A DNA stretch of 51,984 nucleotides, from positions 1-51,984 of the forward strand of contig CAYIUL010000001.1 in assembly GCA_964366725.1 (NCBI GenBank), in the 5' to 3' direction. Numbering within the stretch: position 1 is the first letter of the stretch; every line of letters starts with the position of its first letter. This document shows, piece by piece, positions 1-51,984 of this stretch. Source of the DNA: an uncultured Candidatus Saccharibacteria bacterium. Lineage in GTDB: Bacteria > Patescibacteriota > Minisyncoccia > 2-02-FULL-40-12 > GWA2-44-9. The notes below the pieces were generated by a model. It worked only from the letters and a program-made list of their open reading frames with translations. It did no database searches and was not told the origin of the DNA. The position numbers and the translations under genes are program-made.

Positions 1-1
1 G

Positions 2-292
2 ATAAGCGATTCGAACGGCGATATTATCGCCTGGTCTTCGGCCGGCTCCCTCGGTTTCAAGGGCACCAAGAAATCCACTCCTTACGCCGCCAATCTGGTT
101 GCCAAGGATTGCGTGGAGAAGGCCAAGAAGTTCAATTTAATGAATATCAAGGTGATCGTTAAGGGTATCGGGCCGGGCAGAGAGTCGGCCATCAGAGGGC
201 TTGCCGGTTCGGGATTGAATTTAACCGGTTTACAGGATGCTACCCCCGTCGCTCACAACGGCGTCCGACGCAAAAAACCAAGACGAGTATAA
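2..292 (+). CDS. rpsK: 30S ribosomal protein S11, C-terminal part (5' end outside window)
   Basis: Frame 2 reads ...KVIVKGIGPGRESAIRGLAGSGLNLTGLQDATPVAHNGVRRKKPRRV and stops at TAA 290-292. This matches the conserved S11 C-terminus, and rpsD-rpoA-rplQ follow as in the alpha operon. Confidence 0.9.
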   Translation: MSDSNGDIIAWSSAGSLGFKGTKKSTPYAANLVAKDCVEKAKKFNLMNIKVIVKGIGPGRESAIRGLAGSGLNLTGLQDATPVAHNGVRRKKPRRV

Positions 293-298
293 ACACAT

Positions 299-937
299 AT
301 GGCAAGATATACCGGACCAAAAGAAAAGTTAGAAAGGCGCATCGGCCAAAAGCTCTACCTTAAGGGCGAGCGTTCGTATTCCCAGAAATCGGCGATGACC
401 AAGAAGCCGTATCCGCCCGGAATGCACGGCCAGAAAGGCACTCGCAAGAAGCTGTCCGAATACGGCCAACAGCTCAAGACCAAGCAGAAGGTCCGGAACA
501 CCTACCGGATGCTGGAGAAGCAGTTCAAGAAATACGTCAAAAACGCCATCCACTCCAAGAAAAACCCCTATGAATACATTATGAACCGGCTGGAGATGCG
601 TCTGGACAACGTGGTCTTCCGAATGGGCCTGGCCCAGTCCAGAGACCAGGCCAGACAGCTTGTGAACCACGGGCATATTCTGGTGAATGGCAGAAAGACC
701 GATATTCCTTCATTCGAAGTAGGCAGAGATGACGAAATCAAGATCAGGGAAGGCAGTTTGAAAAGCCCGTATTTCTCCTCATTGATGCCCCAGTGGCTCA
801 AGAAGGGCGAGGTCCCGAGTTGGATATCCTTCGATAAAGACAAGCTGGTCGCGAATATCAAAGGGACGCCGACATGGGCGGAGAGCGGAATGGATATGAC
901 GGATATTCAGACAATAATCGAGTTTTATTCACGATAA
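299..937 (+). CDS. rpsD: 30S ribosomal protein S4
   Basis: 212 aa. MARYTGPK N-terminus and S4 RNA-binding domain (RLDNVVFRMGLAQSRDQARQLVNHGHILVNG). Operon context fits. Confidence 0.95.
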   Translation: MARYTGPKEKLERRIGQKLYLKGERSYSQKSAMTKKPYPPGMHGQKGTRKKLSEYGQQLKTKQKVRNTYRMLEKQFKKYVKNAIHSKKNPYEYIMNRLEMRLDNVVFRMGLAQSRDQARQLVNHGHILVNGRKTDIPSFEVGRDDEIKIREGSLKSPYFSSLMPQWLKKGEVPSWISFDKDKLVANIKGTPTWAESGMDMTDIQTIIEFYSR

Positions 938-988
938 AAAATAATATATGTTATGCGCTGATTATTAAGGCGCATTACATAACAAAAA

Positions 989-1732
989 ATGTTACAGCTA
1001 CCGGAACAAATTAAGGTCGTATCGCGTGATGGCAACAAAGGAGTGTTTGAGATCTCTCCTCTGATGCCAGGTTATGGGGCAACTATCGCCAATCCTTTGA
1101 GGCGCGTTTTGCTGTCCTCGCTGGAAGGCGCGGCTATCACCTCGGTCAAGATAAAAGGCGTTGACCACGAATTCTCTTCAATGCCGGGAGTGCTGGAGGA
1201 CGTCATTGAGGTCATTCAGAACGTCAAAAAGATAAGATTCAAGCTTCACGGCGATGGTCCGGTCAAACTGACCGTCCAAGCCAAGGGTGAGGGGGAAGTC
1301 AAAGCCAGTGATATTAAACTCACTTCTGATGTCGAGCTGATAAACGAAGACCAGCACATCGTCACCCTTACCGACAAAAAGGCGGAGTTCAGCATGGAAC
1401 TCGACATAGAAAAAGGCGTCGGCTATGTTCCGGTTGAACAGAGGCAGAAAGAGAAGTTGGCCATCGGCGTCATTGCCGTTGATGCCATATTTTCACCGGT
1501 TAAGATAGTTAATTTTAAGGTGGAGAACACCCGTGTCGGCCAGAAGATCGACTACAACAAGATAACTTTGGAAGTTGAGACCGATGGCTCTATCCAGCCG
1601 GAAGCGGCTGTTAAGCGTGCCGCCGAAATATTGGTTGACCATTTTAAGATAGTGTCCGAAATAGCGGTTCCCGAAGACAAGCCGAAAACAAAGAAGGTTA
1701 AAGCACCCAAGGCCAAGAAGGCAGCTAAATAA
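989..1732 (+). CDS. rpoA: DNA-directed RNA polymerase subunit alpha, N-terminal domain only
   Basis: 247 aa. Alpha-NTD motifs are present (ANPLRRVLLSS, VDAIFSPV, ITLEVETDGSIQPEEA). The protein ends in a Lys-rich tail with no CTD, and rplQ starts 9 nt later. Confidence 0.9.
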   Translation: MLQLPEQIKVVSRDGNKGVFEISPLMPGYGATIANPLRRVLLSSLEGAAITSVKIKGVDHEFSSMPGVLEDVIEVIQNVKKIRFKLHGDGPVKLTVQAKGEGEVKASDIKLTSDVELINEDQHIVTLTDKKAEFSMELDIEKGVGYVPVEQRQKEKLAIGVIAVDAIFSPVKIVNFKVENTRVGQKIDYNKITLEVETDGSIQPEAAVKRAAEILVDHFKIVSEIAVPEDKPKTKKVKAPKAKKAAK

Positions 1733-1740
1733 ACAAAGTC

Positions 1741-2088
1741 ATGCGAAAGGGAAATAAAAGAAAATTCGGTAGAGAGACGGTCCAGAGAAAAGCGCTTTAC
1801 AAGTCGCTGGCCACCGCATTGGTTGAACACGGCAAAATAAAGACAACTGTCGCCAAAGCCAAGTCCCTTTCCGGCCATTTCGACAAAATGGTTACCATAG
1901 CCAAAAAGCAAACATTGGCCGCACGGAGATTGCTCCAGTCGCAGATAGGGGACAAGGCCGTCAAAAAGCTTGTAACCGAGATAGCTCCGGGCTTTGAAGG
2001 CAAGAAAGGCGGATACACAAGAATCATCCGTCTCGGCCAGAGGCAATCGGACGGCGCCGAGATGGCAATAATAGAATTAGCCAAATAA
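1741..2088 (+). CDS. rplQ: 50S ribosomal protein L17
   Basis: 115 aa. Motifs: GRETVQRKALYKSLATALVEHGKIKTT ... GGYTRIIRLG. Confidence 0.93.
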   Translation: MRKGNKRKFGRETVQRKALYKSLATALVEHGKIKTTVAKAKSLSGHFDKMVTIAKKQTLAARRLLQSQIGDKAVKKLVTEIAPGFEGKKGGYTRIIRLGQRQSDGAEMAIIELAK

Positions 2089-2089
2089 C

Positions 2090-2431
2090 ATGCAACAGGT
2101 TTCATTGGACGCGAAAAACCAGACATTAGGACGATTGGCTTCAAAAGCCGCCATTATGTTGCGCGGAAAAGACAAACCGTCATACAAGCCGGACAAGCTG
2201 GCCGATGTTCAAGTTGTAGTTAAGAATTTAGATAAAGTAAAATTCACCGGAAACAAACTTGCCGATAAGACCTATTACCATTATTCCGGATACCACAGCG
2301 GTATCAGGGCAAGGAAGTTATCCGAGCTGTGGGTCCAAAGGCCGGAATATGTTTTCCGGGAAATGGTCTACCGGATGCTTCCCAAAAATAAATCTCGTGA
2401 TAAAGTAATTAAGAATTTAAAGTTTGAATAA
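2090..2431 (+). CDS. rplM: 50S ribosomal protein L13 (short form)
   Basis: 113 aa. L13 core motifs are present (LGRLASKAAIMLRGKDKPSY, YYHYSGYHSG, RMLPKN). Both termini are shorter than the ~142-aa E. coli protein. Confidence 0.9.
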   Translation: MQQVSLDAKNQTLGRLASKAAIMLRGKDKPSYKPDKLADVQVVVKNLDKVKFTGNKLADKTYYHYSGYHSGIRARKLSELWVQRPEYVFREMVYRMLPKNKSRDKVIKNLKFE

Positions 2432-2441
2432 ATAAAGAAAG

Positions 2442-2475
2442 AACATTCCAACATTCTTGAGAATGTTGGAATGTT
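2442..2475. repeat. 34-nt palindrome (16-nt arms, 2-nt centre), copy 1 of 3, intergenic rplM-rpsI
   Basis: AACATTCCAACATTCT-TG-AGAATGTTGGAATGTT; the arms are exact reverse complements. Related copies lie at 6150-6182 and 17093-17126. Confidence 0.9.
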
Positions 2476-2482
2476 GTAAATC

Positions 2483-3037
2483 ATGGTTACCAAGAAAACC
2501 ACAACCAAAAAACCTGCTAAGAAAAAAGAGGTTAAGAAAGCCGCCCCTGTTCAGGCCGCGATAGAACTTGAAGAAACCGAAACGCCGGTAGTCGTGGAAG
2601 AGACGACAAACGGAAACGGGAAAGAAAAGTATTTCTCGGCCGTAGGCAGGAGAAAAGAATCCGTCGCCCGCGTCCGGCTTTTCACCAAAAAGTCATCCGA
2701 CACCACCGACGGCGAGAAAGCTCTCGTTCAGGTCAACGGCAAGGACTATACCCAATATTTCTCGGATGTTAACCTCCAGAATGTCGTAGAATCGCCTTTA
2801 AAGAAGCTCAAATCAATGAACCGCTTCAAGGCCACCGTGCTGGTCAAAGGCGGCGGCTCCAGAGGCCAGGCCGACGCCGTAAAGCACGGCATCGCCCGCG
2901 CGCTTGTATTGTTTGACCTTAACTTCCGCAAGAAGCTCAAGAAATCCGGCCTGCTCACCCGCGACCCGCGTGTCAAAGAACGACGCAAATACGGCCACAA
3001 GAAAGCAAGAAAATCCGGACAGTTCAGTAAACGTTAA
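2483..3037 (+). CDS. rpsI: 30S ribosomal protein S9 with Lys/Glu-rich N-terminal extension
   Basis: 184 aa. S9 core runs from YFSAVGRRKESVARVRLF to the C-terminal KKARKSGQFSKR. About 50 extra N-terminal residues. Confidence 0.92.
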   Translation: MVTKKTTTKKPAKKKEVKKAAPVQAAIELEETETPVVVEETTNGNGKEKYFSAVGRRKESVARVRLFTKKSSDTTDGEKALVQVNGKDYTQYFSDVNLQNVVESPLKKLKSMNRFKATVLVKGGGSRGQADAVKHGIARALVLFDLNFRKKLKKSGLLTRDPRVKERRKYGHKKARKSGQFSKR

Positions 3038-3046
3038 GTAAGGCAT

Positions 3047-3580
3047 ATGAAAAAAATTGCTATTATAATCCGTGGATCTGTTGGGGTGGGTAAATCTACA
3101 GCCGCTGATGGGATCCAAAAAGCTTTGGGTTCACGAGTTTCTAAAGTAACACTTGATGATGGTTGGGCGGAAGGTGAATTTCGTTATGCCGGTGACTCAA
3201 CTCGATACAGTGACTTAGTATCCGAAAGCCCAATTCTTTTAGTTGAGCTTGCATATGGCGAGCCAGCTGGTGATGTTTTTCCCGGAGCCACAAAGAATCC
3301 CGCTGAATGGGCCGATATTCTCCGTAAAGACAGGCGCGAGATTTTTCTTTTTAAGCTTTCTGCCGACTGGGAAACAACTCGAAAACATCTGGCTAGGCGT
3401 AAACAGCCAGAGTCGGACCAAAAAGCTTGGCATGCTCGATACGAAGAAGCTGATTGGAAAAGTTTACCACAAAAACTCAACCTCCAGGAAATAGAAATTG
3501 ATACTGCCATAACTCCACCAAATATGGTGATCGATATAATCCTTGCCACCCTTAACAAGGCGTCAGAAAAGGGAGCATAG
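3047..3580 (+). CDS. P-loop NTPase / kinase-like protein
   Basis: 177 aa. Walker A GSVGVGKST at residues 10-18. No other recognisable domain. Sits 9 nt after rpsI. Confidence 0.6.
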   Translation: MKKIAIIIRGSVGVGKSTAADGIQKALGSRVSKVTLDDGWAEGEFRYAGDSTRYSDLVSESPILLVELAYGEPAGDVFPGATKNPAEWADILRKDRREIFLFKLSADWETTRKHLARRKQPESDQKAWHARYEEADWKSLPQKLNLQEIEIDTAITPPNMVIDIILATLNKASEKGA

Positions 3581-3633
3581 ATGTCGGCTAGAATTTATGG
3601 GACCACTTGAGATTAGTAACGCTAATTGAAGAG

Positions 3634-3660
3634 AGAAAACCGCTTAATAGCGGTTTTCTC
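3634..3660 (+). terminator. intrinsic terminator after the P-loop gene
   Basis: AGAAAACCGC-ttaata-GCGGTTTTCT: a 10-bp stem whose 3' arm runs into a U-rich tract. Confidence 0.7.
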
Positions 3661-3726
3661 GTAGGGCATAACATTCAGGGCTTTAAGGCCGTTGATTTTT
3701 AGAAACAAAAGTGAGAATATTTAAAA

Positions 3727-4236
3727 ATGGACTGGTTAAAACAAAATTGGTACCACATAACTCAACTACTACTTCTTCTTTGGCCTCCGAAAAAAGAAAA
3801 AGGGGTGACTATCGACAAGAATAGTGACGAAGTAGATTTGGACAAGATCAAGGGTACCACCAGAATACTCTTTATAGATGACGAGAAATTTAAAGTTTCT
3901 AACATACTTGCAGAACAGTATGGTTGGGTTAGAACCAAGTGGGTAAAGGACGTTATATCTCTAGACTCTCAGGATATACAAAATGCAGATATAATTTTTA
4001 TAGATATTAATCGTGTGGGTACAAAGCTCGGCTTTTTAAATGGTTTAGGGTTGGTTGAACCACTAAAAGGTAGGTACCCCAAAAAGAAGGTCGTCGTTTA
4101 CTCAGCAAATCCCTATAGAAACATGTCTAATCCAGCAATTCAACGAGCCGATGGGAGGTTAAAAAAATATTCAACCCCCTTTGAGTTTCAAGACTTAATA
4201 GAAACATTTGCTAAAGAAATATATGGGAACAAATAA
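3727..4236 (+). CDS. stand-alone receiver (CheY-like REC) domain protein
   Basis: 169 aa. REC landmarks: acidic pair ILFIDDE, phospho-acceptor-like IIFIDIN, VVVYSA (T/S position), LKKYSTPFEF (K-P position). Short hydrophobic N-terminus and no output domain. Very AT-rich. Confidence 0.65.
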   Translation: MDWLKQNWYHITQLLLLLWPPKKEKGVTIDKNSDEVDLDKIKGTTRILFIDDEKFKVSNILAEQYGWVRTKWVKDVISLDSQDIQNADIIFIDINRVGTKLGFLNGLGLVEPLKGRYPKKKVVVYSANPYRNMSNPAIQRADGRLKKYSTPFEFQDLIETFAKEIYGNK

Positions 4237-5270
4237 TGAAATTTCACCTCGTTAATAAGCAGGGGGAAATTCTCATATCTAATTTCTCTGATAATCACTT
4301 GGAATTTGTTGGTAAGTCGGAAGTGGGGATTATAATAAAAGATGGTCAGAAATTAAGGTTTGGAAAAGCTGAAAACGAATTTGGAACCACATTTTTACTC
4401 GCCGATGAACCCGAACTGTTAAAAAGTTCTCGTTTGTTTAAGGAGAAACTCGCCCTATATGGCGAGTTTCTTGGGGAAGTTGATAAAATCAGAGAGGATA
4501 TTTTAGAAGATACCCTACACGACTTGGTCACACTACAAACAAAACAAAATTATGAACTTTTTAGCTTAATTAATGAAGAGCATTTGTTTAAAATGCATAA
4601 CTATAAAACACAAATAAAATTAATCGAAGCATTGATTAAAAGCAACTCCGAAAAAACGGCAAAATCGCTATATGAACTAATAAGGCTAAATTCGCTTAGT
4701 ACTAACCATTTAAAACAACTGGAACTAAAGCGTTCTTTGAATAAAAATTTACAAAATCTACAATTTAAACCTTGCAATATAAAAAAGGCTGTATTTAAAA
4801 ATATTTATACTTTCTTCAGCGACTTTGATAAGAAAGGGGTGGAAATAGATATTAAAGAATCAAGTAAGTTTTTAAATCTTGACTATGATACCTTCTCTTC
4901 TGCAATATTTTTCTTTATGGATAACATATCTAAATACATCCTTCCTAAGTCCACGCTTACTGTAGAATTTGAGCAACAAAAAGACGGAAAGTTTTCGCTG
5001 AGATTTAGTATGTTTAGTCTACAAATTAAGGAGCATGAGAAGGAAAAAATTTTTGAACAGGGGTATTCTGGAGAAAACGCCATCGCACTAAATAAACACG
5101 GAAAGGGGCTAGGCATGACCAGAATGAAAACTCTTCTAGCTGTAAATAATGCTGATGTAACTTTGGAGATTATTAATAATTCCGAAACTTATCATGAGGG
5201 GTTTAGCTACGAAAACAATATCTTCACTATATTATTTTATGACTCTGACTTAAGAGAAAACTCCGCCTAG
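4236..5270 (+). CDS. cytoplasmic histidine-kinase-like protein (DHp + GHKL ATPase, G1 box degenerate)
   Basis: 344 aa. H-box-like TLHDLVTLQT, N-box FFFMDNISKY, G2-like HGKGLGM. No DxGxG G1 box at the expected position (SMFSLQI). The start ATG overlaps the REC gene's stop (TAATG at 4234-4238). Confidence 0.65.
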   Translation: MKFHLVNKQGEILISNFSDNHLEFVGKSEVGIIIKDGQKLRFGKAENEFGTTFLLADEPELLKSSRLFKEKLALYGEFLGEVDKIREDILEDTLHDLVTLQTKQNYELFSLINEEHLFKMHNYKTQIKLIEALIKSNSEKTAKSLYELIRLNSLSTNHLKQLELKRSLNKNLQNLQFKPCNIKKAVFKNIYTFFSDFDKKGVEIDIKESSKFLNLDYDTFSSAIFFFMDNISKYILPKSTLTVEFEQQKDGKFSLRFSMFSLQIKEHEKEKIFEQGYSGENAIALNKHGKGLGMTRMKTLLAVNNADVTLEIINNSETYHEGFSYENNIFTILFYDSDLRENSA

Positions 5271-5446
5271 CAAGATTCAGTAAATCTCCAACAACTGAAA
5301 AGAGCTATGGTTGTCGTTGATTTTTAGCCATAAAATGCGAGAATTTGGAGGAAACGCCGAAACCGCTGAAATTCAAACACGAATTCGTGAAGGAAATTCT
5401 TGAGGGGGGGCCTGCCTGCACAGGCAGGAAGACGACTACCTGGCCC

Positions 5447-5474
5447 TTGTAAATAACCCAAAACATGGTATAAT
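5447..5474 (+). promoter_or_regulatory. sigma70-like promoter with extended -10
   Basis: TTGTAA (5447-5452), 16-nt spacer, TGgTATAAT (-10 at 5469-5474), upstream of the 5530 ORF. Confidence 0.5.
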
Positions 5475-5529
5475 TTAGAAACAGTTCTTAAACAAGGTAG
5501 CTATGCCTGAAATAGCAAGGAGACATGTG

Positions 5530-6078
5530 ATGGACAAGAAGTTGCGTATTCTGCTCGTCGTCGGGGTCTTCGTGATGGGCTTCGTGTGGGGAACCGCGTT
5601 CGAGAGACGCTACACCGTTCGACCCCTCCAGGCGAAAGTCGAGGGATACAAGTCCGAGATGGAGATCGTCAAGGCGGTGGAGCTGGCTCGCACGAACCAG
5701 CCGGGCGCCACATTCGACTACGGCGAGTACCGCGGTCTTCCCGTCCAGCTCGTCGTCGATCCTGACGGTCGCATCATCCTCCAGATCATCTACAGCGGGG
5801 GAAATCCCGACGTGGATGCCGACATTCGTGGCGACTATCTCGACTTCCTCAAGAATCAAATCGAGATGGCCGTCGCTACAGAGAAAGGGATTCGGCTCCG
5901 CAACGGGATGTTGCTGCGTATTGAGGGCTACCCGATTTGGGGGCCTCACGGAAGCTTGGGGCCACAGGGTGGCGCCAAAAGGTTGTACTTCGGCGAGAAG
6001 GCAACTTTCGACGGCCATACCATCATCGTGCACGGAGAAGCCACAAAGCCCATCGGCTACTATCCCTACGCCCTTTAG
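5530..6078 (+). CDS. hypothetical membrane-anchored protein (GC-rich)
   Basis: ORF-track frame 5503-6078. The AAGGAGA Shine-Dalgarno at 5517-5523 favours GTG 5527 or ATG 5530 as the start. N-terminal hydrophobic helix LRILLVVGVFVMGFVWG. A terminator lies directly downstream. Confidence 0.6.
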   Translation: MDKKLRILLVVGVFVMGFVWGTAFERRYTVRPLQAKVEGYKSEMEIVKAVELARTNQPGATFDYGEYRGLPVQLVVDPDGRIILQIIYSGGNPDVDADIRGDYLDFLKNQIEMAVATEKGIRLRNGMLLRIEGYPIWGPHGSLGPQGGAKRLYFGEKATFDGHTIIVHGEATKPIGYYPYAL

Positions 6079-6085
6079 CCAGTCC

Positions 6086-6146
6086 GCCGTCACACCGAAG
6101 AAGCCGCCCACATCGGGCTCGCTCCTCGGTGTGACGGCTTTTTTAT
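6086..6146 (+). terminator. intrinsic terminator
   Basis: CCGTCACACCGA ... TCGGTGTGACGG: a 12-bp stem with a large loop, followed by CTTTTTTAT. Confidence 0.7.
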
Positions 6147-6149
6147 AAG

Positions 6150-6182
6150 AATATTCCAACATTCTTGAGAATGTGAGGATGT
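6150..6182. repeat. degenerate copy of the 34-nt palindrome
   Basis: ATATTCCAACATTCTTGAGAATGTGAGGATGT. The left arm and centre are conserved; the right arm has diverged (GTGAGGAT versus GTTGGAAT). Confidence 0.7.
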
Positions 6183-6248
6183 CGCGTCGTTTGATTTTCC
6201 GGTGGAAAATGATATTTTATACGCAAGTTCGTTAAAGAAGGAGACGCT

Positions 6249-6461
6249 ATGGCAGGACCATACGATCTATCCGGCGGAGGCGGGCTGAAGGCCCTGGCTC
6301 TCTTGGAGAGAGCCCACACCAAGCGGATGTCGGCCCGGCATCTGCGGGCCACAGCCGGAATGTATAGTGACGAAGAGGACTGGGTGCGCGACGCCCGCTC
6401 CACCGCCAAGAAGCTCGAAAAAGAAGCCGAACACCTCGAACGCATGGCGAGGGAAGAATAA
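6249..6461 (+). CDS. hypothetical protein, 70 aa (GC-rich)
   Basis: AAGGAGA lies 5 nt upstream of the ATG. The protein is charged and helical-looking with no recognisable domain. Confidence 0.55.
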   Translation: MAGPYDLSGGGGLKALALLERAHTKRMSARHLRATAGMYSDEEDWVRDARSTAKKLEKEAEHLERMAREE

Positions 6462-6669
6462 CGTGTTCCCCATTTTTGCGTTCATTTCTGCATTAAGTAA
6501 TAACGCCGGTGGAGCCGCGTTTTTTATCATATTGCATTGATTCTTTCATAGTTGTTCGGAAAACTGCAGTCGCCCCCATAAATAAAGTGGGGGTTGTTTA
6601 TTGATAAATTGATTTTTGAGTATCGGAGTGGTATCATCTGCCCAAGTGTTCTTTAACGGAGTAAAGCCG

Positions 6670-6933
6670 ATGGAAGTTACGGTTACGATCGATTGGCCGA
6701 ACCACGAGCATGTGTTCCGCCAGGTTATACGGACCACCGACCACTACAACGACGTGGAGATCAATTTCTGCCCCCTGTGTGACCGGGTAGCAAGCCAGTC
6801 CGGAATACCGACAAATAGGCACTTTGAGCATCCCAAGGGGTGCAAGTGCTATTGGTGCGTTTACTGCAACTGTGACAAGCTGCGGGAACGTGAAAGGCCT
6901 GGGCCGACGACGCAAGCGAATACGGCTGGATAG
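6670..6933 (+). CDS. hypothetical Cys-rich small protein
   Basis: ATG at 6670 within ORF-track frame 6616-6933, with GGAG 9 nt upstream. Cys pattern: CPLC ... CKCYWCVYCNC. A terminator follows. Confidence 0.5.
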   Translation: MEVTVTIDWPNHEHVFRQVIRTTDHYNDVEINFCPLCDRVASQSGIPTNRHFEHPKGCKCYWCVYCNCDKLRERERPGPTTQANTAG

Positions 6934-6955
6934 GTGTCGGCGAACCTCCCGACCC

Positions 6956-6986
6956 GCTGCCTTGATCAGGCAGCTTTTATTTTTTC
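6956..6986 (+). terminator. intrinsic terminator
   Basis: GCTGCC-ttgatca-GGCAGC followed by TTTTATTTTTT. Confidence 0.75.
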
Positions 6987-7012
6987 TAAAATTTAATTAT
7001 AATCTCTCTATA

Positions 7013-7351
7013 ATGAGCAGGTATATTTTGAAATTCAGGGCAGTAAATAAGGATATTTTTCTTGACATAAAGTCCGGGAGGAAAACAGTTGAAACAAGGG
7101 CGGCATCAGAAAGATACAATGATATAAAAGCGGGGGACACGGTTGTTTTAGTTTGCGGAAAAGAGAGATTCGGGAAGAAAGTTAAAAAAGCCAGGATTTT
7201 TAAAACCATCGGAGCTTTGCTCAAAGCATATCCCCTAAAGAAAATAATGCCGGAGTTAAGCTCGGAAAAAGAGTGGCGGCAAGAATTATACAGTTATCCC
7301 GACTACAAGAATAAAATCAAGAAATACGGTATTATTGCTTTAGAGTTATGA
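7013..7351 (+). CDS. ASCH domain protein
   Basis: 112 aa starting at ATG 7013; the upstream part of ORF 6824-7351 crosses the terminator. FRAVNKDIFLDIKSGRKTVETR ... GD pattern is typical of ASCH. Confidence 0.7.
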   Translation: MSRYILKFRAVNKDIFLDIKSGRKTVETRAASERYNDIKAGDTVVLVCGKERFGKKVKKARIFKTIGALLKAYPLKKIMPELSSEKEWRQELYSYPDYKNKIKKYGIIALEL

Positions 7352-7421
7352 AGACATACACAATGAGAATCATTGAAGGAGCCCTGACTGACGAACAAAT
7401 TAATTTCTTAGATAACTAATT

Positions 7422-7967
7422 ATGGCGGTAAAAATTACATACTTTGTTCATGGAACAACTACAGATAACGAGAGGAATATATCCTCCGGATGGTCTGATG
7501 CGGGGTTATCAGAACCGGGCAGAAAACAATCTTTAGAGTTAAAAGAGCAAACCAAGAATAAGAGCTTTGACGTAGTATTCTGTTCCGACTTAAAAAGGGC
7601 GCTTGAATCCGCAAAACTGACTTGGGAGGGGATTGTGCCGATCATTACGGACCAAAGATTGCGCGAGTGTAATTACGGTAATTATAACGGTAAGCCGTCA
7701 TCGGTAGTTGAGCCGATGCAGGAGAATATGGTCTGGGATAAATTTCCCAACGGTGAAAGCTACGAAGATGTTAAAGCCCGAATCGCGGATTTCTTGGAAT
7801 TCCTTAAGCAAAATCATGATGGCAAATCGGTTGCTATCGTGGCCCACAAAGCTCCCCAGCTTGCGTTAGAAATTTTGTTAAAAGGGAAAACCTGGGAACA
7901 AGCGTTTGCCGAGGACTGGCGAAAAACCCACGCCTGGAAACCCGGCTGGGAGTATATATTAGAATAA
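7422..7967 (+). CDS. histidine phosphatase (phosphoglycerate-mutase-like) family protein
   Basis: 181 aa. YFVHGTTTDNE at the catalytic His position, SDLKRALESA, IVAHKAP. The usual Arg of the RHG motif is missing (VHG). Confidence 0.8.
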   Translation: MAVKITYFVHGTTTDNERNISSGWSDAGLSEPGRKQSLELKEQTKNKSFDVVFCSDLKRALESAKLTWEGIVPIITDQRLRECNYGNYNGKPSSVVEPMQENMVWDKFPNGESYEDVKARIADFLEFLKQNHDGKSVAIVAHKAPQLALEILLKGKTWEQAFAEDWRKTHAWKPGWEYILE

Positions 7968-8084
7968 TGTCATACTATAACCAGCTGTTTTATACATCAA
8001 GTTTATCTGAACATTTCGTGGTATGATCTTCGGATGGAAGAGTAATGCCGCATTGTTAATTTAGGGCGTGGTATAATTTTTATT

Positions 8085-8516
8085 ATGGAAAAAATACCAC
8101 CAAAAGTAGAAACACCGTCTTTTGAAAGATTGGAATTGGAACCGGAAGGGATAGGTTCTTTGGAGTTCATGGGCATGAAAGTAAGATATGTGCTTGACGA
8201 CCCCGAAGAACCCAACGGAACGGGACCTTCCAAGCCGGCCTTCTTCATGTTTACCCAAGATTACGGTTACGGAGCAACCACAGAAGATACGCTATCGGTC
8301 TGGATATGGGAAGGCGTACCCAAAAAATTCAAAGAAATACTGCTTTATCATGAACTCATGGAAGGATACTACTCACAATTAGGAGTAGAGCATCCCCGAA
8401 GCCATGAGTTGGCTAAAAAATCCCACCTGGCATACGCTAAACAATTTTTATCTGCCGAAGACCTGAACGAATTTCTGGAATGGCAATCCCAATTGCCCGA
8501 AGGGGGGACATTCTAG
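8085..8516 (+). CDS. hypothetical protein
   Basis: 143-aa ORF. TGgTATAAT ends 7 nt before the ATG. No recognisable domain. Confidence 0.6.
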   Translation: MEKIPPKVETPSFERLELEPEGIGSLEFMGMKVRYVLDDPEEPNGTGPSKPAFFMFTQDYGYGATTEDTLSVWIWEGVPKKFKEILLYHELMEGYYSQLGVEHPRSHELAKKSHLAYAKQFLSAEDLNEFLEWQSQLPEGGTF

Positions 8517-8542
8517 CGCATTTAACGTGGCTTTTTCTTTTC

Positions 8543-8567
8543 ATAATAAAACCCCGCTATGGCGGGG
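8543..8567 (-). terminator. intrinsic terminator for the minus-strand membrane protein gene
   Basis: CCCCGC-tatg-GCGGGG. On the minus strand it is followed by TTTTATTAT. Confidence 0.6.
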
Positions 8568-8571
8568 TGTG

Positions 8572-8937
8572 TTAGTCAGAATTTTTTGTTGGTGTCCGTT
8601 TTGTCTCGCTAAGCCAGAGCAGGCCCAATATCATGGAGTAAAACCACAGAAAAAAGAGCATGGTTCCGTATTCGGAGTTGATGAATTCCGGAGAATTGGG
8701 TTTGTGGTTGAGCCAACCGTTTATCGCATACACGAATCCGGGGCCGACAACCGCCAGCGAACCATTCATTTTGATAATTCTGGAAATTTTCTGTTCTGCT
8801 ATTGTCGCTTCGTTAAGAATGAACATAAGACCCATCCAAAAGAACACAAACGGGACAGACCCGAACACAACAGAGGCGACAAGAGAGCCGCAAAGGACTG
8901 CCAAAGATGACCATCTTACGATATCCAATTTCGTCAA
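8572..8937 (-). CDS. hypothetical integral membrane protein
   Basis: 121 aa with 3-4 hydrophobic helices. Preferred over the overlapping plus-strand ORFs, which have an unprotein-like composition. A terminator lies downstream. TTG start. Confidence 0.6.
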   Translation of the reverse strand: MTKLDIVRWSSLAVLCGSLVASVVFGSVPFVFFWMGLMFILNEATIAEQKISRIIKMNGSLAVVGPGFVYAINGWLNHKPNSPEFINSEYGTMLFFLWFYSMILGLLWLSETKRTPTKNSD

Positions 8938-9081
8938 AACAACTCCTTGATGGTTTAAATGAACTTTGAGAATTTAACGCCAAATCAACCCGGAGTCAAT
9001 AGCCGATTAATTTGACACTTCTGTTACATTTAGCGATATTTAGTTTTGTTCCTTTTGAGTTCTCTTTTGCGGAGGGAGGTC

Positions 9082-9210
9082 ATGACCAAGTTGTTGATGA
9101 TGTTCGGATTATTTATTTTTATTATCCTTATCCTCCTGCTGGCGGGTTTTCTGTCTTTGCATAGCGACCCGGAATCTCCCTACGACGAAAAAAATAAAGA
9201 CAAGCGATAA
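9082..9210 (+). CDS. possible small membrane protein (42 aa)
   Basis: GGAGGGAGG lies 3 nt upstream of the ATG. MTKLLMMFGLFIFIILILLLAGFLSLHS... forms a single TM helix. A CCGGC-aaaca-GCCGG-TTTTT hairpin follows. Confidence 0.4.
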   Translation: MTKLLMMFGLFIFIILILLLAGFLSLHSDPESPYDEKNKDKR

Positions 9211-9313
9211 GAGCCGGCAAACAGCCGGTTTTTAAAAACTTTTAAAGAACGGTTGTAGTTTGGGGTAATAAGGAATATATTCGAAACATATTCTTTTACA
9301 AAAGGGGTTGGCT

Positions 9314-10162
9314 ATGAAACTGCGTAAACAGACGCTTATTGCCCTGCCCCTGTTGGCCCTGCTTGGAATTGAGCCAATAGCCGCGCAAAAGGCGGGCCAG
9401 ACCTACAGCGGTCGGGCCGATGACAGTTCCGCTGTCCGCTGGGCAATACCGGAGGATTTTGACGGTTCTCTGGTGTTTTGTCGGGGATACTACCGGCAGA
9501 ATCGCACCGAAGAAGGGAGCTGGGGCTGGTTCGTTGACTACCCCGGAGCTGATTACAATCTTCTTATCCGGATAGGCGAATTGACAAAAACTCGGGTCCG
9601 GCTGAATTCCCAAGGCAAACCTATCCATGTGGTTGTGCATTTGGACAGCCCTCTTGTTTTTAAGTGCCCTATAATTTTTTTATCGGAAGTCGGGACGCTC
9701 AAATTTTCCGATAGCGAGGTCAAAAATCTCCGCAACTATTTTAAAAAGGGCGGATTTCTCTGGGCAGACGATTTTTGGGGTTCGGAGAGCTGGAATCAAT
9801 GGGAACAGCAAATCCGTCGAGTATTGCCGTCAGACACTTACCCGATGATAGACATTCCCGCAACCCACCCCATAAGGAACGAACTTTTCAGCATTAAAGA
9901 CATTCCCCAGGTGCCAAACATACTTTTCTGGTATAGACAATCCGGGCAAACTTCAGAATTTGGAAAGGATAGTCGAGAAGTCCACTTCAGGGGAATACGG
10001 GACCAGACCGGGAAGCTTATAGCCGTAATGACCCACAATACTGATATCGGAGAAACAATGGAAATGGAAGGATCTGATATAAATGGAAAGTTTTTTTATA
10101 AATTTTCCCCGGCGGGATACGGTATCGCGATAAACATTTTCTTATATGCCCTGACGCACTGA
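9314..10162 (+). CDS. secreted protein, DUF4159-like
   Basis: Signal peptide MKLRKQTLIALPLLALLG. WFVDYPGADYNLL ... KKGGFLWADDFWG resembles DUF4159 from memory; this was not verified. Confidence 0.6.
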   Translation: MKLRKQTLIALPLLALLGIEPIAAQKAGQTYSGRADDSSAVRWAIPEDFDGSLVFCRGYYRQNRTEEGSWGWFVDYPGADYNLLIRIGELTKTRVRLNSQGKPIHVVVHLDSPLVFKCPIIFLSEVGTLKFSDSEVKNLRNYFKKGGFLWADDFWGSESWNQWEQQIRRVLPSDTYPMIDIPATHPIRNELFSIKDIPQVPNILFWYRQSGQTSEFGKDSREVHFRGIRDQTGKLIAVMTHNTDIGETMEMEGSDINGKFFYKFSPAGYGIAINIFLYALTH

Positions 10163-10181
10163 AAAGTCGGGGCTTTTGATT

Positions 10182-10982
10182 TTAGAACTCCACCGTATTC
10201 ACCCCTCCGCGAGTGTCCGCTTCTATGAGTTTATAATTCCTACCGTCATCAACGACAAGCCAGTCCTCGTCTTTATACCACGTGGCTTTAACTATAGGCC
10301 TCGCTATGCGGATGATGCGTTCTTTTTCTCCCGCTTTCCTTAACGGTTGGTAGTTCGTGTCATTGAACCAGATGACCCAAAGCTCTCTTCCTGACCAGTA
10401 GGCGAGTTTATTATCGTCTTGAGAAAGCGAAAACCCTTTTACGTTTACGGCCAATTGTTCTGGTTTGTTTTCCGGGCCGTTATTTTTGTATAAAATATTA
10501 CTCTTTAAATAATACGGCTCGGGGTTCGGTGTTGCCGAAGGCGAGGGACTGGGAGTTATTTTGGGAGCCGGTTGAGGATAAAGGATCTCTTCCAACTCCG
10601 CTTCAAGCGCCTCTTTTTCCTCTCCCGCGACGGGGAACAGGATTATTTTGGAAAATTCGTTTACCAAACCTTCTTCGATAACGAACCTCTTTTCCCACGA
10701 AGAATACTGGTCGTCCCGCGCGAGACGGACGGAATATTCCCCAGGCAAAAGGCCGTTGATGGTTTTGGAGTTTCCGAGGAAAGAAGTGTTGCCCGCCAGC
10801 TTATCGTCCAAATATACTTTGGCGCCGACATTGGCTTTGACGTGAACTGAACCCGTACGGCTAAACCTCCTCTCGGAGAAGTTATATTTGTATCCCTGCG
10901 CGTAGAGAACTACGACATAGCTTACAAACAAAAAAATGGCTACCGCTGTATAGAATATCGTCCTCTTGGTGCGTTTGGTCAT
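10182..10982 (-). CDS. membrane-anchored PEGA-domain protein
   Basis: 266 aa. N-terminal TM helix and a PEGA-like beta domain (VHVKANVGAKVYLDDKLAGNT ... LPGEYSVRL). Confidence 0.7.
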   Translation of the reverse strand: MTKRTKRTIFYTAVAIFLFVSYVVVLYAQGYKYNFSERRFSRTGSVHVKANVGAKVYLDDKLAGNTSFLGNSKTINGLLPGEYSVRLARDDQYSSWEKRFVIEEGLVNEFSKIILFPVAGEEKEALEAELEEILYPQPAPKITPSPSPSATPNPEPYYLKSNILYKNNGPENKPEQLAVNVKGFSLSQDDNKLAYWSGRELWVIWFNDTNYQPLRKAGEKERIIRIARPIVKATWYKDEDWLVVDDGRNYKLIEADTRGGVNTVEF

Positions 10983-11060
10983 AAGTAGATTTACCCTGTT
11001 GATTTTAGCATAAAATAAGATTAGATTAAAGCATCATAAAGCAGGCCGGCAAGTTATAAC

Positions 11061-11110
11061 TGGCAACGAGGATGAACAAAAATTTATTTTTGATTCATCC
11101 GAGAGAACCA
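11061..11110 (+). other. conserved 50-nt hairpin motif, copy 1 (upstream of mreB)
   Basis: TGGCAACGAGGATGAACAAAAATTTATTTTTGATTCATCCGAGAGAACCA. Same length and flanks as 37223-37272, with compensatory inner-stem differences. Confidence 0.6.
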
Positions 11111-11130
11111 GTTATATGTAATCATATAAT

Positions 11131-12132
11131 ATGAAAAAGATCGGAATTGATTTAGGCACAACCAACACCGTAGTATTCCTTCCCAAGAAAGGGATTATTC
11201 TCAACGAGCCGTCTGTGGTGGCGATTTCTATTCTCGACAACAAGATACTTTCTGTCGGCAATCTGGCCAAGGAAATGATAGGCCGGACGCCCGACAGCAT
11301 TGTCGTTTCCCGCCCGATGGTGGACGGTGCGATTGCCGACTACCGCGTTACCGGAGCGATGCTTAAGTATTTCATTAAAAAGGCGGGCGGATTTTTGAGT
11401 TTCGTTAAGCCGGAGGTTTTAATATCCGTTCCAGCCGGAGTCACCTCGACAGAAAGAAGAGCCGTGATCGAGGCCGCCCTTAATGCCGGAGCCAAAGCCG
11501 TCTATTTGGTTAAAGAACCGGTTCTTGCCGCAATCGGCGCCAAGATACCCATTAACAGCCCGTCGGGAAACATGATATTGAACATCGGCGGAGGCACAAC
11601 CGAGATAGCCGTCATCTCTCTGGGGGGAATAGTGAGCTGGGAGTCGGTCCGCATCGGAGGCAACAAACTCGATCTGGCCATCGTGGAATACATCAAGAAA
11701 AAACATGGCCTGGCGATAGGTGAAAGGACAGCTGAGTTGATAAAAATATCCATCGGCACGGCCATGAAAGAGGCCAATGAAGAAAAAATAAACATCCGTG
11801 GCCGCGACCTTGCTTCTGGTTTTCCAAAAACCATCGAAGTAACCTCCAACGAAGTGACCGAGGCCATCACCGAACATTTAAGGGAGATCGTTCAGATAAT
11901 TAAGAGCGTCCTTGAAAGGACGCCGCCGGAACTCTGCTCCGATATTATGGATAAAGGAATCCACATCTCCGGCGGAGGGGCCTTGCTCAAAAATATAGAC
12001 AAGCTCATCACCAAGGTCACCGGAGTGCCGGCTCAGATAGCCGACGACCCTCTTTTCTGCGTCGCCCGCGGCACCGGCATAGTTCTTGAGAACCTCGACG
12101 TCTACAAGCGGAATGTGCTGGCCAAAAGATAG
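11131..12132 (+). CDS. mreB: rod-shape-determining actin homologue MreB
   Basis: 333 aa. Motifs: [31 protein letters not shown]. Confidence 0.95.
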   Translation: MKKIGIDLGTTNTVVFLPKKGIILNEPSVVAISILDNKILSVGNLAKEMIGRTPDSIVVSRPMVDGAIADYRVTGAMLKYFIKKAGGFLSFVKPEVLISVPAGVTSTERRAVIEAALNAGAKAVYLVKEPVLAAIGAKIPINSPSGNMILNIGGGTTEIAVISLGGIVSWESVRIGGNKLDLAIVEYIKKKHGLAIGERTAELIKISIGTAMKEANEEKINIRGRDLASGFPKTIEVTSNEVTEAITEHLREIVQIIKSVLERTPPELCSDIMDKGIHISGGGALLKNIDKLITKVTGVPAQIADDPLFCVARGTGIVLENLDVYKRNVLAKR

Positions 12133-12169
12133 TTGACACCGAATAGCAAATTGTTAACCTTAAGAAAAC

Positions 12170-12391
12170 ATGACTTTCAAACCCAAACAACTCGACCCAA
12201 AGTCGGTTAAAGTTTTCAGCGAAACCGAGGTTGGAACTTTGCTTGAAGACATTGACTCAAAGATAGACCTTATACTCGAAGGCCAAAACTTTATACAAAA
12301 TGACATCAAGACCATTAAGAACAGCCATCAGAACCTGAACAGCCGCGTAGACCGGACCGAGATCCGACTGGACGTCATCGAGGCCAAATAA
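12170..12391 (+). CDS. hypothetical coiled-coil protein
   Basis: 73-aa ORF with a terminator downstream. Confidence 0.5.
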   Translation: MTFKPKQLDPKSVKVFSETEVGTLLEDIDSKIDLILEGQNFIQNDIKTIKNSHQNLNSRVDRTEIRLDVIEAK

Positions 12392-12413
12392 ATTGCTCTG
12401 CTACTCCTCATCC

Positions 12414-12437
12414 AGCCCGAATAGGGCTTTTTGTTTT
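12414..12437 (+). terminator. intrinsic terminator
   Basis: AGCCC-gaata-GGGCT followed by TTTTGTTTT. Confidence 0.6.
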
Positions 12438-12461
12438 CTATAAAAATGCTATAAGTTCTAT

Positions 12462-13532
12462 ATGCGTATCGCACTCGTTCATGACTGGCTCAACAACCTC
12501 GGCGGGGCCGAGCGTGTGCTCATAGAACTCCATAAGACATTTCCCGACGCGCCAATATATGCCCTTTTTTACAACAAAAAATTCGTCCGCGAACATCTGC
12601 CTAACGCGAACATAATTCCCAGCGGGTTGCAAAAATTCCCGTTCATTACAAAAACATATCCCATTTTACTTCCTCTGATGCCGAGCGTCGTAGAATCATT
12701 CGACATGTCCGACTACGATGTCGTTATCTCCTCTTCGGTCATATTCTCAAAAGGACTGGTATTAAAGCCAAAAACAAAACACATCTGCTATTGCTATAGT
12801 CCGACCAGGTTCCTATGGGACAGGCACACCGAATACGAACACAGTTCATGGCCTGCAAAAATCGCCCAGCACCTCCTGCGCGTCTGGGACCGGCAGGCCT
12901 CCGACAGGGTGGACCAGTTTGTGGCCATATCGGAAAACGTGAAAGACAGGATACAAAAATACTACCGCAGGGATTCCAAAATAATCTACCCTCCGGTATC
13001 TCTAACGACACGGGGTGTCGTTAGCCCCAAAACTGTGGATAAGTCGGGATACTATTTGATAGTGAGCCGCTTATTTCCTTATAAAAATATAGACATCGCG
13101 ATAGAAGCATTCAATAAGCTTGGATACGAGCTGGTGATAGTGGGGGACGGGCCGGATATGGTTCGTTTGAAAAAGATGGCCGGAAAGAATATCAAACTTG
13201 TCGGATATAAGACCGACAAAGAGGTGGCCGAGTATTACAGGAATTGCAAAGCGTTCATAATGCCGCAGGAAGAGGACTTCGGATTGACGCCTTTGGAGGC
13301 GATGAGCTTTGGCAAGCCGGTGCTGGCCTTAAGAAAAGGCGGGGCGTTGGAAACAATAACCGAAGGCCTCCATGGGGAGTTCTTTGACGACCCGATACCG
13401 GAGGCCTTAGCCGACGGCGTCCGCCGATTGAATGAAAATTACCCCTCATACAAGCGAATGGAAATTCTCTATCAGGCCCAAAAATTCTCAAGGGACAGAT
13501 TCAAAAGAGAGATAATGGAGCTATTGGTGTAA
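12462..13532 (+). CDS. GT4-family glycosyltransferase
   Basis: 356 aa. Motifs: GGAERV, VSRLFPYKN, EEDFGLTPLEAMSFGKPV (EX7E region). Confidence 0.85.
   Translation: MRIALVHDWLNNLGGAERVLIELHKTFPDAPIYALFYNKKFVREHLPNANIIPSGLQKFPFITKTYPILLPLMPSVVESFDMSDYDVVISSSVIFSKGLVLKPKTKHICYCYSPTRFLWDRHTEYEHSSWPAKIAQHLLRVWDRQASDRVDQFVAISENVKDRIQKYYRRDSKIIYPPVSLTTRGVVSPKTVDKSGYYLIVSRLFPYKNIDIAIEAFNKLGYELVIVGDGPDMVRLKKMAGKNIKLVGYKTDKEVAEYYRNCKAFIMPQEEDFGLTPLEAMSFGKPVLALRKGGALETITEGLHGEFFDDPIPEALADGVRRLNENYPSYKRMEILYQAQKFSRDRFKREIMELLV
13002..13024. repeat. in-CDS palindrome, TAACGAC family, copy A
   Basis: CTAACGACAC-ggg-GTGTCGTTAG with 10-bp arms, translated LTTRGVVS inside the GT4 gene. Confidence 0.85.
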
Positions 13533-13560
13533 ATAAAAAGAGAGCTGGTCAGGCTCTCTT
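13533..13560. terminator. bidirectional hairpin between convergent genes
   Basis: AAGAGAGC-tggtcag-GCTCTCTT. An A-run lies on the plus side, which reads as a T-run for the minus-strand ABC gene. Confidence 0.6.
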
Positions 13561-13603
13561 GTCCGCCGGCTGGCGGATATTTAAACTTACGACCGATTTG
13601 AGT

Positions 13604-15436
13604 TTATATCATCGTCACTTGGTGATCCACCAAACGTCGGTAGGACGGGCACGTCCGATAGAGATCGGGGTGCGTCCCTTCACCAACGACTCGCCCTTCG
13701 TCCATCACGATGATGCGGTTGGCGTACCGAATGGTCGAGAAGCGATGAGCGATGATGATGGTCGTCCGGCCCCGTGACGCTTCGTTGATGGCGTCGCGGA
13801 TCTCCGCCTCGACTGCGGCATCCAGTGAACTGGTCGCTTCGTCGAAGATTAGAATAGCCGGATCCTTGATGAGCGCCCGGGCTATGCCGACGCGCTGGCG
13901 TTCTCCGCCGGACAGCTTTATCCCGCGCTCGCCGATCAGGGTATCGAACCCCTTTTCAAGCTTGTGCGAGAACCGGCTGATCTGGGCGATCTTTGCAATC
14001 CGTTCCAACTCCTCTTCGGTCACGTCTTTGGCTTTCCCGTTGAGACCGTAGAGAATGTTGTAGCGGATGCTCTGATCGAACAGAGGCACAACCTGCTCCA
14101 CCACGCCCACCTTGGAACGGTAGTCGTGAAGGTCGACAACCCTGAGATCTTGGCCGTCGATAAGGACTTGCCCCGATATCGGATCACTGGCACGCACCAG
14201 TAAGCTGGCAAGTGTGGTTTTTCCGGAACCGGATTCGCCGACAATGGCCACCGTCTCACCTGGCGCTACCTTGAATGATACGTCCTGAAGCGCTGGCTTG
14301 CTAGATTTCTCAGGTTTGTGACCATCTGCCTCATCTTCGTCCGGCGAGATCGGCATACGGTTGTTGTAGGCGAAGGAAAGATTCCTCACCTCGATGTGAC
14401 CCCGAACGGGGTTGAGCACAACCGGGTTCGGAACAACTTTCACGTCCGATTCCATAGTCAGGAATTCGCAGTACCTTTTGATAGAGGTCCACATCCTGAT
14501 GATCTGGCGCTGTAAGTGTCCAATGTTCCACAGGCCGTCCAGCGCGTTTCCAGACCAAGCCCAGAAGACCACAATGGTGCCGACGGTGTAGCGTTTGTTG
14601 TAGACGTAGTAAGCGCCGACAGCCATTATCACTACCCTCGCCAGAATAACAATCATGGAGCGAAGGTAGGCGAGAATAAGAAATCGTCGCCACACAGGTC
14701 TTGCAAACGTGACCGTCTCGGCGTATTTCGCATCAGCTTCTTCTCGCGCCTTTTTTTCTTGCGCGTTTACCAGCACGTGGCCGATGTGTTGGATGATCTC
14801 GTTCCTGAATCTCGACTCCTGATTCCACATCTTCTCGAGCTTCTTCAGGTCGTCCTTGAAGGTGTAGTTCATCCAGAGAGTCAGCGAAATGAACAGCGCC
14901 ATAGCAACCAGAACGATTGAACCCATCGCCAAACTCAACCAGCACATTGCGAACGCCATGATAATCGCTCGTGAAGCGGTGGGCACAATCTCGTAGACCA
15001 GCATATTCACCAGTGAGGTGAGCGAGTGCTGGCCTCGATTGATAATGCTCTGCTTCAGGCCCGAATTGAGCGTGTTGTGCTGACCGACCGAGAGCGCCGT
15101 CATCCTGAACATCGTCTGGTCGCTCGCAGCTTCGTCGATATCAAAATCGACCTTATTCACTTCGTAGTTTTCACGCCCAAACGAGAGCATGTGGCCCAAA
15201 AGCATGACGCCTCCGGCCAATGCAATGAGCCAGTAGGTCTGACTCATGATTTCCTTAGGATACTCGTTTTTGAGTATTGCCGGCCCAAGGTTATCAATGA
15301 TGACACCCTGAATGTAGGGACTCACCAGTGACAGCGCCTGTCCCAGTGCGATGAGCACTAAAACAAGCGCCATACGCCATTTCAGGGGGCCGAAAATAGC
15401 CCACGCCTGCTCGAAAAACGCTTTTCGAAATGACAT
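13604..15436 (-). CDS. ABC exporter, fused permease + ATPase (MsbA-like type I)
   Basis: 610 aa. Six-helix TMD, Walker A GESGSGKTT, signature LSGGERQR, Walker B ILIFDEATS. GC-rich relative to its neighbours. Confidence 0.9.
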   Translation of the reverse strand: MSFRKAFFEQAWAIFGPLKWRMALVLVLIALGQALSLVSPYIQGVIIDNLGPAILKNEYPKEIMSQTYWLIALAGGVMLLGHMLSFGRENYEVNKVDFDIDEAASDQTMFRMTALSVGQHNTLNSGLKQSIINRGQHSLTSLVNMLVYEIVPTASRAIIMAFAMCWLSLAMGSIVLVAMALFISLTLWMNYTFKDDLKKLEKMWNQESRFRNEIIQHIGHVLVNAQEKKAREEADAKYAETVTFARPVWRRFLILAYLRSMIVILARVVIMAVGAYYVYNKRYTVGTIVVFWAWSGNALDGLWNIGHLQRQIIRMWTSIKRYCEFLTMESDVKVVPNPVVLNPVRGHIEVRNLSFAYNNRMPISPDEDEADGHKPEKSSKPALQDVSFKVAPGETVAIVGESGSGKTTLASLLVRASDPISGQVLIDGQDLRVVDLHDYRSKVGVVEQVVPLFDQSIRYNILYGLNGKAKDVTEEELERIAKIAQISRFSHKLEKGFDTLIGERGIKLSGGERQRVGIARALIKDPAILIFDEATSSLDAAVEAEIRDAINEASRGRTTIIIAHRFSTIRYANRIIVMDEGRVVGEGTHPDLYRTCPSYRRLVDHQVTMI

Positions 15437-15575
15437 TGCTGCCTCCTCCTTAGCACCCCGCGGGGTGCGATGATATTTAATAGTAAAAGAACCGTTTCAC
15501 TATTATACCATAAAGTTAAATTTATTCAAGACATTCAAAATTGCGTAAAATAGCCATTTTTAGTAAAATAAACCG

Positions 15576-16442
15576 GTGAATATCAGTGTTGTTACCATCA
15601 ACTACAACAGTTCGGAGAACACGATAAAACTTTTGGAGTCCCTCAAAAACCAGACCGACAAAAATTTTAATGTTTTGGTCATTGATAATAACTCCGGTCC
15701 GGACCAGAAAGCAATATTAAAGAACTACCGGACAGAAGAAACTAATATCGTATTTATCGAAAACGAACATAACCTGGGTTTTTCCGGAGGCAACAATGTC
15801 GGGATCAAGAAAGCCCTTGCAGATGGCGCTGACTGGATTCTCCTGCTCAATAACGATACTTGGGTAGAAAGTGACTTTATCCATCGTCTAAAGACAAATT
15901 TAGAAGGCAAGGAGGGGATAATGGGGTTGGCCATAGACGAAGGGGGCAGAACCGTTTACGCCGGTAAAATTGAATGGCTAAAACCCACACTTATCCACAT
16001 AACGACACGGGGTGTCGTTAGTCCACAGGCATATGCTATCGGGGGGGCGATGGCGGTGCATAAGAACGTATTTGAAAAAATAGGGTTCTTGGACGAGAGA
16101 TATTTTCTTTATTTTGAGGATGCCGATTACAGCATAAGGGCCCAAAAGGCGAGCATTCCCGTGGAGTTTTTGCCTGAAGTTCAGGTCCGCCATTCTGTCT
16201 CGGCGTCAACCAAAAAACTCGGCTCGCCTCTCATTCTGCGCTACCACTACCGCAATGCTTTGTATTTCAATTTGAAACACGGGCCATGGTATATCAAACT
16301 GCTTGTCTTGCCCTGGAGCTGGTTTGTGGCTGTAAAACAGATACTTAAGCTGACAGCGGGAAGAAACGCCAAAGAGTCAGAAGCAATATTGGCCGGGGTC
16401 GTAGATTTTTATAAAAACAATTACGGAAAACTTCATGTATAA
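15576..16442 (+). CDS. GT2-family glycosyltransferase
   Basis: 288 aa, GTG start. Motifs: VVTINYNS, VIDNNS, LLNNDT, YFEDADYS. Confidence 0.85.
   Translation: MNISVVTINYNSSENTIKLLESLKNQTDKNFNVLVIDNNSGPDQKAILKNYRTEETNIVFIENEHNLGFSGGNNVGIKKALADGADWILLLNNDTWVESDFIHRLKTNLEGKEGIMGLAIDEGGRTVYAGKIEWLKPTLIHITTRGVVSPQAYAIGGAMAVHKNVFEKIGFLDERYFLYFEDADYSIRAQKASIPVEFLPEVQVRHSVSASTKKLGSPLILRYHYRNALYFNLKHGPWYIKLLVLPWSWFVAVKQILKLTAGRNAKESEAILAGVVDFYKNNYGKLHV
16000..16020. repeat. in-CDS palindrome, TAACGAC family, copy B
   Basis: TAACGACAC-ggg-GTGTCGTTA, translated ITTRGVVS inside the GT2 gene. Confidence 0.85.
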
Positions 16443-17574
16443 GATAGGCATAGAATGCGAGGAGCTGGAAAAAGGCGGTGGATGGGGAATTGGCCGCATT
16501 GTTTCAAAACTTCTTGAGGAAATTTCCCACCATCCAGAATTAGGAAAAGAGTTCCGGTTTATTTTATTTTTCAAAAACCGCATTCCTGCTCTGTCATACC
16601 TAAACGCGCCGATATTTAAAAAAAGAGTTGTGGCCCCGTTTTTCAAAGGCCGTTTATTTCCGGTTTATTATCTTTTTCTCTTGCCTCTACGTCTCTGGTT
16701 CGAACAGCCGGATCTCATGTTTTGGCCGGCCTATATGCTGCCGTTTTTTACCTTTACACGATCGCTTTCTCTTATGACCGAGGATGTTTATCATGAAGCA
16801 TTTAACGGCAAGCTCCCATTCAAATACAGATTTTTTTATATGATTTTCGGAACATACTCGGCAAAACATGCAACCAAGCTTATGGCAATATCAGAGACAT
16901 CGAAGAAAAATATGGCAAAACTTTATAAAATCGACCCGGATCGAATATTTGTAAACCATTTGGGAGTGGATTTAAAATACGATCGTATTGTAAATCAAAC
17001 CGGAAATTTACCGTATATTTTGTACATAGGTCAGGCATTCCCAAGGAGACATTTGAAAGAAACGATTTTAGCGTTTGAAAAACTCGTCACAGAACATTCC
17101 AACATTCTTGAGAATGTTGGAATGTCAGAATTAAAGTTGATTGCTATAGGGCCGGACAAGTATCCCGAGCTAATTATTGATTCGCTGGCATCAAAAGTAA
17201 ACGGGCGGCTAGGTCGAGAAGCAGTGATTCATAAAAATTACGTTGAAGATAGCGAGCTTGCCAAACTATACGCCGGAGCAAAAGCTTTGGTATATGTATC
17301 CGACAGAGAAGCATTTGGTCTGCCTCCAATGGAAGCACTCTCGTTTGGAGTTCCGCCTGTTATCGCCGATAATGAATTAGGCCGCGAACTTTTCGGGGAA
17401 TACGCATTTTACGTTAAAAATCCTGACCCGGACGGAATTGCCAACGGTATCAGCCAGGCATTAACCGATTCCAATAAAATTCAGAAAATAAAGAATTCCG
17501 GACCGGAATTCGTGAAGAAATATAATTGGAAAAATTTCACCGATAAATTCTTAGAAAATGTTAAAGACATCTAA
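16435..17574 (+). CDS. GT4-family glycosyltransferase
   Basis: 379 aa. Motifs: YILYIGQAFPRRH, SDREAFGLPPMEALSFGVP. Confidence 0.85.
   Translation: MYKIGIECEELEKGGGWGIGRIVSKLLEEISHHPELGKEFRFILFFKNRIPALSYLNAPIFKKRVVAPFFKGRLFPVYYLFLLPLRLWFEQPDLMFWPAYMLPFFTFTRSLSLMTEDVYHEAFNGKLPFKYRFFYMIFGTYSAKHATKLMAISETSKKNMAKLYKIDPDRIFVNHLGVDLKYDRIVNQTGNLPYILYIGQAFPRRHLKETILAFEKLVTEHSNILENVGMSELKLIAIGPDKYPELIIDSLASKVNGRLGREAVIHKNYVEDSELAKLYAGAKALVYVSDREAFGLPPMEALSFGVPPVIADNELGRELFGEYAFYVKNPDPDGIANGISQALTDSNKIQKIKNSGPEFVKKYNWKNFTDKFLENVKDI
17093..17126. repeat. 34-nt palindrome, copy 3, in frame inside the GT4 gene
   Basis: AACATTCCAACATTCT-TG-AGAATGTTGGAATGTc matches copy 1 at 33 of 34 positions. It encodes EHSNILENVGMS in the interdomain loop. 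Confidence 0.9.
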
Positions 17575-19078
17575 ACTAAATTTAGTTTTTATCGTCGAGC
17601 TTTTTTTGTTTGCCCTGATAATTACCGGGGTCATACCCAGGGAGACGGCGCTTTATCTTGCCGCGGGATTGGCGGCGTATGTTCTCCTGGCATCCTTAGA
17701 AGATGCATCTGTTTTATTTATAAGATCCATACCCTTATTTCTGGCCCTCCCTCTCACAACTAATTTTGACAACTTCAACACTTGGCGGATTATTTCGAGT
17801 ATTATTTTTTTGAAGTGGTGGCTCTCGTCCAGGTGGCTGCCCGACTTTCGCTTCAATAAATATACAACGCCTCTTTATCTGCTCTTGGCTCTGGCTTTGC
17901 TCTCCATAATTCCGGCGGCGGACAAGATACTTGCCGTCAAACGCATTATTTATTTCGCAAATCTTTCTCTTGTCGGAATTGTGCTCTTTGATCTGGCCCG
18001 TAAAAACGACGTGGCAAAGAGATTTATAAAAAATTTATCGGTGCCGGTAATAATAGTGACTATAGTTGGACTTATACAGCTTGCATCAACTTACTTCATC
18101 GACATCTACCAGTTCATGCGCATCTGGGGAGAGGGGATACAATGCCGCCAGTTCGGGAACGAATGGTGCGGTATCGCCGTAGAACTCGGGAATACCTGGT
18201 TCGCGTATTACGGGGAGCAGTTGTCTTTGAGGGTTTTCTCGCTTTTCCCGGATTCGCATTCTTTTCCGCAGTTCGTTCTGCTCGGACTGCCGGCTATATT
18301 CGCTTTGGCGCTTTCGAAATTCGGCATCAACGACTTCGAGAACCTTAAAAAGATGTATCGCACAAGAACGCGGCTCATTATAATCCTCGTGCCGATGGTT
18401 TTCCTGGTGGCCATATTGAGCGGCACGAGGGGCATCTGGGCGGCAAGTATAGGCGTTCTTCTTTTCATGTTCATAATTTTCAGGAAGTTCCAGAAGACAG
18501 TTGCGGGGCAGGAATACAGGAACCTGTTCAAATACATATCAACGTATATGGTCATATTTTTCATGCTCTTTTCCGTGGCTTACCCGATATTCGTTTCTCC
18601 CCAGTTCCTTTTATCAAAAGGTAACTTCGGACTTTTCGGCAGCAGAATAAGGTCCATCATCGACTTCGGCGAGACGTCCAACAGCCAGAGGATAGCCATC
18701 TGGAAGGACACGGTCGAGTCAATAAAAGACAGACCGTTCCTGGGTGTGGGTATAGGAAATTTCCCCGTAGTCCTCGGCCAAGACCTGTTCCTGGCCCGGG
18801 CCGGGTCTTCGGCGCACAATTTGTATCTCCAAATAGCGGCAGAAATGGGCGTCGCGGCTTTGGTTGCCGCGGTCTGGTTTTTAATAGTTCTTCTGAACAA
18901 AACCTTCCACAATTTTGTGAGAGAAAAAAACCAGGTCGTGGCCGTATATAACGGCGCATCGCTCCTGACCATTCCCTGGGTGCTGATGTATTCATTCACC
19001 GACGTGGCTCTTTTTGACGAAAGAGCTTTTCTTCTTCTGGTCGTAACAATAGCCCTGATTTTATCTAAACATGAGTGA
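17558..19078 (+). CDS. O-antigen ligase / polymerase-like (Wzy_C) membrane protein
   Basis: 506 aa, polytopic. SAHNLYLQIAAEMGV motif. Confidence 0.8.
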   Translation: MLKTSKLNLVFIVELFLFALIITGVIPRETALYLAAGLAAYVLLASLEDASVLFIRSIPLFLALPLTTNFDNFNTWRIISSIIFLKWWLSSRWLPDFRFNKYTTPLYLLLALALLSIIPAADKILAVKRIIYFANLSLVGIVLFDLARKNDVAKRFIKNLSVPVIIVTIVGLIQLASTYFIDIYQFMRIWGEGIQCRQFGNEWCGIAVELGNTWFAYYGEQLSLRVFSLFPDSHSFPQFVLLGLPAIFALALSKFGINDFENLKKMYRTRTRLIIILVPMVFLVAILSGTRGIWAASIGVLLFMFIIFRKFQKTVAGQEYRNLFKYISTYMVIFFMLFSVAYPIFVSPQFLLSKGNFGLFGSRIRSIIDFGETSNSQRIAIWKDTVESIKDRPFLGVGIGNFPVVLGQDLFLARAGSSAHNLYLQIAAEMGVAALVAAVWFLIVLLNKTFHNFVREKNQVVAVYNGASLLTIPWVLMYSFTDVALFDERAFLLLVVTIALILSKHE

Positions 19079-20105
19079 GAAAGTTTCAATAAACATAGTC
19101 GTCCGCAACGGGGAAAAATATATCCGCCATTGTCTTGACGCGATATTGGCGCAGACATATCCGCACAATTTAATTGAGTTAAATATTTTAGATAACGGTT
19201 CGACGGACACAACAAAAGAAACTATTCGGGATTTCGGATTTCGGATTTCGGATTTCGGATTTGCCAAATTTAATTTGGTTGAGTCCAAATTAAATTTGGG
19301 GATGTGGCCCGGCCAGGAAGAGCTGCTGAAACACTCAAGCGGAAAATACATCCTCGCTATGGCCGTTGACGTGTTTTTGGATAAAGATTTTCTCATCAAG
19401 GCCGTTGAGAGAATGGAGAACGACGGCAATATCGGCGCTCTTGAAGCCAAGATATACAGATACGAACTCTCTAACGGTAATATCGTGCCGTCGAATATCA
19501 TCGATACCTGCGGTTTTAAAATATTCAAATCCAGACGGATAATAAATATAGGCCACGGCGAAACGGACGGCGGACAGTTCGGCAAATTTATGGAGATATT
19601 CGGAGTGGAAGGCGCGGCGCCATTTTTCAGGCGGGAAGCGCTCGAAGATATTCGTATCAAAGGAGGGTTGGTGGACAAAGATTATTTCTGGTACGGGGAT
19701 GACCTCGATCTTGCCTGGCGGATGCGGCTTTTCGGCTGGAAAGAGGTTTTTGACCCCGAGGTGGTGGCTTGGCATGACCGCCAGACGACCAAAACTCTCA
19801 AAAAGAGCCCCGCCGACTTTATAAGAATAAGGAGAGCAATACCGATTAAAAAACGCGGCCTGGATTGGAGAAATACTCGCTGGACAATCGTCAAAAATGA
19901 TTATATAATCAATATTCTGAAAGATCTCCCGGCCATACTCAAGAGGGAAGTCCAAATGGCGGGATATATATTACTTTTCGAACCGGCAGTGCTTCTGGAA
20001 ATACCCAAATTTCTTTTGTTCCTTCCTCGTATGTTGGCGAGGAGAAAAGAGATAATGAAACGGGCAACGGCAAAACCGGCTGAGATGCGAAAATGGTTCA
20101 ATTAA
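19071..20105 (+). CDS. GT2-family glycosyltransferase
   Basis: 344 aa. Motifs: INIVVRNG, LDNGSTD, AMAVDVF, WYGDDLDLAWR. Confidence 0.85.
   Translation: MSEKVSINIVVRNGEKYIRHCLDAILAQTYPHNLIELNILDNGSTDTTKETIRDFGFRISDFGFAKFNLVESKLNLGMWPGQEELLKHSSGKYILAMAVDVFLDKDFLIKAVERMENDGNIGALEAKIYRYELSNGNIVPSNIIDTCGFKIFKSRRIINIGHGETDGGQFGKFMEIFGVEGAAPFFRREALEDIRIKGGLVDKDYFWYGDDLDLAWRMRLFGWKEVFDPEVVAWHDRQTTKTLKKSPADFIRIRRAIPIKKRGLDWRNTRWTIVKNDYIINILKDLPAILKREVQMAGYILLFEPAVLLEIPKFLLFLPRMLARRKEIMKRATAKPAEMRKWFN
19229..19263 (+). repeat. heptanucleotide tandem repeat (GGATTTC)x4 plus one 6/7 copy, inside a CDS
   Basis: GGATTTC GGATTTC GGATTTC GGATTTC GGATTTg, read directly. It encodes DFGFRISDFGF. Confidence 0.9.
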
Positions 20106-21109
20106 CGGGATATCAACAACCGGATTTCAACGACATCAAACCAAGCCGAAGGGGTTGGATGTTTTTAACTATAGGATTAGTGATGCTCATCATTGTCGGC
20201 TTCGCTGTTAACTCAAGTTCCAAAGAGATAAATGTGTCGAAGGAACCGGCTCCTTTTTGGCGGAAGATGGCTAATATCTTCACCTTCAACGAAGAAGAGG
20301 ACCCCGATTACGCGATGCCGTCCGAGGAAAAAGACCGGTTCGACGTCCTGATACTGGGCATAAGAGGCGAAGACGACCCCGATTCCAAAGAGGCGGGCGC
20401 TTTACTGACCGATACCATCATGGTCTTAAGCTTCGACAAAACGACCAAAAAAGCATCTATAATTTCCATCCCCAGGGATCTCTATGTAAAAATAGACAAA
20501 AGAAAAGCCGCCAAGATAAACAGCGCTTTCGAGAACAAGGGAATGAAGTCCACAAAAGAATTGCTCTCCAAAATTACGGGAGTATATATCGATAAGGCCG
20601 TGGTTCTGGACTTCTCTTCATTCGAAAAAGTTATCGACGCGGTTGGAGGAATAGACATTATTCTAGCCAATCCGTTCGAAGAGAAACAACAATGGGGATA
20701 TGGTTTTTATCTGCCGAAAGGAGAGAACCATTTGGACGGAAAGAACGCTTTATATTATGCCCGTTCCCGTTTCTCTTCCAGCGACTTTGACCGGTCGCGC
20801 CGGCAGCAGGAAGTCATTTTTGCCCTGAAAGACAAGCTGGCCAGGCACAATTGGTGGACCGATCCGCTTAAGACACTGGATATCGTTACCGCCATCAAAT
20901 CCAATATCCAGACCGACATCAATATTTGGAACGCAAAAGAAATTCTCGACCTGGCCAACGAAATAAATTCCGCCGGCAAGATAAACAAATTCATCATCTC
21001 GACTGAGAATTTGGTCTACGAATCGCGGGCCAATGAAGCATATATCCTCTTGCCGGTGGGAGATGATCTGACGGGGATAAAACAACTCTTCCAAGACATA
21101 ATAAAATAG
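20093..21109 (+). CDS. LytR-CpsA-Psr (LCP) family glycopolymer transferase
   Basis: 338 aa. N-terminal TM helix. Motifs: LLTDTIMVLSFD, SIPRDLYV, YARSR. Confidence 0.85.
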   Translation: MVQLTGYQQPDFNDIKPSRRGWMFLTIGLVMLIIVGFAVNSSSKEINVSKEPAPFWRKMANIFTFNEEEDPDYAMPSEEKDRFDVLILGIRGEDDPDSKEAGALLTDTIMVLSFDKTTKKASIISIPRDLYVKIDKRKAAKINSAFENKGMKSTKELLSKITGVYIDKAVVLDFSSFEKVIDAVGGIDIILANPFEEKQQWGYGFYLPKGENHLDGKNALYYARSRFSSSDFDRSRRQQEVIFALKDKLARHNWWTDPLKTLDIVTAIKSNIQTDINIWNAKEILDLANEINSAGKINKFIISTENLVYESRANEAYILLPVGDDLTGIKQLFQDIIK

Positions 21110-21114
21110 GAGCC

Positions 21115-21933
21115 ATGCTTTCCATCACCATCCTAAGTTACAAAAATCCGGCCCTTCTGCGGCTCTGCCTCAAGTCCCTGGAACAATCGCTGCCTAAAAA
21201 TTTCGACTTCGAGATCATAGTCGTGGACAACGCTTCAACGGAAAAAACCCGTTCCGTCGTTGAAGATGAGTTCATAAATAAATTTCCCAAGATAAGCATT
21301 GTCGCTCTGAAAGAAAACGCGGGCTACACCAGAGGAGTTAACGAAGGCATCAAAGCGGCCAAGGGGGATTTTATACTTTACATCAACCAGGACATCGTGA
21401 TGATCCCCGGAACCATCGAAAACCTGCTGAATTACCTTAAGAAGCATCCAGAAATAGGGCTGATGGGGCCGGGACTTTTGAATTTTAACAACAGCCACCA
21501 GAACTCCTGTTTCAGGTTTTACAGCCCGCTAACCATAATTTTCAGAAGAGCTCCTCGTTTGCCGTTCGCAAAAAAACGACTAGAACAATTCTTAATGAAA
21601 GACGTGGATCTTTCCAAGCCCGTAACGGTGGACTGGGTTTCCGGAGCCGCCTTCATGACTTCCCGCGCGGCGATAAACAAGGTCGGACTAATGGACGAGG
21701 ATCTTTTCCACTATTTCAGCGATGTTGACTGGTCAAGGCGGTTCTGGGAAAATGAATATCAAGTGGTTTATTATCCGCTATCAAAAATATACCACTACCA
21801 CGGACAGGGCTCGCGAGGAAGATTCGGCATATTTGAAGCGCTGACCAACAAGCAAACAAGGTGGCACATCGGCGACGGCATCAAATATTTTATTAAGTAT
21901 AGATTCAAAACTAGGTCAGATAAAAATGAATAA
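21115..21933 (+). CDS. GT2-family glycosyltransferase
   Basis: 272 aa. Motifs: SITILSYKN, VVDNAS, YINQDI, GAAFM. Confidence 0.85.
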   Translation: MLSITILSYKNPALLRLCLKSLEQSLPKNFDFEIIVVDNASTEKTRSVVEDEFINKFPKISIVALKENAGYTRGVNEGIKAAKGDFILYINQDIVMIPGTIENLLNYLKKHPEIGLMGPGLLNFNNSHQNSCFRFYSPLTIIFRRAPRLPFAKKRLEQFLMKDVDLSKPVTVDWVSGAAFMTSRAAINKVGLMDEDLFHYFSDVDWSRRFWENEYQVVYYPLSKIYHYHGQGSRGRFGIFEALTNKQTRWHIGDGIKYFIKYRFKTRSDKNE

Positions 21934-23155
21934 CAAAAGCAGGAAGATACTTATTTTATCCATAATTTTGTCTCTCGTCCTTGGATTTTGGGGCGGTTTT
22001 TGGTTTACTCGCGACGATAAAAGCGACCAGCTTACTTTATTAAAGAAACTGGTAAACCTGGATGTCGGAAAACCAAGTGATACGGACTTTTCTTTATTCT
22101 GGAAGGTATACAACGACCTTCAAGACAAATATGTCGACAAAGGCAAACTGGATACGGACAAAATTTTATACGGAGCGATCACCGGAATGGTCAACAGCGC
22201 CGGAGATCCGTATACGGTATTTTTTGAACCTTCCACCAGCAAAAAGTTTCAGGAAGAGATCTCCGGCAGTTTTGGGGGTGTCGGCATAGAAATAGGAAAA
22301 CGCAACGATATTCTTACGGTTATCGCGCCGATCAAAGACACGCCCGCATATAAAGCCGGGATCAAAGCGGGGGACAAGATAGTTAAAATAGACGCTAAAC
22401 CAACCGCCGACCTTTCCATTGAAGAGGCGGTCAATATGATTCGCGGCAAGAAAGGGACAAAAGTCGTTTTAACCATTCAAAACAGCGCAACCAAAGACAT
22501 TGAACTCGTCAGAGACACGATAAAAGTGCCGACGATAGAATGGAAGCTTGTGGAAAAGGACGGCAAAAACATCGCCTACATGCAAATATTTTCCTTTAAC
22601 CAGACCGTGGATTCCGAATTCAGGAAGGCATCCGAAGAGATATTGAAATCCAAAGCCGACAGCGTCGTCCTTGACTTGAGGAACAATCCCGGCGGACTGC
22701 TGGACTCCGCGATCAATTTGGCCGGATGGTTCCTGGATAAGGGCAAGGTGGTCGTCGCGGAAGAGTTCGGCGACAAGACCAGGAACGAATTCAGAAGCGA
22801 CGGCAACGGAGCGCTAAAGTCCTATCCGGTGGTCATATTGATAAACGGGGGTTCGGCTTCGGCTTCCGAGATATTGGCCGGAGCGCTTCACGATAATAGA
22901 AAAGTAAAACTTGTGGGAGTCAAAACATTCGGCAAAGGTTCGGTCCAGCAGCTCGAAAAATACAATGACGGCTCATCTCTTAAGGTCACTGTCGCCAAAT
23001 GGCTTACACCGGCCGGAATATCCATCTCGGAGACGGGAATAGAGCCGGATGTTAAAGTTGAATTGGACACCAAAGAAGTCGAAGCCGGTAACATAGAAAT
23101 AGGCACGCCCGACAAAGACCCGCAGTTGGACAAGGCCCTTGATTTACTCAAATAA
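21926..23155 (+). CDS. S41 C-terminal processing peptidase
   Basis: 409 aa. PDZ region (GGVGIEIG ... AGIKAGDKI). Motifs: LDLRNNPGG, INGGSASASEI, FGKGSVQ. Confidence 0.9.
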   Translation: MNNKSRKILILSIILSLVLGFWGGFWFTRDDKSDQLTLLKKLVNLDVGKPSDTDFSLFWKVYNDLQDKYVDKGKLDTDKILYGAITGMVNSAGDPYTVFFEPSTSKKFQEEISGSFGGVGIEIGKRNDILTVIAPIKDTPAYKAGIKAGDKIVKIDAKPTADLSIEEAVNMIRGKKGTKVVLTIQNSATKDIELVRDTIKVPTIEWKLVEKDGKNIAYMQIFSFNQTVDSEFRKASEEILKSKADSVVLDLRNNPGGLLDSAINLAGWFLDKGKVVVAEEFGDKTRNEFRSDGNGALKSYPVVILINGGSASASEILAGALHDNRKVKLVGVKTFGKGSVQQLEKYNDGSSLKVTVAKWLTPAGISISETGIEPDVKVELDTKEVEAGNIEIGTPDKDPQLDKALDLLK

Positions 23156-23177
23156 ATCAAGTAAAATCCTACTTACT

Positions 23178-23636
23178 ATGAAGGTAATTCTTCTCGAAAA
23201 CATCAAAGGGTTCGGCCAGATAGGGGACGTGAAGAACGTTTCTGATGGCTATGGCCGGAATTTTCTTTTGCCAAGAGGCAAGGCCAAGTTAGCCACGCCT
23301 AACTCGCTCAAAGAAGTCGAAAACTTAAAGAAAAAGTTATCGGCGATGCAAGAGATCGAAAAGGAAACCGCCTTGAAGGCAGCCGAACAGTTGAAAGACC
23401 TCGTTGTGGAGATAACCCGAAAAGCGACAAAGACAGGAAAGCTTTTTGCCGGCATAGACAAGGATGACCTGCTCGAGGAGATAAAAAAAGCGTCGGGTGT
23501 GTCCCTGAAAGAAGAAATGCTCGGTTACGACGAGCCCATCAAACAAATAGGGGAGCATCTTGTGGACATCGAACTTGTCCCGGAAGTAAAAACCCAGATC
23601 AAGGTCGTCATCAAACCAGAATCAAAAACTCCCTAA
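23178..23636 (+). CDS. rplI: 50S ribosomal protein L9
   Basis: 152 aa from ATG 23178. MKVILLENIKGFGQIGDVKNVSDGYGRNFLLPRGKA. Confidence 0.9.
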   Translation: MKVILLENIKGFGQIGDVKNVSDGYGRNFLLPRGKAKLATPNSLKEVENLKKKLSAMQEIEKETALKAAEQLKDLVVEITRKATKTGKLFAGIDKDDLLEEIKKASGVSLKEEMLGYDEPIKQIGEHLVDIELVPEVKTQIKVVIKPESKTP

Positions 23637-23647
23637 GGGAGTTTTTG
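23623..23647. terminator. bidirectional terminator between rplI and rpmA
   Basis: CAAAAACTCCC-taa-GGGAGTTTTTG, with U-runs on both strands. Confidence 0.75.
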
Positions 23648-23649
23648 AT

Positions 23650-23928
23650 TTATTGAACCAGTACGTTCACTATTTTTACCAGCCGCCTGGAACCGTCATA
23701 TTTCTTATGCTTCCGAGTGGTAAATTTGACCTTTCCTGTTACAACGGCATATATTGTGTCATCGGAACCGATGCGGACGCCTTTGCCTGGAACAAACTTC
23801 GTTCCTCTCTGGCGGATGATAATACTACCGGGTTTAGCCGATTCTCCATCGTAGAGTTTGACTCCCAAGTATTTCGGCTGGGAATCTCTACCGAGCTGAG
23901 TTGATCCAATTGCCTTTGTATGAGCCAT
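23650..23928 (-). CDS. rpmA: 50S ribosomal protein L27
   Basis: 92 aa. MAHTKAIGSTQLGRDSQPKYLGVK ... IIIRQRGTKF. Confidence 0.95.
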   Translation of the reverse strand: MAHTKAIGSTQLGRDSQPKYLGVKLYDGESAKPGSIIIRQRGTKFVPGKGVRIGSDDTIYAVVTGKVKFTTRKHKKYDGSRRLVKIVNVLVQ

Positions 23929-23950
23929 AAGTTATATATTATATCAAAAT

Positions 23951-24334
23951 ATGAAGTATATCCTATCAAAATTAGCCAGTTTCGTCAAATTCCGCCAAAA
24001 GGACATTTTTCTGGTATTTTGTATAGTCCTTATCTCCATTATCAGTTACAACCTTGGCAGAATAAACGCCCTCAAAAAGACGCCTGTAACGATAACCGAG
24101 GGCCGGGAGCAGAAAGCCGACGTTTACAGCGCGACCGGCATCAAAAAGGCTGGCTTGAAACCTTCAACTGCTCCTGTTCTCGACAAAAGAGTAGTTGCTT
24201 CCAAAAACTCCGACAAGTATCACTTCACCTGGTGTTCGGGGGCTAAGAGGATAAAAGAGGAGAACAAGATATGGTTCAATTCCGCCCAGGAAGCCGAGAG
24301 TAGGGGATACACACTAGCGGGTAATTGCAATTAG
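23951..24334 (+). CDS. membrane-anchored protein with C-terminal Ada-like metal-binding motif
   Basis: 127 aa. One TM helix. C-terminal KYHFTWCSGAKRIKEENKIWFNSAQEAESRGYTLAGNC. Confidence 0.55.
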   Translation: MKYILSKLASFVKFRQKDIFLVFCIVLISIISYNLGRINALKKTPVTITEGREQKADVYSATGIKKAGLKPSTAPVLDKRVVASKNSDKYHFTWCSGAKRIKEENKIWFNSAQEAESRGYTLAGNCN

Positions 24335-24410
24335 ATCGTTTAGAAGTTCAACTTCCAAACAAACTTCCAAGCATCTGGCGGAAAAGCTGGGTTTTTGTTA
24401 GATTTGTCAA

Positions 24411-26171
24411 ATGACCGAACCACAATTTAAGAAATTCACTTGGTTTGATGTGCCAAAATCAATTTGGTATTTTCTAGGACCTGATAAATCTCAGTGGAGT
24501 TTCTTTAACGTAATTTTGTTTGTAGTGTTTTTTTACGACCTTGTTCCGCCTCTAATAGTGGGTGGGATGATTGACTTCTTTACTGAATATCAGTTCGGTG
24601 ACTCGCTAAGAACCTTTTATGCGTATGCGATTTTCTTGGGAGTTGCTCACACCGTAATATCCTTAATTCGCCTAACAAGTAAGGGTAAGTTGTCTCGTAT
24701 CGGTATAAAGACAAGAGCTAGGGCAAGAATTCAAGGATTTGAAAGTCTTATCAATTTACCTCTTCATTGGCACGCCCATGAGAATACAGGAAATAAAATT
24801 GAACGAGTGTTTACGGGTAGTCAAGCTCTTAGGGAATGGTCATACTTTACCGGCAATAGCTTATTTCCTATTACCGTCGCTTTTATAGGTGTTCTGGGAG
24901 CGTTTATATTCTTAAGTCCAGTTTTCTTTGTTTTTCTGGTTATATATACAATTTTATTTTTCTCGATAGAATACTACTTTAACAGAAAGATTGCCGCATT
25001 AAACGATGCATTTAACAAATCTAACCAAGCAGCTAGCGGTTCATACATGGAAAGTACAAGTAATTTACTATCAATTAAGGCGATGGGTTCAGAAAAAAAT
25101 GTGCACTTCAGGGTTAAAAAAACAGAAGAAGCGGCACAAAAATTACAACTCAAGATTTCTGATACGGGAATATATAAATGGTATTCATTCCAAACACTCA
25201 ACGGGCTTTCCTTTACACTCTTTTTCTTTTTATTAGGATATCAAGTAGTTTCAGGACTAATAACGGTTGGCTCAATTTTGGTCTACTATACCTATTTCAA
25301 TAAACTTCGTGAGGCAGCTAGTGATGCTAACGACGCAACTACTAGATTTATTGAACTCAAATCAAATCTAGCTAATATGATGCCTATATTTTGGGAAGAG
25401 TCTAGTATAAAAACTGGACAAGAAAAATTTCCAAAACGATGGGAGGATATCAAAATTGTTAACGGAAGTTTTGCTTATCCATCAGGGCAGAAAGCTTTAG
25501 ATGGTATTAACTTTTCTGTATATAAAAATGAAAAGTTGGGAGTAGCAGGAACTTCTGGAAGTGGCAAATCAACTCTAGTTAAAATACTACTCGGTCTCTA
25601 TCAACTAGAAGGTGGTGAATTTAGGATAGGTGATAAAAAATACTACGACATTTCTCACGAAGACCTCATTAAAAATGTTGCGGTAGTTCTTCAGGAAACC
25701 GAGCTTTTTAATCTCTCGCTAAGAGCTAACGTCACTGGACTAAAAAATATAGATGCTGATTTACTGGAAATTTCATTAGAAATATCACAACTAAAGGATG
25801 TGATTAAAAAACTACCAGACGGACTAAATACTTTAGTTGGCGAGAAAGGGTACAAGCTATCTGGCGGAGAAAGACAAAGACTCGGTATAGCAAGGGCTAT
25901 TTGTAAGAATGCGCCCATTATTATTCTGGATGAAGCAACCTCCTCTTTGGATAGTAAAACTGAAAAGAAAATTTTGGACAAATTATTGTCTAAATTTGGT
26001 GACGAAAAGACTTTTATAATTATTGCCCACCGTATCTCTACTCTTAAGGATACTGACAGAGTAATAGTATTTGAGAGAGGCAATATTGTTGAAGAAGGAA
26101 AGTACGGTGATTTAATTTTTAATACCGAATCTCGTTTGGGACAACTTTATGCACTACAAAGTGGGTCTTAA
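24411..26171 (+). CDS. ABC exporter, fused permease + ATPase (AT-rich)
   Basis: 586 aa. Walker A GTSGSGKST, signature LSGGERQR, Walker B IIILDEATS. Confidence 0.9.
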   Translation: MTEPQFKKFTWFDVPKSIWYFLGPDKSQWSFFNVILFVVFFYDLVPPLIVGGMIDFFTEYQFGDSLRTFYAYAIFLGVAHTVISLIRLTSKGKLSRIGIKTRARARIQGFESLINLPLHWHAHENTGNKIERVFTGSQALREWSYFTGNSLFPITVAFIGVLGAFIFLSPVFFVFLVIYTILFFSIEYYFNRKIAALNDAFNKSNQAASGSYMESTSNLLSIKAMGSEKNVHFRVKKTEEAAQKLQLKISDTGIYKWYSFQTLNGLSFTLFFFLLGYQVVSGLITVGSILVYYTYFNKLREAASDANDATTRFIELKSNLANMMPIFWEESSIKTGQEKFPKRWEDIKIVNGSFAYPSGQKALDGINFSVYKNEKLGVAGTSGSGKSTLVKILLGLYQLEGGEFRIGDKKYYDISHEDLIKNVAVVLQETELFNLSLRANVTGLKNIDADLLEISLEISQLKDVIKKLPDGLNTLVGEKGYKLSGGERQRLGIARAICKNAPIIILDEATSSLDSKTEKKILDKLLSKFGDEKTFIIIAHRISTLKDTDRVIVFERGNIVEEGKYGDLIFNTESRLGQLYALQSGS

Positions 26172-26241
26172 AAAATAAATTATGAGTACAGAAAATCCTC
26201 AAAACACAAAAGAATTGGTCGCTAATTCTTTGGTTAAGATA

Positions 26242-26979
26242 TTATCTAATTTTCTTTAGCCAATATTCGTTCTCCCATTCCCAGAGGGCTTTGCAGGCCA
26301 GAAAGGCCTTAATATCGCTATCAAAGGTATTCAACTCTTTCAGCTCGACTTCTCCCCGCATCGGACCCCATTCGTGGAGGCATTTTCCTTTTTCTCCGCG
26401 AATTTTTTCACGGCCGCCTTTGTCGCGCAAAGTGGCAGAACATTTTAAGCAATGCTTAGATTGGTCGAGCCTCAATATCCAGCGGGTCAGGGGAGGGAGG
26501 GTCTGGTCTTCTTTCAGGGCTTCGATATAAGCCGAGGTCTGCATGCTGTAGTCCCTATAGATAGCCATCGAGGTTTTGATATCCAAGACGCCCAGAACAC
26601 CGTTCAGCTCGGCCAGAACATCCATAGTTCCGGCAAAGTGATGCTTTTTACTGACAACCCTTTCTTCTATCTTGTGGGCGATAATCTCGTTCTTATTGTA
26701 AAAATCCATGAACGCAGAGACGGCGGGCTGAACAAGGTCGGGGATAACCACCGGCTCTTTTCTTAGTATCGCCTCGATCGTCTCATGGAGCAGGGTGCCC
26801 TCTTCCGCCGACTTGGTTTTAATGGCTTCCCCGGTCTTAAAATCAGGCAATCCGGCGTAATACATATAAAGAGCTGGCTTGGCCTTGATGGAAACAATGG
26901 CCGTCACGCGGGGATACCAAATCCCGTCTATCTCATAACCATTCGCGTTTTTGAAGTTTTCTACATTCGAATACCACAT
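26242..26979 (-). CDS. PD-(D/E)XK-family nuclease with Cys-rich insertion
   Basis: 245 aa. GTLLHETIE, FAGTMDVL ... GVLDIKTS (D...D/ExK arrangement), and CLKC ... CLHEW. The start overlaps the upstream gene's stop by 1 nt. Confidence 0.6.
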   Translation of the reverse strand: MWYSNVENFKNANGYEIDGIWYPRVTAIVSIKAKPALYMYYAGLPDFKTGEAIKTKSAEEGTLLHETIEAILRKEPVVIPDLVQPAVSAFMDFYNKNEIIAHKIEERVVSKKHHFAGTMDVLAELNGVLGVLDIKTSMAIYRDYSMQTSAYIEALKEDQTLPPLTRWILRLDQSKHCLKCSATLRDKGGREKIRGEKGKCLHEWGPMRGEVELKELNTFDSDIKAFLACKALWEWENEYWLKKIR

Positions 26980-27728
26980 TATTTTATATTAATGTACTTG
27001 GCCCAATAATCGTAGAGGGTTTTTGTGGCTTTGAGATCTCCAAAACAATATTTTGCTATGTCAAACGCTTTTTGGTCCCTGAAAAGTTGAGCAACATCAT
27101 CACCGGTAACTCCTTTTGACTTGGGACTTTCGATCCCGAATGCCTGGCACCACATATGAAGATTGCCCTTCCTCCGAACAGCGCCAAAGAAGGTTAGCCG
27201 ATCCAGCAAATCAATGTGTTCATCGTAGTAACGGTTAGGCATCAGATTTTTGGTGGGCTTAATTTTGTGTATCGCCGAACGGACAAGAATGTAAGGGCAG
27301 TCAAAAGTCCTCCCGTTAAAAGTAACAAATTGGTCGTAGTGCGAAACAACATCCCAAAAATTTTTGAGAATTTCTTTCTCATCGGCGCAAGGAATGTATT
27401 GGGCGTCTTTCCCGATTTCTCCCAAATGACTCTGATTTGGTTGAGAAATCGAGGATCCTCGATTTTGTTTCTCCGAAGGAGACAAAATCGGGACTTCGTT
27501 CTCATGTTCCCCCTGCGAATTAAAATAAACCGCGCCTTTATCGGTATCGGGGTTCAATATGCCGATGGCCACCACCTCGCCCGTCAGGGGAGAGAAGCCC
27601 AGGCCTTCTTTGACGGCCTCGACCTCTTCGGGGGTCTCGGCAAAGCGCAAAAGAGTTTCTTGGGATTTTTCATCCAGCGAATCAAATTCAACGCCTACGG
27701 TTTCAATATCAAATATAAGTCGCGGCAT
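26979..27728 (-). CDS. DEDD-type 3'-5' exonuclease (RNase H-like fold, PolB-exonuclease-like)
   Basis: 249 aa. Motifs: LIFDIETVG (Exo I), FNGRTFDCPYI (Exo II), YCFGDLKAT (Exo III-like). Confidence 0.7.
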   Translation of the reverse strand: MPRLIFDIETVGVEFDSLDEKSQETLLRFAETPEEVEAVKEGLGFSPLTGEVVAIGILNPDTDKGAVYFNSQGEHENEVPILSPSEKQNRGSSISQPNQSHLGEIGKDAQYIPCADEKEILKNFWDVVSHYDQFVTFNGRTFDCPYILVRSAIHKIKPTKNLMPNRYYDEHIDLLDRLTFFGAVRRKGNLHMWCQAFGIESPKSKGVTGDDVAQLFRDQKAFDIAKYCFGDLKATKTLYDYWAKYINIK

Positions 27729-27883
27729 AGAACAGAGAAGTTAGTGCAACTATTTTAACTTAATTATGAATTTTTAAAAGAGGAGAACTAAAATGGAAGA
27801 TCGGTGGGGAAGAGGGGTCAAAAGATTAGATAGATGGTCGCACAATGTAGGTTATACGACGTTAAAGTAAGAGAAAAGGCCCT

Positions 27884-28390
27884 TTAGATATTTAAAGCAC
27901 TCCGAATACCTTGAACCATCTGCCAGACAATCTGAACCACTACTATAAATATCTGAATAGATAATATTGCAGCCCCCTTAAGGATGTTTAACAGGTCGCT
28001 ATTGGACACTCCGGCCGGGCTGAAGAATCTCGTAAGGTCAAGGTCTGTCGTATCGGTGTCCAGCCCGCTTATACCAAACCCTTTAACGTGATTTAAGGGG
28101 TTTAGGGGCAGGTTCAGGGGTAGATTGGTCCCGGTATTGAACAAGTCGGTCGGCGTTAGGTCTTTTAGGACCTCGCCGACAACCTCGTTCACGGTTTTGG
28201 TGACATCCAATAAATCCTGGCCGGAATCTGTTTTTAAAAAATTATCAGTCCCCGCTTCTGCAGAATAAGTTTTTGGAGCCGTTACAACAAATGCGGACAA
28301 CAATAATGCCATTACAGCCAAAATAATACCGGCTCTTTTTGAAGCCCCTCCCCTTCCCTGCCTTATTAATATTTCACAATATTTTAACAT
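27884..28390 (-). CDS. hypothetical secreted / membrane protein
   Basis: Start at internal ATG 28390, since the longer ORF to 28546 overlaps ndh. Has a signal-anchor and a C-terminal hydrophobic helix. Confidence 0.5.
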   Translation of the reverse strand: MLKYCEILIRQGRGGASKRAGIILAVMALLLSAFVVTAPKTYSAEAGTDNFLKTDSGQDLLDVTKTVNEVVGEVLKDLTPTDLFNTGTNLPLNLPLNPLNHVKGFGISGLDTDTTDLDLTRFFSPAGVSNSDLLNILKGAAILSIQIFIVVVQIVWQMVQGIRSALNI

Positions 28391-28401
28391 ATTGTCAATA
28401 T

Positions 28402-29634
28402 TTAGTCGTTCTTTGTAAATAATGTAACCTCTTGCCACATTAATGATACCGCTTTTCTTGGTGGAAGAATAGAAAGCATATAGCGCAGGTCGATCAGCTC
28501 CCTGACCACCCACCCCAAAAAACCGGTGATGTGAATTCCGTTCCACAAATGAGCAACGGCAAACTTGCCTCCGGCCGGGGCGACCCAGACACGGTAGAAA
28601 GGCCTGTATGGTTTCGCTTTTCCTCCGCGCACGGCGGCAACTATATTGGCGGCGGCAATTTTTCCCTGATCATTGGCAACATAGGCAAGCCCCGGAACCG
28701 GTTTTTGGGTCTTGGGATCGATGAATTCCACGTTGTCTCCGACGGCAAAAACATTTTCCGAGCCCTTAACTTTCATAAACTCGTCGGTCACCACTTTCCC
28801 GCTGGCTGACAGAGGCAGGCCTTGAACGTTTTTCAGCAGTTCGTTGGCCTTGATGCCTGCGGTCCAAACGATGATATTTCCGTCCATCTTTTGGCCGTTC
28901 TTGAGCTTTATGAAGTCGGGACCCGCCTCTTCGATGGGCGAGTTTTCCATCACGGAAATACCCAGCTTGGTCAGACGGCGAAGAAGATGCTGCCTTTTCT
29001 CGTCGGGTATCATAGGCAGTATTTTGGGACCTGCCTCAAAGAGCGTGACCATGTGGGATTTGTGTTTGATCTTGTTGGTTTTGGCTATTTTTTTGGCGCA
29101 GCAAGACAACTCCGCGGCTAATTCGACTCCAGTGAATCCCCCGCCGCATATGAATATTTTGACCGGATACGACGCCGACGATTTTTTAATGGATTCCTCT
29201 ATTTTTTTATTGACCATCAGGGCGTCGTCTATGGATTTGAACTGATAAGCGTATTCTTTAACGCCGGGAATCCCAAAATCGTTGGTCTGGCTGCCAAGAG
29301 CTATAAGCAAATAGTCATATTCAAAAACCCTCGAATCACCAAATACTTTTTTGCCGTTCAAGTCGATCTTAGTGATCTCGTCCTGTATAAAATCAATATT
29401 CTTACCCTCGAATATCGAAGAATAAGGTATACAGACGCTTTTTTTCAGCCGGACGGCAAACGGGTCTCTTTTTACGTTGTAAGCGGAAGCAATTTCATAT
29501 AATGCCGGCAAGAAAAGATGGTAGCCGTTCTTATCAATGAGAGTTATCCGAATTTCGTCCTTAAGCTTTTTCTCAAGGTCAAGAGCGGCACGAATACCAC
29601 CAAATCCCCCGCCGAGAATGAGTATCTTCGTCAT
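28402..29634 (-). CDS. ndh: type II NADH dehydrogenase (FAD-dependent pyridine nucleotide-disulfide oxidoreductase)
   Basis: 410 aa. Two dinucleotide folds: ILILGGGFGGIRAA and ICGGGFTGVELAAE. Confidence 0.85.
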   Translation of the reverse strand: MTKILILGGGFGGIRAALDLEKKLKDEIRITLIDKNGYHLFLPALYEIASAYNVKRDPFAVRLKKSVCIPYSSIFEGKNIDFIQDEITKIDLNGKKVFGDSRVFEYDYLLIALGSQTNDFGIPGVKEYAYQFKSIDDALMVNKKIEESIKKSSASYPVKIFICGGGFTGVELAAELSCCAKKIAKTNKIKHKSHMVTLFEAGPKILPMIPDEKRQHLLRRLTKLGISVMENSPIEEAGPDFIKLKNGQKMDGNIIVWTAGIKANELLKNVQGLPLSASGKVVTDEFMKVKGSENVFAVGDNVEFIDPKTQKPVPGLAYVANDQGKIAAANIVAAVRGGKAKPYRPFYRVWVAPAGGKFAVAHLWNGIHITGFLGWVVRELIDLRYMLSILPPRKAVSLMWQEVTLFTKND

Positions 29635-29717
29635 AATTTTATTTTATCACATACCGCTCCGTCCCGACACCATTTCCCAGCCCTAAACGCAGTTGGGCTC
29701 GGCTCACGTATAAGTTT

Positions 29718-30962
29718 TTATGGAAGGTAGTCGCGAGGGTCAACGGTGTTATCATAGTTGAAATATAACTGATCATTCTTTTCGTTGATATAAGTAAAGA
29801 ACTCTTTATATATGCTTAAGTGGACATGAGAACCGGTGGAAAATCCCGTCGAACCCTCGTATCCGATTATGTCCCCCGTCTTAACTTGAGTGCCGACTCT
29901 CACGAATTCGAACGCGCTTAAATGGCCATAGATGCTAACCAGGTTATAGGGAGGATGTTTAACGGCAACCCAATGCCCCCAACCGTCATTCGTGCCGTTG
30001 GCAATGACCTCTCCATCACCGATAGCTTTAATAGGCGTACCAAATCCCGAAGTCATGTCTATGCCATTATGAATTTTCCCCCCGTAAGCCCCCCTCCTGG
30101 CATACGTTGTCCTGCCATAGGTCTGGGTGATGCGGTAGTTTTCCTCCGGCCACCGGAAAAGATCTGTTCCCTTTTTCGGCAAGTTTTCCGCTTTGATACG
30201 GAGAATGTAAAGTCCGCCCTGGATAATTTTCGTCTCGAGTTCTTTTAATTCCGTAAAAAAGAGGGACTGCTTTCGTTCCACTTCGTCCAACATTTTTTGG
30301 TATGCCGCCTCCTGGCCTTTGGTTTCTTTCAGTAATCCGTCTTTTTCCGATTTCGTTCCGCTTAAAGACGTCTTCTGGCCGCTCTGCTGCCTCTTCATCG
30401 ATTCAAGATCATCCTTCTTGGCCTCGAGATCCGACTTTTGATCTTCCAGCTCGTTCTTGGTGCTTCGAAGGTCGTCGATAAGGGCAAGAAGATTTGCGTT
30501 CAGAGAATTGGCATACTGTTCCTGCCGGAGAAAGTCGGAGATACTGTTGTTCTTGAGCAGAAGCGTAAGCAGGCCCTCGCTTTCTTGGCGGTTAAGGAAC
30601 AGGATGGTTTGAGAAATGGCATTCTTTTGAGAGTCGATTTTTTCTTGTGTTGTCGCGATGTGGGTCTCCACTCCGCCGATCTCGATACCGGTTTTTGTGA
30701 TTTTGCTTCCGGTCAACGATATTTGGTTTGCCAGATATTTTATCTGACTGTTGAGTTTGGCTATCTCGTTCTGGAGCGTCTTGGCTTCGGCCTGTTCCTG
30801 GGCGATGCTTCCCCGATATTGCTCCGCCTGTTGCTCGAGGCGCTCTATTTCCGCCCGCAATTCGGCCATACGTTCATCTTCGGTTTGGGCAAATACGAAA
30901 TGGCCTAAGTTGAGTGATACCATTATTACCAGAATGTGGATTTTAAATGGATTTGACATCAA
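29718..30962 (-). CDS. M23 peptidase with long N-terminal coiled coil (EnvC-like)
   Basis: 414 aa. Signal peptide, about 230 aa of coiled coil, HNGIDM ... GSTGFSTGSHVHL. Confidence 0.85.
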   Translation of the reverse strand: MMSNPFKIHILVIMVSLNLGHFVFAQTEDERMAELRAEIERLEQQAEQYRGSIAQEQAEAKTLQNEIAKLNSQIKYLANQISLTGSKITKTGIEIGGVETHIATTQEKIDSQKNAISQTILFLNRQESEGLLTLLLKNNSISDFLRQEQYANSLNANLLALIDDLRSTKNELEDQKSDLEAKKDDLESMKRQQSGQKTSLSGTKSEKDGLLKETKGQEAAYQKMLDEVERKQSLFFTELKELETKIIQGGLYILRIKAENLPKKGTDLFRWPEENYRITQTYGRTTYARRGAYGGKIHNGIDMTSGFGTPIKAIGDGEVIANGTNDGWGHWVAVKHPPYNLVSIYGHLSAFEFVRVGTQVKTGDIIGYEGSTGFSTGSHVHLSIYKEFFTYINEKNDQLYFNYDNTVDPRDYLP

Positions 30963-31003
30963 TGTTTTACTATGCTATGATTAATACCTATTGGAGGTGA
31001 CAG

Positions 31004-31339
31004 ATGCCTGAATGGACATACGCAATCGAGTGGATCCATGTCATGTTCGCCGGAATGACACTTGTGGTCGTCGGCGCAATGACAATGGAAGCACGACCTC
31101 GATTAGGCCTGACGCTCGTGAGCATTGGCCTCATCATCATGGTTGTCCTCCCGCCATTCGCTCAAGGACGGTACTGGGATCACCGCCTGGCGGCTCACGT
31201 GAGCCGCCTTTTTTATTTTAAAAACGTTAAAGCTTTTCCTATACGTTTTACTACTTCTTTCTTTCCAAGCACAACGGCAAGTTCAACCGGGTCGGGAGAT
31301 TTTTCCTTTCCAGTCAGGGCAACCCTTAAAGGCCAATAA
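31004..31339 (+). CDS. questionable small membrane protein ORF (GC-rich)
   Basis: GGAGGTG lies 4 nt upstream of the ATG, and there are two hydrophobic helices. However, the frame runs through a strong terminator at 31189-31216 and overlaps 127 nt of gltX. Confidence 0.3.
   Translation: MPEWTYAIEWIHVMFAGMTLVVVGAMTMEARPRLGLTLVSIGLIIMVVLPPFAQGRYWDHRLAAHVSRLFYFKNVKAFPIRFTTSFFPSTTASSTGSGDFSFPVRATLKGQ
31189..31216 (+). terminator. intrinsic terminator
   Basis: GGCGGCTCAC|GTGAGCCGCC is a perfect 20-nt palindrome followed by TTTTTTAT. Confidence 0.7.
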
Positions 31340-32568
31340 ACAAGTCCCCTGTCGCCTATTTTGGCAGAAAATTCGTCTAGAACTTTCCTTAACTCCTCTT
31401 TTTCTTTGTTGAAATCAAAATTTTCAATTATTTTTTGAACTTCGGACAAAGTTTCCAGTGATTTACCCGAATCGGCTTTTTTCCATTTCAACAATTCTTT
31501 GTCGTACTCCGGCTCTTTCCAAAAATAGTCAAAACCGTGAGCATCGCTCAATTTTTCCAGTCGTTCTGTGATGAGCGGCACCGCTTTGTCGGGCACATCT
31601 ATGTTGGTCAGTTCTTTGAACTTGGCAGGATCAAGTTTTTTAATATATTGGGAATTGAACCAGTTAAGCTTGTCTATGTTAAATACCGCTCCGGACTTGT
31701 GGACTTTGGCCAATTCAAACTCTTTAACCATTTCTTCTTTAGTCAGAATCTCCTCGCCGAATGTGTAGCTCATCGCGCCCAGAAAATTCAGAAGTGCTTC
31801 GGGGAGATAATCTTTTTTGTAGTCAACAACCGCAGTCGCGCCGTGTCGTTTAGAGAGTTTGGAGCGGTCCGGGGCAAGTATAAGCGGCAAGTGAGCAAAT
31901 TGCGGGACTTGTTTGCCGAGAGCTTCGTAGAGCAATATTTGTTTCGGTGTGTTTGAAATGTGATCCTCTCCGCGGATAACGTGGCTAATTTTCATGTCGA
32001 TATCGTCAATAACAGTAGTAAAGTTATAGAGCAATCTTTCAAAACCGTTACCCAAACTTACATCGCTCATCAGTTTGGCTTCAAACTCCACGCGACCACG
32101 AATAATGTCGTCAAAAACAATCTTCCTTTCAGGGTTCCTATCAATGGCCAGACGGATCAGTCCTCCGGGGGTTTTCCCTTCTTCGGTATTCTTATGTTCA
32201 CAATCGTGAAGCGGTGGTTGTTTATTTTGGGCTTGTTGTTTTTTCTCTTCTTCTAGTTCTTCTTTTGAGTGGTGACAGTAAAACGCCTTGCCTTCGGAAA
32301 GAAGTTTTTCTAATACCGCTTTATATTTATCCATTCTATCTGATTGTCGAACCACGTCTCTATCCCATTTCAATCCCAGCCATTCAAGGGAATCATAAAT
32401 TGCCTGCTCGTATTCTTTAGTTGAGCGTTCTTTGTCGGTATCTTCGATGCGCAAATAAAAAGTTCCCTCGTGTTTGCGGGCAAATAACCAATTATATAAT
32501 GCCGACTGGGCAGTACCGACATGCAAAAAACCGGTTGGACTTGGAGCAATTCTGACTTTTACTTTCAT
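31213..32568 (-). CDS. gltX: glutamyl-tRNA synthetase
   Basis: 451 aa. RIAPSPTGFLHVGTA (HIGH) and KLSKRHG (KMSKS). Confidence 0.95.
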   Translation of the reverse strand: MKVKVRIAPSPTGFLHVGTAQSALYNWLFARKHEGTFYLRIEDTDKERSTKEYEQAIYDSLEWLGLKWDRDVVRQSDRMDKYKAVLEKLLSEGKAFYCHHSKEELEEEKKQQAQNKQPPLHDCEHKNTEEGKTPGGLIRLAIDRNPERKIVFDDIIRGRVEFEAKLMSDVSLGNGFERLLYNFTTVIDDIDMKISHVIRGEDHISNTPKQILLYEALGKQVPQFAHLPLILAPDRSKLSKRHGATAVVDYKKDYLPEALLNFLGAMSYTFGEEILTKEEMVKEFELAKVHKSGAVFNIDKLNWFNSQYIKKLDPAKFKELTNIDVPDKAVPLITERLEKLSDAHGFDYFWKEPEYDKELLKWKKADSGKSLETLSEVQKIIENFDFNKEKEELRKVLDEFSAKIGDRGLVYWPLRVALTGKEKSPDPVELAVVLGKKEVVKRIGKALTFLK

Positions 32569-32613
32569 ACCCTTTATTATAACGTAGTTATGGTATTATT
32601 CCAGCATAAATCC

Positions 32614-34593
32614 ATGTTTGTCATTGAAGTCATTCCCTTAACCATTCTGCCCCCGAACGTTCCTCAAATCTTGAGCTACTTTTTTGATAAAAAACTCGAG
32701 CGTGGAGCGGTAGTCGTGGTAATTATCGGGAGCCGGAGCGTCAAGGCGATAGTGATCGATTCAATTCCCCTGACGGAACATAAGCTCGGTTTAAAAAAAG
32801 CGGAGTTCCAACTCAAGAAGCTTTCCGAAGTCCTGATGGAGACGCCGCAGATATCCGATCGGCAGCTCCGCATCGCTCTCTGGCTTTCCAAGACCTACTA
32901 TTCGCCTTTGGGCATATGTCTTAAAACCGTCCTGCCTCCGTTCTTTTTGAAGAAAAAATTCCCAATATTGCCGGAGGTGAGTATAAAAACAGAGGAAGAA
33001 GTGAAAAGAAAACCGGATCTCATTTTGACCGACGCCAAAAATGCGTTGAAGAATGTCCTGCCCCTGGTCAAGAGCGCGGTAAGCAAGAACGGACAGGCGG
33101 TTTTGATCGTTCCCGATAACCAAACTCTCGATTATTTTTGCGACAATTTAAAAGAGTTTGATACAACAAAGATATCTTCGGAAATGGGAAATAAGAAGTT
33201 TTTTGAGGCCTGGCAGAATATCCAGAGCGGGAAGACCAAAATATTGGTAGGCACAAGACAGGCGCTTCTTTTTCCCTTCAAGAAACTGACGCTGGTAATT
33301 GTCGACGACCCTCTGCACGAGTTCTATAAATCCGACATGTCTCCAAAATACAATACGGCCGATCTCGCCGGTTATGTAGCCAAAATAAACAACTGCCGCC
33401 TTTTATACCTGTCCCCCATCACAGGGGTCGAAAATTATTTCCTCTTGAAAAACAAAACATACGAATTGATAGACAAGACCTCGGCCTCGCCGCCCATTAA
33501 GATCGTCAACATGGTCAATGAGATAAAATCGGGAAATTTCTCTCTGTTAAGCAGGGAGTTAAAAAGTCAGATACTTTCCTTGGTTAATCCAACGAGTCAA
33601 AATAAAAAAATCCTCATTTTCTCACCGCGCCGGGGACATTCGGGCGTTCTTGTCTGCCAGAATTGCGGCTGGACAGCGAAGTGCCCGAATTGCGAAACGG
33701 CATACAGAATACATCGGGCCGAAGATCTGGTCCTAATGTGCCATCACTGCGGAAACACGCAGCGGCTCCCGGATCACTGCCCTAACTGCAACAGCTCCAA
33801 ACTAAAGCCGACGGGCCCGGCCGGAAGCCAGAAAATATATGAGGAGGTCAGAAGGGTTCTATCCCAGAATGAAATAAGCGGTCGCGGAGTGGGATTCCCT
33901 GTCGCCCGGCCGGAGGCCGTCGGCGACAAAGGGAACTCTGTCGTGCCTGTGCTGGTCCTGGATACGGACGTAACGACAAACCAAACCGAGGAAGAAGAAG
34001 TAATGTCCGAGATAGCCCTGCCAAAAACGTCCGTTCTCATTGCCACCCAGATGATATTTAGCTACCGCTACGACCACATCTTCGATTTCGTAGCCATTAT
34101 GAATACAGATTCCCTTATTCAATCTCCCGATTTCCGCACGGAGGAACGGCTGTTCTATCAGCTGGAAAAACTACTCGATTTCAAGCCGCAACAACTGCTT
34201 ATCCAGACCTTCAACCCCGAGAACCAAGCTATCTTGATGGCCTCACAAAGAAATTACAAGGACTTTTACGAAAAAGAACTGGCTGTACGGCAGGCCCTCT
34301 CGTATCCCCCATTCTCCAGATTGATAAAATTAACCTTCCGGCATCCCGACCGCGAAGTGGCTTCGCGCGAAGCAAGAATACTGGCCGGCAAACTAAAAAT
34401 GGCTGTAGTTCAATTAAAGTTATCGGATAAAATAAAAATAACCGACTCCTCTCCCGGATACACCGAAAAAGAACGCGGACTTTATACATACAACATAGTA
34501 ATCAAATCCCTCAACGGCCAAACCCCGAGAGAAATATTGAAATTCGTCCCCTCAAGGTGGCTGATAGATGTCGACCCTCGTTCCCTTCTATAG
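32614..34593 (+). CDS. priA: primosomal protein N' (PriA)-like, ATPase motifs degenerate
   Basis: 659 aa from ATG 32614. Cys-rich Zn region CQNCGWTAKCPNCETAY ... CHHCGN ... CPNC, plus VLIATQM. No GxGKT Walker A. DEEH is replaced by DDPLHE. No GRAGR. Confidence 0.8.
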   Translation: MFVIEVIPLTILPPNVPQILSYFFDKKLERGAVVVVIIGSRSVKAIVIDSIPLTEHKLGLKKAEFQLKKLSEVLMETPQISDRQLRIALWLSKTYYSPLGICLKTVLPPFFLKKKFPILPEVSIKTEEEVKRKPDLILTDAKNALKNVLPLVKSAVSKNGQAVLIVPDNQTLDYFCDNLKEFDTTKISSEMGNKKFFEAWQNIQSGKTKILVGTRQALLFPFKKLTLVIVDDPLHEFYKSDMSPKYNTADLAGYVAKINNCRLLYLSPITGVENYFLLKNKTYELIDKTSASPPIKIVNMVNEIKSGNFSLLSRELKSQILSLVNPTSQNKKILIFSPRRGHSGVLVCQNCGWTAKCPNCETAYRIHRAEDLVLMCHHCGNTQRLPDHCPNCNSSKLKPTGPAGSQKIYEEVRRVLSQNEISGRGVGFPVARPEAVGDKGNSVVPVLVLDTDVTTNQTEEEEVMSEIALPKTSVLIATQMIFSYRYDHIFDFVAIMNTDSLIQSPDFRTEERLFYQLEKLLDFKPQQLLIQTFNPENQAILMASQRNYKDFYEKELAVRQALSYPPFSRLIKLTFRHPDREVASREARILAGKLKMAVVQLKLSDKIKITDSSPGYTEKERGLYTYNIVIKSLNGQTPREILKFVPSRWLIDVDPRSLL

Positions 34594-34630
34594 AGTGTAC
34601 AAATGTACAAAGGGCGCCTTTGTACACTCT
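34592..34630. repeat. REP-like hairpin, left flank of the Y1 transposase
   Basis: AGAGTGTACAAATGTACAAAGG-gcg-CCTTTGTACACTCT. Core is GTACAAAGG-gcg-CCTTTGTAC at 34605-34625. Confidence 0.8.
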
Positions 34631-34641
34631 GCTCCCCTTTT

Positions 34642-35280
34642 TCAAAAGTCACCCTTATCTAGTAATAAATCCTCCATATCTTTTTTTGATTTTATAATTT
34701 CGTAAGACGATTCGGTGAATTCTTTAAAATCTTGAATATTCTTAAATTGATTGCCAATCAAAGCTGTGTCGCAAAGATCACTTTGACTGTTTAGGTAGGC
34801 AGGATAGCTGCTCCAGATATATTCGGCCGAATTTTTTATAAGACCTGCTACTTTAGGGTTTAAATGTATATAAGCTGCAAGCCAAGTTAGATAATCATTA
34901 TCATCCACTATTATTTGCCTGAACCGATCTTGAAAAACATGGCCCACATGCTTATATTTTTTATTGGAATATTTAGAGTAGCTTGTGCAGAGTTTTAGAA
35001 TTAATTTGCTCGGCGGTATTTCATTGTTTTGTTTTATAAGCAAATGAAAATGATTCGGCATCAAACAATATGCCAAAAGAGTAAATGAGCCCGACGGAAG
35101 AGGTTGGATTCTATAATATCTGTTTTTCTCATATGTTTCGGGAAATAAATTTTGCCTTAATCGCAATAGGAAAAATTGATAGTCCTCTCTATTGATAAAG
35201 ATGTTGTTTTTGAAATTGCCCCTATTATAAATATGGTAAATCTCGCCAACTCCTGTTTGTTTATAATCTCGCGTATTCAT
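34642..35280 (-). CDS. IS200-like / REP-associated tyrosine (Y1, HUH) transposase
   Basis: 212 aa. YHIYNRGN, LAYCLMPNHFHLLIKQ (HUH), GHVFQDRF, YIHLNPKVAGL (catalytic Tyr region). Confidence 0.8.
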   Translation of the reverse strand: MNTRDYKQTGVGEIYHIYNRGNFKNNIFINREDYQFFLLRLRQNLFPETYEKNRYYRIQPLPSGSFTLLAYCLMPNHFHLLIKQNNEIPPSKLILKLCTSYSKYSNKKYKHVGHVFQDRFRQIIVDDNDYLTWLAAYIHLNPKVAGLIKNSAEYIWSSYPAYLNSQSDLCDTALIGNQFKNIQDFKEFTESSYEIIKSKKDMEDLLLDKGDF

Positions 35281-35303
35281 GATCCTACCTTACTTTAATT
35301 CTC

Positions 35304-35336
35304 CCAACTGTGCAAAGGCGCCCTTTGTACGGTTGG
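35304..35336. repeat. REP-like hairpin, right flank of the Y1 transposase
   Basis: CCAACTGTGCAAAGG-cgc-CCTTTGTACGGTTGG. The core at 35310-35330 is the reverse complement of the left core apart from 1 mismatch. Confidence 0.8.
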
Positions 35337-35351
35337 AAGTTGTGTTTTTAT

Positions 35352-35413
35352 AAAACAAAAAGACCCCGCACACAGCAGGTGCTCGCGCTATGCGCGAGGC
35401 CTTTCTGTGTCGG
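35352..35413 (-). terminator. compound intrinsic terminator
   Basis: Inner hairpin CTCGCGC-tat-GCGCGAG nested in an outer CCGCACACAG/CTGTGTCGG stem. On the minus strand it is followed by TCTTTTTGTTTT. Confidence 0.65.
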
Positions 35414-35420
35414 AGCCGAC

Positions 35421-35738
35421 TTAATGCTTACAAACACATGGCTTGAGTTCACCACTGTGTTTGCAGGGACATGCATTAGGTAGACAAGAAATAAGACATA
35501 CGGCGTCAGAGCCCACTTCATTCCCGAGTGGCCGGGTGGTGTCGGCCACACCTAACCTCGGTGTCCGTGCATGTAGTAATTCGCGCCCGAGATCACGAAT
35601 CTCCCACTGGAGAGCCACATTCTCCCTCTCCAAAGTTCCATTACGGATCAGGATCTCATCAATCTGCCCGCTCTCGTCAAAGTAAAAAACAAGGGACATC
35701 ACGATGACTGTGAGGATTACCGCGACTACTGTTTTCAT
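35421..35738 (-). CDS. hypothetical small membrane-anchored protein with Cys-rich C-terminus (GC-rich)
   Basis: 105 aa. AGGAGGA lies 5 nt upstream of the ATG. Has a TM helix and a coiled segment; CLISCLPNACPCKH ... CVCKH. Confidence 0.55.
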   Translation of the reverse strand: MKTVVAVILTVIVMSLVFYFDESGQIDEILIRNGTLERENVALQWEIRDLGRELLHARTPRLGVADTTRPLGNEVGSDAVCLISCLPNACPCKHSGELKPCVCKH

Positions 35739-35839
35739 GACTTCCTCCTGCGCCTCGCCATCTGGCTCAGCGCTAAATTGTTCGTGTACAAAGTAATCAC
35801 ATTATACCACGCTTATTATATATATGCAAGTTAAGTAGG

Positions 35840-35868
35840 TTGATTAATGTTGCTAAAAACTGTATAAT
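35840..35868 (+). promoter_or_regulatory. sigma70-like promoter, extended -10, probably leaderless def transcript
   Basis: TTGATT, 17-nt spacer, TGtTATAAT. The -10 ends 7 nt before the def GTG. Confidence 0.6.
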
Positions 35869-35875
35869 TTAGAGC

Positions 35876-36337
35876 GTGGAAATCACAAAACTACCTAACA
35901 AAATACTGGCTAAAAAGATGGCTGGGGTGGCCCTGGAAGATATAAAGAAAGGTTCCTACCGGAAGCTGGTTTCGGATATGAAAAAGGCGATGAGGGAGAA
36001 TGAGGGTGTGGGTCTCGCGGCAAATCAGATCGGCAAGGACTTGAGCCTTTTCGTGATAGATATCAAGACCGCTGACGCATACAAGGTACCCGAGGTATAT
36101 TTCAACCCCGAAATTACTGAGTATTCTCACGAAACTGACGCGATGGAAGAAGGCTGTTTATCCATTCCGGAATTTTACGTTCCCATCACGCGGGCAAAAA
36201 AAATAAAAATCAAAGCCGTGGACGAAAACGGCAACAAGATAAAATTCAGAGCCAGGGGTTTCTTGGCGAGGGTTCTCCAGCACGAAACCGACCATCTTAA
36301 CGGCAAGACAATAAAAGACAGGGCCAATGGGAAATAA
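35876..36337 (+). CDS. def: peptide deformylase
   Basis: 153 aa. Motifs: GVGLAANQIG, EGCLSIP, QHETDHLNG. Confidence 0.92.
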   Translation: MEITKLPNKILAKKMAGVALEDIKKGSYRKLVSDMKKAMRENEGVGLAANQIGKDLSLFVIDIKTADAYKVPEVYFNPEITEYSHETDAMEEGCLSIPEFYVPITRAKKIKIKAVDENGNKIKFRARGFLARVLQHETDHLNGKTIKDRANGK

Positions 36338-37211
36338 AATAAACATTGTATTTTTTGGAACCCCTGAATTTGCCGTGGCGCCAGTTTTAGGGGCTCTCAT
36401 CAAAAATGGCTACAACGTTTCCCGATTTCAGCCGCATTCTCTAAAGGACGAGCGGGTTTTCGAAGAATTTAAAGAATCAAACCCGGATCTTTGTATTGTG
36501 GCCGCTTACGGAAAAATACTTCCGGCACGGTATCTCGATATACCAAAATATGGATTCATAAATGTCCATCCGTCTCTGCTCCCCAAATACCGGGGCCCGT
36601 CCCCTATTCAAACCGTGATCTTGAACGGCGACCAAGAAACCGGGGTTACCCTCTTGATGGTGGATGCGAAAGTTGACCATGGCGCTATTCTGGCAAGTTC
36701 CAAATACCAAATTCCTGAAGATAAATATTTTACCGAGACGGCAAAAGAACTTTTCGAATTAGGAGCAAAGTTATTGATAGAAATTCTTCCGAAATATATT
36801 AACGGTGAGATCGAGCCGAAAGAGCAAGACCACAGCCAAGCCACATTCACAAAAATGTTCAAAAGAGAAGACGGAAAAATAAACTGGCATGACCCGGCAC
36901 AAGAAATTTATAACCGTATCCGCGCCTTGAACCCGGAACCGGGCACATGGACGACATGGCACCCTTCAACAAGCTCAGGGCAAGCAGACAAAGTTATCAA
37001 CATTTCCGATGTAACGACCTTCAAGGTCGTTAGTCCACAGGGTGGAGATTTAGTGCCGGGAACAGTTAAAAAAGTTGACAATAAGGTTGTCGTGGCCACC
37101 TCTTCGGGTTATCTTGAACTCATATCCATCCAGCTTGAGGGCGGGAAAAAAATGGATGCCAAAAGTTTTATCAATGGCCATCCTAACTTCCTGAACTCGC
37201 AGCTGGAATAG
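36327..37211 (+). CDS. fmt: methionyl-tRNA formyltransferase (N-terminal loop deleted)
   Basis: 294 aa. Motifs: IVFFGTPEFA, INVHPSLLPKYRGPSPIQ, DAKVDHG. About 30 aa are missing where the [10 protein letters not shown] loop is expected. Confidence 0.88.
   Translation: MGNKINIVFFGTPEFAVAPVLGALIKNGYNVSRFQPHSLKDERVFEEFKESNPDLCIVAAYGKILPARYLDIPKYGFINVHPSLLPKYRGPSPIQTVILNGDQETGVTLLMVDAKVDHGAILASSKYQIPEDKYFTETAKELFELGAKLLIEILPKYINGEIEPKEQDHSQATFTKMFKREDGKINWHDPAQEIYNRIRALNPEPGTWTTWHPSTSSGQADKVINISDVTTFKVVSPQGGDLVPGTVKKVDNKVVVATSSGYLELISIQLEGGKKMDAKSFINGHPNFLNSQLE
37012..37032. repeat. in-CDS palindrome, TAACGAC family, copy C (variant)
   Basis: TAACGACC-ttcaa-GGTCGTTA, translated VTTFKVVS in fmt. 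The 3' flank GTCGTTAGTCCACAGG is identical to copy B. Confidence 0.7.
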
Positions 37212-37222
37212 CTCTTTTACAA

Positions 37223-37272
37223 TTGGCAGCGAGGATGATTGAAAACTTGTTTTCAGTTCATCCGAGCGAACC
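37223..37272 (+). other. conserved 50-nt hairpin motif, copy 2 (after fmt, upstream of a membrane protein gene)
   Basis: TGGCAGCGAGGATGATTGAAAACTTGTTTTCAGTTCATCCGAGCGAACCA. Confidence 0.6.
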
Positions 37273-37284
37273 AAGTGTATAGGC

Positions 37285-37788
37285 GTGACGATTACAAGGA
37301 AAGGAGGAAAAGCGTTGCTAACCCACAACCACGGTCTTCTGGCCTACTGGTTCAACGGCTTTTTGAATAAAAAACTGAAAACGAACATACAGCCGATCTA
37401 TATCATGGCGGGAGCGGTCTTGCCCGACATATTCATCATATTTGACTTTCTCTTCCGCTTTGAGCCGTTGGTCGTCGTGTCCAAATGTTTTCATTCTATC
37501 CCGATCTTCGGTATTTTCTTCTTCGGATTTATCTTGGGTCAAAGTTTTCGTTACAGCCGGACGATGGCTTTCTTTGCGGGCTGGGGAATTTTCCACATCG
37601 CGGTGGACATAGTAACGCACAAAAACAAAGCTTGGCCGTATTTCTGGCCTTGGCTTGACTACCCGATACACGGAGTAGCCGATCATGGCAACCCCATACT
37701 TTTGGGGCTGGAAGTGATCCTGACTGTTTACATTTTGTACCGCGCATTGGTCTGTGTGACCAATCTGGTTACCAAAAAGACGCCTTGA
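37285..37788 (+). CDS. integral membrane protein, possibly DUF457/YdjM-like metal-dependent hydrolase
   Basis: 167 aa, GTG start (uncertain). His-rich N-terminus LLTHNHG. 4-5 TM helices. Confidence 0.5.
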   Translation: MTITRKGGKALLTHNHGLLAYWFNGFLNKKLKTNIQPIYIMAGAVLPDIFIIFDFLFRFEPLVVVSKCFHSIPIFGIFFFGFILGQSFRYSRTMAFFAGWGIFHIAVDIVTHKNKAWPYFWPWLDYPIHGVADHGNPILLGLEVILTVYILYRALVCVTNLVTKKTP

Positions 37789-37802
37789 GGCGTCCTTTTA
37801 TT
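37779..37802 (+). terminator. intrinsic terminator overlapping the stop codon
   Basis: GACGCC-ttga-GGCGTC followed by CTTTTATT. Confidence 0.65.
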
Positions 37803-37823
37803 AAGCCCCCCTAAATTAGGGGA

Positions 37824-39095
37824 CTACAACACTATCGGTTTGTCGGTTTTGTAGGTAGCCAGTTCGGTTTGATTGATGGGGGCTATCTGTTCCGGATCGA
37901 GTTTCATTCTCCGGACCGCCGACTGGGTAAGATATCTTTTTACCCTGCCATTGACCAGCTGATAGACGTCGCGATTCAAAGGGTTCTCCAGAAAGACGAA
38001 CTGGTTCTGAGGATAAAAATTGAATTCTTTCTTGCTGATGACGATTATGTCCTCTTCCCTGTCCCCGTAGGAACTGAAGACATTTTTGTCCGGTATAAGA
38101 CGGACCATTCCGCCTTCGGTGAAGTAATACGTTTTCTTCTTGTTGCCGGTTACCTGCATAAGCTTTATTCTGGGAAACTTATCCAACTGCTTCTGGGCGA
38201 TGTCCTGAACCATTTCCATTTTAAAGCCGTAGTCAAAAAATATGTCCATCGTCGGTATCAAATGCTTCTTGCCCCCAACAATCTCATAAATTTCCTCTTT
38301 GTCTTTGACCCTGACGAGATTGACCGAATCGCTTCCTTCCTGTTTTTTACCGGCAGTGTAGATGGCAGCCGTTAAATTAGAACCGCCAACCGAATTATCA
38401 GACGAGTTATCCGGGGTGTTGACCGGAGCAGTTGAACCGGAACTGAACACCGAATTGATCACGCTCCCCGATCCTGACGTCCCCGGCTGGTAGCCAGCCG
38501 GCACGCTGCCGCCGCAACCCAAACCCAGCGAGGATAAGGCGCTGCAAACAAAAGCGTTCAAGTCATTACCGACTAAAGCGACCGGGCCAAAGGACCCGCC
38601 GCCACTGAAGACGGAAGACGAGGGTGTCAAACTGTCGCTTACGGTATAAGTAATGTTGACCTGATCGACGGACGCGCTTTGAGCAAACGGGCTTTCTCTC
38701 ACGATAACCGCGCGCCATCTTAACTCATTTCCCACCGAATCAAATGTATAAGTAAAGCCGGGATTTACCTGTGTCCACCTGAAACCGTTGTTATTCGACA
38801 AATAATAAATGATATTCGCGCCGGAAGGGATAGAGACACTCACGTCTAAACGAGCGCTTACTATCAACTTCGACGGATTGGCCACAACGTCTGAGGCAAC
38901 AGCTGAGGAGACCGAATCGTCGGCGGTATAAAACCTGCCGTTTGAAAGCTTGGCCGAGGTCTGTCCTATGTCAATGTTGGACCAAAAAGAAAGGTCGTCG
39001 GAAAACAGAAAAACTTGATCGGCCTTGGCGTTCAAGCCAAAAACAAGGCCTAAAACAACCGATATGATCACTGCGTGTTTAGTAACTTTAAGCAT
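37824..39095 (-). CDS. hypothetical secreted protein
   Basis: 423 aa. Signal peptide MLKVTKHAVIISVVLGLVFGLNAKA and a Ser/Gly-rich linker. No recognised domain. Confidence 0.6.
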   Translation of the reverse strand: MLKVTKHAVIISVVLGLVFGLNAKADQVFLFSDDLSFWSNIDIGQTSAKLSNGRFYTADDSVSSAVASDVVANPSKLIVSARLDVSVSIPSGANIIYYLSNNNGFRWTQVNPGFTYTFDSVGNELRWRAVIVRESPFAQSASVDQVNITYTVSDSLTPSSSVFSGGGSFGPVALVGNDLNAFVCSALSSLGLGCGGSVPAGYQPGTSGSGSVINSVFSSGSTAPVNTPDNSSDNSVGGSNLTAAIYTAGKKQEGSDSVNLVRVKDKEEIYEIVGGKKHLIPTMDIFFDYGFKMEMVQDIAQKQLDKFPRIKLMQVTGNKKKTYYFTEGGMVRLIPDKNVFSSYGDREEDIIVISKKEFNFYPQNQFVFLENPLNRDVYQLVNGRVKRYLTQSAVRRMKLDPEQIAPINQTELATYKTDKPIVL

Positions 39096-39182
39096 AATCT
39101 CAATAGTATATCACGAATAAAACGACTTGTCAAAATAGTTTGCCGAGTCGAAAAATGATAACATATTAAAGAAGTCATTGTT

Positions 39183-39917
39183 ATGGCAAACAACGAAACC
39201 ATACTGAACGTGGAAAACCTGGGAGTGAAGTTTGACCGGAATGAGGTGCTCAAAGATATAGGGTTTTTTGTCCAAAAAGGCGACGTGCTAGCTATCATCG
39301 GCCCAAACGGCTCCGGCAAATCGGTATTGTTCCGGGCTTTGTTGGGTCTTATTCCCCACTCCGGAAAGATCGACTGGGCTACGGGATTAAAACTAAGCTA
39401 CGTTCCCCAAAAACTGAACATCGACAAAGAACTTCCCTTAAGCGTGGAGGAATTCTTCAATATAAAAAGCGGGAACCACAAGAAAATAGTAAGCGTTTTA
39501 AACTCAGTGGGTTTATCGGATGAAGGTCACGAACAAGGCCACTTGGCAAGACATCTGCTGAAGCAGAGATTGGGCTGGCTTTCGGGTGGCCAGCTTCAGA
39601 GGGTTCTTATCGCCTGGGCGGTCTTGGATGATCCGGACGTTCTCTTATTCGATGAACCGACATCGGGAATAGACATCGGCGGAGAAGAAACAATTTACAA
39701 TTTATTGCGCAAGCTTAAGGAAGAACGCAACTTGACAATGCTTCTGATATCGCACGATCTAAACATTGTTTACAAATACGCCAACAATGTCATCTGCCTC
39801 AACAAAGAAATGATCTGCTACGGAATACCCAGTGAAGTGCTGGACCCGTCGGCCCTTACTAAGCTTTACGGAGGAGAAGCAAGTTTTTATAAACATGAAC
39901 ATGGGCATCATAACTGA
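39183..39917 (+). CDS. metal (Zn/Mn-type) ABC transporter ATP-binding protein
   Basis: 244 aa. Motifs: GPNGSGKS, LSGGQLQRV, LLLFDEPTSGID. Confidence 0.88.
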   Translation: MANNETILNVENLGVKFDRNEVLKDIGFFVQKGDVLAIIGPNGSGKSVLFRALLGLIPHSGKIDWATGLKLSYVPQKLNIDKELPLSVEEFFNIKSGNHKKIVSVLNSVGLSDEGHEQGHLARHLLKQRLGWLSGGQLQRVLIAWAVLDDPDVLLFDEPTSGIDIGGEETIYNLLRKLKEERNLTMLLISHDLNIVYKYANNVICLNKEMICYGIPSEVLDPSALTKLYGGEASFYKHEHGHHN

Positions 39918-40674
39918 CACATTGTTACTTCAATTAACGGTCGGGATTCTGATCGGGTTGGGAGCGGGATATTTGGGTTCTTTTATGATACTTAAGCGAA
40001 TGTCGCTTGTTGGAGATGTCATATCTCACGTCGCCCTTCCGGGAATTGCCGTCTCGTTGCTTTTTAAGATCGATCCCTTTTTCGGAGCATTCGGAGCTTT
40101 ATTCTTGGCCGTGCTCGGCATCTGGCTGCTCGAAAGAAAAACAGAAATACCTTCCGAGACCCTCGTGGGCATATTTTTCGCCTTAAGCTTGGCGATTGGA
40201 ATTTTAATAACGCCTGAACCGGAACTGTTGGAAGCGCTTTTCGGCGATATGACAAATATCGCAATGTCCGATGTTTTAATAACCGTCGCGCTTACCGCCG
40301 TAATGTTTGCCGGAATGGCCAAAATACACCGCGGACTGACTCTAAGCGTAATATCCAAAGAACTGGCCCAGTCCACCGGTGTCAACGTCTCCAAGACCAG
40401 TTTTCTTTTCCTGATGATGGTCGCCCTTGTTGTGGCTCTGGGGCTTAAAGTAACGGGCACTTTTCTAATGGGCGCTTTAGTGATAGTTCCGGCCGCGGCG
40501 GCAAAAAATATTTCCCTTAACCTTAACCGCTATACAATGTTATCTGGAATTTTCGGAGCCGTTTCCGGGTTGGCGGGAATTCTTCTCGCAACACGGTTTG
40601 GTCTCCACCCCGGACCCATGGTAATCCTGACAAGCGGAGCCATCTTTCTCGTTACCCTTTTATTTAAAAAATAA
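39895..40674 (+). CDS. metal ABC transporter permease (ZnuB/MntB-like)
   Basis: 259 aa from ATG 39895. 7-8 TM helices. Overlaps the ATPase gene's end. Confidence 0.85.
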   Translation: MNMGIITDTLLLQLTVGILIGLGAGYLGSFMILKRMSLVGDVISHVALPGIAVSLLFKIDPFFGAFGALFLAVLGIWLLERKTEIPSETLVGIFFALSLAIGILITPEPELLEALFGDMTNIAMSDVLITVALTAVMFAGMAKIHRGLTLSVISKELAQSTGVNVSKTSFLFLMMVALVVALGLKVTGTFLMGALVIVPAAAAKNISLNLNRYTMLSGIFGAVSGLAGILLATRFGLHPGPMVILTSGAIFLVTLLFKK

Positions 40675-40710
40675 AAGTGCTCTAATTCAGGTATCTGTTC
40701 CTTAAAAGGC

Positions 40711-41325
40711 ATGACGATGCGGAAATTCAGGTTTTTCGCGCTATACACCGTCATATCGGGTCTGCTGGCAATCTCAATAGCCGTTATCTATGCCAAGTTA
40801 GAAGAACGTGAAACGGAAAAAATTATCTCTGCTGCCGCGGCTCTCGGCGCCGAAATCTTCACCCAGGACGATTTTATAAAAGAAGCGCTATACAATACCG
40901 GTCTTACTAAAGAAACCAAAGTAAAAATATTTGTCGGTCCCTATGATAAGGTCTTGGGCGGGGTGGGATTTTTTGTGGCAAACCCCCAAAGTTACTATAT
41001 CTTTTTGGATATATATTTCTATAACTCGCTCAGTAAGGAAGAAAAAGAAGCGCTGATAGCGCATGAGCTCGGCCACATTTTTTTTAGGCCCACTCCACAG
41101 GAACAAATACGCCTTGATATAGAACACAGACTTAGAAGAATGGGGTTTTCTTCCGAGTGGCGAAATAAAGTTCTTACAAAATACCAGATAAAGGCAGACG
41201 GGTTCGGCGCCAAAAAAACATCCGTTAAAAGTATCGAAAAGTTATTGGAAAAAGTGTATAAAGAACATCCGGAGTCCTTGGACTACCGGCTCAGGACGAA
41301 AAACCTCCAGAATTTGCCAAAATAA
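40711..41325 (+). CDS. membrane-anchored HExxH zinc metalloprotease-like protein
   Basis: 204 aa. N-terminal TM helix. ALIAHELGHIFF. Confidence 0.6.
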   Translation: MTMRKFRFFALYTVISGLLAISIAVIYAKLEERETEKIISAAAALGAEIFTQDDFIKEALYNTGLTKETKVKIFVGPYDKVLGGVGFFVANPQSYYIFLDIYFYNSLSKEEKEALIAHELGHIFFRPTPQEQIRLDIEHRLRRMGFSSEWRNKVLTKYQIKADGFGAKKTSVKSIEKLLEKVYKEHPESLDYRLRTKNLQNLPK

Positions 41326-41368
41326 TGAAATTTGTCTATTATTACAAAGACCTGAACGGGTCTTTTTC

Positions 41369-41944
41369 ATGTCTTTAGGTGTAAACGAATTAAAGCCGAA
41401 GGTTTTCTTTATCTACGAGGGCCAGCCCTATGTGGTTTTGGAAACCCATCATTTAAAAATGCAGCAGCGCCGACCGGTTGTGCAAACAAGAATGCGCAAT
41501 CTTATAAACGGCAAAGTTCTTGAAAGAAATTTTGCTCAGTCCGATGTTTTCGAAGAAGCCGATATCGAGAGAAAGAGAGTAAAATTCCTATACAGTCATA
41601 GGGAACAATATTGGTTTTCCGATGAAAAAGAGCCTTCAAAGAGATTTCTGCTCACCGAAGAGCTGATCGGCGAAGCAACCAAATTCTTAAAAGCAAATAC
41701 GGTTCTTGACGCGATAGAATACAACGGCGAGATAATCAATATAGAACTCCCCATAAAAATGGAGCTCAAAGTCGTGGAAGCCCCTCCGGCAATCAAAGGC
41801 GACACGGCCCAGGGCGGTGTGAAACAGGTCAAAATCGAGACCGGGGCAACCTTGAATGTCCCCCTCTTCATCAATCAGGACGACATCATCCGAATCAACA
41901 CGGAAACAGGAGAATATGTAGAGCGCGTTGAGAAAGGCAAATAA
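41369..41944 (+). CDS. efp: elongation factor P (atypical tip loop)
   Basis: 191 aa. Domain III signature GDTAQGGVKQVKIETGATLNVPLFI ... GEYVERV. The KPGKG loop is replaced by KMQQRRP. Confidence 0.9.
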   Translation: MSLGVNELKPKVFFIYEGQPYVVLETHHLKMQQRRPVVQTRMRNLINGKVLERNFAQSDVFEEADIERKRVKFLYSHREQYWFSDEKEPSKRFLLTEELIGEATKFLKANTVLDAIEYNGEIINIELPIKMELKVVEAPPAIKGDTAQGGVKQVKIETGATLNVPLFINQDDIIRINTETGEYVERVEKGK

Positions 41945-41948
41945 AAAA

Positions 41949-42902
41949 ATGACTTCTGACAAAATAAAAGTGGTATGTTTCGGAGGAGGTACGGGATTAC
42001 CGGCTTTGCTTTCGGGTTTAAAGAAAAACCCGTTTTTTGAAATATCGGCCATCGTGACAATGTTCGACACCGGCGGAAGTTCCGGAGAACTTAAGGATAA
42101 ATTCGGTATATTACCTCCTGGAGATGTTCTGAAGTGCATTTTGGCTTTGTCGAGAAATGAGAAAGTCACGCGCGAAATTTTCCTGAAAAGAATTATAGAT
42201 ACCAACCCTCCCGGCCACACCGGCGGTAACATTCTTTTGCTTGGCCTTGAAAAGGTTTACGGCAGTCTGACAACGGCCGTTAACGCTCTTGGTGAAATAC
42301 TATCGGCCTCCGGCAAAGTATGTCCGGTAACTTTGGACAAAAGCACGCTTTGCGCCGAATTTTCGGATGGGTCGGTACTAAAAGGAGAAACTCTCATAGA
42401 TATAGGATTATTTGAAGGTAAAAAGATCAATAAACTTTTTCTCAACCCGAATATTAAAGCCAACCCCGGGGCGTTAATGGCGATAAAAAAAGCCGATATA
42501 CTTGTATTCGGGCCAGGCAGTTTTTATACCAGCTTGCTCCCCAACTTTTTACCTCAGGGCGTTAAAGAAGCCGTCAGAAAATCTAAGGCCAAAGTAATTT
42601 ATGTCTGCAATCTTCTGACCGAGGGCTACGGAATGAAGGACTACCGAATGGATACTTTTGTAAAAATAGTCGAATCATATGCCGGCCGGAAAATCGACAA
42701 GGTTATAGCAAACTCCCATATTCCCCGTAAACGCCTGAATGATTACGCCTGGGAAAGAAAGTATCCCATAAAAATGCCCCGTAAATTTACAAAAGCTAAA
42801 GTTGTGGCCGCCAAGCTGTGGACAGACCCCGATTTGGCGCGACACGACCAGGAAAGATTGTCTCACCTTATAGACAGGACTGTGTTTGAACTTTTAGGAT
42901 AA
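41949..42902 (+). CDS. YvcK/CofD-family (UPF0052) protein
   Basis: 317 aa from ATG 41949. Motifs: VVCFGGGTGLPALLSGLK, GPGSFYTSLLPN. Confidence 0.85.
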   Translation: MTSDKIKVVCFGGGTGLPALLSGLKKNPFFEISAIVTMFDTGGSSGELKDKFGILPPGDVLKCILALSRNEKVTREIFLKRIIDTNPPGHTGGNILLLGLEKVYGSLTTAVNALGEILSASGKVCPVTLDKSTLCAEFSDGSVLKGETLIDIGLFEGKKINKLFLNPNIKANPGALMAIKKADILVFGPGSFYTSLLPNFLPQGVKEAVRKSKAKVIYVCNLLTEGYGMKDYRMDTFVKIVESYAGRKIDKVIANSHIPRKRLNDYAWERKYPIKMPRKFTKAKVVAAKLWTDPDLARHDQERLSHLIDRTVFELLG

Positions 42903-42904
42903 AC

Positions 42905-43441
42905 CTATTCCGCCCGAGATCTTTTCTCCCGGCGCATCATAATGAGAATTAGGACCGGGGCTGTCAGCCAAAAAAATAATGCTCTTTGTCCGGCAAAATA
43001 CCCCAATAGATATTCCGGAAATATCGTAAGCTTGTCGATGGGAATGAAGTTAAGAATTATTGATACTAAAATACCCAGTTGGAGCAAGCTGATAAGCGAG
43101 ACCCAAAATATGGAGAATTCTTTCATCGTCAGCCGATGTTTGACCAACGATCTGTTAAGAATGGCGAAAACCGTCAAATAGAAAACAAAGAAAAGGGCTA
43201 TCCGGGTCAGATACATTTCAGGAGAAATGCGAGCCGCCTCGTGTAACTCCGAAAAATAAGGAAAAAGCGCCTGCAAAACGTAAGCGATATAGATGGACAA
43301 TAAAGATACGAGTGCCTTTGTCCTGCCCAAGCTCAAGCCGTAAAGAAGGAGAAAAATAACTATCAAAAACCCGAAAAGCGTTTCCGGCCCTAAATTCAGA
43401 GAAGAAAGTTTAGAAATATAAGAGTTAACGACTTCCACCAC
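42905..43441 (-). CDS. integral membrane protein (CvpA-like?)
   Basis: 178 aa, 4 TM helices, GTG start. Confidence 0.55.
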   Translation of the reverse strand: MVEVVNSYISKLSSLNLGPETLFGFLIVIFLLLYGLSLGRTKALVSLLSIYIAYVLQALFPYFSELHEAARISPEMYLTRIALFFVFYLTVFAILNRSLVKHRLTMKEFSIFWVSLISLLQLGILVSIILNFIPIDKLTIFPEYLLGYFAGQRALFFWLTAPVLILIMMRREKRSRAE

Positions 43442-43458
43442 TTAATTATAGCACGCCT

Positions 43459-44241
43459 TTACTTAACTTTGAGGTGTATCACCAGATTGCCCGGTTCTGC
43501 CTTATGCTTTCCGGTGTTTCCGCCGCGGGGCACGACGATGTCATAGCCCCTATCCAGTTCTTCGGGAATACGAAGTTCTATTTTCTTTTTGGTTTTTGCC
43601 CGTCCGGCGCCCCGGCAATGAGAACATTCTTTCTCGGGCATCTTTCCCTTGCCGCGACAGGTATTGCAGACGGTTATCCGGGAGAAGTATCCGAATCCGC
43701 TTCTGGTGGTTTGTCGGACTTGTCCTGTTCCTACGCAAGTTTTACAGTTCGCCATTGAGTATCCTTTAGCCACCCCTGACCCCTCGCATTCAGAACAGGA
43801 ATCGAGTATCTCGTATTCAATGACCCTTGATGTGCCCAGGTCTTTCTTGCTCACAGCGACTTCCACATACAAGTCCTCTCCTTTGGAGCGCTCCTCCTGC
43901 TGGGGAGAGCGGTATCCAAAAACATCCGAGAACATGTCGAACAGATCTTCCATTCCGCCGGCCCGGCCGCGTGAGCCGAACAAGTCGGAAAAATCAAAAC
44001 CCTGGCTGTATTGGCCGTGAAAACCGCCGTCATTATAGGCAAAACCGAAGTTGTCATAATTAGACCTCTTCTTGGGATCGGACAAGATTTGATAGGCCTC
44101 GTTTATTTCTTTAAACTTGGCCTCGTTGCCCGTTTTTTTATCGGGATGATGTTCGTGAGCCAGCTTGCGAAATGCCTTTTTTATTTCATCATCGCTCGCC
44201 GTCCTTGGTACTCCCAAAATTGTGTAGTAATCTTTATTCAT
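43459..44241 (-). CDS. dnaJ: DnaJ-type co-chaperone, short form
   Basis: 260 aa. J domain (HHPDK), G/F region and four CxxCxGxG repeats. Ends after the first C-terminal beta domain. Confidence 0.88.
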
Positions 44242-44303
44242 AAAATGACTAATTAGTAATTAGACATTAGAAATTGCTGTATTTAGGCCTTATTTTACAC
44301 CAC

Positions 44304-44333
44304 TTGACATTTCATATCAAGGTATGCTATAAT
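44304..44333 (+). promoter_or_regulatory. near-consensus sigma70 promoter (antisense to the dnaK-dnaJ operon)
   Basis: TTGACA (44304-44309), 18-nt spacer, TATAAT (44328-44333). Confidence 0.7.
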
Positions 44334-44339
44334 GGTTAT

Positions 44340-44655
44340 ATCAGAGCTTGGGAAGGGAAACTTGTTGGGGAGCCGGTTGCTGTCCCTCAACCCAGCTGTT
44401 CTGGCCGACATCGTGTCGGCTAAAATTAATAAGAATCGGCTCCACGCGTTCTTTTCAAGATTCGGGACAGATAAGCGGGCGCCGCCAGAAGGCTGCGTAT
44501 CACGTAAGCTGTCCTCCCGAAACCTGGCCAGGAAGAACATAGCGGCGACGCCTACACAGGTTCGCGGCATTTATTCCTGCAATTTAAAAAAACTGCCGGA
44601 TAGCATACCAGGGTGTGACTCCGGCACGCGTCTTCCTTCGAGAAGGCGTTTTCTT
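44340..44655 (+). ncRNA. candidate structured ncRNA of unknown class (~315 nt)
   Basis: Bounded by the promoter above and the terminator at 44627-44660. No credible ORF. Several helices seen: 44369-75/44447-53, 44404-10/44414-20, 44464-70/44509-16, 44594-600/44620-26. GC is higher than the flanks. Confidence 0.5.
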
Positions 44656-44660
44656 TTTCT
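44627..44660 (+). terminator. intrinsic terminator
   Basis: CGTCTTC-cttcga-GAAGGCG (7 bp including one G.U) followed by TTTTCTTTTTCTT. Confidence 0.7.
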
Positions 44661-44786
44661 TAAATTCAAAGGTCAGAATTCATATAATACTTTCTATATT
44701 TTCCGCTTACTTATGATATTTCATAGTATCATAAGTTAAACAACTAAAACCTCTGCTTTTACATCGCGCTCTTCCACTTCAAGCAG

Positions 44787-46634
44787 TTAGTCCTTGGGTT
44801 CTTCTTTGGGTTCTTCCTGCGGAGGCGGTGTCTGTTGTTTGTATAATTCTCCGCCGACTCTTTGCGCAACTTTGGACAGTTCTTCGGTAGCTTTTTTTAT
44901 TTCCTCAACACTCTCCGATTTCAAGTTTGTTTTAACCGCTTCGGCTTTCTCGTTTAATTCTTTTTGGTCCTCTTCTTTTATTTTAGCATCGTTTTCCTTA
45001 ACCATCTTCTCCGAAGTGTAGACGAGTGTTTCGCCAAGATTCCTGGTTTCGGCCAGTTCCTTTCTTTTTGCGTCCTCGGCGGCGTGTTTTTCCGCATCAG
45101 CGGTCATCCTCTTTTTTTCGTCCTCCGAAAGGCCGGATGAACCCTCTATTTTTATGGACTGCTCTTTTCCGGTGGCCTTGTCTTTGGCTTTTACGTGTAA
45201 GATGCCGTTGGCGTCTATGTCAAAGCTCACTTCAACTTGAGGAACGCCTCGCGGAGCCGGAGGAATGCCATCAAGAATGAATCTCCCCAGTGTTTTATTG
45301 TCATGAGCCATCGCCCTCTCTCCCTGAAGAACGTGTATCTCAACCGAGGGCTGATTGTCTGCCGCCGTTGAGAATATCTGCGTTTTAGAAACCGGCACGG
45401 TGGTGTTCTTCTCTATCATCTTTGTGGATACCTGGCCAAGCGTCTCGATACCGAGAGACAAGGGCGTGACATCCAAAAGCAGAACATCTCTTATCTCGCC
45501 CTGCATAATTCCCCCCTGGACAGCCGCTCCCAAAGCAACGACTTCGTCGGGGTTGATATCCTTGTGCGGGTCTTTGCCGAAAAGTTTCTTAACTTCTTCT
45601 ACGATAAGCGGCATTCTGGTCTGTCCGCCAACCAGTATCACCTCGTTAATATCGCCGGTTTTGAATCCGGATTCGTTCAAGGTCTTTTTGGTAAGTTCTA
45701 TGGAGTGCGTGACGAGGTCTCCTACCAATTCTTCGAGTTTTGCCCGAGTAAAGGCCATGCTGAAATGCTTCGGCCCGGAAGCGTCCGCGGTCAGGAATGG
45801 GATGTTTACTTCGGTCTGAAGAGTACTTGAAAGCTCATGCTTGGCTTTTTCCGCGGCGTCTTTAAGCCGCTGGACGGCCAGCTGGTCTTTGGACACGTCA
45901 ACCCCCTGGTCTTTTTTAAACTCGCCTATCAAATAATTGATTACCCTTTGATCCAGATCGTCTCCCCCGAGATGCGTGTCGCCGCCGGTTGATTTGACCT
46001 CGATTGTGTCGTCGCCTATCTCGAGCACAGAAATGTCGAATGTGCCTCCGCCAAAGTCATAGACCACTACTTTTTCATCTTTTTTCTTATTTAATCCGTA
46101 AGCCAAAGCCGCGGCAGTCGGCTCGTTTATAACGCGCTTAACGGTCAGTCCCGCTATCTCTCCGGCGTCTTTGGTCGCTTTTCTTTGAGAGTCGTCAAAA
46201 TACGCCGGAACAGTGATAATGGCTTCGGTAATTTTTTCGCCCAAGCGGTCTTCGGCATCAGCCTTAAGCTTCTGCAGTATCATTGCCGATACTTCTTCGG
46301 GCTTATGCCATTTGTCGCCTATCTTTACTTCCACTCCGCCGTTGGAGGCCTCTCTTATCTCATAAGGAAGAAGCTTCTTGTCCCTTTGGACCTCTTCGTC
46401 CTTAAAACGGCGCCCGATGAGACGCTTAACGGAAAAGATGGTATTGGCCGGGTTGGTAACCGCCTGGCGCTTGGCAGTCACGCCCACATACCTTTCCCCG
46501 CTCTTGCCCATAGCGACTACCGAGGGGGTAGTCCTCATCCCCTCTTTGTTCTCTATTATCCTCGGCTGGCCAACCTCAACCACCGCCATTGCGCTGTTAG
46601 TTGTCCCTAAATCGATTCCTAATATTTTTGCCAT
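44787..46634 (-). CDS. dnaK: molecular chaperone DnaK (Hsp70)
   Basis: 615 aa. Motifs: [28 protein letters not shown]. Confidence 0.98.
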
Positions 46635-46653
46635 ATTATTTTTATTTAATTAG

Positions 46654-47145
46654 TTATTTTATTATTTTTACTCTTGCCGGACGGATAACCTTGCCGTGCA
46701 TCGTGTATCCCGCCCGTACTTCTTCTGTTTTATCACCGCTTTCTCCTTCCACCGCTTCCCCCGACGCTTCGGTCGGGGCCCCGACTTCTGACGTCGGGGA
46801 TGACTCTATTGCTTCATGAAGATTTGGGTCGAATGCGCCTTCTGTGCTTATCCTTTCGATGTTGTGTTTTTTCAAGAACTCTTCGAATTTCTTAACCACC
46901 TGGTCCAGCCCCGGATTTCCTATTTCTTTTGACGCTTTTTCCAAATCGTCCACTAATTCGATTACCTCCAGCACGACCCTCTCATTGGCGAACTTGGCGA
47001 ATTCCGACAACCTCTTCACTTCATCTTTCTTATAATTTATGAAATCAGCCCTCTCCCTCTTCCAGTTATCCAGGTATTCCTGGGCCTGGACTTTCGCTTT
47101 TTCCAATTCGGTTTCGATGTTCTTGTCTTCTTTTTGTTCGTCCAT
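46654..47145 (-). CDS. grpE: nucleotide exchange factor GrpE (with C-terminal insertion)
   Basis: 163 aa. Motifs: RERADFINYKKD, FDPNLHEAIE, GYTMHGKVIRPARVKI. Confidence 0.92.
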   Translation of the reverse strand: MDEQKEDKNIETELEKAKVQAQEYLDNWKRERADFINYKKDEVKRLSEFAKFANERVVLEVIELVDDLEKASKEIGNPGLDQVVKKFEEFLKKHNIERISTEGAFDPNLHEAIESSPTSEVGAPTEASGEAVEGESGDKTEEVRAGYTMHGKVIRPARVKIIK

Positions 47146-47146
47146 A

Positions 47147-47896
47147 TTAATAAAGTTTATTTAATTCCTCGGTTATGTATTTGATCAGGGAGATATTTTT
47201 CTCGTAATCCATTCTGGTCGGTCCCACAAGCGTCAGTGAACCGATACAATCCCCCGGAAGACCGTACTTGGCGCACATAATGGTTTCGTGTTGGATCTGC
47301 CTGAAAGGACTTTCTTTACCTATCATTATCTGAACCGGCACTCCCCGGGGCGCGCCCAGCGTGTTGAAGAATTCCCGCTCAATGAACTGGAACATTCCCT
47401 CAAACTCTTCGAAGAAACTGGCCAGTTGAAATACTTTACCGACTTCTCTGAACTCCGGATGTTCAAATAAGCCGGCCAGTCCTTTTTTAAAAAAGTCCTC
47501 ATCTGTGGAGATTCCCGTAATCACTAAATTGTCCGAAAGATCCGATAATACCCTGGCCACGATCTTATTGATTTCTCTCGGGTCTGAGGGCGTGCCATGT
47601 ATCGCCCGCTTAATTTTGTTTTTATACTCCGCTCCTAAATCTAAATTGGCCTCACGCTCCAACAGCGAATTTACAAAATATCTGTATGTTTTGTCCGTCG
47701 GCACCCTCCCGCCGGAGGTGTGGAGTTGTCTTAAATAACCGGCCTGCTCCAAATCGAACATTTCGTTCCTTATTGTGGCCGAACTTAAATGTAAATGACC
47801 CTTATCCGCTGCAAGAACCGACCCGACCGGTTTTGCGGTTCTAATATACTCTCTAACCACGAAATCAAGCAATTTTTCCTGTCTTTTGCTTATCAT
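47147..47896 (-). CDS. hrcA: heat-inducible transcription repressor HrcA (short)
   Basis: 249 aa. Winged-helix N-terminus PVGSVLAA ... SSATIRNEM ... LEQAGYL. Heads hrcA-grpE-dnaK and has a CIRCE element upstream. Confidence 0.88.
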   Translation of the reverse strand: MISKRQEKLLDFVVREYIRTAKPVGSVLAADKGHLHLSSATIRNEMFDLEQAGYLRQLHTSGGRVPTDKTYRYFVNSLLEREANLDLGAEYKNKIKRAIHGTPSDPREINKIVARVLSDLSDNLVITGISTDEDFFKKGLAGLFEHPEFREVGKVFQLASFFEEFEGMFQFIEREFFNTLGAPRGVPVQIMIGKESPFRQIQHETIMCAKYGLPGDCIGSLTLVGPTRMDYEKNISLIKYITEELNKLY

Positions 47897-47934
47897 GTGT
47901 TCTATAAATATCTAATATATCCAATTACACCTAT

Positions 47935-47962
47935 AGTATATTCCCCATTAGCACTCTGTCAA
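47935..47962 (-). promoter_or_regulatory. hrcA promoter overlapped by CIRCE
   Basis: On the minus strand: TTGACA (inside the CIRCE centre), 16 nt, TATACT. Confidence 0.65.
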
Positions 47963-47980
47963 GAGAGTGCTAATGGGGAA
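47941..47980. promoter_or_regulatory. CIRCE operator (HrcA binding site)
   Basis: TTCCCCATTAGCACTCT-gtcaag-AGAGTGCTAATGGGGAA. It contains TTAGCACTC-N8-GAGTGCTAA; the consensus spacer is N9. Confidence 0.85.
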
Positions 47981-48051
47981 TAAAGACGAATAAAAAAGTC
48001 CAATCTTAAGAACTTCGCATATCCATTAGGAAAAATTTTGCGTTATCCACA

Positions 48052-48079
48052 TTGACTAAATTTGTTTTGGATATAAAAT
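48052..48079 (+). promoter_or_regulatory. sigma70-like promoter for the downstream ncRNA candidate
   Basis: TTGACT (48052-48057), 16 nt, TAAAAT (48074-48079). Confidence 0.5.
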
Positions 48080-48085
48080 ATCTCT

Positions 48086-48409
48086 GTGGCTCTGATAATG
48101 GAGCCCTAAAATCTATATGTTCATTCTTATAGAAAAACTTAGGGCTCCGCTCTCTGGAGTAAGTGAGCGGTAAGAAACGTGATTACTGAAACTAAGCGTG
48201 AATTGTCGTGAATGAACCAAGACAATTAGCGGAGCCCGGCCTGCGCAAGTAGGGTCAGAGGATAGACAGTGTTGAGGGGGATGAATTAGTAACGGAGTAA
48301 TGACTCGATTACTAAAGTGTCCGGGCGTTTCAGTGCCTGGAAGAAAGTCCTCTCTGGAGTAAGTTTATCCTTGGGAAGGGACCGGATTCATTATCCGGTC
48401 TTTTCTTTT
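48086..48409 (+). ncRNA. candidate structured ncRNA or leader of unknown class (~320 nt) upstream of the RM pair
   Basis: 570-nt gene-free gap. 10-bp hairpin 48100-09/48139-48. GCAA-tetraloop hairpin 48240-53. Competing pairings among GGAGCCC, GGGCTCCGC and GCGGAGCCC. Strong terminator at the 3' end. No ORF. Confidence 0.5.
48380..48409 (+). terminator. intrinsic terminator
   Basis: GACCGGAT-tcatt-ATCCGGTC followed by TTTTCTTTT. Confidence 0.75.
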
Positions 48410-48464
48410 AAGTCCGACTGCACTTGGAATAAATATATAAAAACTATAAACTATATATGACACT

Positions 48465-49331
48465 ATGAATCTCCAGAGTATAGAAAAAATAAACCTTTTC
48501 AGCCAAAAAGATAAAATAAGAGCCGATATAATACTCGGCGACTGCTTTGAAGCGCTAAAGAAAATAGATGATAACAGCGTTGATTTAATAATTACTTCTC
48601 CCCCTTACGCCGACCAAAGAAAAAGCACTTATGGCGGTATTCACCCTGATAAATATGTGGACTGGTTTTTGCCTATAACCGGCGAACTTCTCCGAGTTCT
48701 TAAGCCCACCGGAACTTTTGTTTTAAATATTAAAGAAAAGGTCTCGGAGGGTGAGCGGCATACCTATGTAATGGAATTAATAACGGCAATGAGGAAGCAG
48801 GGCTGGCTTTGGACGGAAGAATTTATATGGCACAAAAAGAATTGCTACCCCGGTAAGTGGCCTAACCGATTTCGCGATGCGTGGGAACGTCTGCTACAAT
48901 TTAATAAGCAGAAGGATTTTAACATGTATCAAGAAGAAGTTATGGTGCCTATGGGCGACTGGGCCAAAACCCGCTTGAAAAATCTTAGTGAGACAGATAA
49001 ACGTAGAGACAATTCAAGAGTAGGCAGCGGTTTTGGGAAAAACATATCCAAATGGGTAGGCAGAGATATGGCCTATCCTTCCAATGTATTGAGTATGGCC
49101 ACCGAAACATCGAATAAACAGCACAGCGCCGTTTTCCCAAGAGAACTGCCGAGCTGGTTTATCAAACTTTTCACGAAAACGGGCGATGTGGTTCTTGACC
49201 CCTTTCTCGGTTCAGGCACCACATCAATCGCCGCGCTCGAGCTTGATCGCAACTCAATCGGTATTGAAATTAAAGAAGAATATTATCAGTTGGCAATTAA
49301 AAATATTAACGAACAAACCAAACTAATATGA
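48465..49331 (+). CDS. beta-class DNA methyltransferase (N4-cytosine or N6-adenine)
   Basis: 288 aa. Motif IV IITSPPYAD lies N-terminal and motif I VLDPFLGSGTT lies C-terminal, which is the beta-class order. SPPY favours m4C. Confidence 0.88.
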   Translation: MNLQSIEKINLFSQKDKIRADIILGDCFEALKKIDDNSVDLIITSPPYADQRKSTYGGIHPDKYVDWFLPITGELLRVLKPTGTFVLNIKEKVSEGERHTYVMELITAMRKQGWLWTEEFIWHKKNCYPGKWPNRFRDAWERLLQFNKQKDFNMYQEEVMVPMGDWAKTRLKNLSETDKRRDNSRVGSGFGKNISKWVGRDMAYPSNVLSMATETSNKQHSAVFPRELPSWFIKLFTKTGDVVLDPFLGSGTTSIAALELDRNSIGIEIKEEYYQLAIKNINEQTKLI

Positions 49332-50089
49332 ATAAATTAAATTATGAAAAACTAAATGAATTTATATCCTCGGATATTATAGGGCCTTTTTATCATATTC
49401 GTTTGGAAAGATTAGAATCCGCCAGTTTGGCCATTATAGCTAAGAGAAAAAATCCTTATTTATTTAAGGCCAAAAACATAGAAACCGCAGGCGATCTTGC
49501 GAAGGCGGTTCTTGACGCTTTTCTCTCCTCGCAAGAAGAAACAATTTTTGGCGACTTAATGGAAAATCTTGCGATTCATGTGTGTCATGAGATTTTTGAC
49601 GGCAATAAAGCAGAAGAGGGAAAATATCGTAGCGTTGATCTTATTTTTACGCGAGATAACAAACTATATATCGTAGGCATAAAGTCCGGTCCAAATTGGG
49701 GCAATAGCGACCAAATAAATATCATGAAAAAGAACTTTAAGGCCGCAAAAAAACTTATTCGGGCAGCGCAAGAAGATACTAAGACCATCGTCGCCGTGAA
49801 CGGTTGTATGTATGGCAGGGACAATAAACCTCACAAAGTAAGCAAAGACCCCGACTTAAGCTACTACAAAATATGCGGGCAAGCATTTTGGGAGTTAGTA
49901 TCTGGAGACGACCAGCTCTATAAAAAGATTATTCAACCACTCGACAAAGAGGCCAAAAAGAGAGATGAGACCTTTAAAAAGTTGTATGTGAAAAAGATTA
50001 ACGAAATGACTAAAGACATAGTTAATTTATTTTATGTCAAAGATAACCTGGACTGGGAAAAAATTATTGATTACGTCTCAAAAAGTTAA
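49328..50089 (+). CDS. putative type II restriction endonuclease partner
   Basis: 253 aa. ATGA overlap with the methyltransferase stop. KRKNPYLFKAKN and VDLIF ... IVGIKSGPNWGN (D...xK) recall Eco47II/TdeIII-type REases from memory; this was not verified. Confidence 0.55.
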   Translation: MNKLNYEKLNEFISSDIIGPFYHIRLERLESASLAIIAKRKNPYLFKAKNIETAGDLAKAVLDAFLSSQEETIFGDLMENLAIHVCHEIFDGNKAEEGKYRSVDLIFTRDNKLYIVGIKSGPNWGNSDQINIMKKNFKAAKKLIRAAQEDTKTIVAVNGCMYGRDNKPHKVSKDPDLSYYKICGQAFWELVSGDDQLYKKIIQPLDKEAKKRDETFKKLYVKKINEMTKDIVNLFYVKDNLDWEKIIDYVSKS

Positions 50090-50122
50090 ACAAAGTAAAA
50101 TAAAACGCCTTGTTTATATTTA

Positions 50123-51382
50123 ATGTCTAATAAACTAAAAAAATTCTGGAAGTCGCTCGGGCCCGGTTTGATAACCGGCGCGTCGGATAATGAGCCGTCG
50201 GCAATTGCCACCTACTCCATCGCCGGAGCCAAGTTCGGGTTGGGCATGCTTTGGGCCTCGCTTTTTTCTCTGCCGTTAATGATCGCGGTCCAGGAAATGA
50301 GCGCCCGCATCGGCCGGGTCTCGAATTTGGGTCTGGCCGGCAATATGAAAAAACACTACCCGAAATGGGTAATGGTCTTCATATCGTCTTTGATCGTTGG
50401 CATTAACACCATCAATATAGGCGCCGATATGGCCGGCATGGCCCAGGCAATGACCCTTATCGCCCCCTTCCCGGAGAAGTTAACCGCTGTCGTAATGACC
50501 TTTGTCATTTTGCTCGTTGTCGTTGCGTTGCCGTATCAAAAAATATTTATGATATTCAAGTGGCTGTCCGTTGCCCTTGCGACATATATCCTGACCGTTT
50601 TCACCATTCACCAGGATTGGCTTCAAATTTTTTACCATGCCGTAGTCCCCAATCTCCAGTTCAACAAAGAATTCTTCGTGGTGTTGGTGGCATTCTTCGG
50701 CACCACGCTTTCGCCTTATCTTTACTTCTGGCAGGCCAGTCAGGAAGTCGAAGAAAAAACGCTGGAACAGTGCAAACCGGGCAGGGTCTGCCGCCTGAAA
50801 CCCGCCACAGAACAGGAACTTGAAGACCTTAAAATAGACACCCGCGTGGGTATGGGTTTCTCTAATATCATCACCTTCTTTATCATTATCTTAACCGCGT
50901 CCACTCTTTTCCGGGCCGGTTTTAATCACATTGAGACGCTCCAAGACGCCGCCCTGGCCCTCAAGCCGTTGGCCGGTGATTACGCTTATCTTCTTTTCTC
51001 CGTCGGCATCATCGGCGCCGGGTTTTTAGCCATTCCTGTTTTGGCCGGTTCGGCCGCCTATGTCGTGGCCGAGGTCTTCGGCTGGTCGGAAGGCCTCAAC
51101 CGGAGCTTTACTAAAGCAAAAGAATTTTACGGCATCGTTATTGCTTCCACCGTCATCGGCCTTTTTATACCCCTCTTCGGTTTTCACCCTGTTAGAGCCC
51201 TGTTTTACACTTCCCTTCTCTATGGCATCATATCGCCGTTTCTGATATTAATGGTCCTTCATATGGCCAACAATAAAAAGATAATGGGCGAACACACCAA
51301 CGGGCCCTGGCTTAACTTTTTCGGCCATATCGCTTTGTGGGTCATGGCCGCTTGCGCAATTTTGATATTCTTTATTTTATAA
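50123..51382 (+). CDS. NRAMP-family divalent metal transporter
   Basis: 419 aa, about 11 TM helices. GPGLITGASDNEPSAIATYSIAGAKFG N-terminal signature. Confidence 0.85.
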   Translation: MSNKLKKFWKSLGPGLITGASDNEPSAIATYSIAGAKFGLGMLWASLFSLPLMIAVQEMSARIGRVSNLGLAGNMKKHYPKWVMVFISSLIVGINTINIGADMAGMAQAMTLIAPFPEKLTAVVMTFVILLVVVALPYQKIFMIFKWLSVALATYILTVFTIHQDWLQIFYHAVVPNLQFNKEFFVVLVAFFGTTLSPYLYFWQASQEVEEKTLEQCKPGRVCRLKPATEQELEDLKIDTRVGMGFSNIITFFIIILTASTLFRAGFNHIETLQDAALALKPLAGDYAYLLFSVGIIGAGFLAIPVLAGSAAYVVAEVFGWSEGLNRSFTKAKEFYGIVIASTVIGLFIPLFGFHPVRALFYTSLLYGIISPFLILMVLHMANNKKIMGEHTNGPWLNFFGHIALWVMAACAILIFFIL

Positions 51383-51383
51383 C

Positions 51384-51984
51384 ATGTTAAAACTGACCAA
51401 TACTCTCACCGGACAAAAAGAAGAATTTGTGCCGATGAAAAACAAAAAGGTGAATATGTTCGTCTGTGGTCCGACTGTTTATGATTATATCCATATCGGC
51501 AACGCCAGGACTTTTGTATTTTTTGACGTGGTCGCAAAGTATCTCCACCACAAGGGTTATGATGTAAATTACATCCAGAATATCACGGACATAGACAATA
51601 AAATTATAGAACGGGCGCAAAAAGAAGGCGCTGACCCGCTGGAATACGCCAAGAAATACAGCGAAATTTTCAAAGAGGACATGCTGGCGTTGGGCGTTAC
51701 CTCTCCCGAATACAAAAACGCCACCGACCACATTCCGGAAGTTATCAAACAAGTTCAAACCTTGCTGGACAAGGGCAATGCTTACGTCATCGAGAATGAT
51801 GGTATTTATTTCGATCTGTCCACTTTTCCTGAATACGGCAAACTGTCGGGCCGGACAGCCGGCATGGCTGAAGATGCGGTCTCCCGCATAGACGACAGCG
51901 ACAAGAAGCGTAACCGCGGGGACTTCGCGATTTGGAAGTTCTCACAAGCCGGCGACCCCACCTGGCCGGCGCCGTTCGGCGCCG
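51384..51984 (+). CDS. cysS: cysteinyl-tRNA synthetase, N-terminal part (3' end outside window)
   Basis: Absent from the ORF track because it runs off the end of the window. MLKLTNTLTGQKEEFVP ... MFVCGPTVYDYIHIGNARTF (HIGH) ... NITDIDNKII ... RNRGDFAIWK. Confidence 0.93.
   Translation, partial: MLKLTNTLTGQKEEFVPMKNKKVNMFVCGPTVYDYIHIGNARTFVFFDVVAKYLHHKGYDVNYIQNITDIDNKIIERAQKEGADPLEYAKKYSEIFKEDMLALGVTSPEYKNATDHIPEVIKQVQTLLDKGNAYVIENDGIYFDLSTFPEYGKLSGRTAGMAEDAVSRIDDSDKKRNRGDFAIWKFSQAGDPTWPAPFGA

Follow-up and report, generated by a model that had tools for sequence, protein, structure and literature searches.

Rickettsia palindromic elements (RPEs), which are ~100–150 bp long and known only from Rickettsia, lie in frame inside unrelated genes. 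Classical REPs of REP/RAYT systems are extragenic, MITEs and Correia-type elements sometimes sit in frame in ORFs, and ArsR/SmtB autorepressors (SmtB, CzrA, CadC, HlyU, NolR) have 12-2-12 inverted-repeat operators. Here, ordinary genes of the window, the whole 51,984-nt stretch analysed, from an uncultured Candidatus Saccharibacteria bacterium, contain in-frame short repeats that form hairpins and belong to no fewer than three families. The contig is of groundwater origin and Yanofskybacteria-like. A sequence-only reading had proposed such a coding-tolerant REP/RPE-like phenomenon in CPR, of which we found no earlier description. The proposal is supported and more general than the window shows. 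For each of families A, B and C, highly similar copies occur in unrelated genes and also in unrelated genomes.

All seven in-gene hairpins listed by that reading are present, each within an uninterrupted ORF, and Pfam backs the identities of the host genes. They lie at 13002–13024 in a GT4 gene (GT4a, ORF 12462–13532), 16000–16020 in a GT2 gene (15576–16442), 17093–17126 in a second GT4 gene (GT4b, 16435–17574), 27422–27488 in an exonuclease gene (26979–27728, minus strand), 33900–33928 in priA (32521–34593), 37012–37032 in fmt (36327–37211) and 46759–46799 in grpE (46654–47145, minus strand). Perfect hairpins with stems of at least 8 bp number 27 in the window (9.5 ± 3.5 in first-order Markov simulations), and those with stems of at least 10 bp number 13 (0.5 ± 0.8 simulated). 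Each of the listed segments forms a more favourable fold than shuffled versions of itself (z −2.6 to −7.6). Two unlisted in-ORF palindromes lie at 4444–4471, a unique sequence, and at 19264–19299 (plus strand) in a GT2-like ORF, where two copies of CCAAATTWAATTTGG recur with a 21-nt period. The latter is not an insertion: an orthologue has an equally long peptide, FNLxESxxNLG, encoded by non-palindromic DNA. This palindrome clearly arose in place, so not all hairpins here are elements. An unrelated 19-bp palindrome at 47939–47982 corresponds to CIRCE, the operator of hrcA-grpE-dnaK.

Family A is a perfect 16-2-16 palindrome, the 34-mer AACATTCCAACATTCT-TG-AGAATGTTGGAATGTT, found both between and within genes as originally noticed. 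The copy at 2442–2475 is intergenic, 11 nt past the rplM stop and 8 nt ahead of the rpsI ORF start, while that at 17093–17126 (plus strand) is in frame in GT4b and read as EHSNILENVGMS. A third copy, missing from the original list, is degenerate (6147–6182; 4 mismatches in 30 specified positions) and lies in a GC-rich stretch without a recognised gene. Within the GT4b loop, 36 nt occupy a place that holds 9 nt in insert-free orthologues; 62 of 120 orthologues are insert-free, 6 have the intact peptide and ~50 carry altered or decayed versions. Exact-match searching, which skews the sample to intact copies, places a 32-mer of family A in more than 118 contigs with unrelated flanks, from diverse Patescibacteria/CPR lineages and from Kiritimatiellia, Verrucomicrobiota and Lentisphaerae MAGs (PVC). 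With genes in the fetched loci called by a crude longest-ORF rule, about one fifth of the copies fall within housekeeping genes and are read in frame as HSNILxNVGM. In conserved enzymes, ~25 in-frame copies divide 19:4:2 among the reading frames in favour of this peptide; the hosts include TsaD and MnmA (twice each), Pgk, PurL, PyrC, FBA, GltX, Gnd, UvrC, MurC, Dus and PrmC. FBA with family A is a net 7 aa longer than its PDB homologues. No target duplication was found at family A copies.

The transposase suggested as a partner is not borne out for family A. No transposase linked to it was found among neighbouring genes, and the only gene family enriched nearby encodes a small ArsR-like winged-helix protein. 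This conserved ~90-aa protein has an ArsR/SmtB fold (Pfam HTH_5; AF2 pLDDT 90.5; best Foldseek matches CadC, HlyU, SmtB and CzrA, TM 0.8–0.87), in which no conserved metal-binding Cys or His was found. In 21 of 22 loci (variant copies counted) the gene is bracketed by two family A palindromes ~320 bp apart. The upstream copy lies 24–33 nt before the ATG and adjoins a −10-like promoter element (TGTATAAT-like), and would thus be the operator for autorepression; the downstream copy shares sequence with the last codons of the gene (TFQHS-stop). This gene–repeat adjacency points to family A as the putative cognate binding site of the protein. A 90-aa winged-helix protein cannot itself be the enzyme that mobilises family A.

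Family B is a ~40–50-nt unit consisting of TTATC[CA]ACA, a hairpin TAACGAC-N7-GTCGTTA and then GTCCACAG. The hairpin recurs at 13003, 16000 and 37012; the units are longer than the listed hairpins. In GT4a the unit (13003–13042, minus strand, reversed) comprises the hairpin (13003–13023), a 9–10-nt spacer and TGTGGATAA (13034–13042), and is read as LTTRGVVSPKTVDK. The GT2 unit (15991–16029, plus strand) runs from TTATCCACA (15991–15999) through the hairpin (16000–16020) to GTCCACAGG (16021–16029) and is read as LIHITTRGVVSPQ. That of fmt (36993–37041, plus strand), read as KVINISDVTTFKVVSPQG, has GTTATCAACA (36993–37002), a 9-nt spacer, the hairpin (37012–37032) and GTCCACAGG (37033–37041). 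All three hairpins read as xTT..VVSP. Orthologues carry family B at the same site in GT2 (L121, L125, L137, L140, L144, L147, L173) and in Fmt (L129, L142, L159, L170), where it falls within a variable loop of the C-terminal domain. The conserved longer unit is evident across the 61 metagenome contigs in which family B was found; by the same crude longest-ORF gene calls, 38 copies lie in ORFs, reading xTTxxVVSPQ, and 42 are intergenic.

In 11 of these 61 contigs, two family B copies ~720 bp apart bracket a Y1_Tnp/RAYT gene. The window also encodes a Y1 (HUH) REP-associated-type tyrosine transposase (34642–35280, minus strand; Pfam Y1_Tnp 41 bits, cut-off 23), which is indeed bracketed by its own related hairpins (34600–34626 and 35305–35335). 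The 3′ structure (34592–34630) is TGTACAAAGG-GCG-CCTTTGTACA nested in AGAGTGTACAAA/TTTGTACACTCT, and the 5′ hairpin is TGTGCAAAGG-CGC-CCTTTGTAC. This RAYT is rejected as the cognate enzyme of family B because it is a paralogue, 28–36% identical to the RAYTs bracketed by family B, with a hairpin pair of its own of which no dispersed copies were found. The proposed REP/RAYT relationship thus stands in kind for family B and fails for the transposase at hand; the doubt already voiced, that its hairpin differs from the dispersed families, was well placed. On gene–repeat adjacency, we regard family B as the REP-type partner of a RAYT whose cognate gene lies outside the window.

Family C, 82 nt long, resembles a MITE or RPE. 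In the 3′–5′ exonuclease gene it spans 27411–27492 (minus strand), beyond the listed segment; inverted repeats CCCGATTT/AAATCGGG form its termini, it has three hairpins inside, and it is read in frame as PILSPSEKQNRGSSISQPNQSHLGEIG. Another metagenome (P0310/L186) has a second copy, ~90% identical, in a GT4b orthologue. The single GC-rich hairpin of priA (33900–33928, plus strand) corresponds to 13 aa inserted between motifs FP and VP in lobe 2 of the helicase, and that of grpE (46759–46799, minus strand) is a tandem double hairpin (CCCCGAC..GTCGGGG twice) read as SPTSEVGAPTEASG. The GrpE loop is a hot spot for insertions, with some close relatives lacking any insert and others having different ones, which likewise fold as hairpins. 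No second copy of either the priA or the grpE hairpin was found; they are single insertions in loops, of the same general kind and presumed mobile.

Comparison with orthologues bears out presence or absence of the insert in GT4b and GrpE, whereas Fmt, GT2 and GT4a show a variable-length loop and not a clean insertion. In these three, as in FBA and MnmA, some resident codons give way to the element, or it occupies a loop of similar length. PriA and Fmt have extra residues relative to solved structures, and the structure model of GrpE places its insert in a disordered loop, as low-confidence coil. For families A–C we found none of what the sequence-only reading had named as counter-evidence: the same peptides encoded by non-palindromic DNA in distant orthologues, a lack of further copies, or inserts in conserved structural cores.

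It is probable that the in-ORF hairpins represent several dispersed hairpin-forming repeat families spreading by copy-and-paste in Patescibacteria genomes. In-gene copies would persist only where they are in frame, stop-free and in tolerant surface loops, and survivors would be translated as 7–27 extra residues, judging from open frames and frame bias. For family B, by analogy with REP/RAYT and IS200/IS605, a RAYT would recognise the folded single-stranded hairpin together with a flanking guide sequence, and would cut and rejoin the repeat in trans. Family A may spread when the host copies a hairpin or cruciform intermediate, through gene conversion or template switching, within limits set by the specificity of the winged-helix protein. 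Its solo copies are situated just past stop codons or inside genes.

A possible, though rather unlikely, alternative is that family A, including its in-gene copies, comprises selected sites of a genome-wide DNA-binding system and not selfish insertions, the winged-helix protein using them as regulon operators, as roadblocks or terminators, or as parS/ParB-like chromosome-organising sites. The operator-like spot 24–33 nt upstream of its ATG fits such a role, as do the strong conservation of the protein (at least 1298 clusters, 67–93% identity among best matches) and the variant family A copies, in which 70 of 128 changes are mirrored on the opposite arm and keep the palindrome perfect. The GT4b copy of the window is also intact in a relative whose flanking DNA is only ~70% identical, and intergenic copies lie directly past stop codons, often flanked by an A-run/T-run. 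Yet the hosts are arbitrary housekeeping enzymes, with the position sometimes differing between members of one enzyme family, most GT4b lineages let the copy decay, and density is low (2–3 copies per 52 kb). The identity of the 30 specified bases across phyla would suit selected sites, but at every site it far exceeds what binding needs and so points to copying. This alternative is partly compatible with copy-and-paste spread, as family A sites could be copied and also serve for binding.

It is less likely still that the hairpins arise in place, by template switching of quasi-palindromes or by mRNA-structure selection in low-constraint loops. The 19264 palindrome, with its unchanged peptide length, the unique sequences of the PriA, GrpE and 4444 hairpins, and family A flanks, which often lengthen the palindrome by 3–9 bp as hairpin-templated copying would, all favour such an origin. 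However, the GrpE and PriA segments add real length to their proteins, and for families A–C the idea is refuted because unrelated genes and genomes could not in this way come to share identical stretches of 32, 40 or 82 nt. We think it very improbable that family A is a DNA-uptake signal like Neisseria DUS or Pasteurellaceae USS, spread by biased uptake and recombination in competent CPR, with inverted pairs doubling as terminators and in-gene copies kept in tolerant frames. CPR genomes commonly encode competence-type uptake genes, and the missing target duplication and transposase, the inverted pairs after stop codons, the in-gene frame bias and the replacement of similar-length resident segments by some copies would agree with uptake. 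Against this, family A is at least tenfold less dense than known uptake sequences, far longer, always a complete palindrome and common to unrelated phyla, and uptake systems offer no parallel to the way it closely brackets a cytoplasmic winged-helix gene. Assembly, amplification or adapter artefacts are almost inconceivable: chimeric reads can make short palindromes and some matches lie near contig ends, but the same sequences come from many laboratories, assemblers and years. The artefact explanation is further refuted by their restriction to particular lineages, with none among 2.9 million viral contigs, their conservation at orthologous sites, the open and frame-biased ORFs and the existence of decayed derivatives.

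Among known systems, family B resembles REP/RAYT ('REPtron') and IS200/IS605 TnpA in being a short hairpin repeat, with two copies bracketing a single Y1_Tnp gene (YHV..RG and HxH motifs) and many solo copies scattered through the genome; the window RAYT itself shows the same gene-between-two-hairpins layout. Unlike classical REPs, about half of family B lies inside coding sequence and is predicted to be translated, its flanks are the DnaA-box-like TTATC[CA]ACA and GTCCACAG with no GTAG head, and its hosts are Patescibacteria; catalysis by its RAYT is presumed by analogy. The family A protein shares the fold of the ArsR/SmtB autorepressors, and its gene likewise follows a site of two-fold symmetry centred on 2 bp. 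It departs from them in its 16-2-16 site, its lack of conserved metal-binding Cys/His, the second copy over the 3′ end of the gene, and the dispersal of identical sites genome-wide, across phyla and also inside genes. Family C resembles MITEs and Correia-type elements in its terminal inverted repeats, its length below 100 nt, its lack of any coding sequence of its own and its recurrence in unrelated genes, whereas no target duplication or parent insertion sequence was found for it; family A, also without target duplication, has nothing beyond one palindrome. As with RPEs, the families are palindromic and lie in frame in unrelated genes, housekeeping genes among them, where they contribute extra peptide at positions that tolerate it, and their solo copies have no adjacent transposase. 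They are set apart from RPEs by size (units of 34, ~45 and 82 nt) and by host (CPR and PVC), and a partner gene is identified for two of the three.

Perfect hairpins are strongly over-represented in the window (45% GC). Those with stems of 8 bp or longer number 27, where Markov simulations give 9.5 ± 3.5, and those with stems of 10 bp or longer number 13, where the simulations give 0.5 ± 0.8. Part of this excess is ordinary, consisting of intergenic terminator-like hairpins and a CIRCE operator. The latter, at 47939–47982, is a perfect 19-bp inverted repeat with TTAGCACTC-N9-GAGTGCTAA that sits upstream of the minus-strand hrcA (47147–47896)–grpE–dnaK operon and is unrelated to the repeat families described here. 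Searches with Rfam at gathering score and with ARAGORN returned no RNA families or tRNA-like elements in the window. An intergenic element of ~64 nt is present in two copies that are 77% identical, the first (11054–11117) close upstream of the gene at 11131 and the second (37217–37280) close downstream of fmt. Each copy forms a long hairpin of two tiers (−25 to −27 kcal/mol), and in both tiers the positions at which the copies differ compensate one another. The element has no Rfam family above threshold, the top hit being a weak 29.5-bit lactis-plasmid RNA match.

Seven intragenic hairpins had been listed in a sequence-only reading of this DNA. All lie where that reading located them, each within an uninterrupted ORF, and every listed segment folds better than its own shuffles. 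Pfam confirms the host genes as two GT4 glycosyltransferases (GT4a, 12462–13532; GT4b, 16435–17574), a GT2 (15576–16442), a PolB-type 3′–5′ exonuclease (26979–27728, minus strand), PriA (32521–34593), Fmt (36327–37211) and GrpE (46654–47145, minus strand). The same reading proposed that short palindromic families lie in frame in unrelated genes, a proposal borne out by three of them: family A, a 34-nt perfect palindrome; family B, a TAACGAC-N7-GTCGTTA hairpin unit; and family C, an 82-nt element. These repeats have been copied between unrelated genes and genomes, and lie in frame in loops. The contig is patescibacterial (CPR) and close to Yanofskybacteria, the name borne by its best GrpE and GT4 homologues; the same grpE was also recovered from Hainich groundwater (a contig from well H43).

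Family A occurs in the window at 2442–2475 and 17093–17126, with a degenerate copy at 6147–6182. Scanning one genome per GTDB species with the pattern ACATTCCAACATTCT-NN-AGAATGTTGGAATGT retrieves at least 118 contigs, and the matches listed include Yanofsky-, Kaiser-, Lipton-, Sungii-, Nomura-, Giovannoni-, Brenner-, Moran-, Doudna- and Wolfebacteria, among others. The palindrome is also present in Kiritimatiellia, Verrucomicrobiota and Lentisphaerae MAGs, on GC-rich contigs that reach 176 kb. A phage origin was considered and rejected, as family A has no hit in a viral contig collection. The flanks are unrelated between copies, and no direct repeat of 3–9 nt indicative of target-site duplication borders the 126 copies inspected; family A does not combine terminal inverted repeats with target-site duplication as a MITE does. 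In 53 of these 126 copies the palindrome is prolonged into the flanks by at least 3 bp. The central dinucleotide is GC in 59 copies, CA or TG in 50 and TA in 11. By a crude longest-ORF gene call, about three-quarters of the copies are intergenic, mostly lying a few to ~25 nt past a stop codon, with 17 between convergent versus 8 between divergent gene pairs.

The degenerate copy, together with a GC-rich hairpin (6086–6138), falls in a stretch at ~5400–7000 of 55–59% GC between neighbours of 30–36% GC. Long ORFs run on both strands of this stretch, none with a Pfam match, and Rfam gives no match at E = 0.1. A Gammaproteobacteria-labelled MAG contributes one family A locus (L096) whose flanks closely resemble those on a Giovannonibacteria contig (L048); L096 is probably a mis-binned CPR contig.

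Approximately 25 family A copies reside within long conserved genes. TsaD and MnmA each host the palindrome at two different positions, PrmC hosts it in two Kiritimatiellia MAGs, and further hosts are Pgk, PurL, PyrC, class II FBA, GltX, Gnd, UvrC, MurC, Dus and glycosyltransferases. In FBA, KKHSNILQNVGMS stands in place of HARGVS, a net gain of 7 residues relative to solved FBA structures. The palindrome is read as xHSNIL[EQK]NVGM[SL] in 19 of the 25 copies, as TFQHSxECWNV in four and as NIPTFxRMLEC in two, a ratio of ~15:3:2 when orthologous copies are counted once. The frame that predominates encodes neither Cys nor Trp.

The history of one such insertion can be followed in GT4b, where 9 nt are replaced by 36 nt. 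The loop is insert-free in 62 of 120 orthologues (..EFPELKLIAIGPD), holds the intact family A peptide in six and an altered or decayed version in ~50 (EHPYKLENVGMS, YSQILENLGIS and others), and carries other or nested insertions in a few. This spread of intact, decayed and absent versions indicates that the insertion is old and has decayed in many lineages. The window and L085, a syntenic Yanofskybacteria contig with flanking DNA only ~70% identical, both have a letter-perfect copy, a comparison biased by the retrieval of L085 through an exact match. The GT4b loop is a multi-element hot spot. Further insertions are seen in orthologues P0324, P0287, P0299, P0269 and P0354 and in L085 (4640–4720); one splits the family A peptide at its centre (HSNIL-PPSHEATDGQGK-NIGML), and a recurrent LRQSSGQV or LRQNSGRAGQ segment lies just upstream of the peptide.

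When 908 ORFs from the 118 family A loci were clustered, a ~90-aa winged-helix protein was the only family enriched near the palindrome, and no transposase or nuclease was enriched. Its gene is found in 22 of the 118 loci (tblastn, E < 1e-30), with a palindrome beside each. Five loci have two exact copies, 312–379 bp apart, around the gene; counting copies with up to 9 mismatches, palindromes lie on both sides at 21 of the 22. The upstream copy ends 24–33 nt before the ATG, abutting TGTATAAT- or TAGAAT-like hexamers, and the downstream copy overlaps the last codons of the gene. In many members of the protein family the C terminus is KTFQHS-stop, an in-frame reading of the palindrome itself. 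The protein matches the Pfam ArsR-type HTH_5 domain (E = 8.8e-9), and its AF2 model (pLDDT 90.5; topology H-H-H-H-E-E-H) has the α1–α5 helices and two-strand wing of the ArsR/SmtB fold. The nearest solved structures are CadC, HlyU, SmtB and CzrA (Foldseek TM 0.8–0.87). Among 40 aligned members there is no invariant Cys, as an α3N Cys pair would require, and no α5 His/Asp/Glu cluster; the protein has no conserved Cys or His metal site. A large protein collection holds at least 1298 clusters at 90% identity, all of 88–100 aa and named only generically ("winged helix-turn-helix", "ArsR family"). From the placement of the palindromes around this gene, we infer that the ArsR-fold protein binds family A, and the upstream copy would suit an inverted-repeat operator at the protein's own promoter. 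The window does not encode this protein: an ORF beside the degenerate copy (6143–6445, minus strand, 100 aa) was considered as a winged-helix gene and rejected for its low-complexity translation, and tblastn finds no homologue in the window.

Family B has three copies in the 52-kb window, at 13003–13042 (reverse), 15991–16029 and 36993–37041, and up to five per metagenome contig. A metagenome scan with TAACGAC-N7-GTCGTTAGYCC yields 61 contigs, whose alignment gives the unit as (G)TTATC[CA]ACA, a spacer of 0 or 9 nt, the hairpin and GTCCACAG(G); all three window copies fit. The hairpin loop is variable but self-complementary. Family B has a single hit in the viral contig collection. The upstream flank resembles a DnaA box. 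The window copies have DnaA-box-like 9-mers, perfect or one-off (TTATCCACA or TTATCAACA), at 13034–13042, 15991–15999 and 36994–37002, and a fourth TTATCCACA occurs at 48043–48051, within the 570 bp of intergenic DNA that precede hrcA. These 9-mers may be bound by DnaA, or may instead serve the RAYT as its guide or target.

Family B is not a strictly extragenic repeat of the REP/RAYT kind, as 38 of 80 non-redundant copies, and all three in the window, lie inside ORFs. It is read as [LIV]TTxxVVSPQ, often after KVIN, or in the opposite orientation as [TH]NDxxxRY, all other frames being interrupted by stop codons. In other samples the unit is present at the same site in orthologues of GT2 and Fmt, and the Fmt loop that holds it has 2–7 extra residues versus solved structures. 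In L085, the nearest syntenic relative, GT2 and GT4a are without family B and have other loop sequence of similar or greater length.

In 11 of the 61 family B loci, hairpin pairs ~720 bp apart bracket a Y1_Tnp gene. The encoded RAYT transposase has 225–238 aa, the motifs YHVLNRG and HYH and a Y1_Tnp domain (36.3 bits). Its 5′ family B copy reads TGTGGATAAC-CTGTTGAC-hairpin and its 3′ copy GTTATCCACA-N9-hairpin-GTCCACA[GA]G, an arrangement that is the REP/RAYT layout. The window has a RAYT of its own (34642–35280, minus strand), which scores 41.3 bits with Pfam Y1_Tnp (cut-off 23) and 50.5 bits with NCBIfam REP_Tyr_transpos, under the cut-off of 80, and is 28–36% identical to the family-B RAYTs (E about 1e-21 to 1e-23). 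Both are Y1 (HUH) transposases and both are flanked by repeats, as in REP/RAYT systems. The earlier observation of a Y1 transposase with bracketing hairpins in the window stands, as does its remark that these hairpins differ in sequence from the listed palindrome families: the related pair at 34600–34626 and 35305–35335 (TGTACAAAGG..CCTTTGTACA) differs from family B and has no dispersed copies, either elsewhere in the window or across 1.25 Mb of fetched loci. A PIF1-like helicase gene of ~520 aa adjoins the family-B RAYT in six loci (L123, L124, L134, L136, L179 and L180). It too is bracketed by a pair of family B hairpins, whose spacing is constant at 1647–1673 bp. The pair recurs in several contigs and may be a larger conserved module.

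A GT4b orthologue (P0310) reveals the extent of family C. The loop that hosts family A holds ELQNRGSSISQPNQRDLGEIG, which matches SEKQNRGSSISQPNQSHLGEIG in the window exonuclease, and the DNA is ~90% identical over 82 nt bounded by CCCGATTT and AAATCGGG, with 8-nt terminal inverted repeats and unrelated flanks. No target duplication is evident in these two copies, so the element does not qualify as a MITE. An 82-nt match between unrelated flanks makes the exonuclease segment the core of a third dispersed element; the hairpin noted at 27422–27488 is real, but it covers only the core of an element at 27411–27492. A tandem neighbour (26242–26979) proved uninformative as an insert-free reference, being a PD-(D/E)XK-type protein with 25% identity.

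Among close relatives, some have no insert in GrpE (HEAVST-EEGGDKIEEVRAGY) and the others have one of six or more different inserts at this position, and the DNA of three of the other inserts is also hairpin-forming. Residues 115–140 form a low-confidence coil between two strands in the AlphaFold model. No second copy of the GrpE hairpin sequence was found in 817 kb of fetched loci. In PriA, the hairpin falls on 13 aa that E. coli PriA lacks, inserted between the FP and VP motifs; neither this palindrome nor those at 4444 and 19264 had other copies in the 817 kb, later 1.25 Mb, of fetched loci. That at 4444–4471 has an 11-bp perfect stem and a 6-nt loop (AGAAACTCGCC-CTATAT-GGCGAGTTTCT), in an ORF (4236–5270) with a weak HATPase_c match. 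The palindrome at 19264 was rejected as an insertion, since the orthologue has a peptide of the same length encoded by non-palindromic DNA. Directly before it, in a GT2-like ORF (19071–20105), the heptamer GATTTCG is repeated ~4.5 times in tandem (19230–19262) and read as DFGFRISDFGF. The L085 orthologue is diverged and non-repetitive here, so local sequence homogenisation is at work in the GT2-like gene.

Families A and B each bracket a specific gene. Family B would be moved in trans by its own RAYT via a single-stranded hairpin intermediate, by analogy with a route proposed for REP/RAYT and demonstrated for IS200/IS605. Selection would leave only in-frame, stop-free copies in tolerant loops, which is supported by the frame bias of family A and by the stop codons that interrupt family B in its other frames. 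For family A, our guess is host-mediated copying, by gene conversion or template switching at hairpins, in place of cut-and-paste transposition; the guess draws on the missing transposase and target duplications, the partial codon replacement and the palindromic flank extensions.

The arms of family A could be matched for either of two reasons. Across 32 variant forms, 70 of 128 changed positions are mirrored by a complementary change on the other arm, as expected for a hairpin and for a symmetric-dimer site alike, so that these changes do not separate the two readings. It is possible, but in our judgement rather unlikely, that family A and the ArsR-fold gene together constitute an unrecognised, transposase-free and self-maintaining module of palindrome plus binding protein that has crossed between Patescibacteria and the PVC group (Kiritimatiellia, Verrucomicrobiota and Lentisphaerae). 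Such a module would seed identical 34-bp palindromes through each new genome, including in frame in essential enzymes; the copies would need the ArsR-fold protein in order to spread or to be retained, and hairpin-templated correction would keep the arms identical.

CPR genomes are small, with coding sequence making up about 90% of them. Translated repeats could account for some unexplained peptide insertions in CPR proteins, and would provide a sequence marker for spotting them in annotation and structure prediction. They also suggest that where intergenic DNA is scarce, REP/RAYT-type elements enter genes as well. Family A and its partner, a 34-bp site and a 90-aa protein, offer a small and highly conserved putative protein–DNA pair in organisms that are hard to study. 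The exact identity of the site across phyla could serve as a tracer of CPR–PVC gene flow in groundwater; it could also be a cause of mis-binning, and the palindrome could flag mis-binned contigs such as L096.

In a full-text library that leaves out most subscription journals, no description was found of the motif, of the HSNILxNVGM or TFQHSAECWNV peptides, or of such palindromic elements, RAYTs or winged-helix proteins in CPR. Among known systems, REP/RAYT is closest to family B and the window RAYT. The REP/RAYT head, which the RAYT cleaves, pairs a GTAG-like 5′ motif with an imperfect palindrome, whereas the flanks of family B are TTATC[CA]ACA upstream and GTCCACAG downstream. For in-frame tolerance the closest are the Rickettsia palindromic elements, with which families A, B and C share in-frame insertion. 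Those elements are about 100–150 bp long and found in Rickettsia, whereas the families here are 34–82 nt long and occur in other phyla; given these differences in length and host, we propose that they work like Rickettsia palindromic elements, without assigning them to that group. The families as a whole differ from known systems in their very short units, in their CPR and PVC hosts and in having copies that are intragenic and probably translated. ArsR/SmtB autorepressors with 12-2-12 operators come closest to the family A partner. Family A is identical in sequence across phyla, has a non-enzymatic partner gene and lacks a transposase. It may be more than a variant of a known system.

Follow-up and report, generated by a model that had tools for sequence, protein, structure and literature searches.

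A 34-nt palindrome between rplM and rpsI of a Candidatus Saccharibacteria genome and its likely membership in a box family associated with a mini-ArsR gene

Three copies of a palindrome in the window

The stretch of DNA analysed here (51,984 nt, referred to below as the window) carries a perfect palindrome in the short spacer between two ribosomal protein genes, which raises the question of what this sequence is and what it may do there. The original prediction offered a DNA cruciform, a protein-dimer site or a small mobile palindrome as readings. Copy 1 (AACATTCCAACATTCT-TG-AGAATGTTGGAATGTT; 2442–2475, no strand) is a 16-2-16 palindrome with exact 16-nt arms, each built of two tandem octamers, AACATTCC and AACATTCT. 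It lies in a 51-nt spacer, with the stop codon of rplM (ribosomal protein L13; 2090–2431, plus strand; Pfam PF00572, E = 2.9e-33) 10 nt upstream and the ATG of rpsI (ribosomal protein S9; 2483–3037, plus strand; Pfam PF00380, E = 4.5e-37) 7 nt downstream. No Shine-Dalgarno sequence is visible for rpsI, and since the rpsI start abuts the rplM stop in relatives, translational coupling of the two genes is suggested. As a separate observation, the S9 protein begins with a Lys-rich extension of ~50 residues ahead of its conserved domain (2483–2640).

Copy 2 (AATATTCCAACATTCT-TG-AGAATGTGAGGATGTC; 6150–6183, no strand) matches copy 1 at 29 of 34 positions, its left arm at 15 of 16, and is situated in a stretch of 55–60% GC immediately downstream of a terminator-like GC hairpin with a T-run (6109–6133, plus strand). 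Copy 3 (17093–17126, no strand) matches at 33 of 34 positions and is in frame within a GT4 glycosyltransferase gene (16435–17574, plus strand; Pfam Glycos_transf_1 and Glyco_transf_4), where it encodes EHSNILENVGMS in an inter-domain loop, the loop peptide being read as (E)HSNILENVGMS. The ORF directly 3' of this gene (17558–19078, plus strand) encodes a Wzy_C/O-antigen-ligase-like membrane protein whose ortholog is annotated as Wzy_C at two other loci (L182, L183). The exact arms, TG centre and location of copy 1, the 33/34 recurrence and the decayed copy 2 in a GC-rich region all agree with the original prediction, which had left the in-frame position of copy 3 unstated. A count across the genome, also proposed there, returned only these three copies in the whole assembly (G000; 522 kb, 55 contigs, 86% complete). 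Dinucleotide shuffles rule out a chance origin: the full 34-mer had 0 matches in them, and a single arm has 5 matches in the window against 0.77 in shuffles.

The surroundings of copy 2 belong to a sharp step in composition at 3600–6600, where GC moves from 29–38% (3600–5300) to 55–60% (5400–6400), the genome mean being 46.6%. Of the two ORFs in the low-GC part, one matches HATPase_c weakly, and the GC-rich ORFs of 5400–6400 gave no Pfam match.

A conserved box and its putative mini-ArsR partner

Beyond this genome, a scan of one genome per species found a box of the consensus AACATTCY-AACATTCT-NN-AGAATGTT-RGAATGTT, each arm again two tandem octamers, on at least 109 contigs from other uncultured bacteria, the majority of them Patescibacteria. 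Among the matches listed, the Patescibacteria carriers comprise Paceibacteria, Saccharibacteria, Doudnabacteria and others, and a few carriers are MAGs labelled Kiritimatiellia, Phycisphaerae, Verrucomicrobia, Omnitrophota and other phyla. Of 61 relatives, 5 genomes have the box, in three genera of two families and at differing, non-orthologous sites. The original prediction had allowed for chance or local duplication should relatives lack the palindrome; its presence in both relatives and distant lineages runs against that outcome. The conserved 16-2-16 box has the skeleton ATTC-N4-ATTC-N4-GAAT-N4-GAAT, and its centre is GC, TG/CA, TA or AT in 119 of 121 copies. Changes in the arms are concerted (TTCC/GGAA vs TTCT/AGAA; CAACATT vs CAATATT; ATACC/GGTAT), and identical 34-mers, including one asymmetric variant, are shared by distant lineages. 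The 34-mer of the window is identical or nearly identical to boxes flanking a regulator gene at three loci (L116, L044, L059), and the right arm of copy 2 resembles the GTGAGAAT variant found beside regulator genes elsewhere, its mixed arms recurring in boxes that adjoin the same type of gene in two genomes (G293, G188). We consider it highly probable that the window palindromes are members of this Patescibacteria box family. A literature search found no paper with the box sequence, nor one that brings together ArsR and an inverted repeat in the candidate phyla radiation.

The home position of the box in Patescibacteria would be on both sides of a small regulator gene. Box pairs ~315 nt apart enclose an ORF of ~88 aa (consensus MKTPKQLERHFKGAANHRRIAIL...FKTISQHTR.LV.AGLLNK...LSPYGK.F), hereafter mini-ArsR, whose product matches Pfam HTH_5 (ArsR/HlyU-like winged helix). 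Of the 109 contigs listed, 22 have this gene beside a box or between boxes, and no other protein family recurs next to boxes. The upstream box lies ~55 nt 5' of the mini-ArsR ATG, just ahead of a TATAAT-like element that follows the upstream boxes of the regulator genes at 12–25 nt; the downstream box overlaps the stop codon and itself encodes the final residues and the stop. Four regulator subfamilies correspond to four box types, the bracket layout being common to all: subfamily 1 to AACATTCY..., subfamily 1b to ACATCCTTACAAACT..., subfamily 2 to TCATTCC... or ATTCTCAAATTCT..., and subfamily 3 to CTTCTCTAATTCGCGCGAATTAGAGAAG.

The association holds well beyond the bracketed loci. Across 401 genomes of the class, with mini-ArsR called at E <= 1e-18 (99 genomes) and boxes present in 107, both occur together in 74, the regulator alone in 25, the box alone in 33 and neither in 269 (odds ratio ~24; Fisher 5e-33, with no correction for phylogeny). 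The median number of boxes is 3 where the regulator is present and 1 where it is lacking, and boxes remote from the regulator share the rare variant and the centre of the regulator-adjacent boxes of the same genome (for example G047, G061, G161). Given this co-occurrence, the palindrome is most likely the symmetric binding site of the mini-ArsR family, a reading for which the support by association is good. The covariation of gene and adjacent box could, however, stem from co-inheritance instead of binding. The protein-dimer site of the original prediction thus becomes its best-supported reading, in that an identical box brackets an ArsR-family gene in many genomes and co-occurs with it.

Known members of the ArsR/SmtB family provide a frame for this reading. 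Their operators are 12-2-12 inverted repeats (SmtB, CzrA, CadC), and SmtB-type repressors bind as two dimers. The present pair is alike in its small winged-helix HTH_5 partner, in an inverted repeat with a 2-nt centre and, in other genomes, in a site at the regulator's own promoter. It differs in that the box is a 16-2-16 arrangement of tandem octamers and that a second box, over the stop codon, brackets the gene. By analogy with SmtB-type proteins on 12-2-12 sites, the two octamers of each arm would let one box hold two dimers. The position of the upstream box just before the −10 element implies autorepression, and that of the downstream box over the stop codon suggests a roadblock or insulator. 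A profile of the mini-ArsR family recovers HlyU first (7e-14), followed by CadC, CzrA, NolR, PagR and SmtB. HlyU, NolR and PagR are sensor-less members of the ArsR family; the mini-ArsR alignment likewise contains no conserved Cys or His/Asp metal site and no evident sensor site, which sets it apart from the metal-sensing type. The profile also reaches AspA, the ArsR-like centromere binder of Sulfolobus pNOB8. Systems of this kind and parS/ParB resemble the present one in having few conserved palindromes per genome, sometimes within genes, and a small dedicated binder (here predicted), but the profile link to AspA (4e-5) is much weaker than that to HlyU.

Within the present genome, a six-frame HMM search found one member of the family only, a subfamily-3 gene on a 2.5-kb contig (C55, L137; 1002–1262, minus strand). 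It is bracketed by CTATTCGCTTATTCGCGCGAATAAGCGAATAG (boxes with a ATTCGCGCGAAT core), and a third box of this type lies at C55:2023. Toxin-antitoxin pairs of the HicA/HicB-like and Doc/AbrB-like kinds are encoded on the contig as well, along with a metK fragment. The third box was checked against the site occupied in metK of a congener (G002) and has a different location. The cognate regulator, of subfamily 1, was not found in this six-frame search, and since the assembly is 86% complete its absence is unproven; it was likewise not found in the congeners G001–G003, nor in G017, nor in G044, which is 100% complete. Boxes without a subfamily-1 gene occur in G002, G003, G017 and G044, and G001 is without a box. 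Because the C55 box shares the ATTC/GAAT skeleton with the window box, cross-recognition by the subfamily-3 protein is conceivable. A comparable case is G167, which has a subfamily-3 gene and an unrelated in-gene box.

Missing cognates could also mean that the genus has lost the regulator system and that the window copies are its decaying relics, with no present function. In favour of this stand the four congeneric assemblies without a cognate regulator and the decay of copy 2 to 29/34; copies 1 and 3, however, remain at 34/34 and 33/34, and two ortholog comparisons described below, one in the rplM–rpsI spacer and one in the GT4 gene, show copies preserved between diverged sequences, so that we regard relics as very unlikely. 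Class-wide, in the 33 genomes with boxes but no strong mini-ArsR match, decay of the box might have been expected. It is not borne out by the share of perfect palindromes, 16 of 36 (44%) without mini-ArsR versus 33 of 62 (53%) with it, a difference that is not significant.

Gain, loss and placement of the copies

In most relatives the rplM–rpsI spacer measures 0–10 nt, and it is expanded in this genus. One congener (G002) has a box variant, AACATACCAACATACTTGAGAATGTTGGTATGTT, at the position orthologous to copy 1; three concerted changes separate the two copies and leave 15 of 16 pairs intact, in a setting where the flanking genes are only 76% identical. Another (G001; L141, G001:C3) has in its spacer an unrelated imperfect palindrome of ~80 nt, composed of ATCAGTTATC and CCATTTTCCA repeats. 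In a third (G003), contigs C12 and C29 (L019/L020) end on either side of the spacer, where a repeat, be it the box or a different one, probably broke the assembly. Palindromic inserts appear to have a hotspot in this spacer, and the comparison indicates that copy 1 is a derived, secondary insertion.

The GT4 gene tells a similar story at the codon level. Its ortholog in G003 is without 27 nt at the site of copy 3 (TEFPDLRF vs TEHSNILENVGMSELKL), and among 120 homologs the loop is short in 71 and carries an insert in 49, most inserts translating as box variants (HSNILENVGMS, EHPYKLENVGMS or YSQILENLRM). Insert-bearing sequences are scattered over the tree, where 80 taxa require at least 17 changes, and an AU test rejects a single clade of carriers (delta lnL 830, p = 2e-6). 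These patterns indicate that the GT4 box is an in-frame loop insert that has been repeatedly gained or lost. Boxes in GT4 orthologs are perfect palindromes of differing variants, changed together in both arms, and the 34-mer of the present genome is identical in an ortholog with 63% protein identity. Identity and perfection of this kind, despite divergence of the protein, point to the DNA or its structure, and not the peptide, as the target of constraint or conversion. The same loop hosts other inserts as well: two direct copies of TGTGAAACCGTTGCAAGGC in G050 (L171, G050:C12), further unrelated inserts in homologs P0047, P0059 and P0070, and, in P0084, a box-derived peptide interrupted in the middle by 12 additional residues.

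Further in-frame hosts are metK of G002 (L179, G002:C15:10837–10870), where the variant GACATACCAACATACTTGAGAATGTTGGTATGTC reads IPTYLRMLVC in a frame that differs from that of the GT4 copy, TspO of G044, and the G003 ortholog of the Wzy-like gene, whose own in-frame box encodes SFQYSQEYWNI; reading frames thus differ among the GT4, metK, TspO and Wzy-like hosts. Overall, ~12–18% of copies are in frame within ORFs, mostly in the frame reading HSNILxNVGM. In practical terms, boxes add 9–12 residues to annotated proteins and probably break assemblies. Rickettsia palindromic elements (RPEs), which measure roughly 100–150 nt and occur in frame in protein genes of one genus, are a parallel to such in-frame copies, being palindromic inserts likewise tolerated in surface loops of housekeeping proteins, as here in GT4, metK, TspO and the Wzy-like protein. 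The box, in contrast, has 34 nt, is tied to the gene of a DNA-binding protein and occurs in many phylum-level lineages.

These patterns could alternatively reflect a hairpin element that spreads by itself or by recombination (mobilised in trans, by template switching or by gene conversion), in which case the mini-ArsR link would be secondary and the copies here plain insertions without a role in regulation. The derived state of copy 1, with the short spacer of most relatives and the unrelated palindrome of G001, the scattered GT4 inserts, the in-frame copies in four gene families in differing frames and the identical 34-mers of distant lineages all speak for such an element, as do the equally perfect boxes of regulator-less genomes and the convergent-gene enrichment and flank complementarity described below. 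Against it stand the strong co-occurrence with mini-ArsR and a copy number that is low, typically 1–10 boxes per genome. Nor did we find a consistent direct repeat at the three window copies or the filled GT4 sites that could represent a target-site duplication; a CAGAA at the GT4 copies of the present genome and L183 was rejected as one, since the palindrome ends share it as codon context and copies 1 and 2 lack it. A transposase adjoining the boxes was not found. On balance we find an independently spreading element rather doubtful as the explanation of the window copies.

Candidate carriers and known element classes were considered in turn. The window itself contains a RAYT-like gene of the Y1_Tnp (HUH) family (34642–35280, minus strand; 212 aa) with its own palindrome, GTACAAAGGGCGCCTTTGYAC, on both sides. 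Four RAYT-like genes are present in this 0.5-Mb genome, with paralogs on C5, C6 and C32; those on C6 and C32 have their own distinct flanking palindromes, and none was found beside the C5 gene. REP/BIME-RAYT systems are similar to the box family in their short dispersed palindromes, mostly extragenic near 3' ends and bracketing the gene of the associated protein, but the bracketed gene here is of ArsR type and not a Y1 transposase, and the copy number of the box is far lower. The Y1 family occurs in 243 of the 401 genomes, its co-occurrence with the box is weak (odds ratio 1.8), and it is absent from the box-richest genomes, those with 17–21 boxes. We therefore reject a RAYT-driven REP, as the flanking palindromes of the RAYT-like genes are unrelated in sequence to the box and the co-occurrence is weak. 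The lack of a target-site duplication and of an internal segment, the element being the palindrome alone, speaks against a MITE or insertion element, and phage carriage was rejected on 0 matches among IMG/VR viral contigs. A serine-recombinase crossover site, which the 2-bp centre might recall, was discarded because no serine recombinase (PF00239) or resolvase was found in the present, incomplete assembly. Integron attC was set aside as well, the box being too short and, by inspection, without the R''/R' core pattern, with no integrase seen. For the small mobile palindrome of the original prediction, the behaviour is borne out (derived insertions, in-frame copies, repeated gain or loss), whereas a target-site duplication, a transposase link and phage carriage were not found.

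Intergenic copies are enriched between convergent genes. For those copies with both neighbours called, 25 of 86 lie between convergent genes (29% vs a 14% baseline, p = 5e-4) and 7 of 86 between divergent genes; of the neighbouring gene ends that face a box, 107 are 3' ends and 76 are 5' ends. Complementarity continues into the non-conserved flanks by at least 3 bases for 23 of 75 copies, where 5.2 would be expected, and this counts against the binding-site reading because a protein site does not predict it. No conserved regulon was seen among the genes adjoining boxes. Together with the missing cognate in the genus and the convergent-gene enrichment, this counts against a simple operator. The in-frame copies, and boxes that are about as often perfect without mini-ArsR as with it, likewise weigh against the binding-site reading.

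The same placement invites a reading at the RNA level, in which the box would form a hairpin that acts as an intrinsic, often bidirectional, terminator or as a site of 3'-end stabilisation or processing, the spacer copy folding away while translational coupling survives. The hairpin of copy 1 is stable (RNA −21.2 kcal/mol, z −4.4; DNA −14.5 kcal/mol), 60 of 121 copies have a T-run (4 or more in 6 bases) on one or both sides versus ~18% expected, and copies between convergent genes, close to stop codons and with stems lengthened by non-conserved flanks, would suit such a role. Yet copy 1 stands within an operon with no sense-strand T-run, copy 3 and many others lie inside ORFs, the upstream boxes of the regulator genes precede the −10 element, and a terminator need not hold the same sequence across phyla. 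Rfam covariance models gave no match up to E = 1 over window positions 1–20000, and no known RNA family was thus identified. We hold an RNA hairpin to be an improbable explanation. For copy 1 the sense strand continues with GTAAATCATG and the opposite strand with CTTTCTTTAT, and G-C pairs make up 5 of the 15 in its predicted stem; an intrinsic terminator is not supported given this lack of a sense-strand T-run, the few G-C pairs, the intragenic position of copy 3 and T-runs beside only about one-third of copy sides family-wide, in keeping with the statement of the original prediction that copy 1 is not a classical terminator. Promoter-like hexamers near the window boxes are weak, with copy 3 lying within an ORF.

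Putative satellites of a site-plus-binder pair

Taken together, we favour, at a probability of roughly one in two, the reading that the conserved box is the mini-ArsR binding site and that the window copies are secondary satellites, possibly still bound and acting on transcription. The comparisons above show that the box is identical with regulator-bracketing boxes, that box and regulator co-occur, that box types are specific to subfamilies and that paired changes maintain palindromy within a coding region; from them we infer binding, the number of dimers involved and whatever regulation might follow here. The satellites would have arrived secondarily, one each in the rplM–rpsI spacer, the tolerant GT4 loop and the stretch following a terminator. 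Should binding persist, the binder would be an unassembled subfamily-1 regulator or the C55 subfamily-3 protein, and the bound protein might block or modulate transcription through the site. In this genome the copies might serve as a roadblock or operator under a bound protein, be insertions that the host tolerates, or act as a hairpin, the missing cognate in the genus being the chief caveat. Unlike the operators of known ArsR/SmtB members, such satellites are found by the 3' ends of genes or in frame within them, with no conserved regulon and, in this genome, with the cognate missing.

The most unusual part of the family is its dispersal behaviour, with repeated gain or loss at one codon, in-frame copies and regulator-less genomes. 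More tentatively, the palindrome and its partner may represent a new genome-wide site-plus-binder system of Patescibacteria, in which the palindrome would spread by a hairpin or recombination route to intergenic 3' ends and in-frame loops of housekeeping proteins and be kept palindromic through paired changes, serving as roadblock or insulator or forming a selfish pair with its binder. Copies could then persist, or keep arriving, in binder-less genomes.

The genomes of Patescibacteria are tiny and encode few regulators, and to our knowledge there is almost no experimental knowledge of gene control in this group. A palindrome-plus-binder pair that is conserved across the radiation, and is also present in MAGs labelled as other phyla, would offer an entry point for experiments. 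It also raises the mechanistic question of how short binding-site palindromes spread and persist, as seen in their recurrent gain and loss at a single codon of a conserved glycosyltransferase, in the paired substitutions that keep them perfect within coding sequence and in their presence in binder-less genomes.

Follow-up and report, generated by a model that had tools for sequence, protein, structure and literature searches.

Short hairpin elements inserted at TTAT sites in Paceibacteria-class Patescibacteria, and their probable movement as folded single-stranded DNA

Introduction

Correia (NEMIS), ERIC and bcr1 repeats are hairpin-forming sequences of approximately 100–150 nt that reside at AT-rich intergenic sites, are co-transcribed and possess no transposase of their own; they carry terminal inverted repeats, together with TA or TTTAT duplications. 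Patescibacteria (CPR) have tiny genomes that are usually thought to be repeat-poor. The window considered herein, a stretch of 51,984 nt from an uncultured Candidatus Saccharibacteria bacterium (assembly GCA_964366725.1, contig CAYIUL010000001.1), contains two copies of a hairpin belonging to a real and widespread family of short mobile elements that form hairpins, in Patescibacteria of the class Paceibacteria. The family is apparently undescribed, and nothing relevant was found in the literature on CPR repeats or MITEs. Unlike Correia, ERIC and bcr1 repeats, its members display neither inverted repeats nor variable duplications.

Group A IStrons of the IS200/IS605 family insert downstream of ATTAT or TTTAT (PMC4227781). 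The hairpin family likewise inserts directly 3′ of a T-rich 4–5-mer (ATTAT/TTTAT), a feature that it shares with IS200/IS605 ends, PATE/mini-IS and these IStrons. It further resembles IS200/IS605 elements in having a pre-existing word of 4–5 nt at its empty sites (GTTAT|AAC at mreB and TATTAT|AC between rplX and rplE), in lacking terminal inverted repeats as well as variable target duplications in recent copies, and in its imperfect subterminal hairpins, which have strand-specific conserved bases and an internal segment complementary to the cleavage-site sequences. It differs in that neither tnpA nor tnpB occurs within or next to any copy, the left junction is directly adjoined by the large hairpin, and a single internal segment would serve both ends. 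Nor was a cognate Y1 gene with ends resembling the element found, the hairpins of resident tnpA genes being GC-rich and unrelated, and no replication-strand bias is seen by GC skew of 3 kb flanks with origins not placed. With REP/REPIN–RAYT systems the family has in common short extragenic imperfect palindromes, non-autonomous mobile behaviour and stems that vary with pairing kept, and its host genomes encode RAYT-like Y1 proteins; its copies do not, however, bracket RAYT-like genes, have no 5′ GTAG-type head, are low in number (1–17) and are set apart by a defined TTAT flank.

Two further systems are comparable in structure. Integron attC sites, which are recognised as folded single strands (as the family may also be), similarly combine conserved structure and free sequence with bases left unpaired or outside the helix and with an apical stem that varies, but the family shows no R″/R′ consensus, no cassette arrays and no integron integrase context. 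The lactis-plasmid motif (RF01742) is found in plasmids of Lactobacillales near repB (PMC2864571, Weinberg et al. 2010). It presents the same two-hairpin layout and a corresponding loop module, (G)AA - 2 bp - GA // GA - 2 bp - GAA, which in the motif reads GAA-AC-GA // GA-GU-GAA; the likeness is nevertheless limited to 29.5 bits for one window copy (that at mreB) at relaxed thresholds, against a gathering score of 70, with the other copy giving no match.

Results and Discussion

Two hairpins of common architecture

A sequence-only reading of the window had described two similar 50 nt hairpins, one preceding mreB and one following fmt, which differ by compensatory changes in the stem. A search with the pattern GGCARCGAGGATGA-N18-TTCATCCGAGMGAACC returns two exact matches, at 11062–11109 and 37225–37272, both on the plus strand, and none in 100 dinucleotide-preserving shuffles. 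The position assigned to the first copy (11061–11110, plus strand) is accurate, as are its spacing of 20 nt from the mreB start codon (ATG at 11131) and the absence of a T-run, whilst the second copy in register occupies 37224–37273, one base away from the 37223–37272 originally given. The inner stem reads CAAAAAT/ATTTTTG in one copy and TGAAAAC/GTTTTCA in the other, as reported, and alignment of both copies reveals that the outer stem is also compensated (TTATAAC.../...GTTATAA versus ACAAT.../...AGTGT). The unit itself exceeds 50 nt, comprising a hairpin of 60 nt and an adjoining small hairpin, such that the complete elements measure 70 nt (copy 1) and 75 nt (copy 2). Stretches of 70 nt from copies 1 and 2 fold at −23.4 and −25.0 kcal/mol, with z = −6.8 and −4.6, respectively, relative to shuffles.

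Copy 1 (11058–11127, plus strand; covariance model match of 89.2 bits), whose ends were set by comparison of filled and empty sites, lies in the leader of mreB (11131–12132, plus strand; Pfam MreB_Mbl, E = 8.9e-134), begins with AACTGG and ends with CATAT, 3 nt before the ATG. It is preceded by the target pentanucleotide GTTAT (11053–11057), the last two bases of which pair with an element-internal segment, here termed the guide, to form the base of stem P1. The main imperfect hairpin spans 11056–11115, as supported by folding, the two-copy alignment and covariation in the family. Within it, P1 pairs 11056–11063 with 11108–11115 and is followed by a 5′ loop (CA), a 2 bp helix (11066–11067 with 11103–11104), tandem G·A pairs (GA at 11068–11069 with GA at 11101–11102) and P2 (11070–11082 with 11087–11100), which is capped by the apex TTTA; a bulged GAA (11105–11107) completes the 3′ side. 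The small hairpin P3, TTATATG-TAAT-CATATAA, occupies 11112–11129, with the same layout recurring in 81 listed copies.

Copy 2 (37221–37295, plus strand; 88.6 bits), the ends of which were set by analogy with copy 1, begins with AATTGG and ends with ATTAC. It is located between the stop codon (37211) of fmt, encoding methionyl-tRNA formyltransferase (36327–37211, plus strand; Pfam Formyl_trans_N and Formyl_trans_C), and the Shine–Dalgarno sequence and TTG start (37315) of a gene for a YdjM-like membrane protein (37315–37788, plus strand), for which the Pfam YdjM score is 28.4 bits against a cut-off of 29 and the start was chosen by an AGGAGG box. The main hairpin (37219–37278) follows the architecture of copy 1, with GC/GC as its 2 bp helix and CTTG as its apex, and P3, as read by eye, consists of TGTA...TACA enclosing a CG-TGA-CG mini-hairpin (37276–37296). 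The flank bears a target-like pentanucleotide, TTTAC (37216–37220), and its C37220 pairs with G37277 of the guide, a compensated alternative to the combination of TTAT and ATA.

In the main hairpin the order of parts, from 5′ to 3′, is P1 (8 bp), a loop of (C/G)A, a 2 bp helix (R-Y with R-Y), GA, the variable stem P2 with its 4 nt apex, GA, the helix partner, GAA and the 3′ strand of P1. The two GA dinucleotides are opposed, as in tandem G·A pairs, and each is framed as Y-GA-R on its strand. P3 follows directly and re-uses the TTAT with which the 3′ strand of P1 ends, and this internal segment is therefore able to pair with either the left target or the right end of the element. K-turns, loop E, hammerhead and other ribozyme cores were considered for this arrangement and set aside, as a covarying 2 bp helix and a two-way junction topology do not fit them.

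Family and distribution

Two covariance models were employed, one built from the two window copies and the other from 57 family members. Both detect only the two window copies in the window's own assembly (522 kb, 86 % complete). Amongst 101 related genomes, the two-copy model finds the element in 30 and the 57-member model in 43, with between 1 and 17 copies per genome; by the latter, all eight genomes of a sister family (f2) harbour it. The two-copy model also identifies copies in 28 of 151 genomes from a class-wide sample, and, in a phylum-wide sample of 151, in one genome besides that of the window. Related genomes hence carry many further copies of a hairpin first seen twice, and copies 1 and 2 are not the product of one recent duplication that includes their flanks, both of these being points on which the sequence-only reading had staked its proposal.

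An exact-pattern scan of named genomes returned mostly MAGs labelled Patescibacteria, Parcubacteria/Paceibacterota, Yanofskybacteria and Spechtbacterales, as well as eight loci in MAGs that carry the label Candidatus Saccharibacteria. A further eight matches, in unrelated and mostly high-GC taxa, look like chance. Comparison with Rfam 15, which had been proposed as a check, yields no family at the gathering threshold on either strand of the 51,984-base window.

Covariation and invariant loops

For the analysis of covariation, 88 matches (83 distinct rows) were aligned; as the alignment is fitted to the model, it favours structure. Standard pairs occupy 90.9 % of its cells, compared to 35–48 % when partners are slid, and changes on both sides are found at 22 of 23 base pairs (314 cells in the 83 distinct rows), with none of 500 shuffles attaining any of the observed covariation measures. 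The margin is very large despite the model-fitted alignment, and the view that covariation marks a selected single-stranded structure, be it RNA or single-stranded DNA, holds for the family at large.

The loops are conserved in sequence. Unpaired A12, A17, A72 and A76 are present in 76 of 76 distinct copies, and G16, G71, G75 and A77 are kept in 70–75 of them, giving eight invariant or near-invariant unpaired purines in the order A, GA, GA and GAA. Copies within a genome differ from each other by compensated stem changes, to the extent that the eight copies of one genome (G015) possess eight different P2 stems. Copies that share a genome are old, and their compensatory differences are also compatible with selection on a host function.

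Insertion polymorphism at orthologous sites

Comparison of orthologous loci demonstrates that the element is gained or lost between close relatives, and that its copies are, by sequence, insertion polymorphisms. Of the 22 genomes compared at mreB, the genome of the window (G000) alone carries the insertion, reading ...caaGTTAT[AACTGG...AATCATAT]AATATGaaaaag. In G003, a member of the same genus with a 96 % identical MreB, the empty site is ...caaGTTAT|AACATGaaaaag, with an intact GTTAT|AACATG, and G010 is likewise empty (caagttataaaATG). Conversely, the sister genome G001 carries the element in the spacer between rplX and rplE, whereas G000 has none there and reads GTATAATATATG in operon sense. 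Across 28 genomes this second site is occupied in G001 and G015 only, being empty in G000, G003, G005, G008 and all five other genomes of the genus to which G015 belongs; the empty form reads TATTAT|AC. Upstream of dnaN, G001 has an insertion that G000 lacks, and another G015 site is empty in three genus-mates. The insertion at fmt (copy 2), in turn, is common to G001 and G003, both of the same genus as the window. In each comparison, empty sites hold one TTAT, or a diverged form of it, and filled sites hold TTAT followed by the element with its own last bases, (N)TAT.

Genomic context and the case for RNA

According to crude ORF calls, copies are intergenic, the downstream gene lies on the same strand in 48 of 74 copies and on the opposite strand (convergent or antisense) in 26, and divergent spacers outnumber convergent ones by 19 to 5. 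In approximately 25 copies, the ATG of an unrelated housekeeping gene follows 15–37 nt after the hairpin, without a Shine–Dalgarno sequence; genes in this position, named by eye, include mreB, dnaN, rpsL, rplJ, cspA, ychF, an FKBP, a LysM-M23 peptidase and rsmI. Other copies are followed by tRNAs. In both G001 and G015, one copy lies antisense between rplX and rplE, within a ribosomal-protein operon.

These arrangements bear on whether the element is a structured cis-regulatory or protein-binding RNA, in which the GA/GAA loop would bind a ligand or protein and a switch between P1 and P3 would expose or hide the start codon. Such a role would agree with the strong covariation and invariant purine loops, the 48 of 74 copies that are co-oriented with the downstream gene, the roughly 25 that precede a housekeeping ATG without Shine–Dalgarno sequence, the overlap of P3 with the P1 3′ strand in the manner of an expression platform, and the weak similarity to the lactis-plasmid motif. 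It is at odds, however, with the 26 of 74 copies that face a convergent or antisense gene, with the antisense rplX–rplE copy found in two genera, and with downstream genes that are functionally unrelated and include tRNAs. Moreover, mreB is without a Shine–Dalgarno sequence in filled and empty genomes alike, sister genomes lack the element at the same loci, long versions of the element (approximately 190 nt) begin directly after upstream terminators, and the apical loops are not of RNA type. We consider this reading distinctly unlikely, as the mixed orientation, the unrelated neighbours and the antisense rplX–rplE copy make for a poor fit to a dedicated leader RNA. The implication of the sequence-only reading, that the hairpins are 5′ UTR or processing RNAs, is accordingly not favoured, given that in approximately 35 % of copies the downstream gene runs antisense to the hairpin and that the antisense copy inside the rplX–rplE operon is conserved.

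The hairpins themselves provide additional indications. In 41 of 61 apical loops of 4 nt, the first and last bases are complementary (e.g. TTTA and CTTG), so that the palindrome reaches to a 2-base centre, whilst loop types common in RNA are virtually absent (GNRA in one of 61 and UNCG in none). P3 is often a mini-hairpin similar to GCGAAGC, which is known as a very stable DNA mini-hairpin. Pairs of the G-U and U-G type number 54 versus 33 for A-C and C-A, a weak asymmetry for RNA. The palindrome-like loops, the GCGAAGC-like P3, the weak G-U asymmetry and the mixed gene orientation together favour DNA. Hence, of the two kinds of molecule first proposed, single-stranded DNA is the better fit, with support from the insertion polymorphism at TTAT targets as well as from the loops, and RNA less so. 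A dedicated RNA function is not needed to explain the family, and the window hairpins are most likely selfish hairpin repeats rather than dedicated regulatory RNAs.

Effects at the RNA level are possible at some sites. The mreB-leader copy is probably transcribed: upstream of it lies TTGATT-N17-TAGATT (10999–11027), which is conserved in G000, G001, G003 and G015 and falls below the threshold of the promoter scanner, a scan for sigma-70 and terminator consensus sequences near the two window copies having returned no match. Promoter readings of the element itself were rejected. The TATAAT boxes found where P1 and P3 end are too near to start codons, and the stem covariation would be left unexplained by a double-stranded promoter, the TATA-like ends being better read as target and right end; a sigma-54 promoter mismatches the consensus.

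A related proposal is that a mobile element has been co-opted at some sites as a co-transcribed hairpin for RNase III or RNase E processing, or for stabilisation, as reported for Correia and ERIC repeats. Many copies indeed lie in operon spacers or leaders too small for a separate promoter, the hairpin is stable (−23 to −25 kcal/mol), the same site is kept across genera (e.g. upstream of the LysM-M23 peptidase in f2, and at fmt in genus g1), and copies are retained in genomes without Y1 genes. Persistence in compact intergenic spacers can, however, be neutral, and orientation is mixed, such that co-option appears unlikely as the main account of the family.

Target, ends and guide

Over 81 copies, the four flanking positions −4 to −1 contain T in 69, T in 76, A in 80 and T in 71, i.e. 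TTAT, and composition at −5 and further out is that of the background. As −4 and −3 are outside of the search model, base counts at these positions are unbiased. The flank is TTAT, rarely TTAC, and the right end of the element is (N)TAT or TAC.

The family exists in a short form of 70–85 nt and a long form of approximately 190 nt, the latter consisting of the family 5′ hairpin and three further hairpins. Near-identical 190 nt copies with sharp ends are found at unrelated sites in three genera (G029, G034 and G033), often directly after the T-run of an upstream terminator. Their left flank is TTTAT and their right end ...GGATTCAT(T), i.e. TTCAT. No terminal inverted repeats occur at the element ends, where a large 5′ hairpin is set against a small or GC-rich 3′ hairpin, and no copy-specific or variable target duplication is seen in at least 12 near-identical 190 nt copies with different flanks. 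At older sites flank and right end are the same, as in ATTAT...ATTAT at rplX–rplE in G015, which may reflect a target duplication of 3–5 bp. Copy-specific direct repeats, assessed as 6-mers, are as frequent as in the control, because TATA-like ends are common to all copies.

A conventional double-stranded MITE, moved by a DDE transposase with an AT-rich target duplication of 3–5 bp (TTAT/TAT), would account for elements that are small, intergenic and multi-copy, and for direct repeats at several copies, not only that at rplX–rplE but also TTAC...TTAC at window copy 2. It is the least likely of the explanations weighed herein, as the ends are free of terminal inverted repeats, recent 190 nt copies show TTTAT on the left versus TTCAT on the right without copy-specific duplication, and the conserved bases are strand-specific.

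The guide comprises the bases just 3′ of P1, which are ATA or, in genus g1, GTA. It is complementary to the end of the left flank (TAT/TAC) and, alternatively, to the right end of the element, with the flank–guide pair at alignment positions 2 and 85 being U-A in 66 rows and C-G in seven. In copy 2, the left flank (TTTAC), right end (ATTAC) and guide (GTA) are mutually consistent. As the guide is complementary to both ends, folding would align both junctions (T|A) on the same two guide bases, and this geometry, deduced from sequence, is what cutting and joining of one strand would need.

A short sequence common to both junctions would also be anticipated for a folded-DNA site of a tyrosine recombinase, attC-like or Xer-exploiting, that moves in and out via a shared core of TTAT. 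Consistent with such a site, structure is conserved whilst sequence varies, spacer bases are unpaired and the length of 60–190 nt is like that of integron attC. Nonetheless, the attC boxes RYYYAAC...GTTRRRY are not in the family consensus, ATAATTGG...CCAATTAT, no arrays or cassettes are formed, no recombinase gene was seen beside the copies and the junctions have just 4–5 bases in common; we regard recombination of this kind as very unlikely.

Candidate enzyme and proposed movement

Genes with a Y1_Tnp domain (PF01797) are present in 51 of the 101 relatives, and four reside in G000. One of these is within the window (34642–35280, minus strand) and has as its best NCBIfam match the REP-associated tyrosine transposase NF047646 (50.5 bits, cut-off 80), and scores 41 bits to PF01797. 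This RAYT-like gene is flanked by palindromes of the type TGTACAAAGGGCGCCTTTGTACA rather than by the hairpin family. The other three Y1 genes of G000, as well as those of G029 and G034, similarly have their own palindromes, canonical tnpA genes have GC-rich hairpins, and all of these are unrelated to the family; scans of canonical tnpA and RAYT loci with the covariance model retrieved no hairpin-family motif, and contig comparison revealed no Y1 gene adjoining any copy. In f2, where all eight genomes contain the element, two of eight have a Y1 gene, and three of the five genomes richest in copies (G076, G082 and G061) have no Y1 match. On the other hand, all three genomes with bursts of identical copies (G029, G033 and G034) carry a Y1 gene. 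The mean GC skew of 3 kb flanks, with respect to element orientation, is 0.006 ± 0.011 (n = 79), the flanks being short and origins not placed. A mobilising enzyme of the Y1 class is thus put forward by analogy, as a hypothesis, since the Y1 genes of the burst genomes speak for it whilst the lack of adjacency, the unrelated Y1 palindromes, the low Y1 incidence in f2 and the lack of a skew bias do not.

On balance, the family is probably a gene-less, non-autonomous mobile element whose mobile form is folded single-stranded DNA, with strand-specific insertion targeted to TTAT and an enzyme provided in trans. Each element comprises a large imperfect hairpin (P1, the A/GAA loop, the 2 bp Y-R helix, tandem G·A pairs and P2) and a small hairpin, and lies directly 3′ of a host TTAT, or rarely TTAC. 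Pairing of the guide with the left flank and with the right end would bring both junctions together upon folding, and the folded single strand could then be cut and joined in a strand-specific manner, as by the Y1 (HUH) transposases of IS200/IS605 and in REP/RAYT systems, by an enzyme supplied in trans. Following insertion into a leader or operon spacer, such as that of mreB, the hairpin would probably be co-transcribed and may affect the mRNA.

A more specific form of this proposal is tentative, and possible rather than probable. Here, the family would represent a new type of minimal, self-aligning single-stranded DNA transposon, in which a guide of 3–4 nt beside a G·A-zippered hairpin pairs with both target and right end, so that approximately 70 nt would contain everything required in cis for exact excision and for retargeting (ATA to TTAT, GTA to TTAC). 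The enzyme would be an unrecognised protein of Paceibacteria, possibly a RAYT-like Y1 paralogue of 210–290 aa, and housekeeping genes without a Shine–Dalgarno sequence may have recruited some copies as hairpins of their leaders.

Implications and further observations

A structured, gene-less mobile element is thus spread class-wide and occupies core-gene leaders and operon spacers. For RNA-motif discovery the family suggests caution, in that strong covariation and invariant loops can stem from a mobile DNA hairpin. It also offers a compact candidate substrate with which to study how HUH-type or other strand-specific enzymes recognise a hairpin together with a guide, and its pattern of presence and absence could be used to follow population dynamics at strain level in uncultured lineages of CPR.

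With regard to tRNA genes, a tRNA intron or split tRNA was considered and discarded, as ARAGORN finds intact tRNAs beside some copies and not around them. The core-gene leaders and operon spacers in which element sites were noted are those of mreB, dnaN, rpsL, rplJ, rplX–rplE, tRNAs and rRNA.

Long form and insertion sites of the element

The mobile hairpin element also occurs in a version of ~190 nt, in which the 5′ motif (its main imperfect hairpin) is followed by three further hairpins and a 3′ end reading ...CCTCGCGGYWWGCCGCGAGGAGGATTCAT. Near-identical copies of this version occupy unrelated loci in the genomes of three relatives from different genera (L031, L067–L076 and L202–L211; G029, G034 and G033), which suggests that it has recently been active and has possibly spread horizontally. 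In the spacer between rplX and rplE of G010 (locus L148), a different hairpin insertion of ~80 nt, gcgaatgacatccgaatg...cattcgtatcattcgc, fills the identical GATATAAT site 3′ of the rplX stop codon, and the TATAAT/TTAT target may be shared with other element families. A few hundred bases separate a further copy (L007, G015:C13:18767–18826) from a stretch that, in reverse complement, resembles the 5′ portion of a 23S rRNA gene, so that the element is found beside rRNA genes as well. Within the window, two long ORFs that adjoin the two copies, at 10182–10982 (−, 266 aa) and 37824–39095 (−, 423 aa), have no Pfam match.

Region upstream of mreB

A TTGATT-N17-TAGATT arrangement at 10999–11027, retained in G000 (the source assembly), G001, G003 and G015, is probably the mreB promoter and scores under the threshold of a consensus promoter scanner. 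If so, the element copy at 11058–11127 would sit within the mreB 5′ leader. In most of the genomes compared, mreB has no Shine–Dalgarno sequence, and an AT-rich TATAA(C/T) immediately precedes its ATG (window 11128–11133; relatives' starts L110–L131), whereas AGGAGG is present at other genes (e.g. 37303–37317). Some core genes could thus use leaderless or other non-canonical initiation.

RAYT-like transposase genes

The RAYT-like Y1 transposase gene of the window (34642–35280, − strand, 212 aa), considered as a candidate enzyme for the element, matches PF01797 with 41 bits and NF047646 with 50.5 bits, the latter falling under the cut-off of 80. It is enclosed by two inverted REP-like palindromes, TGTACAAAGGGCGCCTTTGTACA (34604–34626) and GTGCAAAGGCGCCCTTTGTAC (35310–35330), the whole unit spanning 34604–35331, and neither palindrome has copies in the assembly beyond these two. 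G034 possesses a comparable unit of RAYT-like gene and palindromes. Elsewhere, G000 has three further RAYT-like genes. The gene at C6:17173–18152 is flanked on either side by its own specific palindromes, TAACGACAC..GTGTCGTTA, as is that at C32:2986–3736, TCAAGGCGTCGCCTTGA; the gene at C5:684–1778 shows only an unrelated hairpin on each side. Four Y1 paralogues is a striking number for a 0.5-Mb genome.

Follow-up and report, generated by a model that had tools for sequence, protein, structure and literature searches.

Palindromes in three unrelated genes of a Candidatus Yanofskybacteria genome are probable copies of a REP-like element linked to a RAYT-like Y1 transposase

Why does one short palindrome stand in the same reading frame of three unrelated genes, and what agent put it there? 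The window, that is, the whole stretch of 51,984 nucleotides analysed here, contains exactly three matches to the pattern TAACGAC-N(1-12)-GTCGTTA, all of the form TAACGAC-N7-GTCGTTA and all intragenic (3/3), as against none in 100 dinucleotide-preserving shuffles. Copy A (CTAACGACACgggGTGTCGTTAG, 13002–13024; peptide LTTRGVVS) lies in the plus-strand gene for a GT4-family glycosyltransferase (ORF 12462–13532, 356 aa; Pfam Glycos_transf_1 / Glyco_transf_4), copy B (TAACGACACgggGTGTCGTTA, 16000–16020; peptide ITTRGVVS) in that for a GT2-family glycosyltransferase (ORF 15576–16442, plus strand, 288 aa; Pfam Glycos_transf_2), and copy C (TAACGACCTtcaAGGTCGTTA, 37012–37032; peptide VTTFKVVS) in that for methionyl-tRNA formyltransferase, fmt (ORF 36327–37211, plus strand, 294 aa; Pfam Formyl_trans_N and Formyl_trans_C). 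The codon phase, xTA ACG AC, is identical in all three, and the copies are translated as LTTRGVVSPKTVDK (A), LIHITTRGVVSPQ (B) and VINISDVTTFKVVSPQ (C). The positions, frames, genes, sequences and translations given in the original prediction are confirmed, and its view that one repeated element recurs in unrelated genes is borne out by the shuffles. Folded as single-stranded DNA, each window hairpin has a z score of −3.3 to −3.8 relative to shuffles. In a control with viral contigs, the outer pattern gave 57 single-copy matches, almost none with the inner 7 nt paired, so that the fully paired stems of the window are unlike chance matches; the shuffles and this control together exclude a chance origin of the palindromes. 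A known RNA family was also rejected as the identity of the hairpins, the whole window yielding no Rfam match at gathering score.

The element is not the 21-nt palindrome for which it had been taken, but a longer, directional repeat of about 40–50 nt with conserved flanks (TTATCCACA ... hairpin ... GTCCACAGG), in which TTATC(C/A)ACA is followed by 0 or 9–10 nt, by the TAACGAC-N7-GTCGTTA hairpin (9–10 bp) and then by GTCCACAGG; all three window copies fit this flank consensus. As a REP-like unit, copy B (15991–16029, plus strand) consists of a perfect TTATCCACA at 15991–15999, which overlaps the conserved PTLIH codons, the hairpin directly after it at 16000–16020, and the tail GTCCACAGG at 16021–16029. 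Copy C (36994–37041, plus strand) begins with the box-like TTATCAACA (36994–37002, one mismatch), overlapping the KVINI codons, and continues with a 9-nt spacer, the hairpin at 37012–37032 and the tail GTCCACAGG at 37033–37041. Copy A (13003–13042, minus strand) is antisense to the GT4 gene and opposite in orientation to copies B and C: the hairpin at 13003–13023, whose stem is 10 bp when 13002 and 13024 are included, is followed by a 10-nt spacer and a perfect TGTGGATAA at 13034–13042. Read on the minus strand, this is CTTATCCACAGTTTTGGGGC plus the hairpin, the layout found on the downstream side of the transposase gene in the related contigs described below. Copies A and B share one hairpin variant. 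The 3′ flank that the original prediction had seen to be common to copies B and C, GTCGTTAGTCCACAGG, is indeed shared and belongs to the repeat unit; the target duplication that it had proposed to look for was not found around copies A, B and C. The repeated TCCACA around copy B was rejected as a target-site duplication, being part of the element consensus and present also at the transposase flanks.

The TTATC(C/A)ACA motif equals what we take to be the canonical DnaA-box 9-mer, a consensus that may not be that of this lineage. A perfect TTATCCACA stands within 30 nt of the hairpin in 54 of 125 unique copies among the metagenome matches listed (43%), the figure for random 81-mers taken from these loci being 1.2%; box and hairpin in these copies tend to stand 0–1 or 9–10 nt apart, and 49 of the 125 have no box-like hexamer in their flanks. 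In unbiased flanks, a hairpin adjoins 10 of 20 perfect boxes, as against 1.65% of random positions. The window holds three perfect boxes, with 0.32 expected, and two of them are those of copies A and B. One side of the stem adjoins (C)TGTGGAy, the other the spacer or TGTGGATAA, and neither a GTAG nor a CGTC tetranucleotide head was found beside the stem in the window copies or the transposase flanks. A replication origin or DnaA-box cluster was rejected, the boxes being single, in GT4 and GT2 coding loops, at three places in 52 kb and with no dnaA context.

The original prediction named no agent; the evidence now favours a RAYT-like Y1 transposase. At least nine related groundwater contigs (L206, L160, L257, L168, L220, L162, L190, L201 and L191) each hold two inverted units, 722–727 nt apart, on either side of a gene for a 222-aa IS200-like Y1 (HUH) transposase, one hairpin standing 10 nt before the ATG and the second 722–727 nt further on. 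One transposase gene is seen per contig, and the hairpins on its two sides are identical and inverted, in the layouts TGTGGATAAC-CTGTTGAC-hairpin upstream and GTTATCCACA-gTTTTnnnn-hairpin-GTCCACAaG downstream. Two further contigs, L209 and L179, have a copy upstream of the gene, and more distant transposase genes are flanked by a hairpin without the box (L174, L184, L192 and L240). Such an arrangement of unit and transposase is, on the evidence of the sequences, what characterises REPs with their RAYT enzyme. The 222-aa protein matches Pfam Y1_Tnp (PF01797) with 32.4 bits (gathering score 23) and, as its sole NCBIfam match, REP_Tyr_transpos (NF047646) with 41 bits (L206 type), which is under the equivalog cut-off of 80 bits, as is the 50.5-bit score of the RAYT-like gene in the window. 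Its residues H78, H80 and Y138-I-H-x-N-P are invariant in 39/39 transposase sequences, and about 80 residues follow the catalytic Tyr. An AlphaFold model (pLDDT 74) matched at E<0.001 only Y1 transposases, namely ISDra2, IS608, the E. coli RAYT 4er8 and IS200, and a sequence search of the PDB gave one weak match, ISDra2 (E = 0.31). At E<=1e-10 the family counts 3954 relatives; of the 120 listed, those that bear a name come from Yanofskybacteria or Patescibacteria. Gene callers run the transposase ORF through the upstream repeat, so that 234–258 aa are called for the 222-aa protein.

Two of these contigs, L201 (= L264) and L190 (= L265), belong to assemblies ERZ1292629 and ERZ1292632, in which the GT4 contig of the window is present as well, at similar coverage (4 and 3 versus 5), and their hairpin upstream of the transposase, TAACGACACGGGGTGTCGTTA, equals copies A and B exactly. 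The genome of the window presumably carries the cognate transposase, and L201 may belong to that genome. Within the window, no transposase gene flanked by the TAACGAC hairpin was found. There is a gene for a RAYT-like Y1 (IS200-like) transposase of 212 aa (34642–35280, minus strand; HUH motif NHFHL, YIHLNP), a paralogue 29.5% identical to the TAACGAC-flanked protein. It is flanked by a pair of palindromes of a different type, TGTACAAAGGgcgCCTTTGTACA just 3′ of the gene (34604–34626) and the imperfect GTACAAAGGgcgCCTTTGCAC (35310–35330) 30 nt 5′ of its start codon, of which no further copies were found among the sequences compared. Being associated with another palindrome type without further copies, this gene is probably not the agent for copies A–C.

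How widely the repeat is spread was seen in a metagenome scan selected for six inner-stem variants, the counts from which refer to the matches listed. At least 151 copies occur in at least 118 metagenome stretches, with up to five per 14 kb (L206). Among the matches listed, open frames of 150 aa or more contain 84 of the 151 copies, 16 of them in the transposase cluster, mostly as 5′ leaders, which leaves 68/151 (~45%) in long ORFs outside that cluster; a further 49 are in open frames of less than 80 aa, and copies also occur between genes. The hosts of the listed copies fall into 26 clusters, those named by Pfam being Map, MiaA, GT2, UvrA, PriA, Tgt, DnaG, MetG and MnmA, and Fmt and GT4 hosts were recognised through flanking peptides common to the genes of the window. 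Solo copies in host genes are in frame. The frame used in the window had been held to be the only open one, which is correct for its three copies, where G follows the palindrome; because TAA or TAG occurs in both remaining forward frames, frame sharing among these copies follows from selection. It does not apply generally, since copies followed by T are read in a second frame, xxT AAC GAC ... CGT TAT (ND..RY), in long ORFs, the second GT2 copy of the closest relative being an example. Most copies, including those of the window, are singlets, but L142 and L233/L247 have inverted doublets in GT2. A high-copy repeat in all relatives is contradicted by 1.34 Mb of flanks of GT4 orthologues from 80 related species, which hold just three exact outer stems, all at GT4 or GT2 sites; on the strength of this GT4-centred sample, the family is low-copy in many genomes. 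Pairs of copies have the same variant in 66% of cases within a locus and in 12% between loci, and sharing within a genome is exemplified by the window (A = B), L142, L063 and L064.

In all three host proteins the peptides occupy variable regions, as the original prediction had stated for the two glycosyltransferases. Copy A stands in the hypervariable inter-domain linker of GT4, between two Rossmann-like domains (IIYPP ... YYLIVSRL), copy B occupies the variable GT2 loop between WLKPTLIH and YAIGGA, and copy C lies in a loop of the Fmt C-terminal domain. In many Yanofskybacteria, a hairpin of like orientation and with a comparable spacer stands at the orthologous positions in GT4, GT2 and fmt; to judge by these comparisons, the sites are old and common to many species. 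Many other GT4, GT2 and Fmt orthologues have no hairpin, and the closest GT4 match among GTDB representatives is 82%. Where the hairpin is present, the palindrome is kept and the peptide varies (TTRGVV, TTLKVV, TTLNVV, TTSDVV, TTFNVV), the opposite of a TTRGVVS segment conserved through other codons. The earlier notion of selection on random insertions holds as regards selection on the frame, but not as simple net insertion: the GT2 loop, with 11 aa, equals that of hairpin-free orthologues in length, and so does the Fmt loop, the PriA loop shows little or no net gain, and removal of 27 nt would leave a GT2 loop of 2 aa, versus 9–12 aa in orthologues. Nor was an empty site with clean boundaries found among the orthologues compared. 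Because these loops have gained little or no length, movement into the GT2, fmt and PriA sites is something that we infer rather than see.

The window palindromes are likely to be three copies of a REP-like element in the genome of a Candidatus Yanofskybacteria member (CPR/Patescibacteria), seeded or renewed by a RAYT-like Y1 transposase. Y1 HUH-class enzymes bind hairpins in single-stranded DNA, cut alongside them and rejoin the strand, and such an activity most likely seeded, and now renews, the solo copies, the transposase moving or perhaps converting them. In coding DNA, a copy would survive if its phase is open (which xTA ACG.. always is, but xxT AAC.. only where the palindrome precedes T or C), if the downstream frame is kept, and if the 7–16 encoded residues fall in a tolerant loop or linker; it would then be translated as a segment of the protein. 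These three conditions would explain both the shared frame and the loop positions. Since mostly one inner-stem variant is found at all sites of a genome, the copies appear to be homogenised within it, either by repeated transposase-mediated replacement or by gene conversion. The hairpin itself presumably has no host function. A bolder extension, in which the repeat head would be a real DnaA box that recruits the initiator (for instance, to open the duplex, let the hairpin form and give the Y1 enzyme access at replication) or distributes DnaA-titrating sites over coding DNA, while changes of variant would alter the surface loops of dozens of housekeeping proteins together across the genome, we regard as unlikely.

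The copies might instead be relics of an ancient, immobile repeat, whose likeness is kept only by ectopic gene conversion or hairpin-started recombination among a few fixed sites, with no present action of a transposase. Identical occupation of sites, with the same orientation and spacers, across species, low copy number in the unbiased flanks and the variants common to one genome are all compatible with this, and the tail at the GT2 site, which is either of the fmt type (window, L065) or of the GT4 type AAATCTGTGGATAA (L063, L064, L066, L142), looks like an exchange of flanks. Against it, solo copies are numerous in other genomes, where they occupy intergenic DNA as well as over 20 unrelated genes. 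The transposase gene has also stayed intact and conserved, with perfect copies of the solo-copy variant still on its flanks, and a homology of 21–50 nt is short for efficient RecA-type conversion; purely relic copies are rather improbable.

Selection by the host, for mRNA structures (ribosome pausing at domain boundaries, decay) or for binding sites of a palindrome-recognising protein, would account for pairing that is kept through two-sided changes (ACC TTG AAG GTC, ACA TTG AAT GTC, CCG ACA ... GTC GGT), for the location of copy A exactly in the GT4 inter-domain linker, where distant orthologues have unrelated strong hairpins, and for the 42 perfect hairpins in the window versus 9–20 in triplet shuffles. 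It would not predict an identical 21–30-nt sequence with directional flanks in unrelated genes, in either orientation, in two frames and in intergenic DNA, nor a tight link to a transposase gene, which is unexpected for a host regulatory motif; with many orthologues devoid of the hairpin and no match in Rfam, host-selected rather than selfish DNA seems very improbable. Least credible is that the units are DnaA-binding modules (a DnaA box with an extrudable hairpin) for replication control or DnaA titration, to which the transposase link would be secondary. The perfect TTATCCACA at fixed spacing in 43% of the listed copies, and the location of two of the three perfect window boxes in copies A and B, speak for it, although the boxes were scored against the canonical consensus, which may not be the lineage's, lie unclustered in coding loops of many genes and not near dnaA, are mismatched in copy C, and have no counterpart in 49/125 listed copies or at the distant transposase genes of L174, L184, L192 and L240.

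The proposed REP-like element with its RAYT-like transposase is worth comparing with known systems. It shares with the REP/REPIN-RAYT systems of E. coli (4er8) and Pseudomonas a short dispersed palindrome, a Y1 HUH transposase gene bracketed by two inverted palindrome copies, conserved unpaired bases adjacent to the stem, genome-specific variants and occasional inverted doublets. The differences are a head of TGTGGAy / TTATCCACA instead of GTAG, a 222-aa protein under the NCBIfam RayT cut-off, a CPR bacterium as host, and ~45% intragenic copies among those listed, whereas classical REPs are almost all extragenic; a literature search found no report combining RAYT or REPIN with Patescibacteria. 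The best structural match of the transposase fold is to the IS200/IS605 family (IS608, ISDra2, IS200), in which subterminal hairpins are recognised as single-stranded DNA and bases at a fixed distance from the hairpin foot serve as cleavage or target sites. This chemistry likely applies here, the unit having a hairpin with conserved bases at a fixed distance, but those elements move as whole units of 0.7–2 kb with different left and right hairpins, whereas here the hairpins on the two sides of the gene are identical and inverted, and the more common form is apparently the short solo unit. A DnaA-box sequence in the end of a mobile element has a parallel in the outside end of IS50/Tn5, which contains a DnaA box, Tn5 being a DDE transposon acting on double-stranded DNA. 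Cyanobacterial SDR, which Elhai et al. reportedly described in 2008 as very small palindromic repeats of 21–27 nt that also occur within genes without disrupting them, are alike in being small intragenic palindromes, but are unrelated in sequence and lineage, and we know of no transposase linked to them. RPE-1 of Rickettsia, which PMC1779305 and PMC3733652 mention, was reportedly described by Ogata et al. in 2000 as palindromic selfish DNA that a small genome carries in frame within its housekeeping genes, tolerated at surfaces and loops and translated; it resembles the present element as in-frame, translated palindromic DNA in housekeeping genes, but is 100–150 bp long and without an associated transposase, whereas the unit here has 40–50 nt and an unrelated sequence.

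GTAG- and CGTC-tagged REPs, including RPE-4 and RPE-6 of Rickettsia, can lie wholly within ORFs and be translated, often in genes related to DNA replication and repair or to tRNA, such as uvrA and tRNA synthetases (Di Nocera et al. 2013, PMC3733652). The hosts UvrA, PriA, DnaG, MetG, MiaA, Tgt, MnmA and Fmt in the present sample agree with this, as do stems of 8–9 bp starting with A/T pairs and short loops. In contrast to those intragenic REPs, the present repeat has no GTAG or CGTC tag and belongs to another phylum, and its family has a transposase, whereas none is known for the CGTC REPs. Intragenic REPs and Rickettsia RPEs have thus already been described, and no report was found of such repeats in the present bacterial group.

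The pairing of a hairpin repeat with a Y1 transposase would be extended to ultra-small CPR genomes, in which intergenic space is scarce and a large share of the repeats persists, translated, in essential genes (Fmt, Map, MetRS, PriA, UvrA and DnaG). Repeat-derived peptides of CPR proteins, such as xTTxxVVSPQ, PTSQVG, VDNL and IHNF, are best masked before alignment, phylogenetic analysis and structure prediction, and the DnaA-box-like head gives a way to test whether transposition is tied to replication. Finally, two tandem hairpins, CCCCGAC-N6/7-GTCGGGG (46759–46799, minus strand), inside grpE (46654–47145) may plausibly belong to the same repeat family as the TAACGAC copies, although there is no box nearby. 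They read SSPTSEVGAPTEASGE in the same codon phase as those copies (xCG ACx), and their core CGAC...GTCG is the core of the PTSQVG-type variants at the orthologous GT4, GT2 and fmt sites.

The three TAACGAC palindromes of the window are best read as a repeat resembling the repetitive extragenic palindromes (REPs), seeded and renewed by a Y1 transposase resembling the REP-associated tyrosine transposases (RAYTs). Their sequences match the original prediction exactly: copy A (CTAACGACACgggGTGTCGTTAG, 13002-13024) lies in a GT4 glycosyltransferase ORF (12462-13532), copy B (TAACGACACgggGTGTCGTTA, 16000-16020) in a GT2 glycosyltransferase ORF (15576-16442), and copy C (TAACGACCTtcaAGGTCGTTA, 37012-37032) in the methionyl-tRNA formyltransferase (fmt) ORF (36327-37211), all three ORFs being intact and the hairpins of A and B identical. 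These are the only matches to TAACGAC-N(1-12)-GTCGTTA in the window, against none in 100 dinucleotide-preserving shuffles of it, and single-stranded DNA folding gives every hairpin a z of -3.3 to -3.8 relative to shuffles. In viral contigs taken as a control, a search for this outer pattern found 57 single matches, in which the inner seven bases were almost never paired; these matches have the look of chance, from which copies A-C differ.

The reading phase is xTA ACG AC. ... GTC GTT AGx in each of the three copies. The shared frame that had been predicted follows from the stop codons in the other phases, the single open frame of the window copies being due to the G after each of the three; the wider claim that this is the only open frame is not general, since a second phase is used elsewhere. 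In L142, a related contig, a second GT2 copy is read in the other phase (ACT AAC GAC CTT CAA GGT CGT TAT), which is open because of the T following the palindrome. A metagenome scan with six inner variants as query, and thus a sample selected by pattern, yielded at least 151 copies in at least 118 stretches. Among the matches listed, 84 of 151 copies fall within open frames of 150 aa or more, 16 of these in a transposase cluster, mostly as leaders of the transposase gene, and the remainder in 25 further protein clusters; 49 of the 151 listed lie in open frames below 80 aa and are probably intergenic. Hosts named by Pfam are Map, MiaA, GT2, UvrA, PriA, Tgt, DnaG, MetG, and MnmA; Fmt, GT4, large surface proteins, and membrane/TPR proteins were recognized from flanking peptides and by eye, not by family search. 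The phases used among the matches listed are TTxxVV (53 copies) and NDxx.RY (31, transposase-cluster copies included); the phase starting with TAA is, as expected, never used by the long-frame copies among them.

The palindrome is part of a longer directional unit. Once oriented by their flanks, the copies give the consensus (C)TGTGGAy / hairpin / 0 or 9-10 nt / TGTGGATAAc, or on the opposite strand TTATCCACA - spacer - hairpin - GTCCACAG, where the 9-mer TTATCCACA is identical in sequence to the canonical DnaA box. The perfect 9-mer occurs within 30 nt of 54 of the 125 unique copies among the matches listed, compared with 1.2% of 81-mers drawn at random from the same loci, and among these copies box-hairpin gaps of 0-1 or 9-10 nt are favoured. 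In an unbiased set comprising the window and 1.34 Mb surrounding GT4 orthologues, a hairpin lies at most 14 nt from 10 of 20 perfect boxes, versus 1.65% of random positions. Copy A on the minus strand (CTTATCCACAGTTTTGGGGC + hairpin), copy B (CTTATCCACA + hairpin + GTCCACAGG), and copy C (GTTATCAACATTTCCGATG + hairpin + GTCCACAGG) all fit this consensus, copy A being antisense to B and C relative to the host gene. The 3' flank noted as common to B and C is indeed shared; since GTCCACAGG belongs to the consensus, it is part of the element, and the palindrome is not the whole unit. The box overlaps codons conserved across all orthologues, PTLIH in GT2 and KVINI in fmt, which points either to a preference for targets resembling the box or to microhomology-mediated integration. 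Copies A and B (13003-13023 and 16000-16020) carry the same hairpin, including the GGG loop, on the plus strand although their flanks are oppositely oriented, so that one of them has its hairpin flipped relative to its own flanks; whole-unit inversion would make the loops complementary, and between the GT4 and GT2 copies of both L142 and L064 they are so (g and c).

The recurrent "host peptide" VDNLLTND..CRYI..MEIY corresponds to the 5' leader plus the first residues of a 222-aa protein, an IS200-like Y1 transposase. It matches Pfam PF01797 with 32.4 bits (gathering score 23), and its sole NCBIfam match is the REP-associated tyrosine transposase, at 41 bits and under the 80-bit equivalog cut-off. 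HxH and YIHxNP are invariant in 39 transposase sequences, and an AlphaFold model (pLDDT 74) matches at E<0.001 only Y1 transposases (ISDra2, IS608, E. coli RAYT 4er8, and IS200). In nine contigs the gene lies between two hairpins spaced 722-727 nt; upstream, TGTGGATAAC-CTGTTGAC comes before the hairpin, whose end is 10 nt 5' of the ATG, and downstream the hairpin stands between GTTATCCACAgTTTTnnnn and GTCCACAaG, an order of flanks that makes the two units inverted. Two inverted hairpins around a transposase gene are the defining REP/RAYT arrangement. Two of the nine contigs (L201 = L264 and L190 = L265) come from assemblies that also contain the window's GT4 contig, at similar coverage, and their upstream hairpin TAACGACACGGGGTGTCGTTA is identical to copies A and B; solely from the shared samples, similar coverage, and identical hairpin, we infer that the cognate transposase belongs to the window's genome. 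The family has 3954 relatives at E<=1e-10, the named organisms among those listed being Yanofskybacteria or Patescibacteria and the annotation just "transposase" or "hypothetical protein". Public gene calls (protein sequences P0241, P0242, P0249, and others) are often 234-258 aa instead of 222 aa, because the upstream repeat is open in the phase xxT AAC GAC and the ORF is extended through it. The window has a RAYT-like Y1 paralogue of its own (34642-35280, minus strand; PF01797, 41 bits) between priA and def-fmt, 29.5% identical to the hairpin-flanked transposase. A different palindrome, GTACAAAGGgcgCCTTTGTAC, lies on either side of this gene (34604-34626 and 35310-35330), with no copy beyond this pair in the window and the related sequences compared, and the paralogue probably belongs with another repeat type.

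Groundwater contigs from Hainich (well H43, 0.1 µm filter) encode exactly the window's GT4 protein, whose nearest named relatives belong to Candidatus Yanofskybacteria within the Candidate Phyla Radiation (Patescibacteria). The window's genome is not one of the GTDB species representatives, the top GT4 match there being 82%. The closest relative among the genomes compared, L142 (GCA_016181045.1), is syntenic, with a GT4 88% identical. The placing of the peptides in variable regions was borne out by orthologue alignments: the GT4 stretch from IIYPP to YYLIVSRL is a hypervariable inter-domain linker (120 orthologues), and the GT2 loop from WLKPTLxH to YAIGGA behaves likewise. Many GT4 orthologues of 74-89% identity have xTTxxVVx with differing middles (TTSDVV, TTLKVV, TTLNVV, TTRGVV); in their DNA the outer stem is constant, and the inner stems differ yet stay complementary, as in ACC TTG AAG GTC (L142), ACA CTG AAT GTC (L143), and ACA TTG AAT GTC (L064). 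In L063 (TTA CCG ACA TCG CAA GTC GGT AA) the outer stem is altered on both sides. The GT2 loop shows this pattern as well. Dozens of Fmt orthologues have, at the same position, TTFNVV, TTSDVV, TTLNVV, TTLKVV, TTRGVV, or PTCDVG, followed by SPQ. At the orthologous GT4, GT2, and Fmt sites, the palindrome is thus conserved and the peptide is not, the opposite of a TTRGVVS segment kept through non-palindromic codons, which the original prediction had named as counter-evidence. These sites are old.

The idea of a plain net insertion fares less well. Between H and Y, the GT2 loop of the window spans 11 residues, and hairpin-free orthologues are equally long (e.g., IHKPERIGPDT in L085); the Fmt loop and a PriA comparison likewise agree in length with orthologues having no hairpin, so that net insertion into these sites is not demonstrated. 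No target duplication was found around the copies, and no empty site or direct sign of movement at the sites compared. Copies within one genome resemble each other: L142 has CCTTgAAGG at GT4 and CCTTcAAGG two times in GT2, L064 pairs ACATTgAATGT with ACATTcAATGT, and L063 has the TACCGAC...GTCGGTA form at both its sites. Across sampled loci, the inner variant is common to 66% of within-locus pairs versus 12% of between-locus pairs. The GT2 site has an fmt-type tail in some genomes and a GT4-type tail in others, which indicates that flanks are exchanged between copies. Y1 enzymes act on hairpins in single-stranded DNA, as established for IS608, ISDra2, and the E. coli RAYT. By analogy, the RAYT-like transposase would act on the hairpin in single-stranded DNA, seeding and renewing the repeat; selection would then spare those intragenic copies that are read in an open phase, keep the frame, and fall in a tolerant loop, the survivors being translated within the host protein. 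Homogenisation within a genome would have to arise either by repeated transposase replacement or by gene conversion; these last steps, flank exchange included, we infer.

Judged by analogy, the TAACGAC repeat works like a REP-RAYT system, a kind already known. The classic in-frame palindromic DNA is the longer Rickettsia RPE-1. REPs that lie within genes and are translated are on record, frequently in genes for replication, repair, and tRNA-related functions, with Rickettsia RPE-4 and RPE-6 as members (Di Nocera et al. 2013, PMC3733652). The architecture of the present repeat agrees with REP-RAYT systems, whereas a GTAG head, an extragenic location, and a score above the NCBIfam cut-off are absent. 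It differs from known systems in its head, a DnaA-box-like 9-mer instead of GTAG or CGTC, in the clade-specific C-terminal extension of its transposase, in its high intragenic share (in a pattern-selected sample), and in its host lineage, which is new; the literature searched held no paper joining RAYTs or REPINs (inverted REP doublets) with Patescibacteria.

The GT4 linker of distant orthologues (L118, L113, L130, L108, L074, L082) has unrelated strong hairpins, GC-rich with a stem spanning ~34 nt in L118 (-35 kcal/mol) and ~100 nt long in L113 and L130 (-39 and -56 kcal/mol); even its short ELPEG form reads GAATTGCCnnnnGGCA(A/G)TTC, and further orthologues have low-complexity strings (NFQF... 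or IKYQ...). The linker seems to be a gathering place for many palindromic repeat kinds. In the GT2 loop of L062 (5904-5987), a perfect palindrome with 19-bp arms, ATGACATCGTAAGTCATAA|TTATGACTTACGATGTCAT, is made up of two inverted ATGAC-N7-GTCAT units, apparently a sister variant in doublet form at the same site. The window's Fmt (36327-37211) is without ~31 N-terminal-domain residues (...VTQPDKPxGR...PVK...) at residues ~31-35, a deletion common to ~45 of the 120 closest orthologues, the others having the segment full or partly shortened. Within grpE (46759-46799, minus strand), two tandem GC-rich hairpins, CCCCGAC-N6/7-GTCGGGG, are translated PTSEVGAPTEASG, with the codon phase and CGAC...GTCG core of the PTSQVG-type GT4/GT2/fmt variants of other genomes and no box adjacent. 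At 47939-47982, 5' of hrcA-grpE-dnaK, the sequence TTAGCACTC-N9-GAGTGCTAA, recognizable as the CIRCE operator of HrcA, lies within a palindrome whose stem is 19 bp long. The ~570-nt intergenic region 47897-48464 has a perfect TTATCCACA (48043-48051) with no adjoining hairpin, CTCTCTGGAGTAAGT repeated at about 48153 and 48352, and several stems; nothing significant was found in Rfam and no tRNA/tmRNA by ARAGORN, and the region may encode an undescribed RNA. A 14-15-bp stem characterizes a second palindrome family, (A)ACATTCCAACATTCttgaGAATGTTGGAATGT(T), which occurs at 2442-2475, between ORFs 2090-2431 and 2483-3037, and at 17094-17125, in frame in a second GT4 gene (16435-17574) and read EHSNILENVGMS; an orthologous copy at L077:12810 has a different loop.

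Follow-up and report, generated by a model that had tools for sequence, protein, structure and literature searches.

A palindrome within the reading frame of a GT4 glycosyltransferase

The window analyzed here is the whole stretch of 51,984 nucleotides at positions 1–51,984 of contig CAYIUL010000001.1, which belongs to the genome under study (GCA_964366725.1, referred to as G000; 522 kb in 55 contigs, 86% complete), and coordinates given without a contig label are those of the window. At 16435–17574 on the plus strand lies a single long open reading frame, without an internal stop, that encodes a GT4 glycosyltransferase (GT-B fold) of 379 residues. The gene is accompanied in the same operon by an upstream GT2 glycosyltransferase gene (15576–16442, plus strand) that overlaps its start and by a downstream gene for a Wzy_C/O-antigen-ligase-like membrane protein (17558–19078, plus strand) that overlaps its stop. 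The product matches Pfam Glycos_transf_1 at 1e-20, as well as Glyco_transf_4, and an AlphaFold model built from 120 homologs (pLDDT 91.9, pTM 0.88) has its best Foldseek matches in MshA, BshA, GlgM, WaaG, and PimA at a probability of 1.0, in agreement with the initial annotation, which had called the host a GT4 enzyme. That annotation had also allowed for a pseudogene; the host gene is intact, aligning over its full length with 120 homologs and retaining the invariant residues of the family.

Within this gene, at 17094–17125 (no strand assigned), is a perfect palindrome of 32 nt composed of four boxes, ACATTC-CA-ACATTC-TTGA-GAATGT-TG-GAATGT. Written as ACATTCCAACATTCT-TG-AGAATGTTGGAATGT, it has 15-nt arms about a 2-nt center, and a parse into a 14-bp stem with a 4-nt loop is equally valid. 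The palindrome had been described as 34 nt long, from 17093 to 17126; that span falls one position short of full symmetry (33 of 34), as its outermost A/C is unpaired, and the perfect span is the shorter one given here. The description of the element as in frame, and of the peptide that it encodes, was correct: codons 17095–17127 on the plus strand read HSNILENVGMS (His221–Ser231), flanked by Glu220 and Glu232. Together with Glu232, these residues replace an ancestral FP[D/E], a net gain of nine amino acids. In the structural model, a helix (207–220) is followed by the insert (221–231), which forms a short helix (222–227) and a turn with a pLDDT of 92, and then by a strand (234–238), which places the insert where it had been proposed to lie, after the first helix of the C-terminal Rossmann domain. 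From the parallel beta-alpha-beta topology, this connection would be expected to face away from the inter-domain cleft.

The identical 32-mer recurs at 2443–2474 (no strand assigned), in the spacer between rplM and rpsI, where it ends 8 nt 5′ of the rpsI ATG at 2483 and corroborates the intergenic copy previously placed at 2442–2475. The stretch common to the two sites amounts to 35 nt with an 'AGA' on the left, and none of 100 dinucleotide shuffles produced any match to the 32-mer. A promoter reading of the rplM-rpsI copy was rejected, G000 having no convincing −10 element at the right spacing. A third, decayed copy occupies 6151–6182 (ATATTCCAACATTCTTGAGAATGTGAGGATGT; intergenic, no strand assigned), 3′ of a terminator-like hairpin; its left arm is of the G000 type and its right arm, GAATGT-GA-GGATGT, is similar to one of the sister types. 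The G000 assembly holds no copy beyond these three. Single arms were found nowhere else in the genome, on which ground a parent insertion sequence with palindrome ends was rejected, and the contig ends carry no half palindromes.

Other inverted repeats were observed in the course of this work. The hairpin immediately 5′ of the decayed copy is GC-rich (6092–6146; gtcacaccgaaga...tcggtgtgac, followed by a T-run), and the open reading frames around it, 5503–6078 and 6249–6461, have no Pfam match. A CIRCE-like inverted repeat at 47945–47976, TTAGCACTC-N8-GAGTGCTAA, resembles the HrcA heat-shock operator with a spacer of 8 nt versus the usual 9. A further palindrome, TTACTTATGATATTTCATAGTATCATAAGTTA, occurs twice with almost no difference between the copies, once at 44707–44738 and once on contig C5 of G000 (13660–13691), and may be a candidate site for another regulator.

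The loop in GT4 orthologs

The loop reads E-FP[D/E]-LKL in 18 of 19 orthologs from related species, versus E-HSNILENVGMSE-LKL in G000. The closest database homologs of the enzyme reach 56–68% identity at most, and among the best 120 of them, the short loop is found in 71, a related insert at the same junction in 44, and some other insert in 5. A palindrome-derived insert is likewise present at 28 of the 77 GT4 loci that are readable in metagenomes. The initial annotation had set the insert, counted as 12 residues, against orthologs; alignment does reveal extra residues, but they are not private to this strain, as approximately 40% of the orthologs have such an insert. The derivation of FP[D/E] from the palindrome by one deletion was rejected: no contiguous in-frame deletion yields this sequence, and FP[D/E] is therefore taken as the ancestral state.

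The insert junctions are identical in all insert-bearing loci (acagaACATTC...GAATGTcagaatta). At nine GT4 loci, the palindrome is perfect (15/15) and of differing sister types, with CA/TG, TC/GA, TA/TA, or CG/CG as box spacers and TTGA, TCAA, or TGCA as the center. The types seen at the loop are ACATTC-CA-ACATTC-TTGA-..., ...-TC-ACATTC-TTGA-..., ...-TA-ATATTC-TGCA-..., ...-CG-ACATTC-TCAA-..., and ATATTC-TC-AAATTC-TCAA-.... Since these perfect sister types occupy one and the same loop, the two arms have changed together while the peptide changed. At other GT4 loci, the palindrome has decayed to 8–12 pairs, as in the QQNEHPYKLENVGMS form. Two loci, L200 and L223, carry a palindrome identical to that of G000 in enzymes that, outside the insert, share amino-acid identities of 0.62 and 0.56, respectively, with the G000 protein. 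At residues that are identical in these comparisons, the third codon position matches in 10 of 10 cases inside the insert and at a rate of 0.48 outside it.

The insert is scattered on the GT4 tree. When the tree is built without the loop, the presence of the insert implies approximately 25 changes, at least 11–13 of which are forced by well-supported branches, and the QQN...HPYKLE insert subtype alone implies at least seven, in trees that were built by a quick method. The loop segment therefore departs from the history of the gene, and a single old insertion does not explain the distribution; as far as the sequences can tell, the insert must have been gained repeatedly, lost, or exchanged as a segment. 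Empty alleles already have the CAGAA repeat found on the flanks of the GT4 copy, so no consistent target duplication is seen. The same GT4 family also contains a second in-frame palindrome site (L181:4079–4110 and L187:3974–4005), in the loop after FYVP.., where a different phase gives NIPTF[LC]RMLEC. Locus L181 has palindromes at both GT4 sites.

A four-box palindrome family across Patescibacteria

The G000 palindrome belongs to a family that we define by the pattern ACATTC-NN-ACATTC-TNNA-GAATGT-NN-GAATGT, 32 nt long with arms in a 15-2-15 arrangement, and it matches the core of this family exactly. With one genome taken per species, the 22-nt core is present in more than 111 stretches among the matches listed, nearly all of them in Patescibacteria and spread over many classes, and conservation extends to the outer ends (ACATT/AATGT). 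Of 400 genomes sampled evenly across the phylum, 23 contained the four-box pattern, at 1–8 copies each. Our literature searches found no relevant published description of this palindrome family.

We read 84 instances of the palindrome, 17 of which lie inside long open reading frames. All but two of these 17 intragenic copies are in phase 2, giving xHSNIL[E/K]NVGMx, a bias of ≈6e-5 by a binomial estimate in which the expected share of that phase is ≈0.4. Eight of the host proteins were confirmed by Pfam, namely TsaD, TrmD, MnmA, another GT4, ArgS, a class-II aldolase, MurC, and UvrC, the remaining hosts being named by eye only. Because 15 of the 17 intragenic copies are read in the same phase, the peptide is not irrelevant, and the earlier claim that the DNA rather than the peptide is the conserved unit, which is supported, needs this correction.

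This phase bias, the confident modeling of the insert as a short helix, and its wide distribution among orthologs would all be expected if the peptide were the selected unit, a functional enzyme loop whose palindromy at the DNA level is incidental. Such a reading is largely refuted and retains very little probability. The same 32-mer is intergenic in the window and occurs in more than 100 other stretches; elsewhere, the element is read in other phases, as DIPTYLRMLVC in the metK gene of a congener (G002, below) and as NIPTFLRMLEC at the second GT4 site. In the GT4 loop itself, synonymous sites are frozen, sister palindromes supply different peptides, and 59% of the orthologs have no insert. 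The identical peptide, wherever it occurs, is encoded by a palindrome with 14–15 of 15 pairs, so the case against a DNA unit that the initial annotation had envisaged, the same peptide in orthologs without any palindrome, did not materialize. Judged by these comparisons, it is the DNA that defines the element, and selection filters the readings that proteins can carry.

Several properties of the family bear on how the DNA might act. Box spacers are non-complementary in approximately one-third of the copies listed from the 400-genome sample, with no G-U compensation, which suggests that it is the boxes that are kept and not base pairing. Perfectly palindromic centers (TTAA, TCGA, and TGCA) are common. 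Palindromy continues into locus-specific flanks far beyond chance expectation, 31 of 69 copies gaining three or more additional pairs versus 3 of 84 shifted controls; the flanks of intergenic copies are inverted, not direct, and many of these copies lie between an A-run and a T-run.

One way to read such features is as a nucleic-acid hairpin, either an RNA stem-loop with a role in termination, processing, or stability or a DNA cruciform, that would modulate the GT2-GT4-Wzy transcript. The RNA form of the GT4 copy folds as a 14-bp hairpin (−20.4 kcal/mol, z −4.4), the arms co-vary, locus-specific stem extensions are common, and the A-runs and T-runs around intergenic copies recall bidirectional terminators. 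The GT4 copy, however, does not have the makings of an intrinsic terminator, as its stem is AT-rich, its outermost bases are unpaired, and it is followed by CAGAATTAAAG with no T-run. The spacers that do not pair argue further against a hairpin, and the palindromic centers fit a symmetric protein site better than they fit an RNA loop. No Rfam family reaches the gathering score anywhere in the 52-kb window, and a known RNA family was rejected on this basis. We regard a hairpin function as quite improbable.

An ArsR-like regulator gene bracketed by the palindrome

In other genomes, the palindrome is associated with a small regulator gene. At four loci (L077, L089, L096, and L119), two copies lie 320–380 nt apart and enclose a gene for a protein of 91–99 residues with matches to MarR/ArsR helix-turn-helix families. 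The C terminus of this regulator, Thr-Phe-Gln-His-Ser-stop, is encoded by ACA TTC CAA CAT TCT TGA, so that the last codons and the arm of the palindrome are one and the same sequence. At L089, the TCAAGA center is followed after 17 nt by TAAGAT, all of it 5′ of the regulator ATG. One copy would cover the promoter of the regulator, and the other covers its last codons.

The association extends to the sample of 400 genomes, in which the regulator was counted at E ≤ 1e-15. Of these genomes, 23 had the palindrome and 16 the regulator, with 12 having both. Every genome with two or more copies has the regulator (12 of 12), and the 11 genomes with the palindrome only have one copy each; the related genomes in this sample are not independent of one another, though they span many families. 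No GT4 orthologs were found, at E ≤ 1e-60, in five regulator-bearing genomes. The regulator probably binds the palindrome.

Autorepressors of the ArsR/SmtB family, such as SmtB, CzrA, and CadC, act at 12-2-12 inverted-repeat operators. The palindrome loci share with these systems a small winged-helix protein (Pfam HTH_5/MarR) and a long inverted repeat with a 2-nt center, which in the other genomes is placed over the promoter region of the protein itself, and four boxes would fit two dimers of an ArsR-type protein. Unlike in the ArsR/SmtB systems, a second copy overlaps the stop codon of the regulator and encodes its C terminus, and additional copies are scattered over the ends of genes and within coding regions. 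The copy studied here is located inside the GT4 gene of a genome in which no cognate regulator was found.

Site turnover in a genus with no detected regulator

A cognate regulator of the TFQHS type was not found in G000, searched by profile and by tblastn at E ≤ 5, or in three other species of its genus (G001–G003), an absence that is unproven given that these metagenome-assembled genomes are incomplete (80–96% complete). As neither G000 nor its three congeners yielded a regulator, the GT4 copy of G000 may be an orphan without present function. Copies persist in the genus nonetheless, three in G000 and four in G002, and two are still perfect though no regulator has been detected.

The sites at which these copies lie are not constant. 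Whereas G000 has its copies in the rplM-rpsI spacer, in the GT4 gene, and at 6151, those of G002 are in the rplM-rpsI spacer and in metK, which share one identical variant, as well as upstream of dus and at one further intergenic site. The metK loop of G001 is filled at the same position as that of G002 with a different perfect sister palindrome in a third phase: the G001 copy (L035) is ACATTCTCATATTCTCAAGAATATGAGAATGT, read as TFSYSQEYENV, the G002 copy (L012) is ACATACCAACATACTTGAGAATGTTGGTATGT, and G005 has none. The rplM-rpsI spacer, which holds the variant copy in G002, is only 1 nt long in G015, and G000 has no copy at the site upstream of dus that is occupied in G002. The rplM-rpsI, metK, and GT4 sites are each filled in some congeners only.

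Two of these intergenic regions have further content of their own. The rplM-rpsI spacer of G001 (L163) is approximately 90 nt long and has its own inverted repeats (atcagtta..ttttcca / tggaaaa..taactgat), unlike those of G000 and G002. The region between an alaX-like gene and dus in G000 (contig C28, 1973–2524) has approximately 900 extra bases where G002 has the palindrome alone, and these bases include an open reading frame of 184 residues that begins as a winged helix and has, at its C terminus, a Cas2/PaaX-like motif, WRMVFFDIPE....

The G000 assembly does contain a distant ArsR-like gene, encoding 86 residues at 999–1259 on the minus strand of the short contig C55 (L157). A palindrome of its own, CTATTCGCTTATTCGCGCGAATAAGCGAATAG, brackets this gene and has the same architecture, CTATTC-GC-TTATTC-GCGC-GAATAA-GC-GAATAG. 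The copies on this contig (978–2052) lie upstream of the gene at 1286, over its stop codon at 978, and beside small toxin-antitoxin-like open reading frames at 2021. The metK of C55 has 51% identity to that of G002, versus 88% for the metK of G001, and C55 may accordingly be mis-binned. This second regulator was likewise not found in the congeners.

Comparison with palindromic repeat elements

Rickettsia palindromic elements (RPEs) are inserted in frame into housekeeping genes (PMC10969869). They measure approximately 100–150 bp, occur in tens of copies within one genus, and have no known partner protein. The four-box palindrome resembles them in being both intergenic and in frame within unrelated housekeeping genes, where proteins tolerate the added peptide on their surface, and in forming a family that is defined by the DNA and not by the host protein. 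In-frame copies of the kind that characterize RPEs and in-frame MITEs are present in the GT4 gene, in metK (G001 and G002), and in the genes for TsaD, TrmD, MnmA, ArgS, FBA, MurC, and UvrC. The size, copy number, and terminal inverted repeats with target-site duplication of RPEs and MITEs are not reproduced, the palindrome being 32 nt long with three copies in G000 and with CAGAA present in empty alleles. It is also unlike RPEs in having 1–8 copies per genome, in being near-invariant across a phylum, and in bracketing a regulator gene.

REP/BIME elements with RAYT (Y1) transposases share with the palindrome a length of approximately 20–40 nt, a frequent location at gene ends, and the capacity to form a hairpin. 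The palindrome has no GTAG-type 5′ tetranucleotide, its copies are few (at most eight) instead of hundreds, and its conservation extends far beyond the species level. G000 has four RAYT-like Y1 open reading frames (IS200-type, HUH; 215–287 residues) in its 0.5-Mb genome, one in the window at 34450–35100 on the minus strand and the others on contigs C5, C6, and C32. A Y1/RAYT transposase as the mobilizer was rejected, since none of these four genes adjoins a palindrome and no flanking repeat is common to them; a Y1 gene flanked by repeats, a high copy number, and a 5′ tetranucleotide, which mark REP/RAYT systems, are all lacking here.

These comparisons bear on a reading in which the palindrome is a selfish miniature repeat, akin to RPEs or to REP/REPIN elements, that invades hairpins, gene ends, and tolerant protein loops with no part in regulation, the ArsR-like gene being a mere frequent neighbor or a domesticated partner. 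Much of what we observe is compatible with this view: sites turn over within the genus (dus, rplM-rpsI, metK, and GT4), one variant recurs unchanged at two unrelated sites in G002, in-frame copies are found in no fewer than 12 housekeeping genes that are unrelated to one another, copies persist in a genus without a detected regulator, the flanks extend the palindrome, and short direct repeats (CAGAA and CAAAAT) lie beside GT4 copies. Against it stand the very low copy number per genome, the lack of a consistent target duplication, the lack in G000 of a parent element with these ends, and Y1 genes that adjoin no copy. The core, moreover, is near-invariant across the classes of the phylum, unlike the species-specific REP and RPE families, and in the sample the genomes with multiple copies always had the regulator. 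We consider a purely selfish repeat possible but doubtful.

A putative regulator-binding site carried in a protein loop

We favor, with a probability of roughly 0.6 for the joint claim, an interpretation in which the palindrome is the site of a putative ArsR-like regulator, the GT4 copy is a tolerated in-frame passenger, and the symmetry of the DNA is kept. The 32-mer is one copy of a Patescibacteria-wide element of two ACATTC and two GAATGT boxes that, elsewhere, most likely serves as the binding site of the small winged-helix regulator. Copies would come to lie at the ends of genes and, in rare cases, in protein loops that tolerate them. In the GT4 enzyme, the copy occupies a surface loop, probably on the side away from the catalytic cleft, where twelve residues stand in for three ancestral ones, and the additional peptide would be a harmless by-product in the phase best tolerated by proteins (HSNIL[E/K]NVGM). 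The symmetry of the DNA could be kept by selection for binding or by copy-correction between arms or between copies. The intragenic copy may act as a roadblock or as a second operator for the GT2-GT4-Wzy operon. To the wider family, the window adds an insertion site common to approximately 40% of an ortholog group, with sister palindromes whose arms covary, together with frozen synonymous sites and a genus that has copies and no detectable cognate regulator.

Some observations weigh against this interpretation. The palindromy that extends into the flanks is something that a protein site does not need, perfect copies persist in a genus where no cognate regulator was detected, and the insert and its subtypes are scattered on the GT4 tree. 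Template switching from arm to arm is a known route by which quasi-palindromes are corrected, and it could keep and extend the symmetry of these elements without selection.

A stronger version of the regulatory interpretation, which we judge unlikely, treats the ArsR-like protein and a spreading operator as a self-propagating module and the GT4 loop as a long-lived intragenic operator of an envelope glycosylation operon. The operator would be copied to new loci, including protein loops, and would track the specificity of the regulator by selection or gene conversion, and ultra-compact genomes would in this manner put regulatory sites within coding sequence.

In practical terms, the 12-residue HSNIL[E/K]NVGM stretch should be treated in annotations, alignments, and trees of Patescibacteria as a recurrent, DNA-driven feature and not as a protein motif, and the 32-mer flags places in which to seek the partner regulator. 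If the element is selfish, it would be among the smallest repeats known to colonize proteins, and it would do so phylum-wide. Should the site prove functional, uncultured ultra-small bacteria would place regulator-binding sites within the reading frames of essential enzymes, with symmetry held over long evolutionary times in an unusual overlap of the regulatory and protein codes.
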